Below, one piece after another: positions 1-64,000 of a stretch of 64,000 bases of DNA. The notes below the pieces were generated by a model that saw only the letters and a list, made by a program, of their open reading frames with translations, ran no database searches and was not told where the DNA came from. Both the position numbers and the translations under genes were made by a program. Positions within the stretch are counted from its first letter, which is position 1. Every line of letters starts with the position of its first letter. Location: positions 64,001 through 128,000 of IMG/VR virus record IMGVR_UViG_3300049988_000286. One strand, given 5' to 3'. This stretch comes from a virus (taxonomy: Duplodnaviria; Caudoviricetes).

Positions 1-162
1 GCCATTGCATCGCTGGCGCGTAATCTCTGGGCGTGTAGGCGGACTCTCGCTCGATATGCCAGCGTATCGCGGCCATCAGATCATTGATCGCGTCCGCTGC
101 GGGATGTTCCAAAGCGGTGTGGATATCGTCGCACAGCGTAAGATCGATGATCGACAGATCGC

Positions 163-987
163 TCACAAGGTGATCAACTCGTGGGGCTGGAAGGGTGTGT
201 AGCGCTGCTTGGGTTGCCCCTCCCCCAGACGAGAGCGCTCATATTTGTCAAACTCACACATGACGTTCTGCATGTCCTGCGCGTGGAAGGGCTCCGACAC
301 CGAGTCATTCACCGCCTCACGAAGCTGGGTCAAGCACGCGTGCCACTCCGGCTCACGCCACGAAGCCTCTACGGGACGATTGAACACTCGATTGAGCCCT
401 CGACGGCTACCCGGTCCAGAACCCGCCCACGTCCACCAGTCGCTCGCCCCGGCGAGCACGGGTGTGTACTTCATATCGGCGACGACTTGCGCGGTAGTGA
501 AGCTTCCCGCCCCATAGCTGGCGTGTAGGCGTGAAAAAAATGCCGCGAGGGTGTCGCCCTCACGCGGTGCGATCTCTTCTCTACGCTCCCACATGGGCGT
601 GAGGAGACGCTGATCAAGGAAGTCGGCTTTGTTGCCGCGCCAATTCGGCGTCGCGATCATGTAGGCGGGATTGTAGAGTTTCTCCCCCGCCGACGCGCGC
701 GTCTTCATCAAGGTAACGAAACGCTCGCGATCCCACGGCACCGGGTAGCCCAAGGCTTCCATGGTGGGGATGTGGTTGGTTGCCATCCTCGCAACCGCCA
801 TCGCGAACCAGAGATGGGGATCATCTGCGTGCGGGTTGCGCCAATGATCCGCGATCCAGCGCGTTACCCGATCGTCCTCGCGGCGCATGTTGCAAAATCG
901 GTATTGGCGAATGATCGGGTCAGTGGCCACGCCGGTGCGGGCTAGTTCTCGGGCGGCGATGAAGGCAAGGACATCAAGGGTTCTCAT
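163..987 (-). CDS. aGPT-Pplase / 5-hmdU DNA kinase helical-domain family protein (thymine hypermodification)
   Basis: Motifs YRFCNMRREDDRVTRWI, GSFTTAQVVADM, GPGSRRGLNR and QNVMCEFDKYER, typical of the HhH-like aGPT-Pplase family. Confidence 0.75.
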   Translation of the reverse strand: MRTLDVLAFIAARELARTGVATDPIIRQYRFCNMRREDDRVTRWIADHWRNPHADDPHLWFAMAVARMATNHIPTMEALGYPVPWDRERFVTLMKTRASAGEKLYNPAYMIATPNWRGNKADFLDQRLLTPMWERREEIAPREGDTLAAFFSRLHASYGAGSFTTAQVVADMKYTPVLAGASDWWTWAGSGPGSRRGLNRVFNRPVEASWREPEWHACLTQLREAVNDSVSEPFHAQDMQNVMCEFDKYERSRLGEGQPKQRYTPFQPHELITL

Positions 988-1195
988 CCCCGGATATTAG
1001 CGTGATGGCCCCCGCTCCGCGATATTCATCACTCGCCCTTGAGCATCCCGATCAACTCGGGCCGTGTGAAGTTTCGTCCCTTGAACGCGAGCAGTTTCCC
1101 GATCTCGCGGGCGATGCCTACCTGAATGCCGTTCACCACCACTTTGAACTCGGTCGTGGGACCAGTCCTTGACCGCCGGACCAAGCGAACGCTCA

Positions 1196-1567
1196 TCATC
1201 GTTGCACGCTATTGCGACGATCTTCGACCAGCGCCAATGCTTGGCCGACCTCGGGTGTCACACCGTGCGCGATCAGCGACTGAATGCCACGAGAGACCAC
1301 GCCGTTGGGCGGACCATCAAGGGCCAGTCCGCCCCACTCGCACGCCATCGCGAGCGCGGTACGGAGACAATCGATCTCCGTCATCGTCTCGCCCTCTGCG
1401 CCCAGCACGTTGTCGTTGATCATCTGATGGATCGCCATCGAGGCAGCGCGCGTCTCCAACTCGATGCCGAGTTCCTCCATTGGGGAGGGATGGAGACGCG
1501 CATTGATCCGGATGCGCATGGAGTCGAGATGCTGCTGAATGGCCCGTAGTGTGGCGGGCTGGCTCAC
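1196..1567 (-). CDS. hypothetical protein
   Basis: ORF with ATGA overlap to upstream gene. Confidence 0.6.
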   Translation of the reverse strand: MSQPATLRAIQQHLDSMRIRINARLHPSPMEELGIELETRAASMAIHQMINDNVLGAEGETMTEIDCLRTALAMACEWGGLALDGPPNGVVSRGIQSLIAHGVTPEVGQALALVEDRRNSVQR

Positions 1568-1932
1568 GCCTCGTCTTCTTGCAGCGCCCGCAGCACGTCG
1601 GCGAGATCGCGCTCGTAAGTGTCCTCGACCTGCACGCGCGAGCCATAGGCAAGCGGCGAGCGATTGCCATCCGGGTCGAGGTAGAAGAGAGCGGTGGCAC
1701 GGAATGAGAGTGGCTGACTGTCCTCCTCGTCATCACCGAAACGCTCCGTGATGATATGGTCGCGCAGTGACGCGGCATTCCACGGCCGATCGCCATCGAG
1801 CACCGGCATGGTGATCTGACCGATGTTGCGTGCCGTGTCCCCAGCGTGCATGAGCACCTCGTCGATCTCGACGATGATACTTCCCTCGCGCTTCTGTGCG
1901 AGCAACTCGAAGTCAATGTCAGTCTTCATCAT
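1564..1932 (-). CDS. hypothetical protein
   Basis: Start MMKTDIDF after GAGGAG RBS. Confidence 0.65.
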   Translation of the reverse strand: MMKTDIDFELLAQKREGSIIVEIDEVLMHAGDTARNIGQITMPVLDGDRPWNAASLRDHIITERFGDDEEDSQPLSFRATALFYLDPDGNRSPLAYGSRVQVEDTYERDLADVLRALQEDEA

Positions 1933-1987
1933 TGGTGTTCTCCTCACCCCGGCGATATACGAACTTTCGCGAGGGGTCAAGGACGAA

Positions 1988-2386
1988 CTATGGCCACTCC
2001 GTGAGATCAACGTAGAGGACAGGATTGTTGGTCAGGATCGCGGCGATGATGTGGTGGTTACCGTCGATGATGTCGATGCCGTCAAGGACGACGATGCGCT
2101 CGCGATCATAGGCCTTGGCCTTCTTTGCCACGATGGCCTTTTGCGCCTTGGAGGCATCTCGCTGATACGCGTCCCAGAGTGTCAGATCGCCCCGGCGTGC
2201 CATGACACGCTCCTTTGCCTCCTCGGCAGTCATCGTCTCGACGGTAAGGGGATCGTCCCAATTCATCGGCGGACACGCGTGCGCGAGAGCCTCGCGCTCG
2301 TCCATCAATTCGTCAGAGTCATAGAGGTCGGTGATGAGCACCGTCTCGCCCACCGCATGTTCGATCAGGTTGATGAGGTAGCGCAT
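1988..2386 (-). CDS. ParB/Srx-like domain protein with MRxxIxLxE leader
   Basis: N-terminus MRYLINLIE; C-terminal IIDGNHHIIAA resembles the ParB-N DGHHR motif. Confidence 0.65.
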   Translation of the reverse strand: MRYLINLIEHAVGETVLITDLYDSDELMDEREALAHACPPMNWDDPLTVETMTAEEAKERVMARRGDLTLWDAYQRDASKAQKAIVAKKAKAYDRERIVVLDGIDIIDGNHHIIAAILTNNPVLYVDLTEWP

Positions 2387-2913
2387 CATGCCCTCCGCAT
2401 TGTCGTGTCGAAGGGTTGCGCCACTGAGGTGTCATCGACATCGAAATCGGGGAGGAGATCGACTCGCTTGACCATCACCGATGCGCCGGGATTGACCTTG
2501 ATCTCGTGCTCCCACGGCACTGCGAGGTTCTGCAAGATCGTGCGCGGCATATCGATATCGTGGGGATCGATGGTAGCGGTCAGGCGGTAGAGGCCGCAAT
2601 CCTCTCCCGCCGTGTCCCAGCCCGTCAGCGCATGAAGATTGATATTCAGATCGTGGCACCAGAACGTGCCGAGCGGGCCGGACAGGTACTTGGAAAGCTG
2701 GTTGGGGCGGAGGAGGACGTAGCGGTAGATGATCGGCGTCTGCATCTTGGTGTCGATCATGGCTTTCATCGCCGCTACATGCTCGTCGGTGATCTCGAAA
2801 TCGTTGCCATCTTCGTCATAACCGTGTCCCGCCGCCGCGTCGGTGTCGTGGGGGACCATCTTCTTCACCGCGTCGGCGAGACTATCCTCGAACAAATCAA
2901 TCCATTGTCGCAT
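2386..2913 (-). CDS. ADP-ribosyltransferase-like protein with MRxxIxLxE leader
   Basis: MRQWIDLFE; IYRYV...GTFWCHD...WEHEI resembles the R-S/T-ExE ART scaffold; TAAATA 4 nt upstream. Confidence 0.5.
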   Translation of the reverse strand: MRQWIDLFEDSLADAVKKMVPHDTDAAAGHGYDEDGNDFEITDEHVAAMKAMIDTKMQTPIIYRYVLLRPNQLSKYLSGPLGTFWCHDLNINLHALTGWDTAGEDCGLYRLTATIDPHDIDMPRTILQNLAVPWEHEIKVNPGASVMVKRVDLLPDFDVDDTSVAQPFDTTMRRA

Positions 2914-2917
2914 CAAC

Positions 2918-2923
2918 TATTTA
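2918..2923 (-). promoter_or_regulatory. TAAATA late-promoter motif
   Basis: TAAATA-N4-ATG. Confidence 0.7.
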
Positions 2924-3115
2924 GGGACGATCCATCTGCCCCTCGCGGAATACGACAACGGAGAAGAGGATCGCGGGAACCCACGTCCAAAATGAATTCT
3001 CTGCCACGCCCCAGCGCACGAGAGACTTGCTCATCATGTTCGCGAGGAAGCTATAGAGGAGGGCGTTGGCGAGAACGTGACCGAACGGCCCCCACGCGAC
3101 GATGCGGGCGATCAC
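2921..3115 (-). CDS. small membrane protein
   Basis: Two hydrophobic stretches; ATGA overlap. Confidence 0.6.
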   Translation of the reverse strand: MIARIVAWGPFGHVLANALLYSFLANMMSKSLVRWGVAENSFWTWVPAILFSVVVFREGQMDRP

Positions 3116-3333
3116 TTCTGCTCACCCACCACGATGGCGACAGGCCCCATGAACTCGCCCTTCGCGTTCACCACCGCGACATAATCGCGATCCTTGAACG
3201 AGATGGTCTTGAGCCCTTCCTTCGCACGACTGACGCGCTCGATGACATCTTCCTCGATAGTCACCGTACCCACGCCGTCCTCGGGCTCGCTGCTGTGCAG
3301 GGTGCGCACTGACGCACCAACGATGTAGCGCAT
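3112..3333 (-). CDS. hypothetical protein
   Basis: MRYIVGAS start overlapping the upstream stop (TGATG). Confidence 0.6.
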   Translation of the reverse strand: MRYIVGASVRTLHSSEPEDGVGTVTIEEDVIERVSRAKEGLKTISFKDRDYVAVVNAKGEFMGPVAIVVGEQK

Positions 3334-3677
3334 CACTCGTCCCCCAGATGCGAGATCGTTCGCGAGGCGAAATAGGCCGCTTCCTCGGCGACGGGGACGA
3401 CCACCGCTTCCGGGTAGTAGCGCTGGAGCATGATCTCGCGTGGGTTGGTCATCGCCGGGAATTCCGTCGCGAGTGCCCGCCACGCCTCGGTGGCCTCGAT
3501 CGCCGCGTAGCTCTCCTCCAAGGACATGGAGTGGCGCACCATCACGGGTTCGCGTGCCTTGTCGAGCAGCGCGTTGATACGGTCGACGTGGATGTCTGCC
3601 GCCGCATCGGTGAGGCTGTGAAGGAGGACGAGCGACTTGGTTTCGCCGTCGTCGAAGTCATAGACGATCTTGTTCAC
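3333..3677 (-). CDS. hypothetical protein
   Basis: GTG start after AAGGAG. Confidence 0.6.
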   Translation of the reverse strand: MNKIVYDFDDGETKSLVLLHSLTDAAADIHVDRINALLDKAREPVMVRHSMSLEESYAAIEATEAWRALATEFPAMTNPREIMLQRYYPEAVVVPVAEEAAYFASRTISHLGDE

Positions 3678-3720
3678 GATAATCTCCTTGTGCGCCCTTT
3701 GCACTAAAGGCAGAGTTCGG

Positions 3721-3876
3721 TCAAGGATTGTTTTCTTCGATGCGCTTTCGTTCCAGATAAGCGCGTGCCGCCTTTGCGGAAGCGGATTGATCGGGACCAG
3801 CCCGTGCCCGCATTGCGGCAAGCTGTTCGTCCCAGTATCGGGAACGCTCTGCATCGGTGGTCCACCGGCGGCTCAT
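3721..3876 (-). CDS. hypothetical protein
   Basis: MSRRWTT start overlapping the upstream TGA. Confidence 0.5.
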   Translation of the reverse strand: MSRRWTTDAERSRYWDEQLAAMRARAGPDQSASAKAARAYLERKRIEENNP

Positions 3877-4130
3877 CAGTAGAACCACACCCGATGGAGT
3901 GCGAGTTGCTCCTCCCAATCGCGGTTGAGATCGTAGACCTCTTGCACTCGCTGCATTGAGTGGGTGGCGTGGTACACTTCGACTTCTCTGCGCAACACCT
4001 CACCACCCTCCCGACGATAGACGGGATAGTCGCTGTAGTCGAAGCGGTCGCAGACCACCATCATATGGGTGAAACCATCTGCGGCTCCGTCTTCGAGCCA
4101 CTGCCGGATCATGTGTTGAGTAGCAGCCAT
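3876..4130 (-). CDS. conserved phage hypothetical protein
   Basis: THMMVVCDRFDYSDYPVY-type sequence recalled from phage genomes. Confidence 0.65.
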   Translation of the reverse strand: MAATQHMIRQWLEDGAADGFTHMMVVCDRFDYSDYPVYRREGGEVLRREVEVYHATHSMQRVQEVYDLNRDWEEQLALHRVWFY

Positions 4131-4171
4131 GAGGCTTGGTGATGGTTGCGGGGGATGGTGTCAAGATTTGT

Positions 4172-4259
4172 TGGTTCTCCCCCGAGGACTCGAACCTCCA
4201 TCCCTTACGAGAGCCCACGATTCAGAGCCGTGTCGCCTTACCAGTTAGCGGAGGGGAGA
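4172..4259 (-). tRNA. tRNA-Gln(CUG) with long variable arm
   Basis: Acceptor TCTCCCC/GGGGAGA, anticodon stem CACGG/TCGTG with loop CT-CTG-AA, T-loop TTCGAGT, encoded CCA, 16-nt variable region. Confidence 0.85.
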
Positions 4260-4268
4260 ATATGTGAT

Positions 4269-4342
4269 TGGATCGGGCGACAGGGATCGAACCTGTATTG
4301 TGAAGGCCAAAACTTCATGTCCTGCCATTAGACGACGCCCGA
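4269..4342 (-). tRNA. tRNA-Gln(UUG)
   Basis: Acceptor TCGGGCG/CGCCCGA (U1-A72), stem TGAAG/CTTCA with loop TT-TTG-GC, T-arm ACAGG-TTCGATC-CCTGT, CCA. Confidence 0.92.
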
Positions 4343-4477
4343 GCACAGGCGTCCGCGCGGACGCCGCTTCAGCGTTGCTGTCGTTGGGCCTCGAAGGGCA
4401 GCAGGGCGTGTGAATTGGTCACGAGTTATTTATCTCACAGTGTGCGCGGCGTTGTCAACAATCTTTTTCAACCACGA

Positions 4478-4483
4478 TAAATA
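4478..4483 (+). promoter_or_regulatory. TAAATA late-promoter motif
   Basis: TAAATA-N5-ATG. Confidence 0.7.
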
Positions 4484-4488
4484 TCGCC

Positions 4489-4920
4489 ATGCGCGATCTC
4501 ATCAACCTATTCGAAGACCAGCAGTGGCCAGCCACCATCTCGGGTGACGATCTCGCCCTGCATGTGCAAGAATTGCATCACACTCCCGAGGATTTCATCG
4601 ACGGTGACATCGAGAACAACATCGCTTCGTTTGGGGTCTATAACTTGCGCACTATTCCAATCACGGACATACGGCGCGGTATGTACACGATCTACGACGA
4701 TCTCGTGGGCGAGTATGCGGCAGTGACCACCCAAGCACCACCCGTGATCGTTGATCCCAGTCATGGATTGGTCATCGATGGTAATCATCGTGTCGAAGCA
4801 GCGGTGGCGAGAGGCGAGACGGAAATTCTCGCCTACGTGGGTGACCCAGAGACCTACTCCTACATCAGCAACGATGAGGATGAGGATGAGGATGACGAGT
4901 ACCGACCGAAGGGCTGGTAA
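4489..4920 (+). CDS. ParB/Srx-like domain protein with MRxxIxLxE leader
   Basis: MRDLINLFE; PPVIVD...VIDGNHRVEAA; acidic tail. Confidence 0.75.
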   Translation: MRDLINLFEDQQWPATISGDDLALHVQELHHTPEDFIDGDIENNIASFGVYNLRTIPITDIRRGMYTIYDDLVGEYAAVTTQAPPVIVDPSHGLVIDGNHRVEAAVARGETEILAYVGDPETYSYISNDEDEDEDDEYRPKGW

Positions 4921-4922
4921 GG

Positions 4923-5057
4923 TTAAGGACGATACCCCTCAAGATAGGGACCACGACAACCGCTCACCCGCTTCATGAACGAGATGCACTCCTCCCATGT
5001 GCCGATGAAAAACACGCGATCGTCGCGGACCGATCCCAGCACCTGATACCGCTGCAT
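4923..5057 (-). CDS. small hypothetical protein (below ORF-track cutoff)
   Basis: 44 aa, in a chain of TGATG-overlapping minus-strand genes. Confidence 0.45.
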   Translation of the reverse strand: MQRYQVLGSVRDDRVFFIGTWEECISFMKRVSGCRGPYLEGYRP

Positions 5058-5197
5058 CAGAAATCGCCCCAATTGTCGTCTTTGCGTTTCTCGACCTTCT
5101 TGGGCTTCTTCGCCTTACATACATCGGTGTCGTAGACGTTCTGTCCACATGCGAGACAGACTTCGGTATATTGTTGGATGGGTCCAAGATGGGCCAT
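5057..5197 (-). CDS. small Cys-containing protein
   Basis: CLACG...C; TGATG overlaps. Confidence 0.5.
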   Translation of the reverse strand: MAHLGPIQQYTEVCLACGQNVYDTDVCKAKKPKKVEKRKDDNWGDF

Positions 5198-5397
5198 CAG
5201 GCGCTCCGCCGTTCGAAGAGACAGCACACCACGATGCCGCCCATGTAGCCGGTATTGGCGATCGAGACGTTGACAAGTTCCACCGGCGATCGACCTAGCG
5301 AGTCGCTGTGACCTGCCGTCACCTCTGCGCAAAGCTTCTCCACCACGGTATCGATTTCACCCGGTGTACACGACTTGGAGCGTGTGAAGCGGTTCAT
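5197..5397 (-). CDS. hypothetical protein
   Basis: TGATG overlap. Confidence 0.5.
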   Translation of the reverse strand: MNRFTRSKSCTPGEIDTVVEKLCAEVTAGHSDSLGRSPVELVNVSIANTGYMGGIVVCCLFERRSA

Positions 5398-5651
5398 CAC
5401 GCAAACCTCAACTTGAACAATTCGGCATCTTCGAGGGTCCGGAAGGCGAAAACCCATTCATATCCAGAGAAGACATCGGGATCGGGTGCTCCCCAATCGT
5501 CACCGAAGGTTTCATGGAGCCAACCCATCACCTCATCCTGCCGGTCGAGCCAATGCTCGCTCACGGCATTGAAGGCGATTGTCCGCGCATCGATGGTGAC
5601 TTCCCAAGGATGGTCGTTACGCGCGATTGTGATCGGAAGGCCTAAAGACAT
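5397..5651 (-). CDS. DAxLF small-protein family member
   Basis: WLHETFG...FRTLEDAELFKLRF. Confidence 0.7.
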   Translation of the reverse strand: MSLGLPITIARNDHPWEVTIDARTIAFNAVSEHWLDRQDEVMGWLHETFGDDWGAPDPDVFSGYEWVFAFRTLEDAELFKLRFA

Positions 5652-5678
5652 GGAGGCGTGCTACCACCCCCATATCAG

Positions 5679-5963
5679 TTAGGCAATTTCTTCCCGCAGG
5701 AGTCGATCGAGATAGTTCTGGAAGCTATCGGCGAGGACGCTCCAGACCCAGTAGTGCTCTCCCAGCCGAGCATCGCTCGCCCCCATGGTGGCACGCATCT
5801 GCGTCTCGCGCTCGTAGTTGTGCCCCTCCTCGTTGTCGTAATTGCCGTGATAGGCGGTCTCGCGATGAACCCCGTAGGCCTTGACGAGATCGCGCGGCTT
5901 GATCTTCATCACGCCATAGTAGGTGTTCTGCTTGAGATAGCGCTTTGCGAGGTCGAGATACAT
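5679..5963 (-). CDS. hypothetical protein
   Basis: MYLDLAKR start just after the upstream stop. Confidence 0.6.
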   Translation of the reverse strand: MYLDLAKRYLKQNTYYGVMKIKPRDLVKAYGVHRETAYHGNYDNEEGHNYERETQMRATMGASDARLGEHYWVWSVLADSFQNYLDRLLREEIA

Positions 5964-5964
5964 A

Positions 5965-6153
5965 TCACTGCGCCCACTGGCGCGCGAGCGAGTCGCGCTG
6001 CTGCCGAAGGTGGAAGAGGAAGTTGCTCGCCTCCACTTCACCAGCATCCAAGCGGGCGAGACCCTCGAAGACGAAGCGCAGCGTTTCCGCCGCATCCTTG
6101 ATCTGGCGGATGGTGAGGGTCTCGGGATTGAACGGGATCGGGTTGGTGGCCAT
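5965..6153 (-). CDS. hypothetical protein
   Basis: ATG after AAAGGAAG. Confidence 0.6.
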   Translation of the reverse strand: MATNPIPFNPETLTIRQIKDAAETLRFVFEGLARLDAGEVEASNFLFHLRQQRDSLARQWAQ

Positions 6154-6210
6154 CAGGGCTTCCTTTCGCCCCAGACCTACACCGAACTACTCTACTCGTC
6201 AAATCAATAT

Positions 6211-6339
6211 TGTCGCGAACCGGACTCGACACCGGCTGTTCGGTTTCGTCTTACTCAACCCTCGCGGGTTGGTCGGGGATCGAACCCGTTACAAACCTAC
6301 CAACTGACGTACGGGCGTGTCCTTCCACGCTGCCGCGAC
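6211..6339 (-). ncRNA. 129-nt tRNA-like RNA with expanded core and two T-arm-like hairpins
   Basis: Acceptor GTCGCGG/TCGCGAC, D-like GCGTG-GAAGGA-CACGC, terminal GCCGG-TGTCGAGT-CCGGT, internal CGGG-TTCGATC-CCCG; no encoded CCA. Confidence 0.6.
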
Positions 6340-6345
6340 GCCCTC

Positions 6346-6374
6346 GTAGTAGCGCTATGCGATATTGTCGTCAA
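6346..6374 (-). promoter_or_regulatory. sigma70-like promoter for the tRNA-like RNA
   Basis: TTGACG-N17-TACTAC; predicted +1 near 6339. Confidence 0.6.
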
Positions 6375-6399
6375 CGGTTTATTGCTCTACTTCGATGGG

Positions 6400-6627
6400 A
6401 TGAACCGAACGCCTTTCCGTATCGAGACGCAAGAACTGACCCGTTGGTCGGGCGAGCGGCTTGAGTTGAAAGAACCCTATGGCTCTTGGTGCAGGGACAA
6501 CATTGGCGGCATAGGGTTCGAGATTTGGTTCTGTCACGATTGGAACCGGCTCCGCACAACCCTTTATCTCGCCTCCGAGGAAGACCTGACCCTGTTCCGA
6601 ATTCGCTTTCCCGAGGTTGCAGAATGA
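6400..6627 (+). CDS. DAxLF family member
   Basis: WCRDNIG...LASEEDLTLFRIRF. Confidence 0.7.
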   Translation: MNRTPFRIETQELTRWSGERLELKEPYGSWCRDNIGGIGFEIWFCHDWNRLRTTLYLASEEDLTLFRIRFPEVAE

Positions 6628-6893
6628 TCATCCCTTATAGTGAGGCAACGCTGATCCTCTTCCAGTTCACGAAAGAAAAATCGGGCTTCTACGCGTTCGC
6701 GCTCGCGAGCAAAGCGAAGGAGTGGTGTAAAGCTTCACTGGGCTATGAGCCCGATTTGTCAGAATGCGACGCGGATGACGGGGGTTGCATCACCTTTCGT
6801 GATCAGCATGACGCCGACCTTTTCCGCTTCGCTTTCGCGGAGCACATCATCAGGGTTGAAGATAGTTCGCCGATGTGCGAAGACGAGGAATGA
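6624..6893 (+). CDS. DAxLF family member
   Basis: WCKASLG...FRDQHDADLFRFAF. Confidence 0.7.
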   Translation: MIIPYSEATLILFQFTKEKSGFYAFALASKAKEWCKASLGYEPDLSECDADDGGCITFRDQHDADLFRFAFAEHIIRVEDSSPMCEDEE

Positions 6894-7126
6894 CCCACGG
6901 CCTCGACTGCACGCGATCCGCCTTCGTGGTGCATCTCTTCCACTCCATCGACGATCCCGTCCCCGCCGTGGTGCCCCGCTCCGGTCTCGCGGAGTGGGCG
7001 ATGGAGCAATTTGGCTACATCCCCACGGGCGAGGTGATCCAAGGTCGCCCGCACCTCATCTTCCGTTTCGCCGAAGACGCGACGCTGTTCCGCCTTCATT
7101 TCGCACACCTCTGGGGACGAGAGTGA
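6890..7126 (+). CDS. DAxLF family member
   Basis: WAMEQFG...FRFAEDATLFRLHF. Confidence 0.7.
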   Translation: MTHGLDCTRSAFVVHLFHSIDDPVPAVVPRSGLAEWAMEQFGYIPTGEVIQGRPHLIFRFAEDATLFRLHFAHLWGRE

Positions 7127-7404
7127 TCAGGATCGAGTTCAACTTCGTGCGTGGCCTCACTGGCTATCGCAGCGACCGCGATAGTCCATGGGGGTTGCTC
7201 CACTCGGTGGAGGATTGGTGCCAAGAGGTGCTCGGCTATCTACCGCAACTCTCCCGCAGTCAGGAGAACAATACGGCAGACGGTCGCTCACTCTCCTACT
7301 ATCTCTCGTGCTCGTTCCACGACGAGACCGATGCATGGTTGTTCTACCTCAACTACCGCGCGAATTTCATGCAAGCGCTCCACTTCGAGACCGAATACGC
7401 TTGA
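7123..7404 (+). CDS. DAxLF family member
   Basis: WCQEVLG...FHDETDAWLFYLNY. Confidence 0.7.
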   Translation: MIRIEFNFVRGLTGYRSDRDSPWGLLHSVEDWCQEVLGYLPQLSRSQENNTADGRSLSYYLSCSFHDETDAWLFYLNYRANFMQALHFETEYA

Positions 7405-7436
7405 TCAATTGAGTAGTTCGGTGTAGAGGGCGAATC

Positions 7437-8156
7437 ATGTCTCGCTTCTACAGCCCTTGGGAAATTGAACGACTTGGCGAAGCCATCGGCAATTGGTCGA
7501 TTGGCAACACGTCGCTCTACGATCGCATCGACGCCCTTGAGAAGGCGCGGGATGATTCGAGTGAGTATGACGATCGCCTGTTCACGATCGGGCGTCCGTT
7601 CCGCGATGGCGGCGAATACATGTACGAGGTAGTGGCCACCCCGCTGTTCGATTACATGCTGGAGGGAGCGGGCTTCGACATCTGGTGGGATTGTCAGCGG
7701 ATGGACTATTCCCTCAATGCGACGCTGAAGGACGGGGAGCGGGCACTGGAACGCCTGATGATCCGGGACGCAACGGCGCGCAAGATGGAGGAAAACATCA
7801 CCGAGTGGCGCATCTATTGGCCCAAGAGCAAACGCGTCGTCGAATTCCAGCAGCGCTTCTCTGCGTGGCTGGAAGCGCTTGTTCCCACGCCTCTGACTGG
7901 GCTAGGCGCGGCTGGTACCTTCTGCACAAAGGAGCACGCGCTCTCCGTTCTTCGCGGGGAGACGAACACGATCATCGAAGCACCGGAGTGCAGTGAGTTC
8001 CAGCGTGAACAACTCCTCTCGCTGCTATCACAATACGGGGGCTATTGGCCCAATGATGCTGCGCTTGATGACATGCACACCTGCATGACCCTCGACATGA
8101 TCGAGCGCGAACGCGTCCATGATCGCGGGCGAGTCTCTTATAGGAAAGTCCTCTGA
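7437..8156 (+). CDS. hypothetical protein
   Basis: 239-aa ORF with RBS; TGATG overlap to next gene. Confidence 0.7.
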   Translation: MSRFYSPWEIERLGEAIGNWSIGNTSLYDRIDALEKARDDSSEYDDRLFTIGRPFRDGGEYMYEVVATPLFDYMLEGAGFDIWWDCQRMDYSLNATLKDGERALERLMIRDATARKMEENITEWRIYWPKSKRVVEFQQRFSAWLEALVPTPLTGLGAAGTFCTKEHALSVLRGETNTIIEAPECSEFQREQLLSLLSQYGGYWPNDAALDDMHTCMTLDMIERERVHDRGRVSYRKVL

Positions 8157-9367
8157 TGCCACGGATCACTGCATGGAAGAGCACGGAGACGGGCACGATC
8201 TTCGAGCACGAGAGCGACTACCGCGCTCATCTCGACGGCCTCGCCAAGATCAAGGAAACGGAGGCACGGCACCGCGACGCGCTGGTAAAGGCAGACGAGG
8301 CGCTGGCGTCTCTCTACCTGTGTCGTTCTCACGGCGAAATCGCGGCATGGCTGATCGAGAACAGTGACGCCTTTATCGAAGCGCAAATCGCGCGGGGACA
8401 CTTTCGTGAGTGGCGAGGGCCGCGCCGTAAGAAGCTGCGCTTCACCGAGGTGACCTTCGAACAGATACGCTGGGAAGGCGACCTCTCAAATTCACACTCG
8501 AATCCCATGGGGCGAGTATCAAACTGGGGTGGATGCCTCCCCGAAGCACCGCGTTCCTATCCCGGCTGGTCGTCGAGAATACGGTTTCGGCTCAATCGAG
8601 AGATCGATACCTTCAGTTCTGATCTCTTTCGCGGCACTGGTATCCATCCCGGCACCGGCGGAAGCGGGGATTACGATTGCAAGCTGTTCGCCGACGACTT
8701 CCCCGCCATGCGGGCGTGGGAGAATCGTGCTAATCCGCGACTGCGGCAGCGCAAGAACGGCGCTGTCATTGTTGACGAGCGAACCGTCGCGATCTCGGAG
8801 ATCATCTCCTCACCGTCATCGAGAGATGGGATAATGGTTCGTCGCGGCGACCTCTTCATCCCGATTGAGAAGTCGGATCGTCCTCTCCCCTCCACGATCG
8901 ACCAGTGGCTCCGCGACCACGTGGGTTGGGACGACAACCATGAGACAGATCATGACCGCTTCATCTACGATCGCGGACCAACGGGTCCAGCGGTGCCGAT
9001 CGGTGACCTTCCCGGTCCGCGTCGGCGCTACTCCTACGACGCCGAGCGACAAACCATTTTCTTCCACGACATCCGCGATGCTCGGAAGTTCAGGGCAGTG
9101 TTTGGCAACCTTATCAACAACGCGCGGCTAATCAACTACCGGCATGGGGACGAAACCGCGCGCGCTTTTCTGCTCTCACATCAGGACGTGGCTTACCATT
9201 CCGTCTGTTCGATTTGGGGTGAGACCGATCTCGGTCATGACCGCACAGGGCACTGGAACCTCTTCCGCGACGAGCAGGAGCGGCTGATGTTCCAGATCGT
9301 TCGTCCCGAAGCGGTGTTCTTTTACGCGGCCGATCTCGATATTGCACAACGGGGCACAGGTGTGTAA
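8156..9367 (+). CDS. hypothetical multidomain protein
   Basis: 403-aa ORF; internal WLRDHVG...FFHDIRDARKFRAVF resembles the DAxLF domain. Confidence 0.7.
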   Translation: MPRITAWKSTETGTIFEHESDYRAHLDGLAKIKETEARHRDALVKADEALASLYLCRSHGEIAAWLIENSDAFIEAQIARGHFREWRGPRRKKLRFTEVTFEQIRWEGDLSNSHSNPMGRVSNWGGCLPEAPRSYPGWSSRIRFRLNREIDTFSSDLFRGTGIHPGTGGSGDYDCKLFADDFPAMRAWENRANPRLRQRKNGAVIVDERTVAISEIISSPSSRDGIMVRRGDLFIPIEKSDRPLPSTIDQWLRDHVGWDDNHETDHDRFIYDRGPTGPAVPIGDLPGPRRRYSYDAERQTIFFHDIRDARKFRAVFGNLINNARLINYRHGDETARAFLLSHQDVAYHSVCSIWGETDLGHDRTGHWNLFRDEQERLMFQIVRPEAVFFYAADLDIAQRGTGV

Positions 9368-9516
9368 GGTCGCGGCCTGATGTTCTCTATAACTGGGGAG
9401 GGTGTCATGTGAAGGTTGTTTGGGGCTTATTACAGTCCATCTAACGGCTGGTGTAATGGCCAGTCTATCGACCGTGGGAGGTGGTGACCCACCAGTAGTA
9501 ATATTGTATGCACCAT

Positions 9517-9536
9517 GGGGGCGGGGAACCGCCCCC
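9517..9536. terminator. GC-rich hairpin directly before a TAAATA motif
   Basis: GGGGGCGG-GGAA-CCGCCCCC. Confidence 0.5.
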
Positions 9537-9546
9537 TAAATAGTAC

Positions 9547-9628
9547 GGGCTAGTATCGCCGCCGTTTTCTAAACGGTCGTTAAAAGCGTAATTGGAGTAT
9601 GCGGGTTCGAGTCCTGCCTAGCCCGCCA
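9547..9628 (+). tRNA. D-armless tRNA-like RNA, anticodon UCU
   Basis: Acceptor GGGCTAG/CTAGCCC, G73, CCA; T-arm GCGGG-TTCGAGT-CCTGC; stem GCCGT/ACGGT with loop TT-TCT-AA; only 7 nt where the D arm should be; TAAATA 4 nt upstream. Confidence 0.6.
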
Positions 9629-9629
9629 T

Positions 9630-10079
9630 CTATCGACAGCGTTTCAGAATCCTGATCGTAAACGCGCCGCCGCCGTGCTTCTCCACGCAGGAGTGAACGC
9701 GCGGCAGACCTTCCATCCATCGCTCAAATTCACGCCTGATCTGGCCCGACTTGCCGGTGATAATCGTCATCGACTTCCGGCCAGAATTCTCCACGAAGTC
9801 GATCGAGGCCCGGTAGGCATCAGTGACGGTGAGGCCATGTAGATCGAGCGTGGAGGGCGATACTGGCAGGGGGATGGGTGCGTGAGGCTTTTGGAGAAAA
9901 CGGCTCGCGACCGGGCGCTCCGCCAGCGCTTTGGTGATCTGGGCATCAAGGGCCAGCGTCTCTGTAAATTGCGCACGAAGTTCCCCCTCCGTCAGGGGTC
10001 GAACCTGTTCAGCGCTGCTACGCTCCAGAGGCTTTACAGTTTGCTTGACCGCCGCCCACCATTGATCGCCTCTGTTCAT
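9630..10079 (-). CDS. Smr domain endonuclease
   Basis: TLDLHGLT...IITGKSG...HGGGAFTIRI Smr signature. Confidence 0.85.
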   Translation of the reverse strand: MNRGDQWWAAVKQTVKPLERSSAEQVRPLTEGELRAQFTETLALDAQITKALAERPVASRFLQKPHAPIPLPVSPSTLDLHGLTVTDAYRASIDFVENSGRKSMTIITGKSGQIRREFERWMEGLPRVHSCVEKHGGGAFTIRILKRCR

Positions 10080-10558
10080 CAGCGATAGAATACATGACCA
10101 CCGATACGGTAGCCAGTTCTTTTGAGCCGACGTGAGCAGAAACTCAACGCGCCACGGCTCGCATCATCACTCGAAGCCATCACGGCGGTGGCGACGCCGA
10201 TCGCGGTGGTCCACATCGATGCCGTTCTCGGCAGCACCGGCGTGGTGCCACGCAGGAACGAGAATTGCCCGCGCTGGAACAGTACCGCGCAAATGGTGGT
10301 GGGGTAGCGGGGGGAGCGGGTTCGATTCACGAGGACGTGCCCAACGGCGCGCTGACCTTCGATCGGCTCACCACGAGCCTCGAAATAAATCGCCAAGGCG
10401 AGACAGGCTGCTTCGCGACGGTTGGCTTCTGGAACTTGCTGCAAGGACGAATGGGGGAGTAGACCGTCGATCCAAGCTGGCACCGCATGTGCGGGCGAGA
10501 TAGCGAAAAATAACACCAATACGACTAATAGTAGCTTTCTGAAAAACAAACCCAACAC
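10079..10558 (-). CDS. cell wall hydrolase, SleB/Hydrolase_2 family
   Basis: Signal/TM segment; CLALAIYFEARGE...GQ.AV..V..NR...YP.TIC.V..Q..QFSF. Confidence 0.9.
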   Translation of the reverse strand: MLGLFFRKLLLVVLVLFFAISPAHAVPAWIDGLLPHSSLQQVPEANRREAACLALAIYFEARGEPIEGQRAVGHVLVNRTRSPRYPTTICAVLFQRGQFSFLRGTTPVLPRTASMWTTAIGVATAVMASSDDASRGALSFCSRRLKRTGYRIGGHVFYR

Positions 10559-10769
10559 CTATGAGTAGTTGAGGGGATATTTAATCAAATGTTACAACAA
10601 TTTGGAACAAAATGTCGTCGAACCGTTACTCTAACGGGGCGAGTTGAGGGAACTATGTAATGATTTGAATATTGCAGCCGGGGCTGGGGCTCGTTCATAA
10701 GGGTTTGCGGGACAGAGGTCTGCATCTCGATCTCCCCCGTCCTATCAGAGATGCTTATAAGAGACTTGT

Positions 10770-11042
10770 ATGCGCAAGAACGAGAACATCGATAACTTCC
10801 GACAGTGGCTCGTCGCCCTGCCGGTCAACTACAAGCCGAGCCTCAAGGTCAACGGCAACGGCTATTCGACCGCCGTAGTGGTCGTGGACTTCGGAACCCC
10901 GAAGGAGGGCGTTCGTCTCACCAGTGAGCAGAATAGCGAGCTTGGTGCCCGGATGAAGGAACTCACCACGACGCTGACCGGTCGTCGCAGTGTCCGCGTC
11001 GGCTATGACAACAACGCGGGTGTTTACTGGACGAGCATCTAA
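10770..11042 (+). CDS. hypothetical protein
   Basis: ORF followed by a terminator. Confidence 0.65.
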   Translation: MRKNENIDNFRQWLVALPVNYKPSLKVNGNGYSTAVVVVDFGTPKEGVRLTSEQNSELGARMKELTTTLTGRRSVRVGYDNNAGVYWTSI

Positions 11043-11047
11043 CGACT

Positions 11048-11072
11048 TGGGGGGCTGCGTGCCCCCCATTTT
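11048..11072 (+). terminator. rho-independent terminator
   Basis: TGGGGGGC/GCCCCCCA stem plus T tract, between convergent genes. Confidence 0.7.
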
Positions 11073-11529
11073 ATTTCAACTCTTCGATTGTATGACCATC
11101 AGCGGTCTGATGCTTTTCTGTCCGATGCGTGAGGCGCAACATCGTGGCATCCACGTCGGAGAGACCAAGGATGCGCAACATTCCTCCCTGTAGGAGGAAG
11201 CGTGTTGTCTCCGCGAAAACGAAGTTGATATGACCGAGGCTCACCTCGCCGCCGTTGAGGTAGAAGACGCTTGGAGTTTCGTATCGGCTGTTGATCAACA
11301 ATGCGCGCTCACTATCCGCCTCTAGTGCGGTGAGATCACCCAAATCACCGCTCTGTTTGAACTCACCTCCCGGTGGAATGACTGCACAACGTGCATTGAT
11401 GACAGCGAGGTCGGCATCTTGTCCGAAACTCTCCGGTGGTTCACCCTCGACGAACGCGAGGAGCGCCTTGATCTCGGGAACCGAGATTTCCGTGCCATCC
11501 TCGACTTGTAGGTGCAACACAGCAGTCAT
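11071..11529 (-). CDS. hypothetical protein
   Basis: ORF in overlapping operon. Confidence 0.6.
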   Translation of the reverse strand: MTAVLHLQVEDGTEISVPEIKALLAFVEGEPPESFGQDADLAVINARCAVIPPGGEFKQSGDLGDLTALEADSERALLINSRYETPSVFYLNGGEVSLGHINFVFAETTRFLLQGGMLRILGLSDVDATMLRLTHRTEKHQTADGHTIEELK

Positions 11530-11861
11530 TGAGAAATCCTCATCAGCATAGCGTCAGTTTCGGTAAGCCCATAGATGTTAATCTGTTCACCGCTGGGATC
11601 GAGTGATAGCGTGGCGGTGCGGGACAGGGGCACCTCGATCTTATTGATCGTGATATCTCCATCATCGAATGTGAGGATGACGAGACACTTCCCCTTGGCG
11701 GTTATCGCCATCATTGATCCGGTGGTCACACCGATATAGCCGCGAGATTGTAGACCATCGATGGTTTGGGCGTTCGCGCTATCGGCGGTGAGCCGGGGGA
11801 AGAGGTCGAGCAGGGCTGTGACAGGCACCGCCTTGTCGGGCATAATCTCGAATTCCCACAT
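11526..11861 (-). CDS. DAxLF-like hypothetical protein
   Basis: C-terminal LTETDAMLMRI. Confidence 0.55.
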   Translation of the reverse strand: MWEFEIMPDKAVPVTALLDLFPRLTADSANAQTIDGLQSRGYIGVTTGSMMAITAKGKCLVILTFDDGDITINKIEVPLSRTATLSLDPSGEQINIYGLTETDAMLMRISQ

Positions 11862-12109
11862 CAGCTATGATCTCCACTCTTACCCCAGCGTAGCACCAAG
11901 AGATCGAGATCACCAGCGTCGGTGAGATTGACTATGATGCGCTCGTTGAAGAGGTAGGTGATCTCGAATCCATCTTGGAGATTTTCGTTGCACCATAGGC
12001 GCAGTTCCGCCATGAACTCACGGGCAGTTACCTCGCGGTTTGTCCAGCCACGAGCCCAATACCGCCGGGGTGGTTCGTATTTGAAGATGGTGGTGTAAAT
12101 CATAGGCAT
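11861..12109 (-). CDS. DAxLF family member
   Basis: WCNENL...LTDAGDLDLLVLRW. Confidence 0.65.
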   Translation of the reverse strand: MPMIYTTIFKYEPPRRYWARGWTNREVTAREFMAELRLWCNENLQDGFEITYLFNERIIVNLTDAGDLDLLVLRWGKSGDHS

Positions 12110-12318
12110 GGCGCACCAAAGCGCATGACGAGAAGATCGAAATCATCCTCGTCGCGAAGGACCACGACGGTGCGACCTTGAGTCCAGCAGCCTTGAGTGA
12201 TCTCCCACCCGCATTGAAGATTAGCGCGGCACCAATCCCGAACACCCCGAGCCCCCTCCGGCACCCGATATTCCTTCGGCCGTCCGGAGAGCACTTGGTA
12301 ATCCACACCTGCGATCAC
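12100..12318 (-). CDS. DAxLF family member
   Basis: WCRANL...LRDEDDFDLLVMRF. Confidence 0.65.
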   Translation of the reverse strand: MIAGVDYQVLSGRPKEYRVPEGARGVRDWCRANLQCGWEITQGCWTQGRTVVVLRDEDDFDLLVMRFGAPCL

Positions 12319-13694
12319 AGCTTGGCTTTCTTCAATGCGTCGAGTTCATCCAAGTAGATGTCGCGACGGCGCTCCGGATCAGCCATAATGGCACTGTATT
12401 CGACCACCCGCGCCTCGATCTCCGCGATCTTGGTCTCCACCTCGGCTTCGAACGCCTTGGTCCAACGATAGGTGGGCAGCGATACGGCGCGGTCGATCTG
12501 GCTATCATCGGTCAGAAGCTTTGCTTTCTTGCCGACCGCGACGACATCCACTTCGACGGCGGCGCGATCCGCGAAGGTGCCAAGCTTCTTGGTGAACCCG
12601 GCGCGGAACAATGCCCGCAGCAACTTCCAGTAGATGAGATCACGATTAGCCTCATCGAGAAGGCGAGCGTAGCGCTTCTCATACCACCCGAGCCGCCATT
12701 CGGCGAAATCGCGGATCAGCGCCACGGCGTTGTCGTAGGTGCCGATGTTCTCGCACGCCCAGTCCACGACGGTGATGCGCTCGGTGACCTTCTCGCGTAG
12801 CTTCAGAAAATCGACTGCCTGACGCTCCGACCAGCCCTTGACCGTGCCACGCTTCATCTGAATCTCGACATCGATCGTATCGGCGGAACCGTCGAGGAAA
12901 TTGATGATCTCGTCGCGTTCCTCCATCTGGATCAGTCGCTTCTTGAAATCTTCAAGCGAGCATCCCGGCGGTAGTTCTGTGACCCGTAGCGTCGAGGTGT
13001 TCTCCACGGTGACCCGGCCGGTGAACTCATACTGGGAATCACCCAAGGCAGTGACGGTGATCGCATAATTGTTATACTCGGGCCGGGGCTCGGCAATCTT
13101 CTTCGTGCCACGGAGCGCCGCCTGTGTTGCAGCAATCAGGTCGGGGAGGGCACGGGGCAGGATTTTGGTCGAGAATCCTACCGCTACACCCTCGACGCCG
13201 TTGAGGAGCACGACCGGGATGAGGGGCAGGAAGTGGATGGGGAGGACGTTCGAGCCGTCGTAGTTCTCCGTTTCGGGGACGAGGGCGAGATCGTTGTAGA
13301 GGAAGGCCTCTCCCGCTTTGCTTCGCCGCACTTCCGTGTAGCGGGGTGCCCCGATACCATCCGGGATGGCGCGCGAGCCGAACTGCCCCAGTCCCTCGAT
13401 CAGGGGGACGTTGTTCTTATACGGGGCGCACAGGTAGCCCACTGCGTTACCCGACGAGGCGTCGCCGTGCACGTAGAGGCGTTCCGCCGCCATCAAACCG
13501 GTGAGACCGATCGTTTTGGTCTTCTCGGCTTTGTTGCGGAGCAGCCACAGGGCGATACGCTGAACAGGCTTGAGACCATCCCCGACATGGGGGATGGCGC
13601 GCTGCATGGCGACGTAGATCGCATATTCGCGCGAACCCTTGAGGAGGAACTCCGAAGGGGTCTGCGGGATCGGTGCTTTGTTCTTCATCGCCAT
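12315..13694 (-). CDS. type II DNA topoisomerase, GyrA/ParC-like subunit (T4 gp52-like)
   Basis: RAIPHVGDGLKPVQR, YVHGDAS, GQFGSR, APRYTE; no GyrA C-terminal pinwheel. Confidence 0.95.
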   Translation of the reverse strand: MAMKNKAPIPQTPSEFLLKGSREYAIYVAMQRAIPHVGDGLKPVQRIALWLLRNKAEKTKTIGLTGLMAAERLYVHGDASSGNAVGYLCAPYKNNVPLIEGLGQFGSRAIPDGIGAPRYTEVRRSKAGEAFLYNDLALVPETENYDGSNVLPIHFLPLIPVVLLNGVEGVAVGFSTKILPRALPDLIAATQAALRGTKKIAEPRPEYNNYAITVTALGDSQYEFTGRVTVENTSTLRVTELPPGCSLEDFKKRLIQMEERDEIINFLDGSADTIDVEIQMKRGTVKGWSERQAVDFLKLREKVTERITVVDWACENIGTYDNAVALIRDFAEWRLGWYEKRYARLLDEANRDLIYWKLLRALFRAGFTKKLGTFADRAAVEVDVVAVGKKAKLLTDDSQIDRAVSLPTYRWTKAFEAEVETKIAEIEARVVEYSAIMADPERRRDIYLDELDALKKAKL

Positions 13695-13695
13695 C

Positions 13696-15573
13696 TTAAA
13701 TCCCCATCCACTTCTTACGGTCATCGGCTCGGCTTGCATTAAAGAGAAGGTCGAGCGCCTCCTTGAGTTTGCCGTCCTCGACGATCGGGGTCAGCTTCGG
13801 ATCGGCCAGAGCATTGACCCAATCGGGCTTCTTCAACGCCGCCAAGCCTTTCGCGCGGGTGATCTCCCACCCCTTCATCTCCTGTTGATCAAATGTCTGA
13901 TAATCATCCTTGTACCAGTATCGCCGCTGCTTCCCCTTCGATGCAATAATCAACGGAGTGTCGAAGACGTAGATGAAGGGATCACTGGGGTCGAACAATT
14001 CCGGCCATAGCTGGTAGAAGAAATTCACCAAGAGGCTTGTAATATCTTTGCCGTCTTCGTCAGCGTCGCACGTGATATAGATTTTACCGTAGCGGAGTTT
14101 CGACCTTACGGCGCGCTCGCCACAACTCAAACCCACTGATCGCATGATCTGCAACAAGGCTTCGTTGGACGCGATCGTCTTCAGCGATGACTTGCTGGGA
14201 TGGCAGTTCAGCACCTTACCCCGGAGCGGCAGGGCACCATGGAGGTTCTTGTCACGCGCCTCGATAAAGCCAGAAATCGCCGAATCACCCTCCGCGAGCA
14301 ACAATACGGCGTTGCGACGCACGAGACCGATCGAATCGATGAGCTTCTCGACCTTCTGCTTGCGGCCCGCCTTGTTGATCTTTGCCAACTCGCTGGCATC
14401 CTTCTTCATGGTGCGCTCTTCGCACCGGGTGAAGATGGCCGCGATCCAATCGGGGTGACGCTTGATCAAGTCCTTGTAGAAATCTGGGTTTTCGAGGTGG
14501 CGCTTCATCACCGAAGCGACTTCCTCGTTGATCAGACGAGTCTTCGACTGCGAATCAAAGTTTGGAGCCGTCATATTGGTGATGTTGTAGATAAACATGC
14601 CATCTTGGATGTCAGAACGATTCGGCGCAAGCTTGCGCTTCTTCGCCTCTCGCTCCAGCCCACCTAGCATCCCCGCGTAGAAGAGACGCCGGAAGGCATC
14701 GACGTGAACGCCACCATTGAACACTGGGATGTTGTTGACGAGCGAGTGGATGTGTTCGACACCCTCGTTCCCGTAGGTGATCCAGAATTTGCTCCGCAGC
14801 GTGCCTTCGTTGATCTCAACACAGATGGGCTTCCGGCCGGGAAAGAGCGTCTGCTCCTGCCGGGGCTTGACCTTGATCTGCTCGCCGTTGTAGAAAATCT
14901 TCAAGGCAGGATTGCAGATCGCGATCTCGGTTACGCGCGACCGCACAAAGTCCTCCGGCAAGATGCGCGACTTAAAGACTTCGTTACTGGGCAGGAACTC
15001 GATCTTGGTTCCCGTCTTGTCGCTCTTCACCTCGGTGATCTTGGGTTTGGCGATGTCGATCTGTTTACTGCCCGGCATTCCCTCCCGGTACGTCTGGGTA
15101 AACTTCTTACCGTCGCGATGAATCTCGACCTTGAACCATTCGGCAGTGATAGAGACAGCCGATGATCCGATGCCGTTGACACCCGCGACTTCACCACGCT
15201 CATCGAAGTTGCGACCGGCGCGAGGCTCGGTCAGCACCATGGTGGCGAGATACTGGTTGTGGGCCTTGTCGAACTCGATCGGGATGCCGCGTCCATTATC
15301 AGCGACAGTGAAGATCAGCTTCTCTGCATCGAAGCCGACATCGATCCGGCTACCGTGGCCGTGGCCAACTATCTCATCAAGGGCGTTGTCGATGATTTCG
15401 CGCAAACAGGTGAAGAGAGCGGGGGTCCAAGTCACCTCAACAACACGAGGCTGAATGTCCTCGCTGTAGAGAACGATTGATTGAACGTGGGGTTCGATCG
15501 AGCCGAGATACATGTTCGTGCGAAGACGAATGTGCTCGTAATCGGTCTTTTTCTTAATTCCGTGGGTGGTCAT
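13696..15573 (-). CDS. type II DNA topoisomerase, ATPase/TOPRIM subunit (T4 gp39+60-like)
   Basis: EHIRLRTNMYLGS, EIIDNALDE, DNGRGIP, G.NG.G, AEGDSA, PLRGKVLN, DADEDG, KGLAAL. Confidence 0.95.
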   Translation of the reverse strand: MTTHGIKKKTDYEHIRLRTNMYLGSIEPHVQSIVLYSEDIQPRVVEVTWTPALFTCLREIIDNALDEIVGHGHGSRIDVGFDAEKLIFTVADNGRGIPIEFDKAHNQYLATMVLTEPRAGRNFDERGEVAGVNGIGSSAVSITAEWFKVEIHRDGKKFTQTYREGMPGSKQIDIAKPKITEVKSDKTGTKIEFLPSNEVFKSRILPEDFVRSRVTEIAICNPALKIFYNGEQIKVKPRQEQTLFPGRKPICVEINEGTLRSKFWITYGNEGVEHIHSLVNNIPVFNGGVHVDAFRRLFYAGMLGGLEREAKKRKLAPNRSDIQDGMFIYNITNMTAPNFDSQSKTRLINEEVASVMKRHLENPDFYKDLIKRHPDWIAAIFTRCEERTMKKDASELAKINKAGRKQKVEKLIDSIGLVRRNAVLLLAEGDSAISGFIEARDKNLHGALPLRGKVLNCHPSKSSLKTIASNEALLQIMRSVGLSCGERAVRSKLRYGKIYITCDADEDGKDITSLLVNFFYQLWPELFDPSDPFIYVFDTPLIIASKGKQRRYWYKDDYQTFDQQEMKGWEITRAKGLAALKKPDWVNALADPKLTPIVEDGKLKEALDLLFNASRADDRKKWMGI

Positions 15574-15655
15574 ACTTCCTTTCATTACCGCGTAGAGTTC
15601 CCCGCGCGCAATATACTTGATCGATGGCCGTATATAGTCCGGAGATTGATTTGGC

Positions 15656-15683
15656 TTGACTCCGAACTGCGGCGTGGTAAGAA
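15656..15683 (+). promoter_or_regulatory. sigma70-like promoter
   Basis: TTGACT-N16-TAAGAA, 7 nt before ATG 15691. Confidence 0.4.
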
Positions 15684-15690
15684 CGCTGCT

Positions 15691-16095
15691 ATGGGTATCG
15701 CGCCGATCATCAACCGCAACACATGGTTCCCCAGCTTCTTCTGGTGGCTTCCGGCTGACGCCGTTCTGGTTGAGGAAGCGGAGCAGTTGCTCGTCAATTC
15801 CGAGCCATGGCTGTGTATGAACCCCGATGTCTGCTTCTACATGCGGGGGCTGCAATGGTGGGAGGTCAAGCGCCGCGCCAAGCGATTGGGTGATCGGATG
15901 GTGGCCGTCGTCAGTGACTTGGCGTATAAGGACGCGGCTCGTTACAGCGACATCAAGCAGATCATCGAGCGTTCACCAGTGCCGGTCCGCGTGCACCTTC
16001 GCTACACAGTAGGGCGTAGCACGCTTGCCGCCGACGCTGCCTTCATCGAGTTCATCGACGCCGCTGATGCGACACTGTTCAGGCTCGCGCTATGA
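15691..16095 (+). CDS. DAxLF family member
   Basis: C-terminal FIDAADATLFRLAL. Confidence 0.65.
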   Translation: MGIAPIINRNTWFPSFFWWLPADAVLVEEAEQLLVNSEPWLCMNPDVCFYMRGLQWWEVKRRAKRLGDRMVAVVSDLAYKDAARYSDIKQIIERSPVPVRVHLRYTVGRSTLAADAAFIEFIDAADATLFRLAL

Positions 16096-16388
16096 TCGAC
16101 AACCAGACTTTGGAGCGCCTCGTCGATGAGATGACCGGCGGCACTTTCGACCCACTATCGTACCAGACGGTATTGGATCATCCCACGCTGCCTTTGCGGC
16201 TCCGGGCTGGTTCACCGATTGCGGATCGCTGGTCGGAGCGTACCGAATGTGTGCTATCGGGTAGCGGGTGGCGGTATAGCTTTCGTGCTATCAAGACCTT
16301 CAACGTGTTTGAACAGGATAATGTTAACCTAACCGGCAATTATGCGCGTTTTGAGGAAGACATGACCTTGGTGACGCTATGCCTCTGA
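16092..16388 (+). CDS. DAxLF-like hypothetical protein
   Basis: FEEDMTLVTLCL; ATGA overlap. Confidence 0.6.
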   Translation: MIDNQTLERLVDEMTGGTFDPLSYQTVLDHPTLPLRLRAGSPIADRWSERTECVLSGSGWRYSFRAIKTFNVFEQDNVNLTGNYARFEEDMTLVTLCL

Positions 16389-16702
16389 ACCTTGGTCTTG
16401 ATCGTGACACGCTGCTGCGCGTCGTTGACCATCTCTTGGGCTGTGAGATGGCTACCCGCTTTGGTCGGCCAACCCAGCCCATGATCGCGGTGACGCTTAC
16501 GAAGAAGAGTGAGAAGGTCCGCCGCCTCGTCGATGGAAAGACGCTGACCCAGTGTTGCTGGCTCAACGGCAAGGGATGGTCGTTGTCCTTTGTTCGACGC
16601 AACCACAATGGCCGATATACGATCGACTGGAACTATAACCTCATGGGCGATGAAGAGGCGTTCAACGCTGATTGGCTCATGCTCACCTTGGCGCTCCGAT
16701 GA
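16379..16702 (+). CDS. DAxLF-like hypothetical protein
   Basis: FNADWLMLTLAL; similar in layout to the preceding gene. Confidence 0.6.
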   Translation: MPLNLGLDRDTLLRVVDHLLGCEMATRFGRPTQPMIAVTLTKKSEKVRRLVDGKTLTQCCWLNGKGWSLSFVRRNHNGRYTIDWNYNLMGDEEAFNADWLMLTLALR

Positions 16703-16980
16703 AATACTCTGCGCCGAAGTTCAACTTCCACGATCCGATTACCGCTGCGCAAATCCGTCACTACACCTCTGTGTCTTATCGCGGGCTGCGCGACGAAATC
16801 CAACATTGGGGCGAGGCGGATCGTTTCGTGGAATTGGAGCGCTGCTATACCCCCGAGACGGTGCGAAAGATCATCACTCGGTCGCCGGTCAATGTGCGCG
16901 CTCATATCACCAGAGAGCATCCCACCTTGCTGGAATTCCAAGACGTGAACGACCGAGACATTTTTCTTCTTGCCAGATAG
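16699..16980 (+). CDS. DAxLF family member
   Basis: FQDVNDRDIFLLAR; similar to 15691 gene (SP V.VR.H). Confidence 0.65.
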   Translation: MKYSAPKFNFHDPITAAQIRHYTSVSYRGLRDEIQHWGEADRFVELERCYTPETVRKIITRSPVNVRAHITREHPTLLEFQDVNDRDIFLLAR

Positions 16981-17018
16981 CCGCTAATCAATTATACGGC
17001 GGGTCAAGGAGAACACTG

Positions 17019-17234
17019 ATGTCGCTCGAAGCCCTGATCAAGAAGCACCGCCCGGCAATCGACGCCATGACCGATGGCAGCGACATCACCGATACCGTCT
17101 ACGACGACTTCTACGACTATTACCTCAATGCTGGCGCGATCCCCTACGGGACCGCGAAGGCTCGCGACGGCGATCCCTATTGGTGGGTGGCCGCTCGCAT
17201 CCTCGAAGACGCCAAGAAGGAAACGCTGTTTTGA
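17019..17234 (+). CDS. conserved phage hypothetical protein
   Basis: PYGTAKARDGDPYWW motif; AAGGAG RBS. Confidence 0.7.
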   Translation: MSLEALIKKHRPAIDAMTDGSDITDTVYDDFYDYYLNAGAIPYGTAKARDGDPYWWVAARILEDAKKETLF

Positions 17235-17512
17235 TCACCGATCGCGTCGCCAAGCAGATTGAGCGCTCGAAGCAGATTCGGCGTGAACTCGCCCAGCCCC
17301 GTGCGACCAATAACGAGGTCGAGACGCTACGGGCGACGCTCGCCGACCTCGGTCAGCGTCAGGCGGAGCGTGAGCGTATCATGCTTGGTACGATCGGGGA
17401 GCGCGACACCGAGATCAACCGTCTGCTGCGCAACCTGCGTGTCATCCGCCACCACGGCGACGAGAAGATCGCCGAGATGGCGCAGCGCGCGCTCGACGGT
17501 GACCGCCTCTAG
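17231..17512 (+). CDS. coiled-coil hypothetical protein
   Basis: TTGA overlap; heptad-like composition. Confidence 0.55.
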   Translation: MITDRVAKQIERSKQIRRELAQPRATNNEVETLRATLADLGQRQAERERIMLGTIGERDTEINRLLRNLRVIRHHGDEKIAEMAQRALDGDRL

Positions 17513-18663
17513 TATTTCGAATGCGCCATCTCCTGTAGGCGGTATTCGAACTCCTGATAGCGATCGAACGAGGCTCGGAAACGGGCCTCGTCTCGCGCCA
17601 TGGCGCGGTAATCGATCGTGGGTCCGGAAAGGACTTTGCGCGACCGGTACCCCACCACATTCTCCTCATCGCCATATTGGAAGCCGGGGAGGTCGTACTC
17701 TGCTGGCTCTACCCAGATATCGGCCTTCTCCTCCTTCGCGATCGTGAACGCGAGGGCGAGCATGAACGCGGCCAGCTTGGGGTTCTCTGCCCCAAATTGC
17801 TTGATGCGTCCCACGGGACCGTCACGGGTGTCGTGGACGTAGCAATAGACGAAGCCCTTGATCATCCGGTCGGCGAACATCGCGTGCTTCTCGCTATCAA
17901 CGATGTGGGCGAGCTTGCGATCATAGAGGATGAAGGAGCCACCGTCGTCGTGGAATAGGAGCCATGACGCGGGATCACGACTTGCGAGATCGACCTCATC
18001 CCGCTTCGGGCGATGCTGGGGCTTCGCTGACACGACGATCGCCTTTGCTCGTTCGGTGGTGATCGTCCCGGCACGGACGAGTTTCGAGTAGAGGCCGGAG
18101 GCGAGGGCGTCGCGAACAAACTCGCGGTGAACACGCATGAAATTGCGCGCACCGCCGGGAGTGAAGCCACCGCTAGTTTTACCGGGCTCCAACGTTCGCG
18201 CTGCCTTACCGATCACGGTGCCGAGACCAAACTGTCGATACTCCTTGGCGACCATGATGAGCACGCAGCCCCATTCATCTTGTGCCGATGCCACGCGCGT
18301 GTCGCCTTCAAAGATCGACAGTGTAAATTCTTCGGGTTGGAAACCCAACCTTTTCACCTCTTCGTCAGAGTAAAACTGCACCTCACCGTCGATGCGGATC
18401 AATTCCTTGTCGGCATCCCGCATTGCATAATCGCAACGCCGTGTCTTGACCATGAGGTCGAACGCGATGCCGTTGACCTTGAAGCGCCGGACATGCCTAT
18501 ATGCTGCACGCTTGTCACCCTCGTATTGGTTAAGATCGGTCAGTGTGACATTGTAGGCTTGTTCGCCGTGCCATTTGTCGTTCTCATTACAGAGGTGAAG
18601 GTATTCGCTACTGGTGAGTAGCGCGGGGTTGATTTCGTTCGGATTCCAAGGACGCGGTAGCAT
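17509..18663 (-). CDS. GNAT-like acetyltransferase domain protein
   Basis: VAKEYRQFGLGTVI (motif A) and GGFTPGG..NF; TAAATA-N4-ATG. Confidence 0.6.
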   Translation of the reverse strand: MLPRPWNPNEINPALLTSSEYLHLCNENDKWHGEQAYNVTLTDLNQYEGDKRAAYRHVRRFKVNGIAFDLMVKTRRCDYAMRDADKELIRIDGEVQFYSDEEVKRLGFQPEEFTLSIFEGDTRVASAQDEWGCVLIMVAKEYRQFGLGTVIGKAARTLEPGKTSGGFTPGGARNFMRVHREFVRDALASGLYSKLVRAGTITTERAKAIVVSAKPQHRPKRDEVDLASRDPASWLLFHDDGGSFILYDRKLAHIVDSEKHAMFADRMIKGFVYCYVHDTRDGPVGRIKQFGAENPKLAAFMLALAFTIAKEEKADIWVEPAEYDLPGFQYGDEENVVGYRSRKVLSGPTIDYRAMARDEARFRASFDRYQEFEYRLQEMAHSKY

Positions 18664-18667
18664 TGAG

Positions 18668-18683
18668 TATTTATGGATAAATA
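18668..18683. promoter_or_regulatory. back-to-back divergent TAAATA motifs
   Basis: TATTTA-TGGA-TAAATA between divergent genes. Confidence 0.7.
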
Positions 18684-18708
18684 CTTCAACTATCTCCAAG
18701 GAGTCATC

Positions 18709-19251
18709 ATGCTTTACGACATCACCATCGCGGGTATTGGTGGCACCGCCCCCAGCGATGGTTTCATCGACCCAAAAACCGTTTACGCCTACATGGAGGC
18801 GAACAAAACCGACCTCCCCACCAGCTACGCCAATGCTCTCGCGAAGTCGCGCGCAAATGTGCGCAACCGCGACGTGATGGCCTCGATCCAGACCTACTCC
18901 CAGATGGAGATCAAGTCAGTGACCGCGACCGGTTCACCCTCTGCGAGCACGCCGCCGTCGAGCATCATCATCCGGGTATCAGTGAACGATGTCGCCGATG
19001 TAGTGACGCGTGACGAGAACAACGCTGGTGCTCTACTGACCGGCGACGCGGCGGTGAAGCGCATCATCGCTCGCGCGTTGGTCAAGTCGATGATCGGCGT
19101 GATGGACATCTTCGACCCGACGAAGACCACCGCCCCCGGTAATGCCACCCCGGCGATCCGCACCGGAACGCGTTTTAATACTGAAACTACTGGCGCGCTT
19201 TATGCTAATCTCGCCACCGCTGGCAGCAGCGTCACTATCACCGCTGTATAA
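18709..19251 (+). CDS. probable virion structural protein
   Basis: Ala/Thr-rich, strongly biased codons, behind TAAATA with AAGGAG RBS. Confidence 0.5.
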   Translation: MLYDITIAGIGGTAPSDGFIDPKTVYAYMEANKTDLPTSYANALAKSRANVRNRDVMASIQTYSQMEIKSVTATGSPSASTPPSSIIIRVSVNDVADVVTRDENNAGALLTGDAAVKRIIARALVKSMIGVMDIFDPTKTTAPGNATPAIRTGTRFNTETTGALYANLATAGSSVTITAV

Positions 19252-19267
19252 GGAGAACACCGAAGAA

Positions 19268-19672
19268 ATGTCCCACCTTAATCATCTTCATCTGCTCGTC
19301 ACCGCTTGGGTGGATAACCCTCCGATGACTGCCGACGCGGGAACCGACTGGCTGCGTGAACTTGTCGATATTATCGATATGCAGATTTTGATGGATGCCA
19401 CGGCGATCTTCTGTGAAGACCTTGGTAACGAAGGCGTGACCGGTATCGTCGGTCTCACCACCTCGCACGCGAGTTTCCATAGCTGGCACGACGCCCCGCG
19501 CCCATTTATTTCGTTCGATCTTTACTCATGTCGCCATTTCGCGGTGGAGAAGGTATTCGAGCATCTCGCCAAGTGGGGGCTGATGAAGTGCAACTACGTG
19601 CTTATCGATCGAGACCCGAGCCACGCGACGATGCAAATCATCGATCAGGGCATCTTTACTCCCGAAGCTTGA
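19268..19672 (+). CDS. speD: S-adenosylmethionine decarboxylase proenzyme
   Basis: HLHLLV...GVTGIVGLTTSHASFHSW...FDLYSC. Confidence 0.85.
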   Translation: MSHLNHLHLLVTAWVDNPPMTADAGTDWLRELVDIIDMQILMDATAIFCEDLGNEGVTGIVGLTTSHASFHSWHDAPRPFISFDLYSCRHFAVEKVFEHLAKWGLMKCNYVLIDRDPSHATMQIIDQGIFTPEA

Positions 19673-19681
19673 TAACGAGAA

Positions 19682-20131
19682 ATGCGCAAATTTATCAATC
19701 TGATCGAAGAGGCTAGAGCGATCCCCAGTGAGGTTGTGGATCGCATCTTGTCCGATCACCGCGCCAAGCGTGGCGTGAAAGTACCTGCGTCGGCGCGCTT
19801 GTGGCGCGGCGAGAGCGAGGAGTCGGGTTCTGGCATGGCCACCTACGGCCTCGGAACCTACTTCACCTGCGACCGCAAGTACGCGGCTCGGTACGGCACC
19901 GTGCGTGAAGTTCAACGCTCTATGCTCCCCTATAATTGCCTCCGCTTCGATACCATCAACGACTTCGAGATTTGGTATCAGACTGCCTTCAAGCTGATGG
20001 GCTACAATGACAATCGTGATGTATGGAAAGATTTCCACGGGATGGATGATTTCATTCGACATATCGATATGTCCGTTGACGGTCTTCAAATAGGCAAAGG
20101 CAAAGATGCCATGTTTGTGCTTTATCCGTAA
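19682..20131 (+). CDS. ADP-ribosyltransferase-like protein with MRxxIxLxE leader
   Basis: MRKFINLIEE; LWRGE...GLGTYFTCDRKYAARYG. Confidence 0.55.
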   Translation: MRKFINLIEEARAIPSEVVDRILSDHRAKRGVKVPASARLWRGESEESGSGMATYGLGTYFTCDRKYAARYGTVREVQRSMLPYNCLRFDTINDFEIWYQTAFKLMGYNDNRDVWKDFHGMDDFIRHIDMSVDGLQIGKGKDAMFVLYP

Positions 20132-20198
20132 AGTTCAGAGATAAATACCTAGACGCACATAATGCGTTGGCAAAGCACAACATATAGAGGCAAAGCAT

Positions 20199-21260
20199 AT
20201 GAAACTAATCACAGGCATTGCGACGCTTGTCGTCGCCATTTTAATTTCCGTCATCGCGGGCTATTTCTCCATCGTGGGTCTCGCGGCATTGTTCGCGGCT
20301 CGCGCCCTCCCCGTCATCGTCATGGGATCGGTCCTCGAAATCGGCAAACTCGTCGCAGCGACGTGGCTCAAGTTCAACTGGGCTGATCGCGGCGTTGCGT
20401 GGCCCCACAAGGGCTACCTCCTTCTTGCCACGCTCGTCCTGATGATCATCACCTCCTTGGGCATCTTCGGCTTCCTGTCGGCGGGACACCTCGAACAGAA
20501 TGCCCCACTGGCGGGTCTATCGATCCAAGCGCAGCAGTACCAAACGCGTCTTGACCAAACCATGGCGACGAACCGTCGTATCGAGCAGCGGCTGGGGCAG
20601 ATCGACACCAACATCAACGCCTTCCTGACCAGCGGAGCGGCCTCGAAGGGCTTGCGGGCGAGCGAGACGTTGAAGCGCGAACGCGCCGACTTGCAGACGC
20701 AGATGGATGCCAACAACGCGCAGATAAACGATCTCAATACCAAACTGGCACCATTGAAGCAGCAGAGCACCGAAGTTGAGGCCAAGCTTGGCCCGGTCAA
20801 ATATCTCGCTAGCGCGGCGGGCTATGACGATCCCGAAGTTGCCGTGCGTCTCGTCATCCTCCTGATCATGATCGCGTTCGACCCCCTCGCGGTGGTGCTC
20901 ATGATCTCCGGCTTGATCTCGCTCCGCCAGTGGCGCGACGAGCGAGTTGTTGAAGCCGAGGTCGTCCCTACGGAGCCGGTAGCGCCGATCGTTGAGCAAC
21001 CCCTCGCCGCCGAGATAACGCCAGAGCCTGAACCCGAGCCCATCCCGGCGACGATTATTGCCGCTCACCCGACCGTCGAGTTATTGATGCACGGCGGCGG
21101 TGTCGTGACGGCACCCCATGAGGAAATCGATGTCAGGACGCTCCTCATCGATCTCATGGAGGAGCATCCCGAGATCGTTACCGAGTTCATCGCAGCCGTG
21201 AAGGAAACGGAACTCGACGCGCGCTCTACCACCAACACGACGGGAGGAACGATTGACTAA
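20199..21260 (+). CDS. membrane-anchored coiled-coil protein
   Basis: Three N-terminal TM helices, long coiled coil, fourth TM; TAAATA at 20142. Confidence 0.75.
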   Translation: MKLITGIATLVVAILISVIAGYFSIVGLAALFAARALPVIVMGSVLEIGKLVAATWLKFNWADRGVAWPHKGYLLLATLVLMIITSLGIFGFLSAGHLEQNAPLAGLSIQAQQYQTRLDQTMATNRRIEQRLGQIDTNINAFLTSGAASKGLRASETLKRERADLQTQMDANNAQINDLNTKLAPLKQQSTEVEAKLGPVKYLASAAGYDDPEVAVRLVILLIMIAFDPLAVVLMISGLISLRQWRDERVVEAEVVPTEPVAPIVEQPLAAEITPEPEPEPIPATIIAAHPTVELLMHGGGVVTAPHEEIDVRTLLIDLMEEHPEIVTEFIAAVKETELDARSTTNTTGGTID

Positions 21261-21573
21261 TTACGCGGAAGTCAGAGAGAGCAACAGGGTCACAGCAGAG
21301 GAGTTGCTCACCCGCATCCCCGCTGTGATCACAGGGTCGAATGCGCGAACATGCCCGGAGAACCTCCGGTGGCTGCTCAATCGCGTCATCGAGAAGATAG
21401 ACACCTACCCCTTGGACAAGATCGGCCGCTGGATCGGTTTCGTCCAAGGGGTGCTCGCCATGTCGGACAATCTGGACGTGGATGCCGAGCGAGACCGCAC
21501 GCGCGCGAGGATGCAAGCCGCGTATCTCGCCACTGGTCAAGAAGTTCCCGAAACGGCTGAAATGCCACAGTAA
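21253..21573 (+). CDS. hypothetical protein
   Basis: RBS GGAGG; DKIGRWIGFVQGVL motif. Confidence 0.65.
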   Translation: MTNYAEVRESNRVTAEELLTRIPAVITGSNARTCPENLRWLLNRVIEKIDTYPLDKIGRWIGFVQGVLAMSDNLDVDAERDRTRARMQAAYLATGQEVPETAEMPQ

Positions 21574-21632
21574 TATTGCGCCCCGGATACCTGACGCGTC
21601 ATTATGTCTAAATATATCTGACACTCCCACGC

Positions 21633-22901
21633 ATGAGGTATCCGGTGGAAGCTAACCAAGAGTATAAATGCACATTCTGCGGCTTGCACAAAAATCAAGT
21701 CGATGTCCTCATTCGCGGTGAGGAAAACTCTCATGGCTTCATCTGTAATACTTGCGTCGATAAGTGCTACGATCTCGTCCACGGTGACGAAGATGCCTCC
21801 GAGGAGGAAACCGATGCGGTAACAGTCGAGGAGGCTCCGGCCGAGGAGCCTGAAAAGTCCCCGACCCCCGTGGCAATCAAGCAGTATCTGGACCAATACG
21901 TCGTGGGTCAGGAAACGGCAAAGATCACCGTTTCTGTCGCCGCGTACAACCACTACAAGCGCGTCACCAACCCCGATCCGCTCGCGGTTGAGATCGATAA
22001 ATCGAATATCCTGCTAATCGGCCCCACCGGCTGCGGCAAGACCCTCATCGCGCAGTCGCTGGCTCGTTACCTCGATGTGCCATGGGTCATGGCTGATGCC
22101 ACCTCTCTGACCGAAGCGGGCTATGTCGGCGAGGATGTGGAATCGATTATTGGACGCCTTCTCGCTGCCGCTGACTACAATGTCGGTATGGCGGAGCGCG
22201 GCATCGTCTTCCTCGACGAGATCGATAAGAAGAAGGCCAGCCGATCAGCCAGTTCGCAGCGCGATGTGTCGGGCGAGGGTGTGCAGCAAGCACTCCTCAA
22301 GCTGATCGAGGGCACGGAGATGATGGTGTCCCCGCCGGGCAAGAAGAACGCCGAGCGAGTAAAGATCAACACGAAGAACATCCTCTTCATCGTCTCCGGG
22401 GCTTTCGTGGGTCTCGATAAGCTGATCAAGAAAGAGAAGCGCGCAATCGGATTTGGTCTTGGTGTCGAGGCGGCAGCGACTTCGACAATGATCAGCGAGC
22501 ACTTGGTAGAGTTTGGTCTCATCCCCGAGTTGGTTGGTCGTCTGCCCGTCGTTGGTATCTTGGAGGAGTTGAACGAGGATCAACTCTATCATGTGCTGAC
22601 CGAGCCCCGCAACGCGATCACCAAGCAGTTCCGCGCGATGTTTAACCTCGATGGTGTCGATCTCGAATTCACCGACGAGGGGCTGCGCAGCCTTGCCCGC
22701 AAGGCGATTGCCAACAAGACGGGTGCGCGCGGTCTCCGAGGCCTGATCGAAGGCGCTCTCCTTACTACGCAGTATAATCTTCCCGACATGCGCGACATCG
22801 GGGTTGAAGTAGTAATCGTCAACGATGAAGTATTCACCGATGGGAAGCAGCCCACTGTGCGTTTTCGCAAAGAAGATATTGAAGCACAGCAGAGTGTGTG
22901 A
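21633..22901 (+). CDS. clpX: ATP-dependent Clp protease ATP-binding subunit ClpX
   Basis: C4 Zn finger, GPTGCGKT, EAGYVGEDVE, RDVSGEGVQQALLK, IGF loop, GARGLR. Confidence 0.97.
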   Translation: MRYPVEANQEYKCTFCGLHKNQVDVLIRGEENSHGFICNTCVDKCYDLVHGDEDASEEETDAVTVEEAPAEEPEKSPTPVAIKQYLDQYVVGQETAKITVSVAAYNHYKRVTNPDPLAVEIDKSNILLIGPTGCGKTLIAQSLARYLDVPWVMADATSLTEAGYVGEDVESIIGRLLAAADYNVGMAERGIVFLDEIDKKKASRSASSQRDVSGEGVQQALLKLIEGTEMMVSPPGKKNAERVKINTKNILFIVSGAFVGLDKLIKKEKRAIGFGLGVEAAATSTMISEHLVEFGLIPELVGRLPVVGILEELNEDQLYHVLTEPRNAITKQFRAMFNLDGVDLEFTDEGLRSLARKAIANKTGARGLRGLIEGALLTTQYNLPDMRDIGVEVVIVNDEVFTDGKQPTVRFRKEDIEAQQSV

Positions 22902-22932
22902 GAATATTCAGCACCACTAAAGGAATATAGTA

Positions 22933-23169
22933 GTGTCGAATAAGCATTTTAAGTCGTCGTTCGAAGGCAAGAAGGGCCTTACGGTTGAGGTCAGGAACGG
23001 AAACGTCGAAGGGGCGGTGCGGTTGCTGTCTCGTCGTCTCAAGCAGGAGGGCATCATGCGCGAGCTTCGTGCGCGCTCCTTCTACGAGAAGCCGAGCACC
23101 AAGAAGCGCCGGAAGCACGCAGAAGCGGTTTCGCGCTGGCGCAAGCAGCTAGCGAAGGACGACCGCTAA
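22933..23169 (+). CDS. rpsU: 30S ribosomal protein bS21
   Basis: VEVRNGNVEGA.R.L.R...EGIMRELR.R.FYEKPS.KKRRK. Confidence 0.92.
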   Translation: MSNKHFKSSFEGKKGLTVEVRNGNVEGAVRLLSRRLKQEGIMRELRARSFYEKPSTKKRRKHAEAVSRWRKQLAKDDR

Positions 23170-23185
23170 AATATTGCAAACAGGG

Positions 23186-23218
23186 TGAGGCTGGGGTAAA
23201 ACCCGGCCTCATTCTTTT
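23186..23218 (+). terminator. rho-independent terminator
   Basis: TGAGGCTGGG/CCCGGCCTCA plus TTCTTTT. Confidence 0.65.
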
Positions 23219-23228
23219 GGAGCGCCGT

Positions 23229-23525
23229 GTGGCCGACACTCTCACCGACGAGAAAACCGATCTCAATCTCGATTTCCCCTCCCTGTGGGGAGCGAAGTTC
23301 TTCAACGACGACTACACCCCCATGGAATTCGTTATCCTCGTCCTCCATCAGGAATTTCGGCTCGATCTCGCGGCGGCGGAAGCGGTTATGATCAAGGTCC
23401 ATGAGGAGGGCAGCGCCGTGGTAGGGTCGTACACCAAGGATGTCGCACAGACGAAGGTCATGACCGTGCAGTCACAGGCACGGCACATGGGCCATCCCCT
23501 CCAACTCGAAGCGGTGTCGGTATGA
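23229..23525 (+). CDS. clpS: Clp protease adaptor ClpS
   Basis: FNDDYTPMEFV..VL...F...A..VM.KVH.EG.AVVG.Y..DVA.TK. Confidence 0.95.
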   Translation: MADTLTDEKTDLNLDFPSLWGAKFFNDDYTPMEFVILVLHQEFRLDLAAAEAVMIKVHEEGSAVVGSYTKDVAQTKVMTVQSQARHMGHPLQLEAVSV

Positions 23526-23722
23526 ACACGATGAAGGTGTGGCTCCTCGTCGTCTTTGGTGTCGTGACATGTGGAGAATACTGTGAGGATACTCGTCGCC
23601 CGATGATCGTCATCGACAATCTGGCTTCACGGGAGCAGTGTATTGCCCTCGGCACTCGCCTCGCTGGCAAGACCACCAATGGTTCCTACGACTGCACTGG
23701 CTTAAGCAAGGTCAAGCAGTAA
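23522..23722 (+). CDS. small secreted Cys-containing protein
   Basis: Hydrophobic N-terminus, four Cys. Confidence 0.55.
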   Translation: MNTMKVWLLVVFGVVTCGEYCEDTRRPMIVIDNLASREQCIALGTRLAGKTTNGSYDCTGLSKVKQ

Positions 23723-23760
23723 ACTGCGAACATAAATAATGCATCTCTTGAGGTGCATTT

Positions 23761-24075
23761 ATGTCTAGGCCGAAACCAACCGTTATTCTTTCCCACTCCG
23801 TTCCCTTTACGGGAAAGACGGAGCAGGTCTTGGCTGCAACCGCCATCTACGCGGTGTTCTACGATGGTCGGCCCATCAACGTGAAGAGCACCCTGCCCAA
23901 TCTCGGTATCCCGCAAACCAAATATCGCAAAAGCAGCTTCTCCAATAGCGGCCATGCCTTCAACCTCGCCGAGCGTCTCAACACGATGTTCGCCACCACT
24001 TTATTCAGCGTGGTGCGCCTCACTGCCGGTGAGGTGATGGTCGAGGGCGACGAAGGTGACGAGGATGGCCTTTGA
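23761..24075 (+). CDS. conserved phage hypothetical protein
   Basis: MSRPKP...AIYAVFYDG.PIN...KY.K.SFSN.GHA.NLA..LN; TAAATA at 23733. Confidence 0.75.
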   Translation: MSRPKPTVILSHSVPFTGKTEQVLAATAIYAVFYDGRPINVKSTLPNLGIPQTKYRKSSFSNSGHAFNLAERLNTMFATTLFSVVRLTAGEVMVEGDEGDEDGL

Positions 24076-24454
24076 TCGCACCCGCTTCGTCGCAGGACTA
24101 CGTGCCCTTGATCCTGATCAAAACGCCAAAGCATTAAAATGGCTCGTGCGCCTCACCGACGATGAAGTAGTCGCACAGCTTTTCCGGAACGCGCGCGGTG
24201 ATGCGAAGTCCGGACGAGGCAAACTCCTCTCTACGAAGGGCAGGAAATTCCTCAAGCAGGTGTACAACCATTGGGAGGTAACGCTTGATCACGCGATGAC
24301 GGCGCGACAACAACTTCGTTTCGCGCGGGCGTGCCGCCTCCCTTACCACTACACAGAGGTGTCGCTACTCACCTTCGAGGAAGACGTGGGCGTGTGGCTG
24401 TCCCTTATACAGGGCGATATCGATCTGATGGACAATGTGCTGCCGGAATATTGA
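24065..24454 (+). CDS. hypothetical protein
   Basis: Overlapping ORF. Confidence 0.65.
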   Translation: MAFDRTRFVAGLRALDPDQNAKALKWLVRLTDDEVVAQLFRNARGDAKSGRGKLLSTKGRKFLKQVYNHWEVTLDHAMTARQQLRFARACRLPYHYTEVSLLTFEEDVGVWLSLIQGDIDLMDNVLPEY

Positions 24455-24555
24455 TCACCGAGTAGATTTTTTTGTTGACCCGGCCGGGGATGGTATGAGA
24501 GAGAGGCGTTGCGGATGGGAAAACCCGGCGCGCCTATCAACTCGGAGTATCGAAG

Positions 24556-25965
24556 ATGTCGGACACCACCAGCGTTTCCCCCACCCAGTTGCGGCCGAAG
24601 TCGGTTCGTAACGTCGTTCGTCTCATGACGACCACCTATCTCGCGACCTTCATCTGGGGGTCGCCGGGCATTTCCAAGTCGGCCGTCGCCAAGCAGATCG
24701 CCACCGAGCAGGGTATCGCCTTCGTCGATGTCCGCCTGTCGATGATGGCTCCCACCGACGTGTCGGGAATGCCCTACCGTATCGAGGAGAACGGCGAGAC
24801 GGTCGGCGTCGGCTTCACGCCGCCGAAGATTCTGCCGCGCAATCTCGCGCTGCGCAAGACCAAGACGATCGAGGCAATGCCGACCTTCGTCTCGTTCGAA
24901 GCGAGCAACCCCTTGGGTTCGAACGACATCCGCTACGTCACCGATGTCAAGATCGAGGTCAAGGCGATCAACCGTCCCGGCACTGCGCCGGAAGACATGC
25001 TCACCGCCGAGATCGTCGAGCAGAGCCTCACCGACTTCACGGTGGCGCTCGTCAACGCCAAGGGCGAGTATTCGTCGGGTCAGGTCTTCTACCACATCAC
25101 CGGCGACGCCAAGGCGCTGGTCGCGTTCGAGGAACTCAACTCGGCTCCGCTCGCCACGCAGCAAGCCGCCTACCAGTTCATCCTCGATCGTCGCGTCGGC
25201 GAATACATCGTTCCCGATGGTGTCCGCCTGATCGCGATGGGCAACCGCCAGACCGACAAGGGCCTGACCTTCACCATGCCGTCGCCGCTGGCGAACCGTT
25301 TCGACCATATCGAGATGGTGGTCAACTTCGACGACTGGCAGGAGTGGGCGATCGGCGCAATGGTGCACCCGCATGTCATCGGCTACCTGACCGACAACGC
25401 GATCGACCTCGACCAGTTCAACGCCCAGAACGCCTCGCGGGGCTTCGCGACGCCGCGTTCGTGGACGGCGGTCTCGACCATCCTGCAAGCGCAGGAAGCG
25501 GCGGGCGAGGACAGGAAGCTGTCGCCGAAGGAACTCCTTGCGGTGATCTGCGGCGCGATCGGCGACGGCACCGGGGTGAAGTTCAACACCTTCCGCAAGC
25601 TGATCGACAAGCTGCCGTCGATCGCCGACATCATGGCGGGGCGCGTCACCACGCTGCCCAAGGAGGACGGGGAGAACCCCGCGCTCGCTTACTCGCTCAC
25701 CGTTTCGCTGTGCTACGCGCTGCGGATGGAGAACGATCGCCTCGATGCGGAGGGCAAGTCGGTCGCCGACACCGGTGCGGAGCGCGAGGCGTGGTATAAG
25801 GGGTTCAACAACATCCTCGACTTCTGGATGAAGAACTTCGCGCCGGAGGTTCAGGTCATGGGGATGCGCACCATCCTGACCATCCACAAGCTGCCCGTGA
25901 AGAATCGTGCGAAGCTGCCCAGCCTCATCACCTTCACGAAGCTGAACAGCGATCTGATCCGCTAA
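24556..25965 (+). CDS. MoxR/dynein-related AAA+ ATPase with a ~90-aa insertion
   Basis: WGSPGISKS Walker A, FEELNSAP Walker B, AMGNR, LANRF. Confidence 0.9.
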   Translation: MSDTTSVSPTQLRPKSVRNVVRLMTTTYLATFIWGSPGISKSAVAKQIATEQGIAFVDVRLSMMAPTDVSGMPYRIEENGETVGVGFTPPKILPRNLALRKTKTIEAMPTFVSFEASNPLGSNDIRYVTDVKIEVKAINRPGTAPEDMLTAEIVEQSLTDFTVALVNAKGEYSSGQVFYHITGDAKALVAFEELNSAPLATQQAAYQFILDRRVGEYIVPDGVRLIAMGNRQTDKGLTFTMPSPLANRFDHIEMVVNFDDWQEWAIGAMVHPHVIGYLTDNAIDLDQFNAQNASRGFATPRSWTAVSTILQAQEAAGEDRKLSPKELLAVICGAIGDGTGVKFNTFRKLIDKLPSIADIMAGRVTTLPKEDGENPALAYSLTVSLCYALRMENDRLDAEGKSVADTGAEREAWYKGFNNILDFWMKNFAPEVQVMGMRTILTIHKLPVKNRAKLPSLITFTKLNSDLIR

Positions 25966-25988
25966 CCGAGGTCTCCGAGGAGAAGACT

Positions 25989-26022
25989 GGGTGTCGAAGT
26001 CATGGCTTCGGCACCCTTTTTT
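25989..26022 (+). terminator. rho-independent terminator
   Basis: GGGTGTCGAAG/CTTCGGCACCC plus T6. Confidence 0.75.
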
Positions 26023-26076
26023 CTTGACCCTAGCCACCAGTGTGGCATACAGGGGTGACTATTAGAGAGGTCGTAT

Positions 26077-27432
26077 ATGAACGCGCTAAAGATTCTCGAA
26101 GACGCCCGCACCAAGATGGCCATGTCGGTCACGACACCGACGAACCTGATGAGCACGAAATCGCTCGAAGAGATGCGGACCAAGATCGCCCGCGACATCA
26201 CGCGTGCGCGCATCCAGCTTCTCCTCACCCAGCCGTTCTTCGGCAACATGGCGATGAGCCTTCAGGTGATCCTGACCGATCAGGAAAAGCACGGCTGGTG
26301 CAACACCGCCGCCACCGATGGCAAGCGCCTCTACATGAACATCTTCTTCATCTCGAAGCTGACGTTCGACGAACTCCTGTTCGTCGTCGCCCACGAGGTG
26401 CTCCACGTCGTGTTCGACCACCTGTCGCGTCGGCAGGGTCGCGATCCCGAATACTACAACATGGCGGCTGATTACGTCATCAACTACATCTTGGTGAAGA
26501 ACAAGATCGGCACCATGCCGCCGGTCGGCCTGTTCAGCGAGACGTACAACGACTCCTACAATTCGGAGCAGGTGTACGAGATGCTGAAAAAGGATGAGGT
26601 CGAGATCGAGATGCCCCTCGATCAGCACCTCGACGCCGCCGGTGGCGCGGACGGCAACACCGATGGCGACGGCAAGCAGAAGGGCTCGGGCAAGGGTTCG
26701 ATCAAGGTTCGCGTCAAGGGCAACGGCGACGGTCCCCCGGTCCTCTCCGACGAGGAGTTGGAGGAAATTCGCGCCGAAGTGCTCGCCCGCACCATTCAGG
26801 CGGTTCAGGCCGCTGACGCGCAGGAGAGCGCTGGCTGCGTTCCGGCTGGCGTGCGCCGGATGATCGCCGAGTTGACCGAACCCAAGCTGGACTGGCGCTC
26901 GATGCTCGACGCCACGATCCGGTCCCAGATCAAGTGCGACTACACCTTCACGCAGCTTGCCCGCGTGGAGATCGGTGGCGGCTTCATCTTCCCGGCGGAG
27001 GATGACGATTATGTCGCCGAGGCGGACATCAAGATCGACACCTCGGGCTCGATGGGCGAGGAGTTGCTGCGCGAGATCATGTCCGAGATCAAGGGGATCA
27101 TGACGACGTTCGGGCAGTTCAAGCTGCGCGTCTCGTGCTTCGACGCCAAGGCGTACACGATCCACAACTTCACCGAGCAGAACATCGACGAGATCGACGA
27201 CTTCAAGCTGGAAGGCGGCGGCGGCACCCTGTTCGGCTGCTTCTGGGAGCAGTTGAAGGAGGAGGCGATCATCCCGGAGCGTCTCGTCGTGTTCACCGAT
27301 GGTTACCCCTGCGACTCGTGGGGCGATGGCTTCGAGAACTACTGTGAGACCCTTTGGGTCGTCCATGGTGGCTCGAAGACAAAAGCGCCGTGGGGGACGA
27401 CGGTGTTCTACGAGGACATGCATAAGAATTGA
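26077..27432 (+). CDS. metallopeptidase-like (HExxH) plus vWA domain protein (DUF2201-like)
   Basis: TAATDG, AHEVLH, AAD..IN; IDTSGSM MIDAS, GGGGT, VFTDGY. Confidence 0.9.
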   Translation: MNALKILEDARTKMAMSVTTPTNLMSTKSLEEMRTKIARDITRARIQLLLTQPFFGNMAMSLQVILTDQEKHGWCNTAATDGKRLYMNIFFISKLTFDELLFVVAHEVLHVVFDHLSRRQGRDPEYYNMAADYVINYILVKNKIGTMPPVGLFSETYNDSYNSEQVYEMLKKDEVEIEMPLDQHLDAAGGADGNTDGDGKQKGSGKGSIKVRVKGNGDGPPVLSDEELEEIRAEVLARTIQAVQAADAQESAGCVPAGVRRMIAELTEPKLDWRSMLDATIRSQIKCDYTFTQLARVEIGGGFIFPAEDDDYVAEADIKIDTSGSMGEELLREIMSEIKGIMTTFGQFKLRVSCFDAKAYTIHNFTEQNIDEIDDFKLEGGGGTLFGCFWEQLKEEAIIPERLVVFTDGYPCDSWGDGFENYCETLWVVHGGSKTKAPWGTTVFYEDMHKN

Positions 27433-27434
27433 TT

Positions 27435-28181
27435 TTAGCAGGGAGGGTGGTTGCTGTGACCATCCTCCCATTTTGTATGAACACAGTAGCCGCGCGAACG
27501 CAGCAGACGCTCTCGTTCAAGGGTTCGAACATACAACTCGCCCATCGTCTTCTTGGCTTGCGGGTTGAAGAAATCGGGGCGATACATTCGCGGATTGCCG
27601 TGCCAGTAGTTGCCGTAGAACTCATAAACAGTTGAGCCGTCATCGCTCATACCATCGACATACAGCCGCTTGCCGTCGATAGAGATACAGACTTCACGCC
27701 GAGCGATGCCAAGACCGTCTAGCCATTCCGTAGCCGCTTTGCTGTGTCGATGCTGGCGCGTTGTGTTGCGCTCTCTGCTGCCCGTTCGCGCGACGAGGGT
27801 GGCTGTTGCCTTGCCAGCGGCACCCGGAACCTTGTTGGGATTATCAACGCCGTATCTTGCCTTGAGGGTTTCCACACCACGTGCTCGAACGTCATGCCGC
27901 TCGAATCCTGTAGCAACTCCATAATTGCGCAGGTGAGTAGCCGCTGCCTTGGCTCTCCCCGCATTGAACTTCGCTACCTTCTCATCAGAGATGTCTGCGT
28001 TGAAGAGATGCAAGGGGTTGGTAGCACCATAACGAGCTAAATTCTCTCTGCCTCTGCGAGCAATAACTTCTGGGCAACTCAAGTGGTGATCAGCACACTG
28101 CCATCGACCGTCCTTTAACTTTCGGCTCTTTGGTTTGAAAAACACTGCCGGTCTACCGCATCCATGTTCACATTCTTGCAT
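27435..28181 (-). mobile_element. putative freestanding (homing-type) endonuclease gene
   Basis: N-terminal CxxxC/C..H..C, YG..NP repeats, C-terminal VDG...YEFYGNYWHG Vsr-like nuclease; antisense insertion with atypical composition. Confidence 0.6.
27441..27474 (+). terminator. rho-independent terminator after the vWA gene
   Basis: GGGAGGGTGGT/ACCATCCTCCC plus ATTTT. Confidence 0.6.
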
Positions 28182-28255
28182 AGTTCCATCATGCCCTCTC
28201 CCCACCCGTGATTTCAATATTGCGAGCACCACGACCAGCCTCGTAAGATCATCTC

Positions 28256-28519
28256 ATGATCATCGATCAGGCCCGCTTCCGAAAGTTCTCGATTTCGACC
28301 GAGCCTTTGGTCGCCAGCCTGTCCGCTAATCAACCGGCTTTCTGGCCGCTCGATTGGGAGATCGTCAGCGTGGCACCTACCAGTGCCGAGGACGACCTCT
28401 ACGAGCGTGTTTACCAGAACAGCGCGGGGCCGGTCTCGTTCGCGACCTGTCATACTGGCGATGTCCTGATCGCGTTCAGCGATCCCACCGATGCGCTGAT
28501 GTTCAAAGTATCTGTTTAG
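28256..28519 (+). CDS. DAxLF family member
   Basis: FSDPTDALMFKVSV. Confidence 0.65.
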   Translation: MIIDQARFRKFSISTEPLVASLSANQPAFWPLDWEIVSVAPTSAEDDLYERVYQNSAGPVSFATCHTGDVLIAFSDPTDALMFKVSV

Positions 28520-28531
28520 AGGAAAGTATCG

Positions 28532-29131
28532 ATGACAATGAATCTGATCCCGATGGTGGTTGAACAGGATGGGCGCGGAGAGCGTTCCTACGACCTGATG
28601 TCGCGTCTCCAGAAGGAGCGTATCATCTTCCTCAACGGCCCCGTGGATGATCACATGGCCCATATCGCCACGATGCAGCTTCTATACCTCGACAGCATCG
28701 CGGACACCAAGAAGCCCGAACCGATCAATATCTACATCAACTCCCCCGGCGGCAGCGTCTTGGCCGGGCTGGCTATCGCCGACACCATGGCGAGCGTGTC
28801 GTCCCCTATTGCCACCACCGCAATGGGCATGGCGATGTCGATGGGCGCTTATCTCCTCTCCTGTGGTGATCCCGGTATGCGCTCGGCTACCGAGGGTGTG
28901 CGCATCATGTGCCATCAGGTGTCAAGCGGCACGCGGGGCACAGCGGCGGATATGAAGATCAGCATGGCGGAGACTCTCTACCTCGATGAGTATCTGGCCG
29001 CGCGTCTGGCGAAGAATTGCGGCAAGTCCATCGAGCAGTATCGCCGCGATACCGATCGTGATTTCTACATGAGCGCTGCCGAGGGCGTAGAGTACGGGAT
29101 CATCGACCACGTAATCAAAAACAAGCGTTAA
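28532..29131 (+). CDS. clpP: ATP-dependent Clp protease proteolytic subunit ClpP
   Basis: [37 protein letters not shown] (Ser), IMCHQ (His), DRD. Confidence 0.97.
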
Positions 29132-29139
29132 GGAGCAAG

Positions 29140-29460
29140 ATGGAAAACAATTACGAGACACTCTCGCGAAAGCACTTCGAACTCACACAGGCGATCAAAA
29201 AGGTCCGCGACTATGCCCATAAGAGCATCGATGCTCTGCTGCGGGGCGAGGAGGTCAAGGAGTGGATCGAGGCCGATACTCTTCGTGCCCTTGGGGAACG
29301 TGAAGTGAAGCTGAAGGCCGAGATGGTCGCAGCAGCGCCGGTGACCAATGAACTGGTCGGGTTCGAGCCCACCACGGTCCCGGAGATCGATCACACCACC
29401 AACATCGTCACGTTCTCGAAGGTGGTTGACGAAGCACTACGAGCCGCACAGAAGGGTTGA
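29140..29460 (+). CDS. hypothetical protein
   Basis: AAGGAG RBS. Confidence 0.7.
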   Translation: MENNYETLSRKHFELTQAIKKVRDYAHKSIDALLRGEEVKEWIEADTLRALGEREVKLKAEMVAAAPVTNELVGFEPTTVPEIDHTTNIVTFSKVVDEALRAAQKG

Positions 29461-29504
29461 CCGAACTATGTCATTGTGCTAGGCGCTCTGTTCGGAGACC
29501 TAGC

Positions 29505-29684
29505 ATGAAGATCACTCGAACCTACCAGCGCCGCAACGGCGAGCCGTTTACCGTCGAGGTCATGATCGATCCCGACAAGATCGCCGACGCGATGGCGCAC
29601 CGCATGGCTCGTCAGGGCGTATCTCGCGCTACTGCCTCCAACGGGGGTATCACGGCGGAGGTGCGGGAGAGCGCGTCGGTTTGA
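29505..29684 (+). CDS. hypothetical protein
   Basis: GGAG RBS. Confidence 0.55.
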   Translation: MKITRTYQRRNGEPFTVEVMIDPDKIADAMAHRMARQGVSRATASNGGITAEVRESASV

Positions 29685-29744
29685 CAATCACCCGAGCATC
29701 CTTCATGGTAGTGGTTCCATGGAGGTGCTCGGGCTAAATATCCG

Positions 29745-29984
29745 ATGGACTACCAATGCGGCAATCCATCTCCCCAGCTTTTTGCGATTTGGGTGTCAAA
29801 CACCCATTTCATGCTCCCCCTCGCCATAGAATCATGGTGCTTGACCAACTGCGACGGTGACTGGCATCTCGATGCTCGTGCTAACCGTGCCGCTGTCAGC
29901 TTCGCGCTCGACGAGGACGCCACGATGTTCCGCTTGAGCCCATTTCAGCGACATATCCGGAACATCGCATACCTATGCGCTTGA
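29745..29984 (+). CDS. DAxLF family member
   Basis: WCLTNC.GDW...FALDEDATMFRL; TAAATA-N4-ATG. Confidence 0.7.
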   Translation: MDYQCGNPSPQLFAIWVSNTHFMLPLAIESWCLTNCDGDWHLDARANRAAVSFALDEDATMFRLSPFQRHIRNIAYLCA

Positions 29985-30014
29985 CATAAATGCATATTCT
30001 GTCATGAACGCATT

Positions 30015-30266
30015 ATGGTTCCCGACCTTCCCGTAAACGATTATCTCTCCGTGGCGGAGCAGCCACGTAGCGTCATCGTGGGTGATCGCCAGTTCCAGAC
30101 CGACGCCACCACGATAGCGCAAACCTATCCAGTGATCGATCTAGCAACGGTGGTGGGTGTTCGCATCACCTCGCTGTTCTGGGCCGATGCCGGTCTCGCC
30201 CTTGAGTTTCAATCTAACGAAGACCGAGCATTGTACAGTCTGGCCTACGAGGGTGTTCGCGACTGA
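30015..30266 (+). CDS. DAxLF family member
   Basis: FQSNEDRALYSLAY. Confidence 0.6.
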   Translation: MVPDLPVNDYLSVAEQPRSVIVGDRQFQTDATTIAQTYPVIDLATVVGVRITSLFWADAGLALEFQSNEDRALYSLAYEGVRD

Positions 30267-30277
30267 CTAAATAGTGG

Positions 30278-30559
30278 GTGGAAGTTAACACCTACCTTTA
30301 TGTCATCGCAGCTTCCGAGAGCGGCCCCGTCAAGATCGGTTACAGTGCTGTTCCGGAGAAACGCGTCAGGCAATTACAGACGGGGCATCCCCAGCCCCTC
30401 GCACTCTTCTACCAGCAGGGCACCGATCTCGCATCGGCGAAACTGATTGAGCGTTTGGTCCATCGCACCATCGGCTACCTGCGAAGTCACGGCGAATGGT
30501 TTGACCTCACGGTCGAGGATGCGATAGCGGAAGTGCAAGTCGGACTGATGTCTGCGTAA
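30278..30559 (+). CDS. GIY-YIG / T5orf172-like nuclease domain protein
   Basis: YLYVI...VKIGYS..PE.R..QLQTG.P...E..VH...GEWF; TAAATA-N4-GTG. Confidence 0.85.
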   Translation: MEVNTYLYVIAASESGPVKIGYSAVPEKRVRQLQTGHPQPLALFYQQGTDLASAKLIERLVHRTIGYLRSHGEWFDLTVEDAIAEVQVGLMSA

Positions 30560-30577
30560 GCCGACACTGGAGTCGGA

Positions 30578-30991
30578 ATGTGGGTTAAGCAACGAACTAC
30601 CCCAGACTTGTTCATGAAGGATTGGGTTCTGCGATTTCCGTTCGGGCACAAGATGGATACCCATGATTGCGGTCGGGTGATCCAAATCGGAGGAGGAACT
30701 GTTCATTTAGATTTCGGTGACCGGCAATTTGAATTTTGCAAAACGGATATCGTGTTTGGTATCCACTCGGTTACCGGGAAGGAAAGCTTCATCACCGTTG
30801 CGGCGGGAAGGTTCATCTCGGAATATCAGAGCAATCCAACCGGGTTGTCGATGCCGGGTAGCGACCCTGAACTCGACGCCATGGTTGCGATTCTCGATCG
30901 TATTATCGAGGATTCAAATGAAGCTTCAAAGCAACGCCCAGCCCGTCGAGGTAATCGGCGCAGTTTCGGGAAAGACAGCGTTCACGGTTAA
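30578..30991 (+). CDS. hypothetical protein
   Basis: GGAG RBS; overlaps the rIIA start. Confidence 0.55.
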   Translation: MWVKQRTTPDLFMKDWVLRFPFGHKMDTHDCGRVIQIGGGTVHLDFGDRQFEFCKTDIVFGIHSVTGKESFITVAAGRFISEYQSNPTGLSMPGSDPELDAMVAILDRIIEDSNEASKQRPARRGNRRSFGKDSVHG

Positions 30992-32909
30992 GCCAACGGC
31001 GAAAGCCTTTGCGGTTTTGTCGTCGAAGTTGTACAAGAATAAGATCGCCGCTATCGTGCGGGAGATTAGCTGCAACGCCTATGATGCCCATATCGCAGCA
31101 GGGACACCGAACCTCCCCTTCGAGGTTCATCTCCCCACGATCTTGGAACCGTGGTTTTCAGTCCGGGATTTCGGTCCCGGATTGTCCCACCAGCAGACCA
31201 CCACGATCTTCACCACCTTCTTCGAATCCACGAAGGAGGACAGCAACGATTACATCGGCGCGCTCGGGTTGGGGTCGAAGTCGCCGTTCAGCTACGTGGA
31301 CAGCTTTGCGGTCTATAGCCACCACAACGGCGTGCGGCGCTCCTACGAGTGCTACCTCGAACACGGCATCCCCCAGCTATCCGTGAAAGCCGAAACGCCG
31401 ACCAACGGCGAGAGCGGCATCGAGGTGAGCCTCGCGGTTCAGCCGGAGGATTTCTACCTCTTCCAGCAGGAAGCAGCGTCGATCTATCGCTGGTTCCGGG
31501 TTCGCCCCGTGATCTTCGGCCAGACAATCGATATTCAGGACTGGATCGAGCCCGAGGGCTGCGGCTGGTCACGCCAGCCACGCTGCCCCAGCGACTATTC
31601 CGCCAGCGCAATCATGGGACAGGTCCGTTATCCCATCGACTCGCACGCGCTGTCATCGGATGTGCGGTGGATGCACAACAACAACATGGTGTTCCACTTC
31701 GACATCGGCGATCTCGACATTCAGGCAGGACGGGAGGAACTCTCCTACGACAAAGCCACTATTGCCGCTTTGGAGGCACGGGTGAGGGAAACTCGTGCCG
31801 AGATCGAAGCCGGTTACGCGGAACTCTTCCGTGACTGTAAGAACATCGTGGACGCGAGCCTGATCGTGCGCGCCAACCCCTCGCCGATGCACAACGTCAT
31901 CGTCCCTACCTTCGGGGGCACGCAGGTGCGGGTCGATTATCTCCAGCGCTGCTTCGACTCCAATGCCTATGGGGGACGAGCGGAAAGCTTCGGCACCCTT
32001 CCCGGCAAGGCGGTCGCCGATGATATCACCCTCGTTCTGATGAACGTCGATCGCAAGACCGCGATGCGGCGCTGGAACATCTGGCGTGCAGAGAACCAAG
32101 ACCTAAACGGTTACCGGGTGATCGTCACGCCGGGTCAGGAGGACGAATATCTCGAACGCGTCGGCGACATCGCGCACGTGCTACTCTCGGATACCCCCTT
32201 GCCCACCCGCAAGGCGAAGATGCGCCTTCTCGGGGAGGAGCCTCGCTCCGTGCGCGACCGTCCCGAGCAGACCATCGATCTCAATACCGGCGGGTATTAT
32301 CTTGTCACCCGCAATCTGCGGGTCATCCATCCCAGCATCGAAGATGAACACCTCAACGATGCCGACCTCGCCGGTTTGCAGCAGCGGCTACTCAAGAGCG
32401 ATATCCCGGATGCAGACAAGATCGTCCTCGTGCCATGGTCGCGGCGACGGGAACTCGGCGACGGCTGGACCGATGCCGCGACGGTGATCGGTGCCGACTA
32501 TGAGAAGCAGAAAGGAAGCGCGGCGTTCGCCGACATGTTGGAAGCAGCGCGGACATACCGGGCCTTCACAGCGGCGATGTTCAATCAGGGGGTTTGTTTC
32601 ACCAGCCTCGCCCGTATCGCCCGCCATTGCGACGATGGCCCGGTGAGCGCCTTCGTGGCGGAGCGTGAGCGGTGTCGCAACGCCAGTGTCGAGGGAGCAC
32701 CGTGGGAGATCGTTCAGCGAGTCTTCGATACCAACGCCACACAGGACATGGGTGAACGGCTTTCGCTGCAATGGGGCGAGCTATGCCGTCAGTTCCCGAT
32801 GTTGATTGATTTGGTCAAACACCGGCATCGCTACGAGACAGTTGGAAATATTGTCGCCGAAGACGCCGCCCTGTATGTTAACGCGAAGCAAAAAGTATTG
32901 ACTGTATAA
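30918..32909 (+). CDS. rIIA: rIIA-like protein (GHKL/Hsp90-like ATPase N-terminus)
   Basis: LSSKLYKNKI.AIVREI.CNA.DAH, VRD.G.GL, STK..SND.IG.LGLGSKSPF.Y. Confidence 0.9.
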   Translation: MKLQSNAQPVEVIGAVSGKTAFTVKPTAKAFAVLSSKLYKNKIAAIVREISCNAYDAHIAAGTPNLPFEVHLPTILEPWFSVRDFGPGLSHQQTTTIFTTFFESTKEDSNDYIGALGLGSKSPFSYVDSFAVYSHHNGVRRSYECYLEHGIPQLSVKAETPTNGESGIEVSLAVQPEDFYLFQQEAASIYRWFRVRPVIFGQTIDIQDWIEPEGCGWSRQPRCPSDYSASAIMGQVRYPIDSHALSSDVRWMHNNNMVFHFDIGDLDIQAGREELSYDKATIAALEARVRETRAEIEAGYAELFRDCKNIVDASLIVRANPSPMHNVIVPTFGGTQVRVDYLQRCFDSNAYGGRAESFGTLPGKAVADDITLVLMNVDRKTAMRRWNIWRAENQDLNGYRVIVTPGQEDEYLERVGDIAHVLLSDTPLPTRKAKMRLLGEEPRSVRDRPEQTIDLNTGGYYLVTRNLRVIHPSIEDEHLNDADLAGLQQRLLKSDIPDADKIVLVPWSRRRELGDGWTDAATVIGADYEKQKGSAAFADMLEAARTYRAFTAAMFNQGVCFTSLARIARHCDDGPVSAFVAERERCRNASVEGAPWEIVQRVFDTNATQDMGERLSLQWGELCRQFPMLIDLVKHRHRYETVGNIVAEDAALYVNAKQKVLTV

Positions 32910-32922
32910 AAGGACTCTATCC

Positions 32923-34137
32923 ATGGTACCATTTTCAGGGATGATCACCCACGATGGGACGATCACCTTCACCCATAGCGACGGACGCATTCACAGCGTC
33001 TTGACTACTCACTCGCAGTACGGGCGTGTCAAGGATTTGCTCCGCTCGATGGCGGGCCAGCCCGATGACTCACCGATCCGCGACCAGTTGCTCGAACTCG
33101 CCCAGCCCGCGCGGCTGATCACGCGATCGACGCGTGGCCTCGTCACGGTCGAGAACAACCAAGTCCTTTATCGAGGTGTGCCGGTCCGCAACGTCGTGGC
33201 GGAACGCATCCTTTGGATGATCGGCGACGGCTTCGACGCTGCCCCCATGCTGGCCTTCTTGGAGAACGTGAAGGAGAACAGCAGCAACCGGGCGGTGGAG
33301 GAACTCTACCGCTTCATGGAAGCCGCGAAGATGGGGATTACCCGCGACGGTATGATCCTCGCCTATAAGCGCATTCGTGGCGACTACCGAGACATCTACA
33401 CCGGCGAGATGGACAACAGCGTCGGGGTCACCGTCGAAATGCCCCGCAACGAGGTCAACGACAATCCGAACGAGACATGCTCGAACGGGCTGCATGTCTG
33501 CTCGATGTCCTACCTGCCCCACTACGGCGCGGGGCCGGGCAACCGTGTGGTGATCTGCCGCATCCATCCCCGCGATGTTGTTTCGGTGCCGATCGATTAC
33601 GCGAACGCGAAGATGCGCGTGTGCCGCTACACGGTCATCGAGGAAGTGACCGACCAGATGCAGGACGTGCTGGCCTCGAAGCCGGTGTTCGAGCATGAGG
33701 AAGACGCAGACGAGGCGCAGTGGTCATGGGGCGACGATGACGAGGAACTCACCGAGATCGAGATTGATGACACGGATGAGATCGATGGGATCGCCGAGTT
33801 CTTCGGAGACGATGAAGAGCTTGAAGAGGCTGAAGAGCTTGAACAGGTTCTAGAGGTTGACAATAGCGCAGCCCCCACGGAGGTAAAAACGCCGATCCTC
33901 GACTTCACCGCCTTGGTAGCGCGAGTGACCCAAGTTGTTCTAGATTGTGCGAAGGATCAGCTAAAGGTCGAGCGCATCGATCCCAACCATGTGCTGCTCG
34001 ATCTCGGCGCTGACGATCTCGATGTAATCGAATTGGTCATGCTGGTAGAAGACGTGCTTAATGTCGAACTCGGCGATGAATGGGATGCCGACAAGACTGC
34101 CAATCACATCATCGACGCGGTATTGCAGCAGATGTAA
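32923..34137 (+). CDS. rIIB: rIIB-like protein with acidic linker and C-terminal ACP-like domain
   Basis: LYRF...IT.DG..LAYK, PRNEV.DNP..TCS.GLHVC, P.DVVSVP.DY...KMRVC.Y; then DLGADDLDVIELVM. Confidence 0.88.
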   Translation: MVPFSGMITHDGTITFTHSDGRIHSVLTTHSQYGRVKDLLRSMAGQPDDSPIRDQLLELAQPARLITRSTRGLVTVENNQVLYRGVPVRNVVAERILWMIGDGFDAAPMLAFLENVKENSSNRAVEELYRFMEAAKMGITRDGMILAYKRIRGDYRDIYTGEMDNSVGVTVEMPRNEVNDNPNETCSNGLHVCSMSYLPHYGAGPGNRVVICRIHPRDVVSVPIDYANAKMRVCRYTVIEEVTDQMQDVLASKPVFEHEEDADEAQWSWGDDDEELTEIEIDDTDEIDGIAEFFGDDEELEEAEELEQVLEVDNSAAPTEVKTPILDFTALVARVTQVVLDCAKDQLKVERIDPNHVLLDLGADDLDVIELVMLVEDVLNVELGDEWDADKTANHIIDAVLQQM

Positions 34138-34143
34138 TGGGAC

Positions 34144-34171
34144 GGGGGAGCGGACGGCCCGCTCCCCCTTT
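34144..34171. terminator. terminator between convergent genes
   Basis: GGGGGAGCGG/CCGCTCCCCC plus TTT. Confidence 0.7.
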
Positions 34172-35303
34172 ACACACCAAGCATGTCGGTTTTGCCCAGT
34201 GTGTAATCCGATTCGATCCAGCGGCGGCGCGCATCCTTCATCCAGCGGCCGATCTCGACACCGGTGATGCCGCGCTCGATCAGTTCATTGCCCGAGACCG
34301 GGAAAGCAGGTGCCTCCCACGTCTCGATAAAGCGTCGGGTCAGGTCATCACCCCGCGTGGCGAGCAGCGCCGTGATGATCTCCACCGGGATACCTTCTAC
34401 GATATCGCGCTTCGCATCTCCGATCCCATATGGGGTCAAGAGTTTACCGACGATGAACGCGGCGGTCTTCTGCTCGACTTTGCTCCACTTCCACCGCTGA
34501 CCCAGCGCGAGCACCTCCTCACCACCATAGACAGCCATCAGCGCGGCGGGATTGCGTGAAGTCAGCCGAGCCTTGTCGAGAGCCGAGATGTCACCCTCCG
34601 GTAGACCAATCACGCGGCCCACGCCCGAGATGTGGATGAGTTTCAGCACCCTGTCAGCGTTCGGTCCCGCGATGATCTTCGAAATCTCCGCCCAGACACG
34701 CTCGACGCTGATCTGACGCAGATTGGGAGCCGCACGGGTGATCGCCCGCATCGCATCATAATCATTCAGGGGATCACCGAAGCGACCGTAGAAGCGGAAC
34801 CAGCGCAGCGCGCGAAGGTAATCCTCCGCGAGTCGCTCATCGGCATCGCCGACAAAGCGCACCCGTCCCGCTTCTACATCCGCGACACCACCGTGGGGAT
34901 CGAACATCGTGCCATCGAGCGCCATCGCGATGGCGTTCATGGTCAGGTCACGACGCCGCAGATCGTCACGCAGATCAAGGGTGTACTCGACGGTTGCGTG
35001 CCGACCATCGGTCTCGCGATCGATACGGTAGGTAGTGATCTCGTAGGGGATGCGATCGATCACGACAGTGATGGTGCCGTGGGCGAGCCCCGTCGCAACA
35101 TAGTTGTAGCCATGCTGCTCGTAGAGGGCGATCTGCTGATCCGGCGTCGCCGATGTGGTGAGATCGATGTCCTTGGGCGTGATGCCCAGAATGGAATCAC
35201 GTACGCAACCCCCGACAAGCCAAAGCTCGTATCCGGCTTCGACAAACCGCGCGTGCAGTTCATCAATTTCGGGCGGGAGGTTGAGAATATTGCGGTGGCT
35301 CAT
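34170..35303 (-). CDS. cca: CCA-adding tRNA nucleotidyltransferase (class II)
   Basis: LVGGCVRD...DIDLTT, EITTYR, RRDLTMNA, FVGD..ER..EDYLR.LR..RF. Confidence 0.93.
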   Translation of the reverse strand: MSHRNILNLPPEIDELHARFVEAGYELWLVGGCVRDSILGITPKDIDLTTSATPDQQIALYEQHGYNYVATGLAHGTITVVIDRIPYEITTYRIDRETDGRHATVEYTLDLRDDLRRRDLTMNAIAMALDGTMFDPHGGVADVEAGRVRFVGDADERLAEDYLRALRWFRFYGRFGDPLNDYDAMRAITRAAPNLRQISVERVWAEISKIIAGPNADRVLKLIHISGVGRVIGLPEGDISALDKARLTSRNPAALMAVYGGEEVLALGQRWKWSKVEQKTAAFIVGKLLTPYGIGDAKRDIVEGIPVEIITALLATRGDDLTRRFIETWEAPAFPVSGNELIERGITGVEIGRWMKDARRRWIESDYTLGKTDMLGV

Positions 35304-35347
35304 ACGGGTCTCTTACAGTCAAGCATCGAACTTGTCTAGAGATTTTT

Positions 35348-35962
35348 ATGCCCAAGAAGAAGACCCTCGCCTTCGATCGTAAAACTCGCCGTGCCCTCAA
35401 GGCATTCGTGCGCCCCCGCGCGCAAGATTGTGCGGATGAAAAGCCAATGCCAACCAAGACGAAGAAGCGTGTAAATTTCGGTAAGACAACCGCCGGAGCC
35501 AATTCAGCTACCAGCTATGAGCAAATCCTCTTGCCGCGTATCACCACGGACATCCTCGTCCACCCCTATGATACCCAGACCTTCGGGCACATGCACCTTA
35601 CGGTCTTCGCGCATCTATTCCCAAAGATCGACTACATTTTTGTGACGCGGCGCACAAAGGAGATCAGCAATGGCTATGAGGAGTCCTTGCAGCAGCTTGG
35701 CTTCTTCTCCGCGCGCGACTACGACACTTTCACGGATTGGCTAGAGGGATATCTGAAGAAATTCGGCCCGTGTACCGGTCATGCCTACCCGCCACCGATT
35801 GACGGTCACTACCCCTTCCATGCTCCGAGCAAGCCGCACAAGAGCTACGAGGAAGAGTGGCTGTGGATCATCGACAATTGCGCCGGTGAGGTCCGTCACG
35901 GTTCGAACCTCTGGCTGTTCGCCGACGAGGACGATGCTTGCCTATTCGAGTTGTGGAAGTGA
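35348..35962 (+). CDS. hypothetical protein with C-terminal DAxLF domain
   Basis: WIIDNCAG...FADEDDACLFELW. Confidence 0.7.
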   Translation: MPKKKTLAFDRKTRRALKAFVRPRAQDCADEKPMPTKTKKRVNFGKTTAGANSATSYEQILLPRITTDILVHPYDTQTFGHMHLTVFAHLFPKIDYIFVTRRTKEISNGYEESLQQLGFFSARDYDTFTDWLEGYLKKFGPCTGHAYPPPIDGHYPFHAPSKPHKSYEEEWLWIIDNCAGEVRHGSNLWLFADEDDACLFELWK

Positions 35963-36453
35963 AGCCGGGGCTAGGGGCAGGTAGACGATCCTGCACGATG
36001 CTCATCGGACCGCCCGCGAGTGGAAAATCGACTTGGCGTGCGCGCGATACTACCAACGCAATCGTGATTAGTGGCGACGACATGATTGAGGAAGAGTGTC
36101 GGCGAACAGGGCTCACCTATGCGGAGGTCTTCCCCACGGTGTGCTTCAAGACACAGAAGCGTGCCCTGCATGAGCATTTCCAAGATGCGATCTTCAATCA
36201 CCGCAACATCATCATTGACCGTACCAATCTGACGATCAAGTCTCGGCGAAGCTTTCTCGCTTCGCTGCCACGCAGCTATGAGCGTATCGCGATTGTGTTC
36301 ACTGTCACGCCCTCGGTGTTGTTTGAACGATTGGAGCGACGCGGACAAGAGACTGGCAAGATCATCCCGCGCGAGGTAGTCGAGGACATGATGGCTCGAC
36401 TACAACCCCCAACGCGGGATGAGTTCGACACTATTGTAGAACTGAAAGACTAA
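35959..36453 (+). CDS. AAA_33 polynucleotide-kinase-like P-loop kinase
   Basis: GPPASGKSTW, IS.DD, IIDRTNL...R. Confidence 0.85.
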   Translation: MKPGLGAGRRSCTMLIGPPASGKSTWRARDTTNAIVISGDDMIEEECRRTGLTYAEVFPTVCFKTQKRALHEHFQDAIFNHRNIIIDRTNLTIKSRRSFLASLPRSYERIAIVFTVTPSVLFERLERRGQETGKIIPREVVEDMMARLQPPTRDEFDTIVELKD

Positions 36454-36462
36454 CGCCCTCGG

Positions 36463-36609
36463 TTAAGTGGCGATCTGTTCCTTCAACGCTAGCTTCTTCT
36501 TCTTGAGGGTTCGGATAAGCATCTCATCAGGCATGGGTCGCATCTCCTCTGCGCGAATTTCTTCATCGATCTTCGCGTGGCGATCGGCGAGGCTCGACTG
36601 TGATGCCAT
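36463..36609 (-). CDS. DUF465/YdcH-like small coiled-coil protein (not in ORF track)
   Basis: MASQSSLADRHAKIDEEIRAEEMRPMPDEMLIRTLKKKKLALKEQI. Confidence 0.75.
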   Translation of the reverse strand: MASQSSLADRHAKIDEEIRAEEMRPMPDEMLIRTLKKKKLALKEQIAT

Positions 36610-36710
36610 TGGTTGTCATCCCTTCCATGTCAGACCCGGTGTGGGCGAGATCGGGATATCTCGCCCACCCAGTGATGCAAAGATGCCTTGCATCATTTCC
36701 GAACTCTGCT

Positions 36711-38231
36711 ATGTCGATGGTGTCATATCAGGGGTTCGCGATGTACTACGGTATCAAAATCGATTCAACGATCTACGTCACCGCCGCGACCGATCTGGCG
36801 GTCTTCCAAGAGATCGAGATCGATATCACCGATGGTGTGATCCGGGCCGAGCCCTGCGACATGGTGGAGATGTTCACGGAGCCGCTCCTCAAGGACTTCA
36901 CCCTCGCGCCCTTCGTCATCGAGTGCGCCACCGGCACGGTGGCTGATGCGGTCGCGTCGTCGAAAATGATCGCGATTCAATCACCGAGCGAAGCCCGCAA
37001 TACGCAGGACCACATGATGGAACTCGCGCGCCTCAAGGCCGAGTTCGATCAGCCCAAGGATCGCCGCACGCTCGCCGAAATCCATGGCTTCGACGACAAC
37101 GCGGACTGGGACAAACGCTCGGATGCCGAGAAGGAGGCGAGCCGCAAGCAGGACGAGAAGATGCGCGAGGTTCGTGCGGCGGGCGGTCTCACCAGCGGCA
37201 GCTTCGAGAGCACCGATACCGAGAACCTGAAAATCCACGGTGTCTCCACGGTTATCGATGCCGACAAGAACATCGTCTCGGCGTCGGTGAATGCGAGCAA
37301 GAACACCATGTCGCTCTATCGCCTGACCGTCGAGGGCGATGCCGTCGATTTCAACGCGATCTTCGACGACATCGGTCTGCCCGAGAATCGCGTCAAGGAA
37401 CAGGAAGCCAACCACGCGGTGATCAAGCTGCATGATCACCAGATCGAGCGGCTGACCGAGACGCTGGAACGCTTCCGGATGGTCTTCACGATTAACAAGG
37501 TCGGGGAAGGCGAGGAGGAGAGCGACGAGGGTGATCTCATCACCGGTCACGAGAACGTCAATGTCTTCTGGTCGGTTCAGATCGATCACCAGACCGTCTC
37601 CAAGGTGTCGCCGATCCTTCTCGCGGCCGGGCTGGATCAGAACCTCGTGGTGCTGATGCGCAATGCGGGACCGGGCTGCTGGTACGCTTTTCTGCGCGAG
37701 AGCGATGCCAAGGACGCCGCCGGGGCGCTCAAGGACGCCGGGATCGCGTCCGAGATCATTGCCGTCAACCGGCGTGGACAATCGATTTTCTCCGGCACTG
37801 GTGCGGGTGCGCGGATCGTCGATCGCCACGTCGAGGATGTCGTGGAGCCGCGTCCGTGGAACGATCGCGCCCATGAGATCGACGCGATGACCGACGAGCA
37901 GAAGGCGGAGTTGATGAAGGGGGTGAAGACCTCGGAGTTCATCGTCACCGTCGAGAGCACGCCGCGCTACAAGGCGCTGGTGCGCGTCCAGCCGGAAAGC
38001 TATTTCCGCGCGCATGATGCCTTGTGGGAGGCTCCCCTCCATATCGACAAGATGGTGGCGGAGCATGTCCTCAAGCCGATCGAGGGGGCGATCAACGCCT
38101 ATTCGTGCTCGGCTTTCGACGCCCAGTTGCTCAAGGACAATCTGATGCGCTGGGGGTTCATCGACTCGCTGTTGCTCCGGATGCACTTCAACGACCTTGA
38201 GTCGGAGATGAAGGCGGAGTTGTACTCCTGA
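36711..38231 (+). CDS. large hypothetical protein
   Basis: Long ORF with strong codon bias. Confidence 0.75.
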   Translation: MSMVSYQGFAMYYGIKIDSTIYVTAATDLAVFQEIEIDITDGVIRAEPCDMVEMFTEPLLKDFTLAPFVIECATGTVADAVASSKMIAIQSPSEARNTQDHMMELARLKAEFDQPKDRRTLAEIHGFDDNADWDKRSDAEKEASRKQDEKMREVRAAGGLTSGSFESTDTENLKIHGVSTVIDADKNIVSASVNASKNTMSLYRLTVEGDAVDFNAIFDDIGLPENRVKEQEANHAVIKLHDHQIERLTETLERFRMVFTINKVGEGEEESDEGDLITGHENVNVFWSVQIDHQTVSKVSPILLAAGLDQNLVVLMRNAGPGCWYAFLRESDAKDAAGALKDAGIASEIIAVNRRGQSIFSGTGAGARIVDRHVEDVVEPRPWNDRAHEIDAMTDEQKAELMKGVKTSEFIVTVESTPRYKALVRVQPESYFRAHDALWEAPLHIDKMVAEHVLKPIEGAINAYSCSAFDAQLLKDNLMRWGFIDSLLLRMHFNDLESEMKAELYS

Positions 38232-38237
38232 CTTTGT

Positions 38238-38314
38238 GCTCGTGTGGCTGAAATGGGAATGGCTACGGACACTAAATCCGTAAGATGTGGGTTCGATCCC
38301 CACGGCGAGCGCCA
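38238..38314 (+). tRNA. tRNA with anticodon CUA (amber suppressor-type)
   Basis: GCTCGTG/GGCGAGC acceptor (one mismatch), ACGGA-CACTAAA-TCCGT, GTGGG-TTCGATC-CCCAC, G73, CCA. Confidence 0.8.
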
Positions 38315-38506
38315 ATGAATCAAGCAGAGAGCATAGCAGAGGTGAGAGGCGGTTGGATGATCTACTTCCGACTGCCGATCACCACTACCGAACCATTGAA
38401 CGACTGGCTGGCCGAGAACATCAAGGACGCCTTCGATGTCCGCTACGGCGCTGTCATGTTCAAGTCCAAGGAAGACGCGTCGCTGTGCTACCTGCGATGG
38501 AGGTGA
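38315..38506 (+). CDS. DAxLF family member
   Basis: WLAENI...FKSKEDASLCYLRW. Confidence 0.7.
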   Translation: MNQAESIAEVRGGWMIYFRLPITTTEPLNDWLAENIKDAFDVRYGAVMFKSKEDASLCYLRWR

Positions 38507-38703
38507 GGGCCGATCGCGTTGTAGATTTGAGACCAGCACATGAGGGCTGGTTCGTCTTCTTCTCCGGCCCCTTTTACGAGCAGCGGAATCAGATCATTGG
38601 ATGGTTGTGGGCCAACATCGAGGGGAAGTTTTCAGGCCGCATCCTCGGAGTTTGGTTCGAGAATGAGGACGAGGCGCGTCTTTGCTTTCTACGGTGGGCG
38701 TGA
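38503..38703 (+). CDS. DAxLF family member
   Basis: WLWANIEG...FENEDEARLCFLRW. Confidence 0.7.
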   Translation: MRADRVVDLRPAHEGWFVFFSGPFYEQRNQIIGWLWANIEGKFSGRILGVWFENEDEARLCFLRWA

Positions 38704-38948
38704 TATCGCGGAACCCACGGAGCAGATGCCGCTCCCCGGTATTCCAGACAATGACCAAGACGCGTGCTACCTCGGTGCACCCCGAGCACGGTAAGTGGGT
38801 GGTGGAATTCGATCGGTGGATGTGGGACGACGATCCCATTCATACATGGTGTCGCACCGGCAGTGTTTATGCGGTCAAGACAATGAGCCGCGCTGTTGTA
38901 TTCGATGATGAGGAGGACGCCCGGATATGCTTTCTCCGATGGGTGTAA
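38700..38948 (+). CDS. DAxLF family member
   Basis: FDDEEDARICFLRW. Confidence 0.7.
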   Translation: MISRNPRSRCRSPVFQTMTKTRATSVHPEHGKWVVEFDRWMWDDDPIHTWCRTGSVYAVKTMSRAVVFDDEEDARICFLRWV

Positions 38949-39148
38949 GGCGCGCCACCTCGATGCTTGAACTCGACGGCTTCTGGCGCGTCTACTTTCC
39001 CTCCTACGCGCTGGGGGGTGGTGAGGCGCGATCAATCACCTTCCGGTGGTGCCGAGATCATGCCCATGGGAAGTTCGTGGTCAAACGCTCGCACATCAGG
39101 TTCACTGTAGAGGAAGATGCGCTACTGTGCTGGCTGGCCTTTCGCTAA
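38939..39148 (+). CDS. DAxLF family member
   Basis: WCRDHA.G...FTVEEDALLCWLAF. Confidence 0.7.
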   Translation: MGVRRATSMLELDGFWRVYFPSYALGGGEARSITFRWCRDHAHGKFVVKRSHIRFTVEEDALLCWLAFR

Positions 39149-39330
39149 ACCGCGCCAAGCACCGCCGTGGGCGCGCTGTCGAGTTTGAAAAAGCGTTCAC
39201 CGTTCACGAACGACGCTTCGTTCAGGATTGGCTCGAAAACAATTCACAGGGGCGGGGCAACGTCCTCACCCGGCGCGTGCTGCTCGATGATGAGAACGAC
39301 GCCGTGGCATTCTTTATCGCGGCGGCGTGA
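39127..39330 (+). CDS. DAxLF family member (start uncertain)
   Basis: WLENNS.G...LDDENDAVAFFIA. Confidence 0.6.
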   Translation: MLAGLSLNRAKHRRGRAVEFEKAFTVHERRFVQDWLENNSQGRGNVLTRRVLLDDENDAVAFFIAAA

Positions 39331-39729
39331 TCAGGCGGCGAGCGCTTCCTCGATCCGAGGGAAGAGCGCCATGTATTCGGTGCAGAACCGCGACCACTCC
39401 GGGGTCATGTCCGACATGGCGAGATGGAGGTTGCGATCGTGGATGAGCCAGCGAATCACCAACACGGGAACAAGCCGTTCGTCCAGCCGCTCTAAAATCT
39501 CGCGGGTGGGTGCCTGAAGGCCTCGGCACAGACGCTCCGATAGCTGGGGCTGTAACTGCCGCGCGTCCTCGGCGGAGATGCTGGTGGGGTATTCCTCAAG
39601 GAGGAATTGCAGCAGGTTGTTGAAGGTAGTCGTCACTGCGGCACGCAGATTGATCGAGGTGCCCAGCGCACCGGCATCGATGCGCGAAAGCGTATCGACC
39701 TTCGACAGAAGGATTTCGGTCCGGTCCAT
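39331..39729 (-). CDS. hypothetical protein
   Basis: MDRTEILL ORF converging on the family cluster. Confidence 0.6.
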   Translation of the reverse strand: MDRTEILLSKVDTLSRIDAGALGTSINLRAAVTTTFNNLLQFLLEEYPTSISAEDARQLQPQLSERLCRGLQAPTREILERLDERLVPVLVIRWLIHDRNLHLAMSDMTPEWSRFCTEYMALFPRIEEALAA

Positions 39730-39824
39730 GGCAGCGGCCCCCGTAGCGTTTCGTTTCACTAGCATAAGCCGCCATAACCGACAAGCACCGAAACGGTTGC
39801 ATCGTGTGTGGACATAAATAGCAG

Positions 39825-40492
39825 GATTTAATTTTGACACGAATCGATTCGGGATTCTACAACAGGACTCATAATACTCATGGCGTTATCGGGAGTCGCC
39901 ACCCCAACAACCCCAATGGACTTTGTAGGTGGCAGAGATGTCGCCGTGTTCCGGGCAGGGAAGCGGAGAGTAGCCGACCGGGAAGTGTTGCCGGGTAACA
40001 AGAGACACTAGAAAGAGGAGAGCCATGTCTTACTGACAACTCTCCGTGTTTGTCCAGTCAAGAACCATGCGGCTGGCAAACAAGCTTCTCCACACGAGAT
40101 AACCGTCGAGACCCGAAAGGGTCTGGGAAGGGCAGTAATGCAGGGTCACGGGCGACCACCTGCTAGGCTATAGACGCCGAAGCTGCTAGCGTGGCCATCA
40201 GAGACTCATAGGAATGATGTGCCTTCCCCCCGCTGGGTAGTTTGTCAGATCGATGATCTGTGCGCGTATTTCGCGAGCAAGCTAGTCAGCGGGGGGATAA
40301 AGTTCATCTCGATCTATAGGAATGATATTCATTTCTGTAAGCCATTATTAGCGAATTATCCCCGATAACGAGTGAGCCCGCGAACGAGTGAAGGGGTAAT
40401 TCAGGAGAGTGCCGTGGCACTCTCCTCCCAGTCAAGGTCTACAACACCTTGCAGGAACTACGGCAGACTAGACGGCGGATCGTTAATCCGAC
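39825..40492. ncRNA. candidate large structured non-coding RNA
   Basis: No credible ORF; several helices (AGACCC-GAAA-GGGTCT; CCCCCCGCTG...CAGCGGGGGG; GGAGAGTGCC/GGCACTCTCC); TAAATA at 39815. Confidence 0.4.
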
Positions 40493-40514
40493 GCCATATT
40501 GATTTTGGAAGACA

Positions 40515-40904
40515 TCAGATCAGGTCTGCTGCCGTGACATGTATAGGGACGGCGGACGCGATAGAGCCTATAATTTCAAGGCTCGCCTTCCAAGACTTAT
40601 CGCTGTCGGCCCACTCGGCGTGGACCTGTGTCTCACGCTTTCCTAACGCCCGAAAGACCACAGGCTCCTCGATACCGGGCATGTCGGGGATCGGCGAAAG
40701 GATGCGGGCGAGAGGGAGAGCAAAGGTGATATAATCGTCACCGTTGTCTTCGATATTCTCGGCATAATAATCGCTGACTTCTTCTATAGCCCAATAACTG
40801 GTCGGGTTAATGCCATCCCGAAGAATTGCTTCGAGGTTCTGTTTCGGGGTGACATGGTAAAGCACTTGTGACGCGCTCTCCACGAGTTTGATCCAATTTC
40901 GCAT
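40515..40904 (-). CDS. ART/Tpt1-like domain protein with MRxxIxLxE leader
   Basis: MRNWIKLVE; LYHVT...NL..IL..GI...Y...A; TAAATA-N5-ATG. Confidence 0.6.
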   Translation of the reverse strand: MRNWIKLVESASQVLYHVTPKQNLEAILRDGINPTSYWAIEEVSDYYAENIEDNGDDYITFALPLARILSPIPDMPGIEEPVVFRALGKRETQVHAEWADSDKSWKASLEIIGSIASAVPIHVTAADLI

Positions 40905-40967
40905 CCCCCTATTTAGGGGCGCGCCCCGCCAAACGGTGGGAGATCGAACGAACGCTTGCCGCGACTG

Positions 40968-41813
40968 TCATAGGAGGTGGTAGACCCGATAACCCCACGA
41001 CATCCCCAGCGTGAACATCGTCATATCCTCCCGAGACAGGAGAACCATGTTGCCCTCGATGTGGTATCTCTCCACTCCGAGTTCCTTGAGCAGCTTGGGG
41101 ATTTGATTCTTGAGTACCTGTGCGCCTCGTGCCGACGACGCGAACGCACCCGCGACTGGCGTTGGGATCACTTCAACTACCGCCCGGTAGGGATGGAGGT
41201 CATCGGACTTGATCCGGTTAGCCAATCCCCTGAACGCCGTCATGCGCCGACCCTTCATCTTCGACGGTCCGCTCAATTTCGCCATCAGATCGATGGTGGT
41301 GAGCCATTCCGGATGTGGGGTGATGGTCTCTACGACAGTGCCATCGAGATCGACCACGACGATCCGCACCACCGGCATCGGCCGCTTGGAATACTGGCGA
41401 AAATTGATGCGGATAATGTTCTGCTCCGCGCCAACGAGATTGGTGTGATGCAGCGCTCCATTGAAGTCACGCTCACTCCAGAAGCGCGTTGGTTGGGTCT
41501 CGTTAGTGCCCCACCAGAGCAATCCCTCCTCGTTCTCGACATAGTATTCGTGCGCAACCTCTCCGGCATCGAGCAGAGTGGCGTCGTGCAACTGCGAGGC
41601 ATCGACGAAGAGGTCCGCGTCCTTGAAACGCTTGCGCCGGGCACGCAGCCTTCCTTCCTCACGCCCAATGATCTTGATGCCGATCGTCCCCGATCCACGG
41701 CGAGGATAAGGGAGATGAACTTCGGTCCCGGCTGGCACGACGTGCGTCCCGGATGTCACTGCTGAATTGAGGAGCCAAGTCGAACCCTTGGTGAAACGAC
41801 GAATATCAATCAT
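40968..41813 (-). CDS. hypothetical protein
   Basis: 281-aa ORF; ends with LLSREDMTMFTL (DAxLF-like). Confidence 0.7.
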   Translation of the reverse strand: MIDIRRFTKGSTWLLNSAVTSGTHVVPAGTEVHLPYPRRGSGTIGIKIIGREEGRLRARRKRFKDADLFVDASQLHDATLLDAGEVAHEYYVENEEGLLWWGTNETQPTRFWSERDFNGALHHTNLVGAEQNIIRINFRQYSKRPMPVVRIVVVDLDGTVVETITPHPEWLTTIDLMAKLSGPSKMKGRRMTAFRGLANRIKSDDLHPYRAVVEVIPTPVAGAFASSARGAQVLKNQIPKLLKELGVERYHIEGNMVLLSREDMTMFTLGMSWGYRVYHLL

Positions 41814-42072
41814 CAGCGATTTCCAGCTTTACGCGGCGGGCATGAGAGTAGGTGGTGGACAGTCGGAAGATCGCACGGTTGGCCTCAACCTCTTCCTTGG
41901 TCTCGCCGCGATAGATCACCATGTCCATCGAGGCGATTATGGCGACCCGGCACCATATGAGTTCTCGGGGGTGATCTGCGCACAGATTGTGAAAAATGTC
42001 GGCGGTATGGTGGCGATCTTCGTCCAGCATCTCTGTGGCGCGGCTAACCGCTACGGCATAATAATCATCCAT
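41806..42072 (-). CDS. hypothetical protein
   Basis: Overlapping ORF. Confidence 0.6.
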   Translation of the reverse strand: MDDYYAVAVSRATEMLDEDRHHTADIFHNLCADHPRELIWCRVAIIASMDMVIYRGETKEEVEANRAIFRLSTTYSHARRVKLEIADD

Positions 42073-42334
42073 AGGCGATACTGGCTTCGCTCACGGCGGT
42101 ATATTGGTTCGCGAGACGGAACATGGTGCGGAGGTATTCGTGTTCCTCGGTCGGGGAACCGTAGGCTACCAATGTTTTGTCACTGCTGGATGAGAGTTGA
42201 CAGATCAAGCATGCATGGGTGCGGTCAATCACGACTAGGTTGTCGAAGAGATCGAACGAGCAAACCTCCGACAGTAGTTGGGCGGGATGCTTGAACGATA
42301 ACCCGATGACGACGGTGGAGACAGGGTTAGTCAT
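42065..42334 (-). CDS. hypothetical protein
   Basis: GGAG RBS just after the tRNA. Confidence 0.6.
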   Translation of the reverse strand: MTNPVSTVVIGLSFKHPAQLLSEVCSFDLFDNLVVIDRTHACLICQLSSSSDKTLVAYGSPTEEHEYLRTMFRLANQYTAVSEASIAYG

Positions 42335-42350
42335 GTCGTCTCCAAAAGGG

Positions 42351-42425
42351 TGGTGGGAATACTCGGATTCGAACCGAGGACACACGGTTTTAGGGACCGC
42401 TGTTCTACCGCTGAACTATACTCCC
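42351..42425 (-). tRNA. tRNA with anticodon CUA (amber suppressor-type, Trp-like anticodon arm)
   Basis: GGGAGTA/TATTCCC, GTTC-AGCGGTA-GAAC, GCGGT-CCCTAAA-ACCGT, CTCGG-TTCGAAT-CCGAG, A73, CCA. Confidence 0.85.
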
Positions 42426-42434
42426 GATGTTGCC

Positions 42435-42515
42435 GAACTATCGCAAGAGATTCGGTTGGTCAAGAGATTTCTCGACATAGTTCGACTTGACCGAGAAAGC
42501 GATCTCGACTATCCT
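42435..42515. promoter_or_regulatory. divergent sigma70-like promoters
   Basis: Minus strand TTGACC-N17-TAGTTC (tRNA); plus strand TTGACC-N17-TATCCT (HD gene, 7 nt before ATG). Confidence 0.55.
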
Positions 42516-42522
42516 GACAAAC

Positions 42523-43005
42523 ATGGAAATCGAAACTCCCTCTTACTGGGTCGCGGTTGGCGCGCACGGTGCGCAGCCCTACGCTGATGGCACGCACGTC
42601 GATGTCCATCTGCGGGCAGTGGTGGAGATACTCGTCAGCTTCAACTTCTGCGCACAGTTCTGGATCGACGCTGGGTGGCTCCACGACACCGATGAGGATA
42701 CCGCCTTCAAGGTAGCGCAGACCCGTCTGCGTTTCGGCGACATGACGGCCGACCTCGTATGGGCGGTCACGGGCGTGGGCGACAATCGTCGCGAGCGCAA
42801 TGCATCCATCTACGAGAAGATCGCCGCCTTTCCGCGCGCCGCCATTCTCAAGACCGCCGACCGGATCGCCAACCTGCGGTCCTCGAAGGTCCACGCACCG
42901 TCGCTGTTCCGCATGTACCAGAAGGAGGCCTCGACCTTCGTCCCGGCGGTGCGCGATCACATCCCAGAGGAGATGCTTGCGGCCTTGATGGAAGCCCATC
43001 AGTGA
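42523..43005 (+). CDS. HD-domain hydrolase, RelA/SpoT (small alarmone hydrolase/Mesh1)-like
   Basis: AH..Q.Y..G.....H...V, AGWLHDT.EDT, V.AVT, K.ADRIAN. Confidence 0.85.
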   Translation: MEIETPSYWVAVGAHGAQPYADGTHVDVHLRAVVEILVSFNFCAQFWIDAGWLHDTDEDTAFKVAQTRLRFGDMTADLVWAVTGVGDNRRERNASIYEKIAAFPRAAILKTADRIANLRSSKVHAPSLFRMYQKEASTFVPAVRDHIPEEMLAALMEAHQ

Positions 43006-43259
43006 ATGTTCACTGGTTGGTAGTTGTCCGCCCCAAGCCATTCTTCGAATGGACTCGTGCTAGCGGTATTCCCGTCATCTACTACTATATGGGGATAGAA
43101 GGCAGGTGGGTGTATCGCTCTTCAGCCAATTATCTCAAAGACACCACGACCAACCGCATGTATTGGATGAGCCCAGCACGACTTAACGTGATCATCCGAG
43201 AGCGAGACGCAGAGATCGTTAGTCTCTATCTCGCGATGTCGGGATGGCCGCAGCCTTAG
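43002..43259 (+). CDS. hypothetical protein (RERDA variant of DAxLF)
   Basis: GTGA overlap; IRERDAEIVSLYL. Confidence 0.55.
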   Translation: MNVHWLVVVRPKPFFEWTRASGIPVIYYYMGIEGRWVYRSSANYLKDTTTNRMYWMSPARLNVIIRERDAEIVSLYLAMSGWPQP

Positions 43260-43393
43260 CGGAAGAAATACCAGTCTTCGGGCGACATCGAGAGATCGAC
43301 GGGGATTGACCACAGGGCACGCACACCCAGACCCAGCACCACTCCAGCCACCAAGGCGGCACTCCACAAACCTGTTTTCATACTTCCCTCCAT
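43256..43393 (-). CDS. small membrane protein
   Basis: Single TM segment. Confidence 0.45.
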   Translation of the reverse strand: MEGSMKTGLWSAALVAGVVLGLGVRALWSIPVDLSMSPEDWYFFR

Positions 43394-43454
43394 GGAGGTA
43401 TTTATGAGCAAAAACAGGCCTGTGGCAAGAATGCGATGAACCGTTTGGCGCAAA

Positions 43455-43715
43455 TTATAATCGAAGACCCAACGCAGCCATCCGCTGATCGATCTCCGCG
43501 ATGGCTTCCCGGCAGCGCTCGTTATTGGGCTCGAACGCCTCGTCCCAATCCTCGACCGGAAACTTGGAACATTCGGCCGCGACGATCTCGGCACGCAAGG
43601 TGGCGTTCTTGTCGAGTTCCTGCTGGGCGAACCGTCGCATATGGCGGAACGACGTTGCGTCATCGAAGCCCTCGGGCAAGGAGGCGACCCAATCGCGGGG
43701 ATGAAGGTAGGCCAT
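43455..43715 (-). CDS. hypothetical protein
   Basis: AAAGGA RBS. Confidence 0.6.
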   Translation of the reverse strand: MAYLHPRDWVASLPEGFDDATSFRHMRRFAQQELDKNATLRAEIVAAECSKFPVEDWDEAFEPNNERCREAIAEIDQRMAALGLRL

Positions 43716-43768
43716 AGTTCGATCCTTTCGCCCCTCCTTTACCGGGATCGAACTATGGCGTCAATCAA

Positions 43769-44305
43769 TTATGCGGCCTTTGACTTCGGACGCAACTCCG
43801 CGACGCCACCTTCGGTGATGGTCAGTGCCACGCCGCGAAAGCGCAACATTCCCCGCGTCGAGCCCTCTTCGAGTTCTCGGGTGGAAAAGCCCATCTGCGC
43901 ATCGATGTGCGGGCAATAATACGACTTGCCGTTCGCCTTGACGGTCCAGCGCGGCATGAAGGGAAAGGTATTACTCACCACGTTGTAGTGGACATCGACC
44001 GTCCGCGCCTCCACCGCGAGGGGGAAGAGCGCTGTCTGTTCGCGCATCTGGGCGTGCATGGCCCGGATACGGTCGCGCAAGACCTTGGCCTCCCCCAAGA
44101 GCGTCATGAGTTTGCGGGCGTCGGCGCGCTGGTAAGCCAATGCTTTCTGTTTGGTGGGGTCACCACTACGCTGCGCGGCCTTCACCTCCAACTTCCTACG
44201 GCGGATGTCGGCGCTGATATGCTGATAGACGGTCTTCCATGTCTTTCTCCAAGCCTTGTAGCCTTCGCGATCGGTGAACTGGGGTTTGAGAGCATAAACG
44301 GACAT
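43769..44305 (-). CDS. hypothetical protein
   Basis: N-terminus similar to the 44502-44759 protein. Confidence 0.7.
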   Translation of the reverse strand: MSVYALKPQFTDREGYKAWRKTWKTVYQHISADIRRRKLEVKAAQRSGDPTKQKALAYQRADARKLMTLLGEAKVLRDRIRAMHAQMREQTALFPLAVEARTVDVHYNVVSNTFPFMPRWTVKANGKSYYCPHIDAQMGFSTRELEEGSTRGMLRFRGVALTITEGGVAELRPKSKAA

Positions 44306-44505
44306 CAGATATTCCCTTGATAATGATCATTGATGAATTGGTAGACGAGCGTGTGACCGCAGTCACAGAGATCATCCGCTCGTCTTCCGAAATGAGTGCG
44401 GGGACGGTTGATCTCGCACGATACGGCGTGATCCATATTCGCAACAAAGCAGCGCGCGGCCTGAACACGATCTTTGCGCTCCTCCCGCGCTCGCTCCTCG
44501 GTCAT
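44305..44505 (-). CDS. hypothetical protein
   Basis: Start/stop overlaps on both sides. Confidence 0.55.
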   Translation of the reverse strand: MTEERAREERKDRVQAARCFVANMDHAVSCEINRPRTHFGRRADDLCDCGHTLVYQFINDHYQGNI

Positions 44506-44759
44506 GCCGCCACCTTGGCGTCACGCTCGGCCTCCCACTGATGCTGCGCCTCGACGCGAGCCTCGACGAGTTCCGCGAGCATGTGGCGCGCATCCCGGCG
44601 CAGATACTCGCGAGTCATCTGGAGGCGACCCTGCTCCGGCTGCGCGGCGGTTTTCATCTTTGCCTTGGTGTCGCGGATGGTCTGGCTCAACTCCTTGTAG
44701 GCGAGCTTCCAGTTGCGGCGGTAGGCGAGATAGGTGGTGCGGTCGTTGAAAGCGTTCAT
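44502..44759 (-). CDS. hypothetical protein
   Basis: GAGGA RBS. Confidence 0.7.
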   Translation of the reverse strand: MNAFNDRTTYLAYRRNWKLAYKELSQTIRDTKAKMKTAAQPEQGRLQMTREYLRRDARHMLAELVEARVEAQHQWEAERDAKVAA

Positions 44760-44892
44760 GATTGATTTCCTCGTAGTTGTTGATTGACGAAAGAGATGAT
44801 CAACGGATCATCGGTCAGGGACTTGATTTTCTCCAAAGCTTTTCGCCAGCTTTCTGCACGGTGCCAAAGCTCAAAGCCCGTGCGCTGCAACT

Positions 44893-45144
44893 GTGTTATC
44901 CGGTCATTGCTGCTCTCCATTATCGCCACCGAAGTTCAAACAAGGTGAAGTCGTGATCTCGCAGGTAAATCGCCTTGTCATTCTTACAGGCAAACTCCAC
45001 CCCGTTCGCCAAACACCATTCAAGGTATTCGGCGAAGCTGTGCTTCGACCATGGTTCTTTACGAGTCGCGATCTCGTGGAAGGTGCCCCAGAGATCGACG
45101 AGATAGCCTTTCGTCCGAAAGTGGACGGTCTAACGGCCGGGTAG
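44893..45144 (+). CDS. hypothetical protein (start uncertain)
   Basis: Fills the gap between other genes. Confidence 0.4.
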   Translation: MLSGHCCSPLSPPKFKQGEVVISQVNRLVILTGKLHPVRQTPFKVFGEAVLRPWFFTSRDLVEGAPEIDEIAFRPKVDGLTAG

Positions 45145-45152
45145 GATCAACT

Positions 45153-45569
45153 TCATAATTCGAGTCCTCCAAATCTGATCTTGAACAAGATGATATCCAT
45201 CTCCTGTTCCATCATGATCCCCTGTGAGTAAGAGCAGCCGCCCTCGCTCCAGTTGACGCGACGGAACTCACCGATGGCATTCTCGGCGAGCCATTCATCG
45301 ATGGCGAGATAGGCGGGATAGCCGCACATGATGCGGATGAGCGCCCAACCCGTGGGCGTCTGCATTTTCATCTTACGGAGACAGGGTTTGTCTTCGTAGA
45401 GTTTTTCGTCTTCGGCGAAGAAGGCATCGTGGCCTCCCTCGTTTGAGGTAAGCATGATGTTCTCCAAACGCGAAAAAGCCACCACGGCCCGATCGCTCGG
45501 AACCATGATGGCTTTATTGATATACGGAATAGTCGCCGAGATCGCGGGAGCGATCTGCGCAATCGACAC
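45153..45569 (-). CDS. DAxLF family member
   Basis: WLAENAIG...MEQEMDIILFKIRF. Confidence 0.65.
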   Translation of the reverse strand: MSIAQIAPAISATIPYINKAIMVPSDRAVVAFSRLENIMLTSNEGGHDAFFAEDEKLYEDKPCLRKMKMQTPTGWALIRIMCGYPAYLAIDEWLAENAIGEFRRVNWSEGGCSYSQGIMMEQEMDIILFKIRFGGLEL

Positions 45570-45679
45570 GTTGCCCGCCGTGCGGGTCAGGGTCTGGATC
45601 GAGGGGGCGAGCTACGTCATGGGTTGTTTATGAGGCCTTGTTCGGGTTTCGTCAATAGAAAAGTTCGCTGATGATGAAT

Positions 45680-45913
45680 TTAGTCGCCGCCACCGCAGCC
45701 ACCATCACCACCTCCGCCTCCACCATCGCCGCAGCTTCCGCCGCCACCATCATTGGAGCCGCCACCACCATCGCTGACGAAGGACCAGAAGGAACCACCG
45801 TCGTCGCGGTAGCTGCTGCTGGATGAGTAACCTCGCGAGGAGGAGGTTGAACGACCCCTATGGTCGTTTCGGCTGGACCCTGCGCCCAGCCACTTTTTGA
45901 TGCTCTTGATCAT
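45680..45913 (-). CDS. Gly/Ser-rich small protein
   Basis: GGAG RBS; ends DGGGGS.CGDGG.GGGD. Confidence 0.6.
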   Translation of the reverse strand: MIKSIKKWLGAGSSRNDHRGRSTSSSRGYSSSSSYRDDGGSFWSFVSDGGGGSNDGGGGSCGDGGGGGGDGGCGGGD

Positions 45914-45954
45914 ATCTCCGATATACCACCATGGTGATGGGGTATCAAATAGAA

Positions 45955-46641
45955 TCAGCGTCGAACCAAAAACTCTTTGCAGTTGAGCGAATTGGTCAAC
46001 CACACGATCCTATCTCGATCGATCTCCTCGTTGAGCACCTTACCGCGCCGCCGCGTTTCTTCGTTGCGCTCGATCAAGTCATCGTTCCAAGAGGTGATCT
46101 CATCCCTGATATCGTCGCCATCGGTGATGAAGTTACGATGGCGGTCATAGATGTTGTAGTACTGGGGTGCTGATTTGTTCTTGACGTAATGCCGCCCCAT
46201 ATAGGTAGTGTAGCCGATGCGATCATAGGCATCGACGAGACGATCTATCTCTTTGTCGGTCAGGATGTCGCGAAAGTATGATTCGAAACCCGGCCCATGG
46301 TTGCGCCAACCTGCGAAACCTTCCGCTACGCGACGATCACTGGTCCATGAATTCAAGACACCGGTCTTCCAGCCCTCATAGCCGGTATCGAGCGCGAGAC
46401 CCCGGTAGAGGGTCACCACAACAGGAAGGCGAGCCCGCACGGGAGCGAACGCTGCATCGATCTCCTGCCAGACAGCATCTTGAGCGATGAAATGCTTTTC
46501 GAGAGCGCCTCCCGTCCAGTTTGCGGCTTCCCACTGCTGAATGGCGCGCTGCGCATCAGAGCCGAGTGTCGCCTTCGCACGCTTCGCCAAGGCGAAAACA
46601 TCACTCGGCGTGGCGCGCTCAAAGAGATCACAGGCACGCAT
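45955..46641 (-). CDS. ADP-ribosyltransferase-like protein with short leader
   Basis: MRACDLFE; TLYRGL...SWTSD..VA..FA...KEFLV. Confidence 0.65.
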   Translation of the reverse strand: MRACDLFERATPSDVFALAKRAKATLGSDAQRAIQQWEAANWTGGALEKHFIAQDAVWQEIDAAFAPVRARLPVVVTLYRGLALDTGYEGWKTGVLNSWTSDRRVAEGFAGWRNHGPGFESYFRDILTDKEIDRLVDAYDRIGYTTYMGRHYVKNKSAPQYYNIYDRHRNFITDGDDIRDEITSWNDDLIERNEETRRRGKVLNEEIDRDRIVWLTNSLNCKEFLVRR

Positions 46642-47084
46642 CAGCGAGGCACTACACGGTAGACGAGGCGCAACTTGGCGCGATTGGCTCCAAGGGTGTT
46701 GTGCCAGTCGCCATCCCGGAAGGAGATGGCGTGACCCTGCCGCTGCGCGTGAATGGATGCGTAGAGGTGCACGTCGGGATCGTTCTCGCGCAACCACACG
46801 GCGCTCTGGTTGACGGTCATGCCGCCGGGACGGATATGGGGATGGCACCACGGCATCTTGTAATAGCCATCAAGACGGTAGCCGAGTTGCGTGAAGATTT
46901 GGCTGGTCTGGATGGGAGTCAGGCCATTCCGACCAAAGAAGGGTTTGGCCACTTCCCAGACTTCATTCCAAGTCCTGCCAGTCAAGTTGGAGACAGCGAT
47001 AATCGCGCACGAGCCGATGTCGCGGGCTTGTTCGGGAGAGAAGGTGCCGCGAGTGCTGGCCTCGAAGAGGTCATGTAGGAGCAT
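46641..47084 (-). CDS. papain-like (C39-type) peptidase fold protein with short leader
   Basis: MLLHDLFE; SCAIIAVS.LTG...GHA....DG.W.NT. Confidence 0.5.
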   Translation of the reverse strand: MLLHDLFEASTRGTFSPEQARDIGSCAIIAVSNLTGRTWNEVWEVAKPFFGRNGLTPIQTSQIFTQLGYRLDGYYKMPWCHPHIRPGGMTVNQSAVWLRENDPDVHLYASIHAQRQGHAISFRDGDWHNTLGANRAKLRLVYRVVPR

Positions 47085-47089
47085 AGGCC

Positions 47090-47105
47090 TATTTAGGCCT
47101 AAATA
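47090..47105. promoter_or_regulatory. perfect palindrome made of two divergent TAAATA motifs
   Basis: TATTTAGGCCTAAATA; ATGs 5 and 4 nt away. Confidence 0.75.
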
Positions 47106-47109
47106 CTCG

Positions 47110-47718
47110 ATGAGAGAGTTGATCGATTTGATGGAAGACGGCGCACGCGACGACGTTCGCGCATTTTCACGAGACTTCAACGATCCCGCGATCGACCAGC
47201 GTGTTCAGCAGCAAGCCGCCCGCAAGAACCCCAAGTGGAAGAAGAGCCTCACCGCGCTCATGACCAAGCACGGCTTCAGCCTGATTGGCGCGGGGATCAA
47301 TGGCGCAGTGTTCCAAAACGCCGCCTACCCCTTTGTCCTCAAGGTCTATCGCAACGATCGCACCTACGATGAGTGGCTGCATTTTGCCCGCACGAACCGC
47401 GCCAATTCCTTGGTGCCACGGATCAAGGGGCAGCCGCGCCGCCTCAACGGCATCTTCTCCGTAGTGCGCCTCGAACTCCTTCAATCGTGCAATGTCGCGC
47501 TCGCCAACAAACTCGTGGACGAGATTCAAGAAGATATGGTGAGTTATGAGCGCGTGGCGGATTCCGAGAACCCAGATCGCCGTGCTGTTGCAAACTTCCT
47601 CCGAGATTGGGAACCCGCCTTTGACCTCTCGGCCCACAATGTCATGCAGCGTCCGAACGGCGAGATGGTGATCGTCGATCCCCTCTACCTCGAACCCGGC
47701 CGCGAGATCGACTGGTAG
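47110..47718 (+). CDS. protein-kinase-like protein with MRxxIxLxE leader
   Basis: MRELIDLME; IGAGINGAVF, VLKVY, DLSAHNVM, IVDP. Confidence 0.8.
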   Translation: MRELIDLMEDGARDDVRAFSRDFNDPAIDQRVQQQAARKNPKWKKSLTALMTKHGFSLIGAGINGAVFQNAAYPFVLKVYRNDRTYDEWLHFARTNRANSLVPRIKGQPRRLNGIFSVVRLELLQSCNVALANKLVDEIQEDMVSYERVADSENPDRRAVANFLRDWEPAFDLSAHNVMQRPNGEMVIVDPLYLEPGREIDW

Positions 47719-47749
47719 AAACAATTTGCAATCGGGCTTCTCCCCCGCG

Positions 47750-47757
47750 TATAAATA
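47750..47757 (+). promoter_or_regulatory. TATAAATA (full T4-type late-promoter consensus)
   Basis: Exact match upstream of the vWA operon. Confidence 0.65.
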
Positions 47758-47838
47758 TCTGGTAGGCCCACAAGTGGTGGAGTGCTTAGAGCACCATGGA
47801 TCAGGCGATCCGGGCAAAGCCTACAAGAGGAGAAGCGA

Positions 47839-48465
47839 ATGACTGCTACCCAGCAGCCAGACCACGCGCGCGACACCGCCGTGGTTGAGAATACAGATGT
47901 CACCTTTATCGAGTTCGTCCTCGACGAGACGGGCTCGATGCAGAGTTGCTACGACGCGACCCTGATCGGCTACGACGATTTCGTAGCAGAGCAACGCAAA
48001 CAGATTGGCGCGTGCTACCTCACCTTATCGAAGTTCGATTCGATGGGTATCCGAACCCCCTACGAGAATCTCCCGATCGAGATGGTCACACCGCTGACCT
48101 TTGAGCCCGGCCAGATGACCAACCTCTACGACACGATCGAGGTGCGCCTCGCTGCCGCCTTGGGGGCGTTCACTACCGGCAAGGCACTCTTCGTCATCAT
48201 GACCGATGGCGCGGACAACCAGAGCCGACCCGACGCGATCGATCGGGCACGAGACCTCATCATCCGTGCACAGGATAGCGGCATGGCAGTGCTCTTCCTC
48301 GGACCCACCGATTCGGCCCTCAATGTGGGCAAGCGTCTCGGCGTCCATGATGGCAACATCAAGTCGTTTCATACGACGAAGATGCGCGAGACCATGCGAG
48401 ATGTCTCCACCGCGACCAAGGCATTCCGCGCCGGAACAGCCGACAACACCAATCTGTTCGCTTGA
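47839..48465 (+). CDS. vWA domain protein
   Basis: FVLDETGSM, T.LYD.I, IMTDGADN.S. Confidence 0.9.
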   Translation: MTATQQPDHARDTAVVENTDVTFIEFVLDETGSMQSCYDATLIGYDDFVAEQRKQIGACYLTLSKFDSMGIRTPYENLPIEMVTPLTFEPGQMTNLYDTIEVRLAAALGAFTTGKALFVIMTDGADNQSRPDAIDRARDLIIRAQDSGMAVLFLGPTDSALNVGKRLGVHDGNIKSFHTTKMRETMRDVSTATKAFRAGTADNTNLFA

Positions 48466-48475
48466 GGTAATTGAA

Positions 48476-49345
48476 ATGCAGACCAACAATGTAGAAATGA
48501 CCGTGATCATTCACGGCAAGCCCGGCAGCGATGTCAAGTCTAACATCGCGCGTGAGTTCACGTCGCCGCAGGATCGTCAGAATTACATCGAGGGTCGTCC
48601 CGGCTCCGAGTTCTCGATCCGTCTCAAGAACCACAATCCCTACCGCGTCCTCGTCATGCTGGCCGTGGACGGTCTGTCGGTCCTTGATGGCAAGGCCGCT
48701 GGCGCGAAGTCGCCCGGCTACGTCCTTGAGGCCAACGACAGCTTGGATGTTCCGGGCTGGGTAGTCGATGGCTCCACCGCCGCGAAGTTCTTCTTCGCCG
48801 CACAGGAGAAGGGCTACAGCGCCGCCGTGGGGCAGGGTGTGGAGAACACCGGTGTGATCGCCGTTCAGGCGTTCCGGGAGAAGAATGCGCGGGTCGATCT
48901 CGCGAACCGGGGTACCAGCTTCCGTGGCTTCGCTCGCGGCGCTGGTGGGCAGTCGGTCGGCGGCAGCATGGTGAAGGGCATGGCCGCGAGCCGGGGAATG
49001 TCGGACGCGTTCGGAGGATCGGCTTCGCTGTCGTCGTTCGGCGCAACTTCGTTCAACGATAGCAGCGATTTCGTGTCCGCGTCGGCGTGCATGTCCATGG
49101 ATGCAGATCAGGGTAGCACGGAGGAGCAGAAGCTCTCAACGGGCTTCGGTGACGCCACCGACTTCAAGACCACCAAGACCGAGTTTCAGCGCGGCGATCT
49201 CCTCGCCGCGATGGTCCTGTGGTACCGCGACGAGCGCGGCCTTCGCAATGTCGGGATCGATGTCAATCGTCCGATCGAGCGTCGCGCCAATCCCTTTCCC
49301 GCCGACAGCACCGGCTGTGCGGTGCCGGAAGGCTGGAGCCGATAA
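48476..49345 (+). CDS. conserved hypothetical protein (vWA-associated)
   Basis: IEG..GSEFSIRL.N....R......VDGL.V.DG...GV IAVQAF.E. Confidence 0.75.
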   Translation: MQTNNVEMTVIIHGKPGSDVKSNIAREFTSPQDRQNYIEGRPGSEFSIRLKNHNPYRVLVMLAVDGLSVLDGKAAGAKSPGYVLEANDSLDVPGWVVDGSTAAKFFFAAQEKGYSAAVGQGVENTGVIAVQAFREKNARVDLANRGTSFRGFARGAGGQSVGGSMVKGMAASRGMSDAFGGSASLSSFGATSFNDSSDFVSASACMSMDADQGSTEEQKLSTGFGDATDFKTTKTEFQRGDLLAAMVLWYRDERGLRNVGIDVNRPIERRANPFPADSTGCAVPEGWSR

Positions 49346-49348
49346 AGG

Positions 49349-49379
49349 AATGGGGAGGTTTCGGCCTCCCCATTTTTTT
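49349..49379 (+). terminator. rho-independent terminator
   Basis: AATGGGGAGG/CCTCCCCATT plus T tract. Confidence 0.8.
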
Positions 49380-49402
49380 ACGAGGCGAGCGATAAATACT
49401 CG

Positions 49403-49936
49403 ATGAGGATATTCGAGCTATCGCGCCCCGACGTTCAAGAAGATGTTGCCCCAATCCTCGCGCGCGGCGGCTGGTCGATATATGGCGAAGGATATTACGC
49501 GCAAGTTTATGGTAGGGATGACAAAGATTACGTCTTGAAGGTCTTCGATTACCGAGATCGCGGCTACGCCGAGTTCCTCAAGCTTGTTGCCACCAACGCC
49601 AATCCGCACTTTCCAAAGATCATCGGTAAGCCGATCAAGATAACCTCGGGGTATTGGGCCGTCCGGATGGAGAAGCTCACGCCAGCGCCAGAGGCACTTC
49701 AAATCGGCATCTATCTCTCAACTCGCGATAATGGACCCAACCCGCGAAACTCACTCCAGATAGCAGCGCACGAACAGATCATGGAGTTGTTCGAGAGCCA
49801 GCCGTTGTTGAAGGATGCACTCGACTTGATAATCGACAACATCCTTCACAACAGTAGCATCGGGGCAGACCTCCACAAGGAAAACGTCATGAAGCGCTCC
49901 GATGGCACTCTGGTGATAATCGATCCGGTAAACTGA
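49403..49936 (+). CDS. protein-kinase-like protein with short leader
   Basis: MRIFEL; GEGYYAQVY, VLKVF, DLHKENVM, IIDP; TAAATA-N4-ATG. Confidence 0.8.
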   Translation: MRIFELSRPDVQEDVAPILARGGWSIYGEGYYAQVYGRDDKDYVLKVFDYRDRGYAEFLKLVATNANPHFPKIIGKPIKITSGYWAVRMEKLTPAPEALQIGIYLSTRDNGPNPRNSLQIAAHEQIMELFESQPLLKDALDLIIDNILHNSSIGADLHKENVMKRSDGTLVIIDPVN

Positions 49937-49948
49937 AACAGTTTCGCT

Positions 49949-50212
49949 TCACAGCCTTTCGATCAGGCCCTCTCTGATCATGTTGACCTCGCGGGTGGTC
50001 TCCTTGATCGCCTCATCGCTGACCACCGCACCGTTTTCACTTCGCGCCTCCCTCCCGATGCGGAAGGCACCTTCACGCCCGACTCCTCGGAACATGATGT
50101 CGAAGTAGATGCTCGCTATGCCAGCATCACCGGCTCGGTAAATCCTCGTCACGCCGCAGATTTGGTCGCGCTCAACAAGGCTCCCATCGACTTCGATGAA
50201 ACGCTCAAACAT
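49949..50212 (-). CDS. hypothetical protein
   Basis: AAAGGA RBS. Confidence 0.6.
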   Translation of the reverse strand: MFERFIEVDGSLVERDQICGVTRIYRAGDAGIASIYFDIMFRGVGREGAFRIGREARSENGAVVSDEAIKETTREVNMIREGLIERL

Positions 50213-50272
50213 TGCGATCCTTTCCCAATGAGCAGTGCCCTACTAGGGGCGGTCATTTGATTCCCTAATCCT

Positions 50273-50485
50273 CTAGGATAGTTCGCTACTCTGCGCAAGG
50301 GATTTGGTTGGAACCGGGAGTTCCTCACCCCGAAAGCACCTCGCGGCCTCGCTGGGATCGATCTCTCCCTTGCATTTCTGACACGTCGCGGACCCATCGG
50401 GATTGCGACGCCAGACATGCATCCGCTGACCTCGCGTTCGCGGTCCCTTGCATTCGAAGTACCAGAGGGGCAACATCTCACCCAT
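50273..50485 (-). CDS. small Cys-containing protein
   Basis: CQKC motif. Confidence 0.45.
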   Translation of the reverse strand: MGEMLPLWYFECKGPRTRGQRMHVWRRNPDGSATCQKCKGEIDPSEAARCFRGEELPVPTKSLAQSSELS

Positions 50486-50536
50486 ATCTCATAGTTCGCT
50501 CCTCGGATCAAGGCATCAGGGCGAACTAAATATCGG

Positions 50537-51124
50537 GTGAGTCATACCAACGATGTGCCGGGCCAGCCCCCGCGTAAACTCTCTGCCCGCAATCTCGCCG
50601 GATCGAGCGCAGACCGTCCCAAAGAGGATTTCTACCCAACTCCGCCCGAAGCCGTCCTTGCCCTTTTGGCAGAAGAGACCTTCGAGGGATCGATCTGGGA
50701 AAACAGTTGCGGGGATGGTGCGATCTGTCGGGTGCTCGAAGAGGCCGGATACCGCGATATCATCGCGACTGACCTCATCGATCGCGGTTACGGTGAAGCC
50801 CCGCACGACTTCCTCACCTCGACGCTAACCGCAGACAACGTGGTGATGAACCCGCCCTTCTCGATGGCGCAGCAATTCGTTGAGCTATCTCTTGCTCGCA
50901 CCACGGGTAAGGTAGCGATGTTGGGGAAGCTGGTTTTCCTAGAGGGTCAGAAGAGGAAGGCGTTCTTCACACAGACACCGCTGCGCACCGTCTATGTCTT
51001 CAGCAAGCGGGTCAACTTCTACCGCAATGGGGAGCGGGGTAATTACTCGACCTCCACGATGGCATTCGCGTGGTTCGTTTTCGAACATGGCTACACGGGT
51101 GAGCCGACGATCAAGTGGATATAG
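50537..51124 (+). CDS. DNA methyltransferase-like protein (N6-adenine/N4-cytosine type)
   Basis: DFYPTP, WENSCGDGAI, TDL, MNPPF; TAAATA-N4-GTG. Confidence 0.85.
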   Translation: MSHTNDVPGQPPRKLSARNLAGSSADRPKEDFYPTPPEAVLALLAEETFEGSIWENSCGDGAICRVLEEAGYRDIIATDLIDRGYGEAPHDFLTSTLTADNVVMNPPFSMAQQFVELSLARTTGKVAMLGKLVFLEGQKRKAFFTQTPLRTVYVFSKRVNFYRNGERGNYSTSTMAFAWFVFEHGYTGEPTIKWI

Positions 51125-51136
51125 GTTAAATACTTG

Positions 51137-51727
51137 ATGAAGGATTGGATCAACCTCGTCGAGCGTGCCGCCAACGGTGACGCAAATATCCGCCACGCAG
51201 CGGAAATCCTCCACGCCCATATGGTGCACGGACGCGCGCAGGATTGGCAGTACGAGAAGCTGCTGACCCTCCTTCCCCGCCCCGCGCAGGGCGCGACCCT
51301 CTATCGTGCAGAGCCGATGCTCGTGGAGGATATCGAGCGTCTCGATCAGGGTATCCGCTCGCCGATCAAGTCGCACTTCTTCTCATGGACGAAGGACGCG
51401 TCTTCGCTCAAGACGATCGCAATCGAAGTCAAGATGAATGCCCACACACTTCGCGATACGGGCAAACCGTTCAAGATCGTAGTGATCAAGAAGAACTTCC
51501 CCGCAGAGCAGATCGTCGTCGATCTGAACCAATTCCGACACAACTACCCCGATTCATTGACCCCGGATATGATGCGCGACCTAGCTATCCATTTCAACGA
51601 AGAGGAAGTCCTCGTCCTTGAGCGCGATCGTGTCATGAACCGACAGAACACGGTGGTGCTCAAGGATTCGATGACCAACCGGATCAAGGCCATGTTGGGT
51701 ATGAGTAACTCGGCGGTTAATGTCTAA
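51137..51727 (+). CDS. ADP-ribosyltransferase-like protein with MRxxIxLxE leader
   Basis: MKDWINLVE; TLYRAE...FSWTKD...NEEEVLV. Confidence 0.65.
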   Translation: MKDWINLVERAANGDANIRHAAEILHAHMVHGRAQDWQYEKLLTLLPRPAQGATLYRAEPMLVEDIERLDQGIRSPIKSHFFSWTKDASSLKTIAIEVKMNAHTLRDTGKPFKIVVIKKNFPAEQIVVDLNQFRHNYPDSLTPDMMRDLAIHFNEEEVLVLERDRVMNRQNTVVLKDSMTNRIKAMLGMSNSAVNV

Positions 51728-51750
51728 TTGGTCAATCGTCTAAATAGGTG

Positions 51751-52890
51751 ATGCGAGACATTATCGATATCATCACGGAAGCGGCACTGACAGAAGGTGG
51801 CGTGGAGAAGATTTCTATTCGGAACGGGATGCCGTTTTCTGTTTATCAGAATCCCAGCCGAGCAGTCGTGGTCAATATGGGACCATCGATGGAGTTTCGT
51901 GGCGTTATCGCCGACGACGATCTCTATATCTGGGACGCCTTCGACGGAACACATGACGATGTTGCCCAAGAATTGATAATCGATTGGCAGATCGAGTTCA
52001 AAGTCAAGGATAACAAGGTTGATAACGAGGAGGCCTTGGCGCATCGTCGCTTTCGACGTGCATTCGGTGATGGCATCGAGGCTGTGCTTGAGGAAATGCC
52101 CATCCAGTCCATCACGCGGCTCGGCGACTGGGACAAGTCATCGTCGTTCCGCGACGGTAAGGATCGCAAACTCCTGACATCGGAGAAGGCCATTCAGAAG
52201 ATGAAGGCGATGTGGAAATACCCCGATGAGGTAGATTACAACATCCTGCTGATCAACAACGCGGAGGCGAACCGCCACACCGAAGTGGGCGTCGTTCCTC
52301 GCGATAAACTTGCCAGCATGTTCCCGAAAACGATTTCCGCGATCGAGCCGCTGCTCCGCGACGATCAGGTCAACATCATCTTCACGAACAACAAGGGGGC
52401 GGCGCGCGTTCCCCTCACCGGCTGGGTAATGGCTCACCGCTTCGGTCACGCCATGCAGCGCTTCGGCACCAGCTACTATTTCGATGAGGCGGTCAAGGAG
52501 TTGGACAAAGCATTGGGTGAACTGATGGTCCACTACGGCGCTCGCCCGAACGACAAGGCGACGTTCCGCCGACCCTCCGCGCTCAACTCCACCAATTCGC
52601 GTGGTCTCCTCCATGCTCTGTGCACCTTCCGATCCGCGCGCGAGAAGAAATTGCGCAACTCGATGGAAGCCGTGCACGAATTGTTTGCCCAATACATCTT
52701 CACCGGTCGGATCAAATTCAACCCCATCCCCCGCCATTACCAGTATGGAGCGGTCAACTACACGTTCCGGGGCGATGAGGAGGATTATGAAGCGGAACAT
52801 GATCTCTTTGCCGATACCGTGATCTACAATCTCGAAAATTATTTCGAGACCGCGATCCACAACGTTGTCGGAAAAGTGCTGGTGATGTAA
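51751..52890 (+). CDS. hypothetical protein with MRxxIxIxxE leader
   Basis: MRDIIDIITE; W..AHRFGHA; TAAATA-N4-ATG. Confidence 0.75.
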   Translation: MRDIIDIITEAALTEGGVEKISIRNGMPFSVYQNPSRAVVVNMGPSMEFRGVIADDDLYIWDAFDGTHDDVAQELIIDWQIEFKVKDNKVDNEEALAHRRFRRAFGDGIEAVLEEMPIQSITRLGDWDKSSSFRDGKDRKLLTSEKAIQKMKAMWKYPDEVDYNILLINNAEANRHTEVGVVPRDKLASMFPKTISAIEPLLRDDQVNIIFTNNKGAARVPLTGWVMAHRFGHAMQRFGTSYYFDEAVKELDKALGELMVHYGARPNDKATFRRPSALNSTNSRGLLHALCTFRSAREKKLRNSMEAVHELFAQYIFTGRIKFNPIPRHYQYGAVNYTFRGDEEDYEAEHDLFADTVIYNLENYFETAIHNVVGKVLVM

Positions 52891-52899
52891 AGCCGGGGG

Positions 52900-53433
52900 A
52901 TGATCCCTGAACGCTTCCGCAAAGCCATCTACGAGCGCCACATCGCAGAGATGCAGATAGCGGAAGCGCGAGCCATCTACGAATCGACGATCTTCTCGCC
53001 CGAGCAGATCATCGACGAACTGCCCCGCGCGAAGTCGAGCCACATGTTCCTCATCCTCGATCAGCCACCCGATCGGAACAGGATCAAGCACGAGTTAACC
53101 AAAGAGATGATTAAGCGGATGCGTGAGCCATTCGCCAGAGCGGGCCTTCTACAAATCTGCCGTCCACGGCAGCGCACCGATGAGGAATGGGTGATTGAAG
53201 CCCGAGAGACTGAACTCTACTACCGTGCCACCAAGGCGGCAGAACAGGGCCTGTGGTGGGACGGCAGAGCCCAAACGCCTCATCACCCCTCGACGGTAAA
53301 GTGGTGGCGCGAGTACCTCGCGAGCGAACGCATCAGTCTCATGAAGATTCAAAAACTAGAGCGCAACGATCTCACTCAACCGTGCTTCGACGGCCTCGAC
53401 GTTGATGTCACCATGGCACGATTAAGGTTATAA
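52900..53433 (+). CDS. hypothetical protein
   Basis: 177-aa ORF. Confidence 0.6.
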   Translation: MIPERFRKAIYERHIAEMQIAEARAIYESTIFSPEQIIDELPRAKSSHMFLILDQPPDRNRIKHELTKEMIKRMREPFARAGLLQICRPRQRTDEEWVIEARETELYYRATKAAEQGLWWDGRAQTPHHPSTVKWWREYLASERISLMKIQKLERNDLTQPCFDGLDVDVTMARLRL

Positions 53434-53568
53434 ATCCGTGTTCGCATACGGTTAAGCCAATGTAAGGAATTTCTCTTGACCATGGAACCATTCCCGTTAT
53501 TAACAGCCACGCACCAAGCGACGCGGGGTTCCCAGCGTGGCTGATGGTTCAATTCGGGGAAGAGACAC

Positions 53569-54075
53569 ATGAGGATGAGGATTTTGCTGGTGGGCGCAGC
53601 CGCGCTCGCCATGCCCGCGCTGGCGTCGGCGCAGACGCTCGGTGAAGAGGGCAGCTTCCAGTTTCGCAATCCGGCGGAGCGCAGCGTCGCGCTATCGATC
53701 GCGCAGACCATCGAGGCCAAGCAGGGCGGTCAGTTCGAGGCAGGTTTCGGCGGCTTCGGCGGCACCGGTGCGGGTTCGGGCGCGGGTGGTTCGGCGGCGA
53801 ACACCAACAACCTGTTCCAGTTCATCGATCAGTCGCAGATCACCAACAACTGCACGTCGAGCGGCGGCGTCGGCTCGCCGATGTCGTGCGGGGGTGGCGG
53901 CTCCAACACCGTGTCGGGCACCAATCTGACGAGTTCGGGTAACTCGAACAAGTCGGATACGACGCTCACGGGCAACACCGTCACCAATGCCAACAACACG
54001 GCGAACAACACGCTGAACCGTGGCGACGGCAACAACAACACGTCGACCACGACGACGAACACGGGTGGCCGCTAA
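53569..54075 (+). CDS. secreted Gly/Asn/Thr-rich HfaA/curlin-like protein
   Basis: Sec signal ending ASA-Q; low-complexity N/G/T/S C-terminus; directly upstream of the CsgG/HfaB gene. Confidence 0.55.
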   Translation: MRMRILLVGAAALAMPALASAQTLGEEGSFQFRNPAERSVALSIAQTIEAKQGGQFEAGFGGFGGTGAGSGAGGSAANTNNLFQFIDQSQITNNCTSSGGVGSPMSCGGGGSNTVSGTNLTSSGNSNKSDTTLTGNTVTNANNTANNTLNRGDGNNNTSTTTTNTGGR

Positions 54076-54076
54076 C

Positions 54077-54994
54077 ATGGCGCGCCTTTCTGCCATCATG
54101 GCCCTCGCCGCCATGCTCGCCCCGAGTGTCGCTGTGGCGCAGGATCAGCCGATCTCGCTCAAGCTGGGATCAGCGCCGACCAACAATATCTCGCCGATGC
54201 AACTGGGCATCCAGTGCGTGCGGACGCGCCTCGACCAGCAGTCGAAGACGATGCGCTTCTCGGTCGGCGAGGTCCGTGACTATACGGGCAAATTCTCGAA
54301 CGAGGCCAGCGAGGGCGGTTTCCGCATCACGCAGGGCGGCACCCTGATGGTCATCTCGGCGCTCGGCCAGCTTGGTCAGCACGTCGATCTCGTGGAGCGT
54401 TACGACACCCGTATCGCCGAACAGGAGATCGCGCTGGCGCGCAACCAACTCGTGCAGGATCAGGGAGCCGGTGGAGCGATCCTCCGTCCCCTGACTGCGG
54501 GACAGTATTACGGCTCTGACTACTACATCGTCGGGGGCGTGACGGAAGCGAATTACTCCATCAGCAGCGGTGGCGCGGAAGTCCGTGTCATGGGTGTCGG
54601 TGGTGGTGCTCGCTACTATTCGATGAACGTCGCCGCCGACCTTCGGCTCGTCGATGCCCGAACCCTTCGGGTGATCAAGACGGTCTCGGTCCAGAAGCAG
54701 TTCGTCGGACACGAGGTCAAGGGCGATACTTTCCGATTCTTCGGAACGACGCTCATTGACATTAATGCCGGGAAGAAGAAGAACGAGCCCCTCCAGCTTG
54801 GTGTTCGCGCCACGCTCGAATACGGCACGCTCGATCTCATTTCGGCGGCGTTCGGGCAGGAATTCACTCCCTGTCAGGCACATGCCGACTACGGGTACAC
54901 GGCTGGGGTTCAGCAGCGTCTCGTGAAGGCTAGTCGGGGAGGGGCGACACAACTCGCGGCCTTCGCTGCTGGGTCGGCCAAGACCACGAAGTAA
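54077..54994 (+). CDS. hfaB: CsgG/HfaB family outer-membrane secretion pore
   Basis: VGEVRDYTGK, ITQGGTLMVISAL, VERYD, I.GGVTE.NY.I.SGG, VAADLRLVD..T, EPLQLGVR. Confidence 0.88.
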   Translation: MARLSAIMALAAMLAPSVAVAQDQPISLKLGSAPTNNISPMQLGIQCVRTRLDQQSKTMRFSVGEVRDYTGKFSNEASEGGFRITQGGTLMVISALGQLGQHVDLVERYDTRIAEQEIALARNQLVQDQGAGGAILRPLTAGQYYGSDYYIVGGVTEANYSISSGGAEVRVMGVGGGARYYSMNVAADLRLVDARTLRVIKTVSVQKQFVGHEVKGDTFRFFGTTLIDINAGKKKNEPLQLGVRATLEYGTLDLISAAFGQEFTPCQAHADYGYTAGVQQRLVKASRGGATQLAAFAAGSAKTTK

Positions 54995-55056
54995 GTGGCG
55001 ACACCGTTACAGGTCAGGTATGGTGCTTGACTTGGATTTAATTACAGGGAATTTCA

Positions 55057-56484
55057 ATGCGTAATCTTCTTCTCGGCGCTTCGGCGCTGATCGCAATCGC
55101 GGTTGCGGGTTCGGCTTCGGCGCAGAACATCTCGGTCCAGAGCAATCAGACCAACAACGCTACTGTCACCGCGAACACCGAGCTTCGCAACATCGAAGTC
55201 GGCACTCGTCCCACCACCACGACTTTCGTCGGCGGCAACCTGACCGGCACCGCGCTCGCGGTCGGCAACCTGATCCAGACTTCGGCTCCCATCGGTCAGG
55301 GCTTCTCGGAGGCTGCATCGAACAACGGCGGTGTCCTGTCGCCGCAGAACAACAGCGGCACGATCACTGCCAACGTCGGTTTCGGCTCCGGCGTCACTGC
55401 TGGCGTGACCAACGTAGCGGCCACCGCAATCGCCAACAACGCCCTTCTGTCGGGTGTGCAGGTACAGAACGCGGGTAGCCGTGTTGACGGCCAGTTCAAC
55501 AACGGTGCGGTCACGGCGAACACCACGCTCACCGGCGGTGGTTACAATGTCGGTAACCTGACTGCTGGATCGCTGGCGATCGGCAACAACTTCGTCGCAA
55601 CGGGTTCGGGTGCAGTCTACCTCGGCGCTGGTGCTGGCACCAACGGCGGTGCCCTCACCCAGACGAATCAGGCGGCGATCTCCGCTAACACGGTGTTCGT
55701 CAACGGCGGCAACTCGGGCGCTCTCGTCGCCAATGCCAATGCCATCGGTAACGCGTTCTCGCCGTCTGCCCCGGTGGTCAGCGTCGCAGTCACCCAGAAC
55801 AACAGCGGTCCGCAGAACGCCTACCTCGATGTGAAGCAGGGTTCGCAGTCCCTGAACGCTTCGGGTTCGGCAGTCGGCAACCTCATCGCGCCGACCGGTG
55901 GTTCGTTCAACGGGGTCAACCTCGTCCAGAGCAACTCGGCGGGTCAGACCTCGACGGTCACGGTGGGCAACACGCTTGCGGTGTTCAACGGCGGCAACAC
56001 CAACGTTAATTCGCTGGCTGTCGGCAACGCGATCCAGATTTCGCAGACCGGCGCTGTCGGGCTGGCAACCGGTTCGCAGACGAACACCGGGCCGCAGTCG
56101 GCGAGCGTCTCCGTTCCCGGTGGTGCAAGCTTCACGGGCGGGTCGGCCTTCGCTTCACAGGCGTTCGGTAACCTGATCGCGGTGAACACCGGTTCGACCT
56201 TCGGATCGGGCATTCCGCAGAACAATGCGGCGACTGTGACGGCATCCACGCGTATCGATACCGGTGCGTTCGGCCCCAGCACCACCGCCTCGTCGTTCGC
56301 GGCTGGCAACATCCTTCAGGTTCAGGCCGGTGGATCGGTTGAGGGCATCAACGGTTCTGCTAACCAGCTTAACACCGGGGCGATCAATTCGCTCACCTCG
56401 GTCACCGGTGGCCTGTTTGCGGGTAACCTCGCGGCATCGTCGCAGTCGATCGGTAACGTGACCAGCGTCACGATCGGCCGCTAA
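55057..56484 (+). CDS. secreted HfaD/curlin-like repeat protein
   Basis: Signal peptide plus nine ~45-50 aa repeats, each with QxNx(A/G) and (A/S)xAxGN. Confidence 0.7.
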   Translation: MRNLLLGASALIAIAVAGSASAQNISVQSNQTNNATVTANTELRNIEVGTRPTTTTFVGGNLTGTALAVGNLIQTSAPIGQGFSEAASNNGGVLSPQNNSGTITANVGFGSGVTAGVTNVAATAIANNALLSGVQVQNAGSRVDGQFNNGAVTANTTLTGGGYNVGNLTAGSLAIGNNFVATGSGAVYLGAGAGTNGGALTQTNQAAISANTVFVNGGNSGALVANANAIGNAFSPSAPVVSVAVTQNNSGPQNAYLDVKQGSQSLNASGSAVGNLIAPTGGSFNGVNLVQSNSAGQTSTVTVGNTLAVFNGGNTNVNSLAVGNAIQISQTGAVGLATGSQTNTGPQSASVSVPGGASFTGGSAFASQAFGNLIAVNTGSTFGSGIPQNNAATVTASTRIDTGAFGPSTTASSFAAGNILQVQAGGSVEGINGSANQLNTGAINSLTSVTGGLFAGNLAASSQSIGNVTSVTIGR

Positions 56485-56512
56485 CCCTCGCCCACACGGG
56501 CTAGGACCAAGG

Positions 56513-56545
56513 AGAGGGATCGGACCAACATCCGGTCCCTCTTTT
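56513..56545 (+). terminator. rho-independent terminator
   Basis: GAGGGATCGGA/TCCGGTCCCTC plus TTTT. Confidence 0.7.
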
Positions 56546-56556
56546 ACCAAGGAAAA

Positions 56557-56955
56557 GTGATGCTCCTGATCGCCCTGATGTTGCAAGCCACTGCTGTCGG
56601 CGAGACCGTCTCCCCCACGGTGGTGCGGGTCCGCGAAGTGCATCGAGTGGGTCAGCGCCTCACGGTCGATTACGAGATCGAGAATCGTTCAAAGACCCGC
56701 ATCCCGGTGCCGGTGCCTCCCGTGACGATCACCGACCCGGCGGGACGAAGCCTTCCCGTGGGGAAGCCCAGTGAGGGTGATGCTCCCAAGAGCGTCAAGA
56801 CCGAGATCGAACCCGGCCTCACGGTCGGTCAGTCGGTCTCCGTTGATCTCGGGCAGAACATCACCGCGACCGTCTATGGCATGAACCCGAAGACCTACAA
56901 CGAATCCACATGGTATTTCGTCGTCGGTGGGGACCGGGTGCCCTTCAGTTTCTAA
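56557..56955 (+). CDS. secreted Ig-like beta-sandwich protein (possible assembly accessory)
   Basis: Signal peptide; TVDYEIEN.S...ITDPAG...EI.PG.T. Confidence 0.55.
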   Translation: MMLLIALMLQATAVGETVSPTVVRVREVHRVGQRLTVDYEIENRSKTRIPVPVPPVTITDPAGRSLPVGKPSEGDAPKSVKTEIEPGLTVGQSVSVDLGQNITATVYGMNPKTYNESTWYFVVGGDRVPFSF

Positions 56956-57018
56956 TACGCGCCCACGGGCGTGTTAGAGACCGTCAAGTCTCTTCCCCAA
57001 TAGGTGCGACGGTCTTGG

Positions 57019-57046
57019 AAGAGCCGGAGGAGACTCCGGCTCTTTT
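57019..57046. terminator. bidirectional terminator
   Basis: AAGAGCCGGAG/CTCCGGCTCTT plus TT, between convergent genes. Confidence 0.7.
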
Positions 57047-57050
57047 CGTG

Positions 57051-57359
57051 TCAGACAAAAATGATCTTCATCGGGGCCGCGAGCCTCGCCGCCTTGTCGG
57101 CACGCTCCTGCGCGGTGATCTCGTTCAGGGACACGTAGCCCTTCTCGCGGAGGATCACGCCGGGCGCTTTCTTGGCATCGATCGCGGCGAAATACTCCTC
57201 GACCGTGAAGTTGGCGATCAGGAACTTGACGAAGTGGCGCGCATTCGCGGCGGGGCGCATATACTTGAAGCGGCCGACGAAGCGGCGATCCGGACCATAG
57301 GTCACGTAGCGCTCCGAACCCGAACCCATGTCGAACATCTTGGCGTTGAACTTGGTCAT
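57051..57359 (-). CDS. hypothetical protein
   Basis: AAGGAG RBS. Confidence 0.75.
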   Translation of the reverse strand: MTKFNAKMFDMGSGSERYVTYGPDRRFVGRFKYMRPAANARHFVKFLIANFTVEEYFAAIDAKKAPGVILREKGYVSLNEITAQERADKAARLAAPMKIIFV

Positions 57360-57419
57360 GCGTGTTCTCCTTGAACACGCCTATACGCAGTTCGTCACCG
57401 CAGTGCAAGCACTAATTGA

Positions 57420-58238
57420 TTATCCCGAATAGCCGATCTTCGACAATACCGTATAGAGGCCGCGCATCGCTTTGTCGGTGGTGGGCTTGACCGTCGCGGC
57501 CATCCGGGGATTGTGATAGAAATAATTGATTTCCGTGTCCGCGCTCCGGATAAGGGGGAAGTCCTCGAAGCCATATCCGGCATTGCTGCCAGTCTTCATC
57601 TCGATCCAGATACCGAGACGCAGTGCTCGCCCCGATCCATGATTGACGTTCTGCAATCCCACTTCCTGCACGCTGTCCCGATATTCCTTCTTCCACAGGG
57701 TCATGAAGGGAGGACTACCATCCTTCTCAAGGATGGGGAGATCGCCGATGTGGGTCAGTGAGGCCAAGCGGTCGAATTGTTTCCAGCCGTGGAACTCATC
57801 CTCGGATGCCGGTGTGAGGCGCGTCTCGCGGGTGCGCCGCTTGCGCGCTGCCCAGAAGGCCTTGGCCTCGCTCGACTGCGCCTGTAGCGCGGCATCACCA
57901 ATCGAACCATCGGCGGGGTGGACGATGTAACCATGGGCTTCAAGGTGGTCGAGCATCGCGGTGTAGAGGCCGAACCTCTTAAATTGATCTTCCACCACCG
58001 ATTTATACGGCACGACGTTCATACCGTTTGCTCCCGCGATCTGCGGACCCTCCGGGATGACCAAGGTCTGCGCTACCTTCTCACGCGCGGGCCGGAAGAT
58101 GTTCTCTAAAGCGACGTAGGCTTCGCACAGCACGCCGCCGTGGGCGGGTCGATGGCTGATGTAGAAGACAGGGCCGCGCTCATCGTAGCGGCTATAGGCT
58201 TTGAGGGTGGATCGTTCTAGAAGCTGGGTGGCACGCAT
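57420..58238 (-). CDS. GNAT-like domain protein with short leader
   Basis: MRATQLLE; DQFKRFGLYTAM.D.L...QS.EAKAFW; TAAATA-N4-ATG. Confidence 0.55.
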   Translation of the reverse strand: MRATQLLERSTLKAYSRYDERGPVFYISHRPAHGGVLCEAYVALENIFRPAREKVAQTLVIPEGPQIAGANGMNVVPYKSVVEDQFKRFGLYTAMLDHLEAHGYIVHPADGSIGDAALQAQSSEAKAFWAARKRRTRETRLTPASEDEFHGWKQFDRLASLTHIGDLPILEKDGSPPFMTLWKKEYRDSVQEVGLQNVNHGSGRALRLGIWIEMKTGSNAGYGFEDFPLIRSADTEINYFYHNPRMAATVKPTTDKAMRGLYTVLSKIGYSG

Positions 58239-58245
58239 CGCATAT

Positions 58246-58521
58246 TTATTCGCGCCACCACAGCAAATGCTCGCCATCGAAATTGTCGCGGACGAGGACG
58301 AAGATGGGTTGCGAGGCGTCGCTACGGATGAAGTGCGTGACTTCGGTGGAGAGACGCTGGGGCGAGCAATTATCCAGACCGACAATCTCGTAGCCGGGAC
58401 CGAGTTGTAGCTGGATATTAGGCGCATGGGTGCTGCGCATCACGAGCGGTTTGCCTCCGAGGAGACGCGTGACCGTTTCCTTGATGTCAGAGGCGTCGCG
58501 AAGTAGTGCGAAGTCAATCAT
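58246..58521 (-). CDS. hypothetical protein
   Basis: ATGA overlap. Confidence 0.55.
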   Translation of the reverse strand: MIDFALLRDASDIKETVTRLLGGKPLVMRSTHAPNIQLQLGPGYEIVGLDNCSPQRLSTEVTHFIRSDASQPIFVLVRDNFDGEHLLWWRE

Positions 58522-59075
58522 CGCCATCGCAGGTAAAAGAGGTCGGCGTCGGTTTCGTTGACGAAGCCAACAAGCTTGATATCCGGGTCGCGCCCACTCC
58601 AACGGCTAGCGGTGACCTCGTAGAGGTCGCGCTCTACATTCTCGGCGAGCCAGTCAAGGACTTCCAGCGTGCCCTTGTCCAGACCCAGAGCGCACCACCA
58701 CGAATAATAGTGATGCTCGCCGATCTGGATTATAGTCTTGGTAGGGGGTGAGAGATAATCGCCGGTGATCATCAACGCATTACCGATACAGCGCACCAGC
58801 GTCCCCGCCGCTCCTGCTTCGTACTGGACGTAGACCTGACCTTCATCGGGTTCTTGGAAAACCACGCGACCACGCTGGCCAGCGCCGTTCATCACGGGCG
58901 CGCCAACGGGAAAGAGACCGTGGCGGGCCTCCCGTTTGTTCTCGTCCCGCTCTACCCCCTCATAGTCGAGCAACGAGGCATCGCGCCAATGCCCGCCGTC
59001 TCGCACCTGCATGACCATGACGGTGCGGCGGAAGAAACCGATCCTCCGCTCGACTGCGCGGCTCTCCAGCTTCAC
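58518..59075 (-). CDS. DAxLF domain protein with N-terminal SH3/KOW-like part
   Basis: WLAENVE...FVNETDADLFYLRWR. Confidence 0.65.
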   Translation of the reverse strand: MKLESRAVERRIGFFRRTVMVMQVRDGGHWRDASLLDYEGVERDENKREARHGLFPVGAPVMNGAGQRGRVVFQEPDEGQVYVQYEAGAAGTLVRCIGNALMITGDYLSPPTKTIIQIGEHHYYSWWCALGLDKGTLEVLDWLAENVERDLYEVTASRWSGRDPDIKLVGFVNETDADLFYLRWR

Positions 59076-59245
59076 GCCAGCGAACGCCGACACTCCGCCA
59101 TCGTCGGGAAGATGTCCCCGGCGTTGCGACTGCCCTTGGGCCAATACTGGAAACCGCCCTCGACGGTTTTGATGGTGCCCGCCATGCGGCGACCGATCTT
59201 GACGGTGGTGCCACGGAGACCATCGGTGAAGGTAATTGCGTCCAT
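59072..59245 (-). CDS. small hypothetical protein (not in ORF track)
   Basis: 57 aa, AAGGAG RBS, GTGA overlap. Confidence 0.65.
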   Translation of the reverse strand: MDAITFTDGLRGTTVKIGRRMAGTIKTVEGGFQYWPKGSRNAGDIFPTMAECRRSLA

Positions 59246-59289
59246 GTCTCTTCTCCTTGACCCTACCTATAAACGATTATATCGAACTG

Positions 59290-59493
59290 TCAAGCGAAAG
59301 GCCATGGGACGGGGAACGTAACGGTAACGACGATTGCCGCCGTGATGCACAGCACATTCACAACGATCGCGGCGAAGAGATTTTCCCTTTGCACGTCTCG
59401 GTCGCATTTCTTCCATGTCGCGTATGCAACTGCGACAAGAAAACAGTAGAAGGCGAGCAGCACTACCGCGCACGCCAGCCATGCGAAGATCAC
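59290..59493 (-). CDS. small membrane protein
   Basis: Two TM helices. Confidence 0.65.
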   Translation of the reverse strand: MIFAWLACAVVLLAFYCFLVAVAYATWKKCDRDVQRENLFAAIVVNVLCITAAIVVTVTFPVPWPFA

Positions 59494-60365
59494 ACCGCCA
59501 CCCGATCAAAGCCCTTGAGCGTCTCCGCCCGCACCCGCTCACCGAGATCGCGATCATGGAAGCGACGCATCGAGATCGTCCGGTGGTTTGCGAAAGGCAC
59601 CATGGGCATCGTAAAGCCATCGGCGATCCCGGCCTCGATCGCATCAAGGGCCTCGTCCTTCGTCCAGCTATAGATGCCGGAGGCGGGGTTGCGAACCTCC
59701 GTGGTGCGACCCACGGATTCCGCATAACCGGTCTCCTCCGCGATGCTGCTGAACACCAGCGGCTCACCGTGCGCCTCGCGCCAGACGTTGCCCCGCGACT
59801 CCAAGGTTAGCGATTCCAAACCGCGCGAGGTCGAGTAAGCGGATTGACCCGTCACCAGATCATACGCGGAGAGGTTGTAACAGTCGGCCTTCTGCGGACC
59901 CCAGCCACCATAACTGATGCCCTGAACGATAAAGTATTCCCGGCGCTCGCCCGCAACTGTGACGCGATCCCCTTCCCAGAACGGCGTGTCGGGGAGATCG
60001 CCGATTCGGACGGAATTGCGGAAATAATCACCGCGCGCAATCGTGCACTTGATCTCGTGATTGATCCACTCATCACGACGCTGCTGCTCGGTAATGGGAT
60101 CGGCGAAGTTGATGTAATTGTTCCAGCCCTGCACGTCCTCGTCCGCGCCATCGAAGCGCAAGATCGAGGTGCCGTCCTGTTCGTAGATGCCGGGCTCGCG
60201 GAATGCGCGACCCACGCCGGTGCGCGACTCATGGCGAATGAACCGCGTCTTGCCTACGATCGTGCCGACCGCACCATCGTCGGGGACACCTCGGCCATGC
60301 CAGCCACGCGTCTCCCGATCCATGTTGAAGACGATCCGGTCACCGATGCGAGCATTGTCGAGCAT
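59490..60365 (-). CDS. hypothetical protein (SH3-like repeats)
   Basis: AAGGAG RBS; IGDRI / EGDRVTV motifs. Confidence 0.7.
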   Translation of the reverse strand: MLDNARIGDRIVFNMDRETRGWHGRGVPDDGAVGTIVGKTRFIRHESRTGVGRAFREPGIYEQDGTSILRFDGADEDVQGWNNYINFADPITEQQRRDEWINHEIKCTIARGDYFRNSVRIGDLPDTPFWEGDRVTVAGERREYFIVQGISYGGWGPQKADCYNLSAYDLVTGQSAYSTSRGLESLTLESRGNVWREAHGEPLVFSSIAEETGYAESVGRTTEVRNPASGIYSWTKDEALDAIEAGIADGFTMPMVPFANHRTISMRRFHDRDLGERVRAETLKGFDRVAV

Positions 60366-60427
60366 GTTGATCTCCTTGCGCCGCCTATACGATTAATCAC
60401 CACGAACTGTCAACGCCTAAATATCGC

Positions 60428-61177
60428 ATGAGCGTATTCCAAGGACCGGGCCGGGGTGGCGCGGGCACACCGAGTAGTGGTGGCCCGGATGCTGTCGAGG
60501 GCATCAATCTCGACATGGAGGAAATGTCGCAGACCGAGCGGATGAACTACCTCACGGCTCGGCTGGGCAGCGCCGACATGGCAGCCGCCTACCTGCGATC
60601 CAGTGTTGGTGCTGATCCCGCCGTGGAGGGGGAGGCCGTGTCTGGAATTGATCAGACATCGAAGGTGGTGGGTTGTCAGGAATTCAACGACTCCACCCCA
60701 TTATCGACCCGCATCTCCAAACACTATAGTCTCGCGATGTTGAGCAGCAACACCGCTTACTCCCGCTACCCGATCGTCCCCCATTCCGGCTTGAGCAAGG
60801 CCGCGATCATGTGCAATCTCAAGCACCTCGCGGTCAATTCCCTCGATATGATCCGTGACTGGCATCCCGCCGCCAAAGTTGGCTCGGGATTCCGCTCCAA
60901 CTCCTCCACTGATCACGGCAAGGGAAGCGCTGCCGACCTCTACTTCTACAACAAGGGTTCGACGCAGCGGATGAACGTCAAGGGACTGGTTGAGGTAGCC
61001 CGGTATCTCATCCATGATCTCAAGGTGCCCTTTACCCAGATGCTCGTAGAGTCGAGTGGAAACGGCACGGGATGGATACATATCGCCAATCGTCGCGCGG
61101 GGAACAACTCCGCAATGCGGGTTGGCTATTCGCTCAACAACGGCGGCAGCTTCCATCCCGGTCTGCCCAAGCTTTGA
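60428..61177 (+). CDS. peptidase M15-like Zn cell-wall peptidase
   Basis: HFSL-like HYSLAML, SGFRS...S.H..G.AADL, WIHI; TAAATA-N4-ATG. Confidence 0.8.
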   Translation: MSVFQGPGRGGAGTPSSGGPDAVEGINLDMEEMSQTERMNYLTARLGSADMAAAYLRSSVGADPAVEGEAVSGIDQTSKVVGCQEFNDSTPLSTRISKHYSLAMLSSNTAYSRYPIVPHSGLSKAAIMCNLKHLAVNSLDMIRDWHPAAKVGSGFRSNSSTDHGKGSAADLYFYNKGSTQRMNVKGLVEVARYLIHDLKVPFTQMLVESSGNGTGWIHIANRRAGNNSAMRVGYSLNNGGSFHPGLPKL

Positions 61178-61189
61178 TCTAAATAGTCG

Positions 61190-61402
61190 ATGAGAAACTG
61201 GATTGATCTGATGAGCGAGAATGCCCTCACCCCCCATGATGTGATGTTTCGTCGGCATCAGCGTGAAGGTGCGGCCAAGCATCTAGCCGACTATGGCCAA
61301 CAGCTTACTCTCGACGACTTCATGAACATGCGCTACGGGCAGCCCGAAGATGAGGCGCAAGCCGACTACGATCACTTCGTGAGCACTGGTGAGATTCGTT
61401 AA
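61190..61402 (+). CDS. small protein with MRxxIxL leader
   Basis: MRNWIDLMSE; TAAATA-N4-ATG. Confidence 0.7.
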   Translation: MRNWIDLMSENALTPHDVMFRRHQREGAAKHLADYGQQLTLDDFMNMRYGQPEDEAQADYDHFVSTGEIR

Positions 61403-61405
61403 GCC

Positions 61406-61792
61406 ATGCTGCTACGAGACCTCATGGAACGCCGCGATACCACAACCGACTGGGGGTATTGGATCACACCGTTGGGTGCCTATTACCCCGTAGGTTCGCA
61501 CGGTCACGAAGCCTATATTCGCAAAGAAGAAGGTATGACCTCCGGTCAGGCGATGATCCGGGGCTGGGTCCGAGTGGTGACCGCCAACATGTTTCAGGTC
61601 GAGGCGTGCTTTGATCTCCTGTCATCGCGTGCCAAGGCGACGATGGTCCGGCTAGCCCGTCAGGGCGACTATCATCAGTTCGTCGCTGACGTTTATCGCG
61701 ATGACGGGCAGTATAGCGTCAACCGCTACGCGATCCTGCACGATTTTCTGCGCGGGATCGAGGCATTGTCTCACGCTAGCGAGACGGTCTGA
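61406..61792 (+). CDS. hypothetical protein with short leader
   Basis: MLLRDLME; YWITP.G...H...I...GWVRV. Confidence 0.7.
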   Translation: MLLRDLMERRDTTTDWGYWITPLGAYYPVGSHGHEAYIRKEEGMTSGQAMIRGWVRVVTANMFQVEACFDLLSSRAKATMVRLARQGDYHQFVADVYRDDGQYSVNRYAILHDFLRGIEALSHASETV

Positions 61793-62133
61793 TCCCTCCG
61801 CGCCACTCGCGCGTGATCATTGGGAATCTTGATCTCTTTGTCGCCGGGGTTGGCGCGGTGATAGGCGTGAATGGCATAACCATCGATGACCCATCCCTGC
61901 CGCTCAATCTCCGCCAAGACATCCAGCCCGCCATCATCGATGAGGATGAACCAGAGGGGGTTGCTGCCGTACCACTGCTCCGATAGCGGTGTGACGATGT
62001 AGCTGCCACCAGCGCGGTAAGTCTGGTCGCTGAAATTGTCGTTGAGCCACGCGAGGAACTCGGGCTTGCGATCGATCGACGGGTTGCCGGGAATGCGTTC
62101 AAAACATAGACGGATCATAGGAGGGCCTTTCAT
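61771..62133 (-). CDS. hypothetical protein (DAxLF-like N-terminal half)
   Basis: FLAWLNDNF. Confidence 0.5.
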   Translation of the reverse strand: MKGPPMIRLCFERIPGNPSIDRKPEFLAWLNDNFSDQTYRAGGSYIVTPLSEQWYGSNPLWFILIDDGGLDVLAEIERQGWVIDGYAIHAYHRANPGDKEIKIPNDHARVARRDQTVSLA

Positions 62134-62205
62134 AGACGGTCACCTTACTGGCTCGGTGGATCGAATCTCAACTTGTTTTTTCCGCGCGAACTGCTACACG
62201 GAGGT

Positions 62206-62493
62206 ATGGCGAAGAGCGTAGAGATCGAGGTTGAGAAGACGGGGCAGCAGGCCTGTGACCTCATGGCGTGGTGCCGCGAGAACTCCATACCCGCGCTGGT
62301 GTGCTGGCTTGAAATGGTCGGCGATGGTGAGAACTCGATCAAACAGAACCTCTTCATCGGAACGCGCAGCTACAAGGAGCGGGCGATGGCTCACGCGATG
62401 GCTCACGACGCGTTAGAGTATAAAGACCCGCTGATCTTTTTCATTCGAGTCCGTGAACGCGACGCGACCCTCTTCTCTCTGCGAGCGCTTTAA
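62206..62493 (+). CDS. DAxLF family member (tandem duplicate A)
   Basis: WCRENSIPALVC...RVRERDATLFSLRA. Confidence 0.7.
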   Translation: MAKSVEIEVEKTGQQACDLMAWCRENSIPALVCWLEMVGDGENSIKQNLFIGTRSYKERAMAHAMAHDALEYKDPLIFFIRVRERDATLFSLRAL

Positions 62494-62777
62494 TGATGAA
62501 GAACCGACAAATCGAATTGGAAAAGAGCCCGCTTGAAATGTGCGCTCTGATGCTGTGGTGTCGCGAAAACGGCATCCCGGCCCTTGTCTGTTTCGTTACC
62601 GTGACTACCCCTGACCTCGGTTACACGTGGAAGGATGTGAATAACTTTGTCGGCACACGAAAATATCTGGAAGCCGGGCACCTCCTAACTGATCCTTTGG
62701 AGGACAATCAATCGCACCCGTTCTTCGTGCGCGTCCGCGATCGTGACCGATCGCTCTTTCTGGTCCGCGCTCGCTAA
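62493..62777 (+). CDS. DAxLF family member (tandem duplicate B)
   Basis: WCRENGIPALVC...RVRDRDRSLFLVRA. Confidence 0.7.
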   Translation: MMKNRQIELEKSPLEMCALMLWCRENGIPALVCFVTVTTPDLGYTWKDVNNFVGTRKYLEAGHLLTDPLEDNQSHPFFVRVRDRDRSLFLVRAR

Positions 62778-62835
62778 TATGGCGGTGAGACCGCGCCGGG
62801 AGTATCATTGCCGTTCAACTATTTGAGGCTTTGAT

Positions 62836-63012
62836 ATGATCTCCACCCTTCTGACTGTCCTTATTGTCGTGCTCGTTGCGGCACTGATATGCTGGCTCCT
62901 CTTCCTTGGTGTTGATCGCACCGGCATCCCCTATCCCTTCAACGTCGTGGCCAAGGTAGTGGTATTCATCGCCGCGCTGGTTTTGACTGGACAATATTTC
63001 CACATCCTGTAA
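62836..63012 (+). CDS. small two-TM membrane protein
   Basis: 58 aa hydrophobic, IP.PF..V motif, GAGG RBS. Confidence 0.6.
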   Translation: MISTLLTVLIVVLVAALICWLLFLGVDRTGIPYPFNVVAKVVVFIAALVLTGQYFHIL

Positions 63013-63021
63013 GGCAAAGTG

Positions 63022-63390
63022 ATGAGCGACACCAAATACATCATGCGCCATGGCATCTTTGTCATCTTCTCGAAGTATCTCGGTGTCGAGCATCAGCAGA
63101 TGGCCCGCATGGTCTGGCGGGACGGTGAGGTCACCAGTGCGGGCTTCGCCCTTCATGGCTACGGCGAATTCCAGTGCTATGGTCGGAGCATCTCGACCGG
63201 GAAGCGCTCCGCCCCGGAGGATGAGGGCCTGATCGCCAAGGCGTTCGAGGACGGCAAGATGGTGATGTGCTACCTCGACATGCCGTCCGTTGACGGCTGG
63301 GTGGCGACTAACGATCCCTCGCTCTTCCCCGGAGCGACGCAGCGAGCCGCCACCGAGTCGCTCCTCCACGATCTCAAGATTTTCTCGTGA
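63022..63390 (+). CDS. hypothetical protein
   Basis: KYI...IF...V.H..M...SAGF...C.G.S.S. Confidence 0.7.
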   Translation: MSDTKYIMRHGIFVIFSKYLGVEHQQMARMVWRDGEVTSAGFALHGYGEFQCYGRSISTGKRSAPEDEGLIAKAFEDGKMVMCYLDMPSVDGWVATNDPSLFPGATQRAATESLLHDLKIFS

Positions 63391-63839
63391 TCGTCGCCCG
63401 CGCCGCGCCGGGGCGGCTCGTCAAGGCGAAGAAGCGTCCCTTCAACCTCGGCTTCGCAGTGGTGGAACTCGACAGCGGCGAGACGATCAAAGTCGAAGGG
63501 GTGAGATTCCCCCAAGACGAACACTATCACCGTCCGGAGGGATCGCGAGTTCATCTAGTCGATTCTGCCCGCAAGCACGCCTTCTTGGGTTATACGGGCA
63601 TCCTTTCGTTCAATTGGGCAAAGCGTCGCCTCTGCGTGCCAGCACCGCACTTCCACGTCGTCTCCGATCATAGCGAGCCGTTGCTCGGCACCATGCCGGA
63701 TGCGGTGAAGAACTACGGTAGTCGGTTTTGCACCATGGAATCGATCATCGAGGACGAGCACGACCTCATGCTGGTTCAACTCATCGTTGGTGAGACTCGC
63801 ACCAATTGGTCCAGCGAACTGTTGACAGGCTTGGAGTAA
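63387..63839 (+). CDS. hypothetical protein
   Basis: GTGA overlap; ends IEDEHDLMLVQL. Confidence 0.65.
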   Translation: MIVARAAPGRLVKAKKRPFNLGFAVVELDSGETIKVEGVRFPQDEHYHRPEGSRVHLVDSARKHAFLGYTGILSFNWAKRRLCVPAPHFHVVSDHSEPLLGTMPDAVKNYGSRFCTMESIIEDEHDLMLVQLIVGETRTNWSSELLTGLE

Positions 63840-63871
63840 TCAATTATTGGGTATCGCAGAGGAGATCACCC

Positions 63872-64000
63872 ATGGTTCGCATCGGCACCACCTTCAACTA
63901 CACCTACGCGGACAGCAAGCCCAAGTGGAAAGTCAAGAGCAAGCGCGGCGCGAGCACGTGGCAGTGCGAAGTCGTCGGTGGTGAGTGGCAGGGCGCGAAG
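63872..64000 (+). CDS. hypothetical protein (truncated by window end)
   Basis: GAGGAG RBS, open to the end of the window. Confidence 0.6.
   Translation, partial: MVRIGTTFNYTYADSKPKWKVKSKRGASTWQCEVVGGEWQGAK

Follow-up and report, generated by a model that had tools for sequence, protein, structure and literature searches.

A probable capsid-targeting propeptide shared by many unrelated late proteins of an uncultivated T4-related giant phage

Why should late phage genes with unrelated products begin with nearly the same 8–10 residues? The question arose in a 64-kb stretch (the window, 64,000 nucleotides) of the 499,572 bp genome of an uncultivated T4-related (Rak2/Phosso-like) phage, which came from a leaf metagenome and was contained in no RNA run. 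A preliminary description listed 14 such N-terminal peptides and proposed that they load enzymes into the phage head for injection. All 14 peptides were confirmed in coordinates and strands, as were the TAAATA boxes lying 4–5 nt ahead of ten of them.

On the minus strand, the gene at 2386–2913 (175 aa, MRQWIDLFE) was preceded by TAAATA at 2918–2923, 4 nt before its ATG, and its stop overlapped the start of the second gene of the unit, 1988–2386 (−; 132 aa, MRYLINLIE). The gene at 4489–4920 (+; 143 aa, MRDLINLFE), a paralogue of genome gene 31331, began 5 nt after TAAATA 4478–4483. Two boxes standing back to back, 47090–47095 (−) and 47100–47105 (+), led 46641–47084 (−; 147 aa, MLLHDLFE), with 45955–46641 (−; 228 aa, MRACDLFE) as second gene in its unit, and 47110–47718 (+; 202 aa, MRELIDLME), respectively. 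Boxes also preceded 40515–40904 (−; 129 aa, MRNWIKLVE then LYHVT; box 40910–40915, −), 49403–49936 (+; 177 aa, degenerate tag MRIFEL; box 49393–49398), 51137–51727 (+; 196 aa, MKDWINLVE; box 51127–51132), 51751–52890 (+; 379 aa, MRDIIDIITE; box 51741–51746), 57420–58238 (−; 272 aa, MRATQLLE; box 58243–58248, −) and 61190–61402 (+; 70 aa, MRNWIDLMSE; box 61180–61185). The last of these was followed, 3 nt past its stop, by the second gene of the unit, 61406–61792 (+; 128 aa, MLLRDLME). The remaining four tagged genes had been described as downstream members of TAAATA units. This was correct for the starts at 2386 (−), 46641 (−) and 61406 (+), which directly follow a TAAATA-led tagged gene, but was not borne out for 19682–20131 (+; 149 aa, MRKFINLIEE), which had no TAAATA upstream on its own strand.

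The tag family extended far outside the window. Genome-wide, 54 predicted proteins were tagged, and the scan enlarged the family from 14 to an estimated total of about 55–60 late proteins, mostly unrelated to one another. Three interchangeable forms were found, MRxWIxLxE, MLLxDLFE and MRxx(E/Q)(I/L)xE. Across the 8–10 residues, Met was followed by either Leu-Leu or a basic residue, position 4 was aromatic or hydrophobic, positions 5–7 were Ile/Leu, and (L/I)-x-E closed the tag. P3 was L or I in 45 of the 54 proteins, P1 was E, and the commonest P1′ residue was A. TAAATA occurred only 171 times on both strands of the 499,572 bp, and in 92 cases N4-5-ATG came next, opening an ORF of 50 aa or more. 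The tag was carried by 41 of the 90 genes starting 4–5 nt after TAAATA, compared with 13 of the 711 other genes (Fisher odds ratio 45, p = 3e-32), and by 14 of 3530 internal Met positions. Furthermore, a regex-free comparison of late with other N-termini gave R2 in 46% versus 6%, W4 in 13% versus 1%, I5 in 33% versus 10% and E9 in 25% versus 5%. Such a pattern far exceeds chance. The tag is genuine, confined to N-termini and linked to late genes; the equal frequency among non-late genes that had been considered earlier was not observed.

The motif might also reflect a feature of the nucleotides or of translation initiation on leaderless late mRNAs (initial transcribed sequence, 70S-loading context or recombination cassette), with a functionless peptide. 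In most tagged genes TAAATA does end 4–5 nt before the ATG, which places this codon at or beside +1, and the neighbouring cassettes at genome positions 348670 and 349167 were nearly identical in their promoter-plus-tag DNA. However, 49 of the 90 TAAATA-N4/5-ATG genes were untagged and began with MA, MS, MD or MT, while some tagged genes, here as in other phages, had SD-type leaders or translational coupling instead. In addition, each conserved residue was encoded by 2–4 synonymous codons, including CGN/AGA and CTN/TTG (R2 by CGC/CGA/AGA/CGT, L7 by CTC/CTA/CTG/TTG and E9 by GAA/GAG), and selection therefore acts on the tag peptide. The peptide was also kept across genomes of 31–58% GC. A by-product of leaderless translation, as raised in the preliminary description, was thus unsupported, and a purely nucleotide-level origin is extremely improbable.

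The tag behaved as a module. The claim that the genes are non-homologous largely held, with the 54 tagged proteins falling into 46 families by BLAST clustering. Paralogues of one cargo bore different tag forms; for instance, the gene at 51751–52890 is a paralogue of genome gene 447330, which bears the MRYHELVE form. Similarly, orthologues of the 46641–47084 protein bore MLLHDLFE, MRIHELLPE, MRFGDLME or MNDLRTWIQLVE, and those of the 45955–46641 protein kept the tag, followed by an indel-rich linker. The tag was also present in other uncultivated phages, on contigs of 31–56% GC with and without TAAATA. Other phage lineages had their own tag variant, such as MNDLRxWxxLxE, common to two adjacent genes in another phage. 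Sinorhizobium phage Phosso, the nearest relative in culture (major capsid protein, MCP, 66% identical), showed no tag expansion, with 0 class-A matches and class B/C-type matches at control level, and the complete relative G006 had only about 8 tag matches. Therefore, nothing was transferable from cultured phages.

In phage T4, IPI, IPII, IPIII and Alt carry a capsid-targeting sequence (CTS) that gp21, the prohead protease, removes (Mullaney & Black 1996; reviews PMC9026906, PMC3012670, PMC5694885); targeting is the task of CTS residues 4 and 7, and processing is directed by residues 8 and 10 (review PMC9026906). The T4 propeptides read from AF158101 (ipII/ipIII MKTYQEFIAE, Alt MELITELFDE, gp24 MAKINELLRE) had the same architecture as the phage tag, and the T4 cleavage sites (FIAE|A, LFDE|D, LLRE|S, LIAE|A, LLIE|T) resembled its ends. 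In both phages, a tag of about 10 residues stands at the N-terminus of otherwise unrelated proteins; its position 4 is aromatic or hydrophobic, its position 7 is Ile/Leu/Phe, and it ends in hydrophobic-x-Glu. The likeness is at the pattern level only, as nine residues cannot demonstrate homology. Unlike T4, the present phage had three interchangeable forms, none identical to MKTYQEFIAE, and most of its tagged genes were fixed leaderless TAAATA-N4-ATG-tag cassettes.

The machinery for such a pathway was encoded. The gp21-like protease whose presence elsewhere in the genome had been suggested was found as a Peptidase_S77 (92 bits), homologous to T4 gp21 by comparison with structure 5JBL (E = 2.8e-17) and with the catalytic His and Ser conserved. 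The MCP was gp23-like, and a gp55-like late sigma factor was present (phrog_12791, 243 bits); late genes together with an S77 protease are likewise found in T4. Moreover, (L/I)xE-type motifs occurred at the N-termini of the protease (MSHIPLTE) and of the scaffold-position protein (MPKTIEEILNE), and also in the core-position protein (...HLLNE) and the MCP (LFE-5, LLE-17, LLE-42, LME-50|AAS). The shared N-terminus is probably a capsid-targeting propeptide of the T4 type, borne by an unusually large number of cargo proteins. The support for this reading is circumstantial; all the computational checks proposed in the preliminary description favoured this interpretation.

A tag that routes proteins elsewhere (tail, baseplate, membrane or host complex), or an oligomerisation helix shared by descent, was also considered. 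One AlphaFold model had a short helix H3-9 over the tag with low confidence. In the models of two tagged proteins the tag was disordered, with pLDDT < 50 for residues 1–8 and 1–13 and model means of 89 and 81. TAAATA also precedes the terminase large subunit, tail-fibre and virion structural genes, and against another destination, the true tail-fibre and terminase genes with this promoter type were untagged. No TM-like hydrophobic stretch was found among the tagged proteins, their mature parts were unrelated, and the tag matched motifs with which head-module proteins of this phage begin. Such a role is very improbable.

By analogy with T4 IPI–III and Alt, we infer scaffold binding, cleavage, packaging and ejection of the tagged proteins. 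Late transcription of the genes would start at TAAATA (gp55-type) promoters and yield mostly leaderless mRNAs, so that the encoded products would be made alongside the head proteins, whose own genes were not behind TAAATA-N4-ATG. The tag may bind the scaffolding core, so that the protein would be enclosed as the gp23-like shell assembles. The gp21-like serine protease would then cut after the tag Glu and free the mature protein inside the head, perhaps the only point of cargo activation. At the next infection, the cargo would leave with the DNA and act ahead of any phage gene expression.

The predicted cargo set comprised an R-S-E ADP-ribosyltransferase (ART) fold and a DarT-like fold, which would give two ART-like kinds, a C39/papain fold, kinase-like and ParB-motif proteins, and many orphans. 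The domain calls of the preliminary description could be verified only in part. Pfam gave essentially no matches for the 14 window proteins, and few of the cargo proteins have a well-founded enzyme label. For the 45955–46641 protein (R80, S98 and E223 invariant), the top 13 structural matches (Z 4.5–6.0) were all R-S-E ARTs save rank 11, the ART-like domain of anthrax lethal factor; hhalign found no relation to T4 Alt. The earlier ART-like call thus stands for this fold, and is a DarT/PARP-like lead for 40515–40904. The papain-like call was borne out by a C39/papain-fold cysteine peptidase at 46641–47084 (C26, H118 and D124 invariant), and the kinase-like call by PHROG matches for 47110–47718 (phrog_15752, phrog_2828) and 49403–49936 (phrog_15752). 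The ParB-like call has as its only basis a DGNHR motif in 4489–4920 and 1988–2386 (DGNHH in the latter), and the GNAT-like call came down to a weak Pfam match on a gene outside the window. The 51137–51727 protein is ART-like by motif only (LYRA...SWTKD), and for 51751–52890 only language-model features point to a zincin/ATLF-like protein.

The evidence from tag, protease and late timing would also suit a propeptide that takes proteins into the assembly core as accessory scaffold or core parts, degraded or kept in the capsid, or as zymogens switched on late in the producing cell, and not as delivered effectors. The T4 core proteins gp67, gp68 and gp22 have similar N-termini and are degraded, not injected, and, like core peptides, many of the cargo proteins are acidic (mature parts of pI < 6 in 23 of 54). 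On the other hand, folded enzyme-like domains (ART, C39 peptidase, kinase) have no obvious assembly role, a structural scaffold role is hard to square with 46 unrelated families, and the precedent for enzyme cargo, T4 Alt, is a packaged ART that is ejected, as would be the cargo of this fold here. A core or zymogen role is accordingly considered unlikely. Acidity, unlike the basic T4 IPs, and some 55 cargo species, far above the handful known for T4, also speak against the capsid-targeting reading itself. The same holds for the missing tag expansion in Phosso, the likeness to the T4 CTS at pattern level only and the position of the head-module genes outside TAAATA-N4-ATG contexts.

ClpX (21645–22901) and ClpP (28532–29131) were both encoded in the window, and could read N-terminal tags, a further point against capsid targeting. 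ClpX reportedly reads some N-terminal Met-basic-hydrophobic signals. The tag could then be a degron or recognition tag for phage ClpXP or a host AAA+ protease, limiting the lifetime of potentially toxic late enzymes with no link to the capsid. However, MLLxDLFE lacks a basic residue and is yet interchangeable on orthologous and paralogous cargo, and the feature common to all forms is (L/I)-x-E, the gp21 motif. Furthermore, Phosso and G006 have ClpP without the tag expansion, and T4, which does not encode ClpXP, has this kind of tag as well. A degron is quite improbable.

The proposed capsid-targeting propeptide was also compared with other packaging systems. According to reviews citing Repoila et al. 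1994 (PMC3012670, PMC9026906), diverse internal-protein genes of T-even phages share only the CTS. A conserved address tag on fast-changing, probably anti-defence cargo would be common to both, with an order of magnitude more proteins here, enzyme-like instead of small and basic, in a Rak2/Phosso-like jumbo lineage. In phiKZ-like giants (phiKZ, 201phi2-1, SPN3US), propeptides of ejection proteins are cleaved at (S/A/G)-x-E by a protease related to gp21 (PMC5694885, PMC7411985). These giants also package many proteins, with a homologous protease cutting C-terminal to Glu and paralogues with conserved N-termini; however, their propeptides are mostly at least 100 residues long with a small P3, whereas those here have 8–10 residues and L/I at P3 as in T4, and in SPN3US the number of processed proteins is only about 8. 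The Dar anti-defence proteins of phage P1 become part of the head and are delivered along with the DNA (PMC9024508, PMC12810830). Unlike the present case, P1 uses ordered protein–protein incorporation with no short shared cleavable tag, and the proteins are non-homologous. Polyvalent proteins of phages and conjugative elements are said to co-deliver ART, kinase, ParB-like and papain-like peptidase domains. Similar domain types were predicted here; the cargo proteins did not reach the cut-offs of the Pfam PolyVal models, the 49403–49936 protein giving one weak Kinase-PolyVal match (17 bits). In contrast to one giant multidomain protein, each domain here is a separate small tagged protein.

The tag, a shared N-terminus of 8–10 residues ending in (L/I)-x-E, was investigated across the complete 499,572-bp IMG/VR virus record (CheckV; GC about 58%; G000:C1 in coordinates), of which the window covers bases 64001-128000. 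The preliminary description had listed 14 window genes with an MRxxIxLxE-like leader and read it as a capsid-targeting tag on enzymes. All 14 N-terminal peptides were found at their positions and strands. Ten of them sit 4–5 nt behind a TAAATA box; the other four had been described as downstream genes in such units, which was correct for three that directly follow such a gene; the gene at window 19682 has no TAAATA on its strand. For the genome-wide scan, three forms of the tag were defined: form A, M[RK]xx[ILVM]x[ILVM]x(x)E; form B, MLLxDLFE; and form C, M[RK]xx(x)-hydrophobic-hydrophobic-(x)E. Counts were made on our own gene calls (801 genes). The tag was present on 41 of the 90 TAAATA-led (late-type) genes, on 13 of the 711 others and at 14 of 3530 internal Met positions used as a control, and its association with a late start was strong (Fisher odds ratio 45, p = 3e-32). 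Equal frequency in non-late genes, which had been named as evidence against capsid targeting, was thus not observed. Furthermore, a logo built without the regular expressions gave the same preference in late N-termini compared with the rest: R2, 46% versus 6%; W4, 13% versus 1%; I5, 33% versus 10%; and E9, 25% versus 5%. Several of the 13 non-late tagged genes were second genes of TAAATA units, and about five of these 13 matches look like chance, such as MKVMIVEDE at genome 17219. About ten degenerate tags escaped the expressions, for instance MRKLIDLILNE, MFLQDLFE, MRIVEIRSNP and MRNFIDLFND. Because of the few chance matches and the degenerate tags that were missed, the family size is given as about 55–60. 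The observation made on the window was confirmed, and the pattern is genome-wide. From 155 to 250 kb, a stretch including the head module, there is no start of a tagged gene; 14 lie in the window.

The TAAATA box occurred 171 times on both strands of the genome, and 92 occurrences preceded N4-5-ATG with an ORF of 50 aa or more. More than 90 genes starting 4–5 nt after the box imply that the predicted late mRNAs are leaderless. TAAATA-N4/5-ATG genes without the tag numbered 49 and included those for the terminase large subunit, tail-fibre and virion structural proteins. Since the box also heads terminase, tail-fibre and virion genes, this promoter class is, by gene annotation, probably the morphogenetic (late) one. 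In addition, a gp55-type late sigma factor is encoded (phrog_12791, 243 bits).

The tag could have been a by-product of leaderless translation or another DNA-level artefact, the former having been named in the preliminary description as a finding that would speak against its reading. Synonymous codons varied at the conserved tag residues (Arg2 CGC, CGA, AGA or CGT; Leu7 CTC, CTA, CTG or TTG; Glu9 GAA or GAG), many TAAATA-led genes lacked the tag, and some tagged genes sat behind SD-type leaders or were translationally coupled. These three results contradicted the artefact explanation, and it was rejected. Moreover, the same tag peptide was found in IMG/VR and metagenome contigs of 31–56% GC, with or without TAAATA. 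On the basis of all four observations, the sequences indicate that selection acts on the tag peptide. Dense tag clusters were also found in other phage contigs, with four in 4 kb (L150) and five in 3 kb (L153), two contigs from samples similar to that of this phage. At window 47090-47105, two TAAATA boxes in back-to-back orientation form a palindrome (TATTTAGGCCTAAATA) and head divergent tagged genes. Four successive TAAATA-ATG-tag cassettes with unrelated cargo (MRTLIDLVE, MRNWINLVE, MRNWINLVE and MRNWINLITE) occupy G000:C1:348177-350243. The promoter-plus-tag DNA was near-identical in two of these four, which suggests duplication of the cassette or gene conversion at the tag.

When the N-terminal 14 residues were stripped off, BLAST sorted the 54 tagged proteins into 46 clusters, and only residues 1–10 were common to all. 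Paralogues differed in tag form: the genome genes 154077, 41098 and 348177 carry forms C, B and A, respectively; window 51751 carries form A and its paralogue at genome 447330 form C; and genome 149931 and 334108 carry forms A and C. The same exchange was observed among orthologues. For instance, those of window 46641-47084 in other phages start with MLLHDLFE, MRIHELLPE, MRFGDLME or MNDLRTWIQLVE. Two adjacent genes with different cargo at L164:422-1562, on an uncultivated phage contig, start with MNDLRKWVRLIE and MNDLRTWIQLVE, a 12-residue tag variant with three extra N-terminal residues, so that this lineage has its own variant; the first gene of the pair lies behind TAAATA-N5. In the 23 orthologues of window 45955-46641, an MRYxE(I/L)FE-type tag was retained and followed by an indel-rich linker. 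Furthermore, AlphaFold models of two cargo proteins had mean pLDDT values of 89 and 81, but residues 1–8 and 1–13 were below 50. In sequences and models alike, the tag therefore appears to behave as a detachable address, specific to the phage lineage rather than to the cargo. A paralogous family of 380–450 aa was found at G000:C1:43826-44968, 177080-178297, 454875-456221 and 459812-460981, with a conserved R(S/R)NPxLN segment after the tag (MRIVEIRSNPDLNP, MFLQDLFERRSNPARNP, MRYHNLVEARRNPDLN and MRAIQIIEARSNPALN).

The tag was compared with the capsid targeting sequence (CTS) of T4, which is cut by the prohead protease gp21. According to the T4 record (AF158101), the propeptides, with the slash marking the cut, are MKTYQEFIAE/A in ipII and ipIII, MELITELFDE/D in Alt, MAKINELLRE/S in gp24, MLKEQLIAE/A in gp22, MNEPQLLIE/T in gp21 and ...FLTE/AEIGG in gp23. 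The first 10 residues of T4 IPIII are enough for packaging, with residues 4 and 7 of the CTS serving targeting and residues 8 and 10 processing, and Asp at position 10 stops cutting but not targeting (PMC9026906). The internal proteins of T-even phages are diverse, and the CTS is their sole common part (PMC3012670). The tag and the CTS have a common layout: a basic residue at position 2, an aromatic or hydrophobic one at 4, Ile or Leu at 5 and 7, and then x-E. The likeness to MKTYQEFIAE is at the level of pattern only, and nine residues are too few to prove descent; the T4 strings nearest to the tag were those of Alt and gp24. No match was obtained when T4 ipI, ipII, ipIII, alt, gp22, gp67 and gp68 were searched by BLAST against the phage proteome. 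At the end of the tag, P3 was L or I in 45 of 54 proteins, P1 was E at positions 8–10 in 46 of 54, and P1' was most often A.

A gp21-like prohead protease, which the preliminary description had proposed to look for elsewhere in the genome, was present at genome 213874-214494 (PF03420/Peptidase_S77, 92 bits). It matched the T4 gp21 structure 5JBL with E = 2.8e-17 and kept the catalytic His and Ser motifs (GELDHP and GVSSRG). A gp23-type major capsid protein (MCP) is also encoded (PF07068, 243 bits), and the head module has the gene order portal, two small genes in the core position, protease, a gene in the scaffold position (genome 214596-215840) and MCP. Its proteins bear matching motifs: MSHIPLTE in the protease, MPKTIEEILNE in the scaffold-position protein, ...HLLNE in a core-position protein, and LFE-5, LLE-17, LLE-42 and LME-50 followed by AAS in the MCP. 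From consistent though circumstantial evidence of sequence and analogy to T4, we consider it probable that the tag is a T4-type CTS on a large set of cargo, as the preliminary description had interpreted it. A 682-aa late protein at G000:C1:6939-8987 (−) starts with MRNFIDLFND, with Asp in place of the usual Glu of the tag. It might be packaged uncut, because Asp at that position of the T4 CTS blocks cleavage and not targeting. A short second gp23/gp24-like ORF (about 206–242 aa, start M(F/I)SPLF...) was found at G000:C1:484363-485091, far from the head module, and at L162:3692-4312, another contig, where it is conserved beside tagged cargo. It could be a relative of the vertex protein or a fragment.

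The tag might instead be an N-terminal degron read by ClpXP, since both components are encoded in the window: ClpX at 21645-22901 (+) (zf-C4_ClpX plus AAA_2) and ClpP at 28532-29131 (+) (PF00574, 204 bits). However, form B lacks a basic residue and yet replaces forms A and C, and the feature common to all forms is the gp21 motif. In addition, ClpP occurs in the related phage genomes G006 and G009 and in Sinorhizobium phage Phosso; G006 and Phosso are both without the tag expansion, and the presence of ClpP does not track it. A degron is thus an unlikely explanation. The phage ClpX and ClpP could interact with N-terminal tags. The stretch from the ClpX gene to the ClpP gene includes window 26077-27432 (+), which encodes a putative metallopeptidase of the DUF2201 type carrying a VWA-like domain (136 and 50 bits).

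Most of the tagged proteins were orphans. Pfam, run on 24 of them, gave almost no match even at E ≤ 1, and PHROGs gave kinase matches only. Their pI spanned acidic to basic, and none had a TM-like hydrophobic stretch. The preliminary description had assigned ART-, papain-, kinase-, ParB- and GNAT-like domains to the cargo, and these assignments could be verified only in part. R-S-E ADP-ribosyltransferases (ARTs) form the clade of T4 Alt/ModA, C3 and Certhrax. In window 45955-46641, R80, S98 and E223 (the YRG Arg in strand 1, the Ser of the Ser-x-Ser region and the Glu of catalysis) were invariant in 23 orthologues. For its AF2 model (pLDDT 89), the best 13 VIA matches were all R-S-E ARTs except the ART-like domain of anthrax lethal factor (rank 11), with moderate Z of 4.5–6.0; Foldseek against PDB gave weak matches (E-values 0.1–0.5), and language-model neighbours also indicated the R-S-E ART clan. 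Compared with T4 Alt by hhalign, the family reached a probability of 1.6%, with only 15 columns around LYRG aligned. The protein is thus parallel to Alt as an ART-type cargo, without detectable sequence homology to it. Furthermore, window 40515-40904 (LYHVT) resembled DarT/PARP-type transferases (TM 0.55–0.62). Window 46641-47084 encodes a C39/papain-fold peptidase: C26, H118, D124 and N129 were invariant in 4 orthologues, and the model (pLDDT 81) had papain-fold peptidases as all of its 50 best matches, the top ones being the C39 domains of ComA/PCAT1 (Z 8.2–8.8, 104–107 residues). The proteins of window 47110-47718 and window 49403-49936 matched phage protein-kinase PHROGs. For the ParB-like cargo, the DGNHR motif was present and was the sole basis of the assignment; for the GNAT-like cargo, only a weak match was found, and it lay outside the window.

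The phage DNA was present in a leaf/phyllosphere metagenome run. Among cultured phages, those closest in capsid protein were Phosso (469 kb), with 66% identity, and Rak2-like jumbo phages, with about 62%, and more than 160 uncultivated contigs had an MCP 60–75% identical. No match to cultured phages was obtained when 10 kb of the window was searched with megablast. The tag expansion was absent from cultured Phosso, which had only an MRASELFE protein and an ...ILNE/S protein beside its scaffold gene. In the complete 382-kb relative G006, the number of C-type tags was about eight, including one on a MYHGT protein. The small IMG/VR contigs bearing the tag were 5–19% fragments in which neither a protease nor a clear MCP was found. 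Phage phiM9 has a homologue of the ART-like cargo of window 45955-46641 (44% identity), and its paper contains no virion proteome. Among the RNA runs searched for phage sequence, with the aim of mapping late starts, no run carried the phage.

In the literature searched, the CTS is a feature described in T4 and T-even phages, whose counterpart in phiKZ-like phages is long propeptides, and no such expansion of a tag was found. The proposed mechanism itself is already known from the T4 CTS. What is new is the scale (about 55–60 tagged proteins in 46 families) and the three interchangeable tag forms, together with two features read from the sequence, namely the apparently fixed and mostly leaderless cassette of late promoter, ATG and tag, and the predicted enzyme-rich cargo in a Rak2/Phosso-like megaphage lineage.

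In uncultivated viruses, it is difficult to recognise which proteins are injected with the phage DNA. There is about an even chance that this megaphage uses one 9-residue tag to load at least 50 different proteins into its capsid for injection along with its DNA, and that many of these are enzymes (ADP-ribosyltransferases of two types, a C39-type peptidase, kinases and ParB-like nucleases); the tagged proteins may also be packaged or processed, yet not delivered. If they are injected, the effector repertoire would be comparable in size to the effector sets of bacterial secretion systems. Moreover, the injectome of uncultivated T4-related jumbo phages might be predictable from metagenomes, because the tag is readable from sequence, and the fixed promoter-ATG-tag cassette would be a plug-in site capturing new cargo genes. 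If the tag works as in T4, what a giant phage brings into the cell before gene expression could be listed from sequence only, and the CTS principle would prove to have been extended by an order of magnitude in Rak2/Phosso-like jumbo phages. The list, about 55 proteins in 46 families, would be long, mostly unannotated and rich in host-modifying enzyme folds, and would thus offer a targeted set of candidate factors for anti-defence and takeover. The tag is also a short candidate packaging signal, usable for trial loading of foreign proteins into such capsids.

The phage also has two tRNA genes whose anticodon is CUA (amber-suppressor type, labelled 'Pyl' by ARAGORN), at window 38238-38314 (+) and 42351-42425 (−). 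The TAG stop ends 92 of the 801 predicted genes, 17 of them late or tagged.

What the first reader, a model, noticed from the sequence alone, without database searches (positions are those of the whole stretch)
6211..6374. 129-nt tRNA-like RNA with a second internal T-arm and its own promoter
Seen (minus strand): a 7-bp acceptor stem GTCGCGG/TCGCGAC, a D-like hairpin and a terminal T-like hairpin. In place of the anticodon arm is a ~75-nt insert containing a second canonical T-hairpin (CGGG-TTCGATC-CCCG) nested in GTTGGT/ACCAAC, with an alternative CAACCC-GCGA-GGGTTG hairpin. TTGACG-N17-TACTAC places +1 at about the first G. No CCA is encoded. Established: bacterial and phage Y RNAs (YrlA) mimic tRNA. 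Inference: a tRNA-mimic decoy (for anticodon nucleases, T-box/RNase P-type readers or Ro60) and a possible substrate of the phage CCA enzyme.
Basis: partly seen in the sequence, partly recalled or inferred. Interest (0 to 1): 0.7.

Follow-up and report, generated by a model that had tools for sequence, protein, structure and literature searches.

The report
Phage tRNA-elbow-mimic RNA, new family
The flagged stretch holds a real, conserved structured RNA built from tRNA parts (a T arm, a capped acceptor-like hairpin and a D-loop-like strand, but no anticodon arm). It recurs in the tRNA gene regions of unrelated phages, is in no RNA catalogue I could search, and its job is unknown.

Summary
They do not carry equal weight.

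**Outer cloverleaf: not above chance.** The 7-bp end stem, 5' hairpin and 3' T-like hairpin form a skeleton that occurs about 180 times by chance in this 500-kb phage. The 3' loop has 8 nt, not 7. Rfam and ARAGORN do not call the region.

**Inner domain: a real RNA family.** The "second T-arm" domain (RNA nt 29-98, window 6242-6311) is conserved:
- My covariance model finds it once per genome.
- Hosts include an AT-rich 455-kb megaphage clade, the cultured Rhizobium phages RHph_Y65 and TM21B, a metagenome-bin (MAG) contig, and more weakly Klebsiella phage VLCpiM5a.
- It is unannotated everywhere, and nearly always sits inside or at the head of tRNA gene clusters.

**Structure.**
- Covariation supports the T stem, the CAACCC/GGGUUG hairpin and a closing helix: 9 of 18 tested pairs show compensatory changes.
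- Loops and junctions are nearly invariant.

**Family tests.** It is not a tRNA, YrlA or tmRNA. The closest analogues are T4 RNAC and RNAD.

**Best reading.** It is a stable mimic of the tRNA upper half (elbow), made with the phage tRNAs, that engages a shape-reading tRNA factor. Function is inferred, not shown.

This scan has not noted the sequence on other DNA.

The parts
6369..6374 (-). -35-like hexamer TTGACG
   Evidence: Read. It aligns with TTGACA of the homologous promoter in L007. It is unchanged in the close relative from run X2.
6346..6351 (-). Weak -10-like hexamer TACTAC, 17 nt after the -35
   Evidence: Read. The promoter scan does not call it. It reads TAGTGC in the X2 relative. 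AT-rich homologues have TATAAN at this place.
6333..6339 (-). 5' strand of the outer end stem (RNA nt 1-7)
   Evidence: Read. It pairs with 6212-6218 in every fold. An analogous 6-bp end stem, GGCGCG/CGCGCC, encloses the L020 homologue. The AT-rich clade and RHph_Y65 lack one.
6315..6330 (-).
   Evidence: either a 5-bp stem with a 6-nt loop, or a 4-bp stem with an 8-nt loop. U8, A14 and A21 are not canonical. It is lineage-specific; L020 has a smaller hairpin at the same place.
6306..6310 (-). Conserved ACGUC (RNA nt 30-34); nt 31-34 are the 5' strand of the tentative helix Py
   Evidence: ACG-C is invariant in 11 homologues. The middle pair changes from G-C to U-A in the window and L020. Py is pseudoknotted relative to Px, so it is tentative.
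6298..6305 (-). D-loop-like strand AGUUGGUA (RNA nt 35-42)
   Evidence: Nearly invariant across the family. It matches positions A14 to A21 of the canonical tRNA D loop, including G18 and G19.
6293..6297 (-). Closing helix Px, 5' strand GGUUU (RNA nt 43-47)
   Evidence: It pairs with AAACC at 6242-6246. The same helix reads GUGUG/CACAC, CACA/UGUG, UUGG/CCAA and CGCUG/CAGCG in other lineages.
6274..6288 (-). Canonical T arm CGGG-UUCGAUC-CCCG (RNA nt 52-66)
   Evidence: The loop is invariant, and the second pair alternates between G-C and A-U (6 versus 5 sequences).
6256..6271 (-). Capped acceptor-like hairpin H3, CAACCC-GCGA-GGGUUG (RNA nt 69-84)
   Evidence: Four of its six pairs show compensatory changes, and loop length varies. 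It starts two conserved nucleotides after the T stem's last Watson-Crick pair; both face a mismatch.
6247..6255 (-). Conserved linker AGUAAG, then the 3' strand of Py (RNA nt 85-93)
   Evidence: GAGU(A/G)AG, which includes the last G of H3, is the same in 10 of the 11 homologues; VLCpiM5a has AGCUAG instead.
6242..6246 (-). Closing helix Px, 3' strand AAACC (RNA nt 94-98)
   Evidence: The single substitution in the X2 relative (6241, G99 to A) lies just outside this strand.
6219..6236 (-). 3' T-like hairpin GCCGG-UGUCGAGU-CCGGU (RNA nt 104-121)
   Evidence: Its loop has 8 nt. Among the family members examined it occurs only in the window, and the X2 contig reports no change across it. It abuts the end stem as a T arm abuts an acceptor stem.
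6212..6218 (-). 3' strand of the outer end stem (RNA nt 122-128), followed by A and no CCA
5965..6153 (-). First gene downstream on the same strand (62 aa)
   Evidence: GC3 is 0.85 and a Shine-Dalgarno sequence AAGGAAG precedes it. Its only homologue elsewhere sits in an operon that lacks the RNA.
4172..4342 (-). Two tRNA-Gln genes 1.9 kb downstream on the same strand
   Evidence: Nearly every relative also lies in or beside a tRNA gene cluster.

Best explanation
**What it is.** The locus encodes a member of a previously uncatalogued family of phage RNAs derived from tRNA.

**Conserved core (about 70 nt, RNA nt 29-98).** It contains:
- a T arm with a canonical T loop;
- a hairpin (H3) immediately after it, sitting where the acceptor stem would be but closed by a loop;
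- a closing helix (Px);
- a nearly invariant 5' strand, ACG-CAGUUGGU, that copies the tRNA D loop;
- invariant junctions UAAC and GAGUAAG.

There is no anticodon arm, and the acceptor-like hairpin has no free CCA end. In this phage, and in its close relative in run X2, the core is wrapped in a lineage-specific end stem, a 5' hairpin and a second T-like hairpin. Together these give the 129-nt cloverleaf look.

**Shown.** The motifs are conserved, three helices covary, there is one copy per genome, and the element is linked to tRNA gene clusters.

**Inferred.**
- The D-loop-like GG docks on the T loop to rebuild the tRNA elbow on top of a T/H3 stack of about 12 layers. That would copy the upper half of a tRNA.
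- The RNA is made from an early-type promoter, or from inside a tRNA transcript. RNase P cutting at a neighbouring tRNA, and 3' trimming, would free it, as happens for T4 RNAC and RNAD.
- It acts as a stable mimic that occupies or recruits a factor reading tRNA by shape rather than by anticodon. Candidates are RNase P, T-arm enzymes such as TrmA and TruB, or a tRNA-directed host nuclease.

**Confidence by step.**
- About 0.85 that this is a real functional tRNA-derived RNA family.
- About 0.4 that it works in trans as an elbow mimic.
For: **Homologues**
- A pattern scan found the core in a 455-kb AT-rich megaphage.
- Neighbouring proteins led to six more versions.
- blastn links the AT-rich version (E 2e-8) and the window core itself (E 4e-4) to Rhizobium phages RHph_Y65 and TM21B.
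- A genome-collection scan found a MAG contig, L020.

**Covariance model R1**
- It scores all members at 59-100 bits, and VLCpiM5a at 35 bits.
- Ordinary tRNAs reach 14 bits or less.
- It finds a single significant copy in each phage genome searched.

**Covariation**
- On the MAFFT alignment, 91.8% of cells pair, against 24-51% when partners are slid. Eight pairs show double changes, and 0 of 500 shuffles reach the observed value.
- On the model-fitted alignment, 94.3% of cells pair, and 9 pairs and 25 cells show double changes.
- Px has five different complementary sequences in five lineages.

**Other support**
- The comparative structure costs only 2 kcal/mol more than the minimum-free-energy fold in the window.
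- In a close relative (run X2) the 129 nt carry 1 substitution, while the 50 nt just upstream carry 13 substitutions and a deletion.

**Context**
- In RHph_Y65 the element starts about 10 nt after the end of tRNA-Met, inside a tRNA array.
- In L011 and L012 it ends 5 nt before tRNA-Lys.
- In VLCpiM5a it lies between tRNA-Asp and tRNA-Pro.
- L007, L014 and L027 all lie in tRNA islands.

**Precedent.** T4 makes two small RNAs from its tRNA region whose roles are unknown (PMC3014915; PMC9697503). T4 rnaC also ends in a canonical T arm plus an acceptor-like strand.
Against: - No transcript has been shown for any member.
- The L020 copy has no tRNA gene within 8 kb.
- In five lineages the element lies just upstream of a Shine-Dalgarno sequence and an ORF. 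That also fits a cis-acting leader.
- The D-loop/T-loop contact involves only invariant bases, so covariation cannot test it.
- The strand order differs from tRNA. The tentative helix Py is pseudoknotted with Px, so the 3D analogy to the tRNA elbow may fail.
- Evidence for Px in single lineages is modest: shuffle p is 0.06-0.32 each, and my Fisher combination by hand gives about 0.02.
- Only about six independent lineages are known.
- No binding partner has been identified.
Confidence: 0.55

Rival explanations
1. It is a cis-acting 5' leader: an attenuator, a riboswitch-like sensor, or a processing or stability module. On this reading it controls the genes and tRNAs downstream in the same transcript rather than acting as a free RNA. 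Alternative pairings (Px versus Py, or GGU/ACC versus H3) could be the switch.
For: - In the window, L007, L013, L014, L027 and L020 it follows a promoter-like site directly.
- In the first five of these it precedes a Shine-Dalgarno sequence and an ORF by 10-60 nt.
- In the AT-rich clade and in L020 the closing helix is followed by AA(A)UUUUU.
- In the window, conservation in the X2 relative runs on through the 58 nt up to the ATG.
- Mutually exclusive pairings exist.
Against: - The downstream ORFs are unrelated to each other.
- In RHph_Y65, L011, L012 and VLCpiM5a the neighbours are tRNA genes, not ORFs.
- The homologue of the window's 62-aa gene occurs elsewhere without the RNA.
- A 5-bp helix followed by a 3-nt spacer makes a poor terminator, and the terminator scan finds none here on this strand.
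Confidence: 0.25
2. The whole 129-nt cloverleaf is the functional unit: a tRNA decoy for anticodon nucleases or Ro60, and a substrate of the phage CCA-adding enzyme.
For: - The outer stems are present and energetically favoured.
- The end stem plus the abutting 3' hairpin give a 12-bp open-ended minihelix.
- In the X2 relative, conservation begins 4 nt before nt 1.
- L020 and the T5-like elements also have end stems.
- The phage encodes a CCA-adding-family enzyme.
Against: - There is no anticodon arm.
- The outer skeleton arises about 180 times by chance in this genome.
- Most homologues lack it.
- No YrlA, Y RNA, tRNA or tmRNA model matches.
- The phage has no Ro60 gene.
- RHph_Y65 has the RNA but no CCA enzyme.
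Confidence: 0.1
3. It is a decaying tRNA pseudogene, or a DNA-level site such as a homing-endonuclease or recombination target in tRNA clusters, with no RNA function.
For: - It is made of tRNA-like pieces.
- tRNA clusters in these phages carry homing endonuclease genes.
- The window copy looks like a nested duplication of D-like and T-like units.
Against: - About 40 of 78 core positions are identical between phages of about 40% and 58% GC whose flanks share no similarity.
- Stems change by compensatory substitutions while loops stay fixed. That is the signature of selection on an RNA fold.
Confidence: 0.05

Closest known systems
Phage T4 RNAC (species 1) and RNAD (species 2), small stable RNAs of the T4 tRNA gene cluster
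   Same: - They are non-coding RNAs of 119-139 nt encoded among phage tRNA genes on the tRNA strand.
- RNAC ends in a canonical T arm followed by an acceptor-like strand, with the rest replaced by hairpins.
- Their function is unknown (PMC3014915; PMC9697503).
   Different: - There is no sequence or model similarity: R1 finds nothing in T4.
- In RNAC the T arm is at the 3' end with an open acceptor-like stem.
- In this family the T arm is internal, the acceptor-like helix is capped, and a D-loop-like strand lies 5' of it.
YrlA / bacterial Y RNA tRNA-like domain (Rfam RF02553)
   Same: Both mimic tRNA without an anticodon function. From my own knowledge of the YrlA structure, its acceptor-like stem is also closed by a loop.
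   Different: - No match to RF02553 or Y_RNA on any member.
- There is no Ro-binding stem, and the phage has no Ro60 gene.
- The strand order is different.
tRNA (Rfam RF00005) and the unusual long-arm or D-armless tRNAs of this same phage
   Same: It has a canonical T loop, a D-loop sequence with G18 and G19, and a T stem followed by an acceptor-like strand.
   Different: - It lacks an anticodon arm and a free acceptor end.
- RF00005 and ARAGORN do not detect it.
- R1 scores real tRNAs at 14 bits or less.
tmRNA tRNA-like domain, including the two-piece (permuted) form
   Same: Both have a T arm plus acceptor module with a reduced D element. In permuted tmRNA genes the T arm and 3' acceptor strand also precede the 5' acceptor strand. 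This phage carries such a gene at genome position 15556-15913.
   Different: It has no tag reading frame, no CCA and no pseudoknot ring. ARAGORN's tmRNA mode finds nothing here.
Unannotated element between tRNA-Leu and tRNA-Ser of T5-like phages (Sealy, DU_PP_V, phiLLS and 231 records in all)
   Same: - It lies inside a tRNA array.
- It has a 5' strand CUACNNC, a D-like strand, UUUUAAC, a T arm, and a hairpin with a UAAC-type loop.
- It has a closing helix with its own covariation: 7 compensatory pairs.
- R1 scores it at 18-28 bits, E 0.001 to 0.15. The reciprocal model R2 hits L020 at E 0.006.
   Different: - The scores are borderline, and R2 does not find the window copy.
- It has no Px helix and a different linker.
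- The relationship could be distant homology or a parallel derivation from tRNA.

Membership tests
tRNA (RF00005) | Detected by the tRNA covariance model or by ARAGORN | tested here: not met
   No hit at the gathering score or at E up to 10. ARAGORN finds nothing at default settings and only inconsistent calls at 60-80% thresholds.
tRNA (RF00005) | Anticodon stem-loop with U33 and a purine at position 37 | tested here: not met
   No 5-bp stem with a 7-nt loop fits after the 5' hairpin. No such arm is conserved in homologues.
tRNA (RF00005) | T arm with the loop UUCRANY, and a D loop with GG | tested here: met
   The internal T arm has the loop UUCGAUC, and the strand AGUUGGUA is present. Both are nearly invariant.
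YrlA / Y RNA | Match to Rfam RF02553 or RF00019 | tested here: not met
   No match on the window or on five homologous loci at E up to 1-10.
YrlA / Y RNA | A Ro60 (TROVE) partner is encoded | tested here: not met
   PF05731 is absent from the 499,572-bp phage; the control genomes gave hits. The host genome could not be tested.
tmRNA | tRNA-like domain plus a tag reading frame | tested here: not met
   ARAGORN's tmRNA mode finds nothing, even at 70% threshold. The phage's tmRNA lies elsewhere.
T4 RNAC/RNAD | Sequence or structure homology to T4 rnaC or rnaD | tested here: not met
   R1 finds no match in the whole T4 genome. The folds differ.
T4 RNAC/RNAD | Small non-coding RNA encoded within a phage tRNA cluster on the tRNA strand | tested here: inconclusive
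   The genomic position requirement is met in RHph_Y65, TM21B, VLCpiM5a and the AT-rich clade. No RNA has been observed for any member.
New family defined here (model R1) | Blocks ACG-CAGU-GGU, UAAC, GGUUCGAUCCC-GACC and GAGURAG in this order, with the T stem, H3 and Px | tested here: met
   The window scores 81.2 bits, E 1e-15. All blocks are present.
Sigma-70-type promoter | -35 and -10 hexamers at 16-18 nt spacing, with the conserved A2 and T6 of the -10 | tested here: inconclusive
   TTGACG, 17 nt, TACTAC lacks T6, so the scan does not call it. The -35 and part of the spacer align with strong promoters in homologues. The -10 is not conserved in the X2 relative.

The most novel reading that the evidence does not exclude
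Phages of several unrelated lineages (megaphages, T4-like rhizobiophages, a Klebsiella Mydovirus and possibly all T5-like phages) share an undescribed class of RNA. It copies only the shape-bearing upper half of tRNA, in a rearranged strand order and with a sealed acceptor end. They use it to jam or recruit a factor that recognises tRNAs by their elbow. Examples would be a host tRNA-directed immune nuclease or RNase P. The effect would be to protect or pace the phage's own tRNA supply.
Probability: 0.3. Interest if true: 0.8.

Novelty: new variant of a known kind. Interest (0 to 1): 0.62.

Why it matters
Small stable RNAs encoded among phage tRNA genes have been known in T4 for fifty years, and no function has been found for them. 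This work defines a second, sequence-unrelated family:
- it has a clear tRNA-derived architecture;
- its secondary structure is supported by covariation;
- it has members in cultured, tractable phages (Rhizobium phage RHph_Y65, Klebsiella phage VLCpiM5a), so its function can be tested directly.

If it is an elbow mimic, it would add a shape-based layer to the current picture of phage tRNA genes as counter-measures to tRNA-targeting defences.

There is also a practical annotation point. These loci are currently blank in GenBank records, and tRNA finders do not see them.

Tried and rejected
**Expression**
- No RNA holder was listed for the stretch.
- The two metatranscriptome runs I laid (X14, X15) gave no contig over it. 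Under the tool's own rules this says nothing about expression.

**Searches through neighbouring proteins**
- Close-relative scans of viral contigs failed with the false 86-aa ORF, the 62-aa gene and the topoisomerase subunit.
- The only homologue of the 62-aa gene (72% identity, on a 163-kb contig) lies in an operon with a 52-nt upstream gap and no element.
- More distant contigs linked by the NAD-synthetase-like gene (L029-L035) have no R1 hit.

**Pattern-scan false positives**
- L009 is coding sequence.
- L042 is an ordinary unannotated tRNA-Gly.
- L006 is a different tRNA-like sequence that lacks an anticodon arm.

**Structural ideas**
- ARAGORN at lowered thresholds gave mutually inconsistent calls, such as Trp with a 58-nt intron.
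- I considered reading the RNA as tRNA-Asp, tRNA-Phe or tRNA-Trp, which ARAGORN does not find in this genome. No anticodon stem fits.
- I considered a simple circular permutation of tRNA. The order of the D element does not fit one.
- Helix Py stays tentative: it has one covarying pair and is pseudoknotted with Px.
- The GUUGGU/ACCAAC helix is rejected as a conserved 6-bp helix. Its invariant inner GGU/ACC pairs can be neither tested nor excluded.

**Other**
- The CCA-enzyme family is present in G000, G001 and VLCpiM5a but absent from RHph_Y65, so co-occurrence is not strict.
- The paper listing about 10,000 candidate viral structured RNAs (PMC10690425) may contain this motif. I could not check its models.
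Full report
**1. The observation**

I number the RNA from window 6339 (nt 1) to 6211 (nt 129).

- The end stem is GUCGCGG/UCGCGAC, 7 bp including one G-U pair.
- The 5' hairpin covers nt 10-25.
- The 3' hairpin is GCCGG/CCGGU, but its loop has 8 nt, not the 7 of a T loop.
- The internal hairpin CGGG-UUCGAUC-CCCG is a textbook T arm.
- TTGACG, 17 nt, TACTAC, then 6 nt precede nt 1.
- No CCA follows the end stem.

The standard finders see nothing here.
- ARAGORN calls four other tRNAs in the window but not this one.
- Rfam gives no hit, even at E up to 10.
- The minimum-free-energy fold has a z-score of only -1.68.
- The promoter scan reports no site, because the -10 lacks its final T.

**2. Setting**

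The window is part of a 499,572-bp phage record.
- The phage has T4-type topoisomerase genes.
- It carries about 41 tRNA genes and a permuted tmRNA. Many of the tRNAs have unusual long variable arms.

The element lies in a 246-bp divergent intergenic region.
- The minus-strand 62-aa gene starts at 6153. It has GC3 of 0.85 and a good ribosome-binding site.
- A plus-strand 75-aa gene starts at 6400. It belongs to a local family of small paralogues.
- The 86-aa minus-strand ORF that overlaps the promoter has a non-coding codon-position GC pattern.

**3. Is the outer cloverleaf more than chance?**

I scanned the whole genome for the bare skeleton: a 7-bp end stem, 2 nt, a 4-bp hairpin, an insert, then a 5-bp hairpin with a 7-8-nt loop abutting the 3' strand. 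It occurs about 180 times outside tRNA genes. Base pairing of the outer part therefore carries no weight on its own.

**4. A close relative**

Contigs from a 2018 phyllosphere metagenome (run X2) cover 6044-6441 with 20 differences.
- Only one difference falls in the 129 nt. It is 6241, which is G99 to A and lies in an unpaired linker.
- The 50 nt just upstream (6344-6393) carry 13 substitutions and a deletion.
- Those changes include two in the -10, which becomes TAGTGC. The -35 is unchanged.

Constraint therefore starts 4 nt before nt 1 and runs on to the ATG at 6153. This argues for function, but the relative is too close to give covariation.

**5. Distant homologues**

A scan for a D-loop-like word followed at short distance by a T-loop word found one true hit, in a 455,147-bp AT-rich megaphage. 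The alignment shows two things.
- Homology covers the -35, part of the spacer and the inner domain.
- It does not cover the window's nt 1-28 or nt 99-129.

Further members came from several routes.
- The neighbouring 112-aa and NAD-synthetase-like proteins led to six more versions in Logan and ENA assemblies.
- blastn against GenBank phages tied the AT-rich version (E 2e-8) and the window core itself (E 4e-4) to Rhizobium phages RHph_Y65 and RHph_TM21B.
- A scan of species genomes found a MAG contig, L020.
- Klebsiella phage VLCpiM5a has a more divergent copy.

None of these loci is annotated, and Rfam matches none of them.

**6. Structure**

I built covariance model R1 from a MAFFT alignment of nine sequences.
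- It scores the clear members at 59-100 bits. The window scores 81.2 bits.
- VLCpiM5a scores 35 bits, and ordinary tRNAs 14 bits or less.
- It finds a single significant copy in this phage, in the AT-rich megaphage, in RHph_Y65 and in VLCpiM5a, and none in T4.

Three nested helices are supported.

| Helix | RNA nt | Support |
|---|---|---|
| T stem | 52-55 with 63-66 | One pair alternates between G-C and A-U |
| H3 | 69-74 with 79-84 | Four of six pairs show compensatory changes; loop length varies |
| Px | 43-47 with 94-98 | Five different complementary sequences in five lineages |

Px reads GGUUU/AAACC here, and GUGUG/CACAC, CACA/UGUG, UUGG/CCAA and CGCUG/CAGCG elsewhere.

The covariation counts are as follows.
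- On the unfitted alignment, 91.8% of cells pair, against 24-51% when the partners are slid. Eight pairs show double changes, and none of 500 shuffles reaches the observed value.
- On the model-fitted alignment, 94.3% of cells pair, and 9 pairs and 25 cells show double changes.
- Px alone is modest per lineage, with shuffle p of 0.06-0.32. My own Fisher combination over five lineages gives about 0.02.

A fourth helix, Py (31-34 with 90-93), has one covarying pair. It is pseudoknotted with Px, so I keep it as tentative.

In the window, the comparative structure together with the outer stems costs -48.6 kcal/mol.

**7. What the core looks like**

The nearly invariant parts are the loops and junctions: ACG-CAGU-GGU, UAAC, GGUUCGAUCCC-GACC and GAGURAG.
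- The first block is the canonical tRNA D-loop sequence, including G18 and G19.
- The T loop is canonical.
- H3 follows the T stem with no free linker. Between them sit only a conserved A-A mismatch and a conserved C-A mismatch, which gives about 12 stacked layers. That matches the acceptor/T minihelix of tRNA, except that H3 is sealed by a loop.
- There is no anticodon arm.

I infer, but cannot test, that the GG docks on the T loop and rebuilds the tRNA elbow. The strand order is neither that of a tRNA nor that of a simple circular permutation.

**8. The outer parts**

Among the family members examined, only the window has nt 1-28 and 99-129, and the close relative in run X2 shows no change across them. 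End stems do recur, though.
- L020 has a 6-bp GGCGCG/CGCGCC stem and a small 5' hairpin in the same places.
- The T5-like elements have UGAUG/CAUCA.

I read the 129-nt cloverleaf as a lineage-specific wrapping of the conserved core. It may well be real in this phage, but it is unproven.

**9. Context and likely biogenesis**

| Member | Position |
|---|---|
| RHph_Y65, TM21B | About 10 nt after the end of tRNA-Met, inside a tRNA array |
| L011, L012 | Ends 5 nt before tRNA-Lys(UUU) |
| L007, L013, L014, L027 | Promoter, element, a small ORF, then tRNA-Lys |
| VLCpiM5a | Between tRNA-Asp and tRNA-Pro |
| Window | 1.9 kb upstream of two tRNA-Gln genes on the same strand |
| L020 | No tRNA gene within 8 kb |

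The AT-rich clade has strong promoters (TTGACA, 17 nt, TATAAN) ending a few nucleotides before the core.

It follows that tRNA-processing enzymes would set at least one end of the RNA in several lineages. This is the situation known for T4 RNAC and RNAD, whose roles are still unknown (PMC3014915; PMC9697503).

**10. Comparison with known families**

- It is not a tRNA, tmRNA, YrlA or Y RNA by model.
- The phage has no Ro60 gene.
- The phage does encode a CCA-adding-family enzyme, at genome 98857-99225, which lies inside this window. RHph_Y65 carries the RNA without such an enzyme.
- The closest functional analogues are T4 RNAC and RNAD, but they are not homologous.
- T5-like phages carry, between tRNA-Leu and tRNA-Ser, an unannotated element with a similar layout and its own covariation (231 records).
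- Cross-model scores between the two groups are borderline: E 0.001 to 0.15 in one direction, and 0.006 on L020 only in the other. I call these possible distant relatives.

**11. Verdict**

- *Observation:* partly confirmed.
tRNA mimicry is supported. The anticodon-nuclease and Ro60 decoy ideas, and the proposed inner helix, are not.
- *Best explanation:* a new family of tRNA-derived RNAs that mimic the tRNA elbow and are tied to phage tRNA expression. The most likely mode is a stable mimic acting in trans on a shape-reading tRNA factor. The main rival is a cis-acting leader.
- *Earlier notes:* apart from the first-stage note on this same stretch, this scan's notes contain no look-alike on other DNA.

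Noticed in passing
window 9547-9625 (+): A tRNA-like gene that Rfam scores exactly at threshold (29.3 bits). It has a perfect acceptor stem and T arm and a UCU anticodon hairpin. Only about 4 nt stand in place of the D arm, and there is an extra region of about 20 nt.
   Followed up: no
window 38238-38314 (+) and 42351-42425 (-): Two tRNAs with the anticodon CUA, which reads the TAG stop codon. They suggest suppression or recoding of TAG in part of this phage's genes.
   Followed up: no
window 4172-4259 (-); genome-wide list: Many tRNAs of this phage (Met, Arg, Asn, Cys, Gln, Ile, Glu) carry hairpin-forming long variable arms, which are normally limited to Leu, Ser and Tyr. A further tRNA-like gene that ARAGORN misses lies at genome 26889-26975.
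   Followed up: partly
window 6344-6393: A 50-nt hypervariable patch between this phage and its close relative in run X2: 13 substitutions and 1 deletion. It sits between two well-conserved blocks and covers the spacer and -10 of the claimed promoter, plus the 5' untranslated region of the plus-strand gene.
   Followed up: partly
window 5397-5651 (-), 6400-6627 (+), 6486-6893 (+), 6875-7126 (+): A family of small paralogous proteins around the locus. They share a C-terminal motif like ..ED..LF.LRF and match no Pfam family.
   Followed up: no
L022:1182-1286, L023:293-396, L024:260-368 (T5-like phages): An unannotated structured element of about 105 nt between tRNA-Leu and tRNA-Ser, conserved in 231 T5-like phage records. 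It has 7 compensatory pairs in a 5-sequence alignment, an end stem, a closing helix, a T arm and a hairpin.
   Followed up: partly
L006:2630-2740 (IMGVR_UViG_3300046318_000024): A different tRNA-like sequence with an acceptor stem, a canonical D arm and a T arm but no anticodon arm. A second T-arm-like hairpin follows it.
   Followed up: no
L011:1531-1620: A wcaG RNA (RF01761; 53 bits, above the gathering score) lies in the AT-rich megaphage relative, close to its tRNA island.
   Followed up: no
L017:2580-2855 (RHph_Y65): About 280 nt of further unannotated, apparently non-coding sequence follow the element inside the tRNA array, before the next CDS.
   Followed up: no
genome 15556-15913 (outside the window): ARAGORN calls a permuted (two-piece type) tmRNA gene with the tag VNDNDIRMAIAA. 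This form is typical of Alphaproteobacteria.
   Followed up: no

Follow-up and report, generated by a model that had tools for sequence, protein, structure and literature searches.

An rIIB protein of a ~500-kb phage ends in an acyl carrier protein fold with aspartate in place of the phosphopantetheine serine

A large leaf-associated phage with a genome of 499,572 bp encodes an rIIB protein whose C-terminus holds an acyl carrier protein (ACP) fold without the serine to which phosphopantetheine is attached. The protein, designated P0001, is the product of a 404-aa ORF located in the window analysed here (the whole stretch of 64,000 nucleotides of this genome), and it consists of three consecutive parts: an rIIB core, a disordered acidic linker, and a PP-binding/ACP domain (Table 1). 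Both rIIB and phage-encoded ACP look-alikes were already known, and the new element is the fusion of a serine-less ACP fold to rIIB. In the library searched, no paper was found that links rIIB with acyl carrier protein. The domain is predicted not to be a carrier, and is most likely a protein-docking module that would provide rIIB with an additional contact.

Table 1. Features of the rIIB-ACP fusion and its surroundings (positions in the window)
Feature	Position	Strand	Evidence or remark
rIIA orthologue, 663 aa	30918..32909	+	phrog_612 RIIA, E 2.4e-118
rIIB-ACP fusion ORF (P0001)	32923-34137	+	single unbroken frame, 404 aa
rIIB conserved core, aa 1-255	32923..33687	+	phrog_609
Acidic disordered linker, aa 256-322	33688..33888	+	pLDDT 42-53
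ACP-fold (PP-binding) domain, aa 323-404	33889..34134	+	PF00550, PDB ACP matches, AF2 model
Asp365 codon, GAT	34015..34017	+	at the phosphopantetheine-Ser position of ACP; opens helix II
10-bp G+C hairpin followed by TTT	34144..34168	.	MFE -24 kcal/mol, z -3.4

The assignment of this ORF as an rIIB orthologue and member of the family is based on profile and residue evidence. A PHROG profile search matched it to phrog_609 (rIIB) over aa 7-249 with an E value of 4.9e-71, the core is ~40-47% identical to the annotated rIIB proteins of Vibrio, Escherichia, Pseudomonas, and other phages and, over aa 14-256, ~40% identical to those of T-even and Vibrio phages, and the residues that are invariant in the rIIB family are present. 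In addition, PF26926 (Phage_T4_rIIB) has been assigned to homologues of the protein in precomputed annotation, and 2,906 phage records, annotated as rIIB, were matched by tblastn. The core modelled alone by AF2 reached a pLDDT of 92; one database gene call has chosen an alternative start for it, the ATG at 32941. As in T4 rIIB, the conserved core is followed by an acidic region, and rIIA is located directly upstream. Contrary to P0001, T4-type rIIB proteins do not have the ~80-aa ACP-fold domain at the C-terminus, and P0001 also differs from T4 rIIB in its origin, a phage of ~500 kb in which the gene is found in a ClpP...rIIA-rIIB...CCA-enzyme neighbourhood.

The rIIA gene ends 13 nt upstream of rIIB, on the same strand, and this order is identical in six relatives. 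Although its frame is open from a GTG at 30717, the ATG at 30918 is the likely start, and the corresponding methionine aligns with the start of the rIIA proteins (649-745 aa) of six syntenic relatives. This protein has a GHKL-type N-terminal half with a weak HATPase_c match and a diverged C-terminal half; the GHKL-like half exhibits 55-75% identity among the relatives L082-L087. Upstream of rIIA there is a 93-aa ORF (30278-30559, + strand), while relatives L082 and L086 hold at this place a gene with a T5orf172/MUG113 domain. On the other side of the fusion, the hairpin listed in Table 1 sits between rIIB (+) and a convergent gene (-) for a CCA-adding/poly(A)-polymerase-like protein, and it is probably a terminator; it was seen on folding, and is missing from the output of a simple terminator scan.

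The C-terminal domain adopts, according to profile, sequence, and structure comparisons, the fold of carrier proteins. PF00550 (PP-binding) matches aa 338-386 with 29 bits in the context of the whole protein and with 32.2 bits when the tail is searched alone, both above the gathering cut-off of 20.8 bits, and two PHROG families named 'acyl carrier protein' match the domain as well. It is the sole PP-binding match in the whole phage genome. In the AF2 model, built with 120 homologues, aa 325-404 form four helices with a pLDDT of ~97, of which helix II comprises residues 365-379. The best structural match found by VIA-align was 4neo (Z 12.0, rmsd 1.9 Å over 79 aa), and all of the top 50 matches were carrier proteins. 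Foldseek returned carrier proteins only, with TM scores by target of up to 0.82, and a look-up in the ESM Atlas led to the same fold verdict. At the sequence level, phmmer against the PDB aligned 'DLGADDLD' of the phage protein with 'DLGADSLD' of Bacillus subtilis ACP (1f80/2x2b; E 6e-6), so that Asp365 falls on the phosphopantetheine Ser. In the motif and helix II, 19 of 27 residues (~70%) are identical to those of B. subtilis ACP, and the helix-II acids are among them.

The tail of P0001 therefore shares with AcpP (PF00550; TIGR00517) the four-helix fold, the motif region with helix II, and a high acidity (pI ~4), and differs from it in forming one part of a longer polypeptide, in which a clade-specific segment, 'LDF-x-A', comes before it. 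The original prediction, made from the letters of the DNA, had described an rIIB core, a very acidic linker, and a C-terminal ACP-like region of ~78 aa with GAT at the serine codon. All these elements have been confirmed: the core by its profile match and the adjoining rIIA, the linker by its composition (31 of the 69 residues of aa 256-324 are D/E and one is K/R), the ACP by PF00550 and by the predicted structure, which shows the four-helix carrier fold expected from AcpP, and the replacement by reading of the codon and by the alignment to the B. subtilis protein.

Not only does Asp occupy the position of the phosphopantetheine Ser, but the domain holds no other serine (0 of 82 residues in aa 323-404). 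Moreover, no match to a PPTase of the ACPS type was found in the 499,572-bp phage genome, although a host enzyme would be available. The domain also scores below the cut-offs of the AcpP equivalog models, with 32.7 bits for TIGR00517 (cut-off 70.45) and 32.0 bits for NF002148 (cut-off 71). Because of the Asp at the Ser site, the absence of any other Ser, and the lack of a PPTase in the phage, it is predicted from the sequence that this domain is not a carrier and cannot be acylated, in agreement with the non-acylatable domain that had been predicted originally. Accordingly, the name 'acyl carrier protein', which the source annotation of one relative does use, should not be applied to the rIIB tail domain, since it fails both the defining Ser and the AcpP equivalog score. 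It could be argued that the domain still shuttles an acyl or another group, either because some residue other than the canonical one is modified or because the chemistry is unusual, and the resemblance of one relative that keeps the Ser (P0033) to a modifiable AcpP points in this direction. Nevertheless, with no serine in the domain, an acidic residue at the site in nine of the ten fusions, and no PPTase encoded by the phage, this seems very improbable.

The Asp codon and the continuity of the gene are well supported by independent data. In the probable source run, the stretch is covered at a depth of 47 with zero differences, and contigs of two further runs, produced in other studies, span the domain in an unbroken frame and have positions 34015-34017 unchanged. 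The NCBI contig SECT01002047.1 (L088), with 95% nucleotide identity, exhibits the same continuous frame of core, linker, and domain, and the same Asp. The original prediction had allowed for a sequencing error or for a separate gene encoding the domain, and neither was seen in this check: the reads show no Ser at the site and neither a stop nor a frameshift between core and domain. No supporting point was found for an error of sequencing or assembly as the origin of the Asp codon or of the junction between core and domain, and such an error is practically excluded by these data and by the occurrence of the fusion in about ten protein clusters.

Comparison with L088 also reveals how the two parts of the tail evolve. 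The domain shows seven synonymous and one non-synonymous codon differences, in contrast with two synonymous and nine non-synonymous differences, plus indels, in the linker (Fisher p 0.005, in a test built on few substitutions). A third variant differs from the 404-aa ORF at three sites in the domain, all of them third-codon positions. From these 7:1 and 2:9 ratios, the amino acid sequence of the domain is maintained, whereas for the linker it is enough to stay acidic. These codon differences show purifying selection on the ACP fold, which is therefore in use and not decaying.

This contrast is important to evaluate a generic role for the tail, in which the domain would be a bulky negative appendage with no specific partner, useful for solubility, for electrostatic repulsion from DNA or the membrane, or for spacing, and the ACP fold would be merely convenient. 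In fact, nearly all rIIB homologues carry acidic and highly variable tails of 20-300 aa, with a median net acidic fraction of 0.17 (n=115), and therefore the conservation could in part be due to a role as an acidic module without specificity. The low pI of the domain, its degenerate versions in some relatives, and the absence of ACP-type tails in 80 sampled rIIB loci of IMG/VR (586 had been found by profile search), many of which have tails of other types, also fit this idea. However, a generic appendage does not account for a domain whose amino acid sequence hardly changes next to a linker that evolves freely, for the motif 'LGAD-D/E-LD' kept in most fusions, or for the presence of the same Asp-type domain in a second rIIB lineage, and we consider it improbable.

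Among 5.8 billion proteins, the rIIB-ACP fusion appears in about ten rIIB clusters. The fused relatives were drawn from the 120 best rIIB homologues, to which P0164, a fragment, was added by a search with a profile of the tail. The Ser site is occupied by D in P0001, P0006, P0007, and P0047, by E in P0003, P0004, P0005, P0008, and P0164, and by S only in P0033. Whether homologues keep the serine, a point on which the original prediction had depended, is thus answered by nine acidic residues in ten fusions, and such a residue appears to have been selected at this position among the fused relatives. Other features are less constant. The motif is retained in most fusions, as mentioned above, while sister rIIB fusions have K, C, or G at the acidic positions of helix II. 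In P0009, P0010, P0013, and P0038, there is a decayed motif in a degenerate remnant of the domain. Asp, like Ser, makes a good helix N-cap, so the preference for D or E may be structural rather than one for a phospho- or cofactor mimic; Asp or Glu may simply take over from Ser in capping or stabilising the start of helix II. A role as a phosphate mimic is also possible.

Other searches were less productive. No close relative was found in IMG/VR with P0001 as a single query, and none of 50,697 records of cultured phages was matched by the domain in a tblastn search at E 0.01. A homologue search with aa 300-404 in the 5.8-billion-protein database recovered only the query itself, on an E-value scale that is too strict for a domain of 80 aa.

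The gene context and the phylogeny of the cores provide information about the origin of the fusion. The loci of P0003, P0005, P0006, P0009, and P0033 present the same gene order as that of P0001, namely ClpP, rIIA, rIIB, a CCA-adding/poly(A)-polymerase-like protein, and an AAA_33 kinase-like protein, and DUF465 comes next in those of P0003, P0005, P0006, and P0009, while the P0033 locus stops within the AAA_33 gene. The loci that share this ClpP...rIIA-rIIB...CCA-enzyme order belong to related large phages. In a tree of rIIB cores, most fusions fall inside one well-supported clade of 15 members. P0047 belongs to a separate rIIB clade and has another gene context, yet its Asp-type domain is the most similar to that of P0001.

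The Ser-keeping protein, P0033, which reads 'GADSLD', shares with P0001 the clade-level architecture and the gene neighbourhood. Contrary to the domain of P0001, it passes both AcpP equivalog cut-offs, with 71.9 bits for TIGR00517 and 78.2 bits for NF002148, and a PPTase of the host may still modify it, while P0001 is predicted not to be modifiable. Since this Ser-keeping relative passes the equivalog cut-off, the rIIB tail domain would descend from a true ACP. In the simplest history, rIIB would have been fused long ago to an ACP that was still genuine, Ser would then have changed to an acidic residue, and drift in several lines would have followed, with the Asp-type module passing at least once from one rIIB lineage to another. 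The series that goes from Ser in P0033 to D or E, and from there to a decayed motif, would thus document how a carrier turns into a plain binding module.

The tails of rIIB proteins are modular. In P0033 (L084:6001-7458), P0009, and P0010, the core is separated from the ACP-type end by an additional small module that they share, '...QF..G.W..L.GH.C...', and P0033 also has a Cys-rich stretch that resembles a zinc ribbon.

Serine-less ACP look-alikes also exist as free-standing phage proteins. The 40 proteins nearest to the domain in a library of 1.84 billion are mostly Ser-type ACPs, with a few small ones that exhibit D or E. One of the latter, P0137 (74 aa), is of the Asp type and 49% identical to the domain over 57 aa, and its gene is found among small phage-type genes together with a Dam methylase; a search of cultured-phage records with this protein gave one weak match, in a Vibrio phage. 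Another example is Vi01_122c from Salmonella phage Vi01, which is annotated as 'acyl carrier protein', reads 'GGDDLD', and shows 53% identity over 34 aa. Like P0001, Vi01_122c and the metagenomic proteins P0137 and P0154 are encoded by phages and combine 'G-x-D-D-L-D', with Asp at the Ser site, with an ACP-like helix II. The difference is that they are the products of separate small genes, whereas the module of P0001 is covalently tethered to rIIB. A split form of the fusion in Vi01, with the look-alike adjacent to rIIB, was ruled out because Vi01_122c is encoded ~80 kb away from rIIA/rIIB. Trp387 ('DEW'), which P0137 and Vi01_122c also have, was considered as a possible common signature and was dropped, because this residue occurs in some Ser-type ACPs and is absent from the other fusions.

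Ser-type proteins were also found. An IMG/VR phage of 452,799 bp encodes a free-standing Ser-type ACP of 81 aa ('AMDSLD'; L095:1429-1674, - strand), and its rIIB has no ACP tail. The Ser-type proteins most closely related to the domain, P0123 (L089:5001-5660), P0125, and P0128, consist of a shared N-terminal domain of unassigned function ('INIE.LN..GAK.F') followed by an ACP; the contig encoding P0123 carries small unknown genes and has a phage-like look.

ACPs meet their many partners with two elements, loop I and helix II, the latter being acidic. According to the mechanism proposed here for the fusion, a domain of AcpP-type ancestry, with its attachment Ser replaced by Asp, has been kept as a folded and very acidic four-helix module, which would dock onto proteins through the face formed by loop I and helix II in the same way as ACPs do with their partners. 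The long and flexible poly-acidic linker would tether this docking domain, and rIIB would gain an additional contact. The partner of P0001 could be a host protein that normally reads AcpP, the option towards which we lean, or alternatively a phage protein, for instance the variable C-terminal half of rIIA. The computations carried out here identified no binding partner of the domain, which counts against docking. A complex prediction of rIIA with the ACP-like domain gave a score of 0.00 and, as it was run without controls, it has been counted neither for nor against binding.

A more specific version of this contact, proposed in the original prediction, is a decoy, in which the tethered apo-ACP mimic would compete with the holo- and acyl-AcpP of the host for an ACP-dependent enzyme, and titrate or inhibit it within the counter-defence exerted by rII. 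The candidate targets include an acyltransferase of lipid synthesis, an alarmone enzyme of the SpoT type, MukB, and a toxin or defence protein that requires ACP. It is in general known that AcpP binds many clients and that apo-ACP is growth-inhibitory in Escherichia coli, and both facts would fit such a role. So do the ACP-like motif region and helix-II acids of P0001, the purifying selection on its domain, and the recurrence of free-standing D/E look-alikes in unrelated phages. On the contrary, the helix-II recognition residues differ among sister rIIB fusions and the motif decays in some relatives, which indicates that an AcpP-like docking surface is not required throughout the clade and disfavours a clade-wide function as an AcpP decoy. 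Furthermore, each rIIB molecule brings a single copy of the domain, whose competitor would be among the most abundant proteins of the host. A decoy role for P0001 is therefore possible but unlikely, and the more general reading, a non-carrier docking module, continues to be the preferred interpretation.

T4 rIIA and rIIB counter RexAB. The ability to overcome Rex-type exclusion is known for T4 and for several diverged rII modules (PMC11879866), and the rII mechanism still lacks an explanation in the literature (PMC11879866), a gap that leaves room for a decoy as well. The two genes are among the oldest of molecular genetics. The fusion, rare and natural, points to a concrete surface of rIIB whose interactions can be tested, and it is of interest for this reason, and also because it ties rII to the unexplained serine-less ACP look-alikes of phages. 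If the partner were a host client of AcpP, this would point to lipid or membrane metabolism, or to another process wired through ACP, as the site of rII action, while if it were rIIA, the fusion would show how the two rII proteins assemble. The fusion might even be read as a Rosetta stone, with the free-standing serine-less look-alikes of large phages being working partners of the rII system, and the apo-ACP mimic being the arm by which rIIA/rIIB engage a host AcpP client at the membrane. We regard this extension as doubtful; if true, it would give a first molecular access to the way in which abortive infection of the Rex type is blocked by rII.

Two additional observations concern the rIIB core. 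Its C-terminal half (aa ~106-248; 33238-33666) retrieved with VIA-align a list composed mostly of proteins with the ADP-ribosyltransferase (ART) fold, headed by Arr (Z 5.5) and followed by Tpt1-like proteins, PARP, diphtheria/cholix toxins, Rhs ART toxins, ParT, and MbcT. Arr was also ranked first by Foldseek (prob 0.84), and every score of these ART-fold matches falls under the noise guidance of the tool. rIIB may thus possess an ART-like fold, which is to be taken as a lead only; a literature search for rIIB and the ADP-ribosyltransferase fold found no paper stating such a link. On the other hand, the model of aa 33-83 (33019-33171) shows three helices followed by a beta-hairpin, resembling a winged helix-turn-helix, and phmmer gave weak matches of MntR to aa 27-121 (E 0.9). 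The winged helix-turn-helix appearance of aa 33-83 fits the suggestion that rIIB is a possible transcription factor (PMC7824862).
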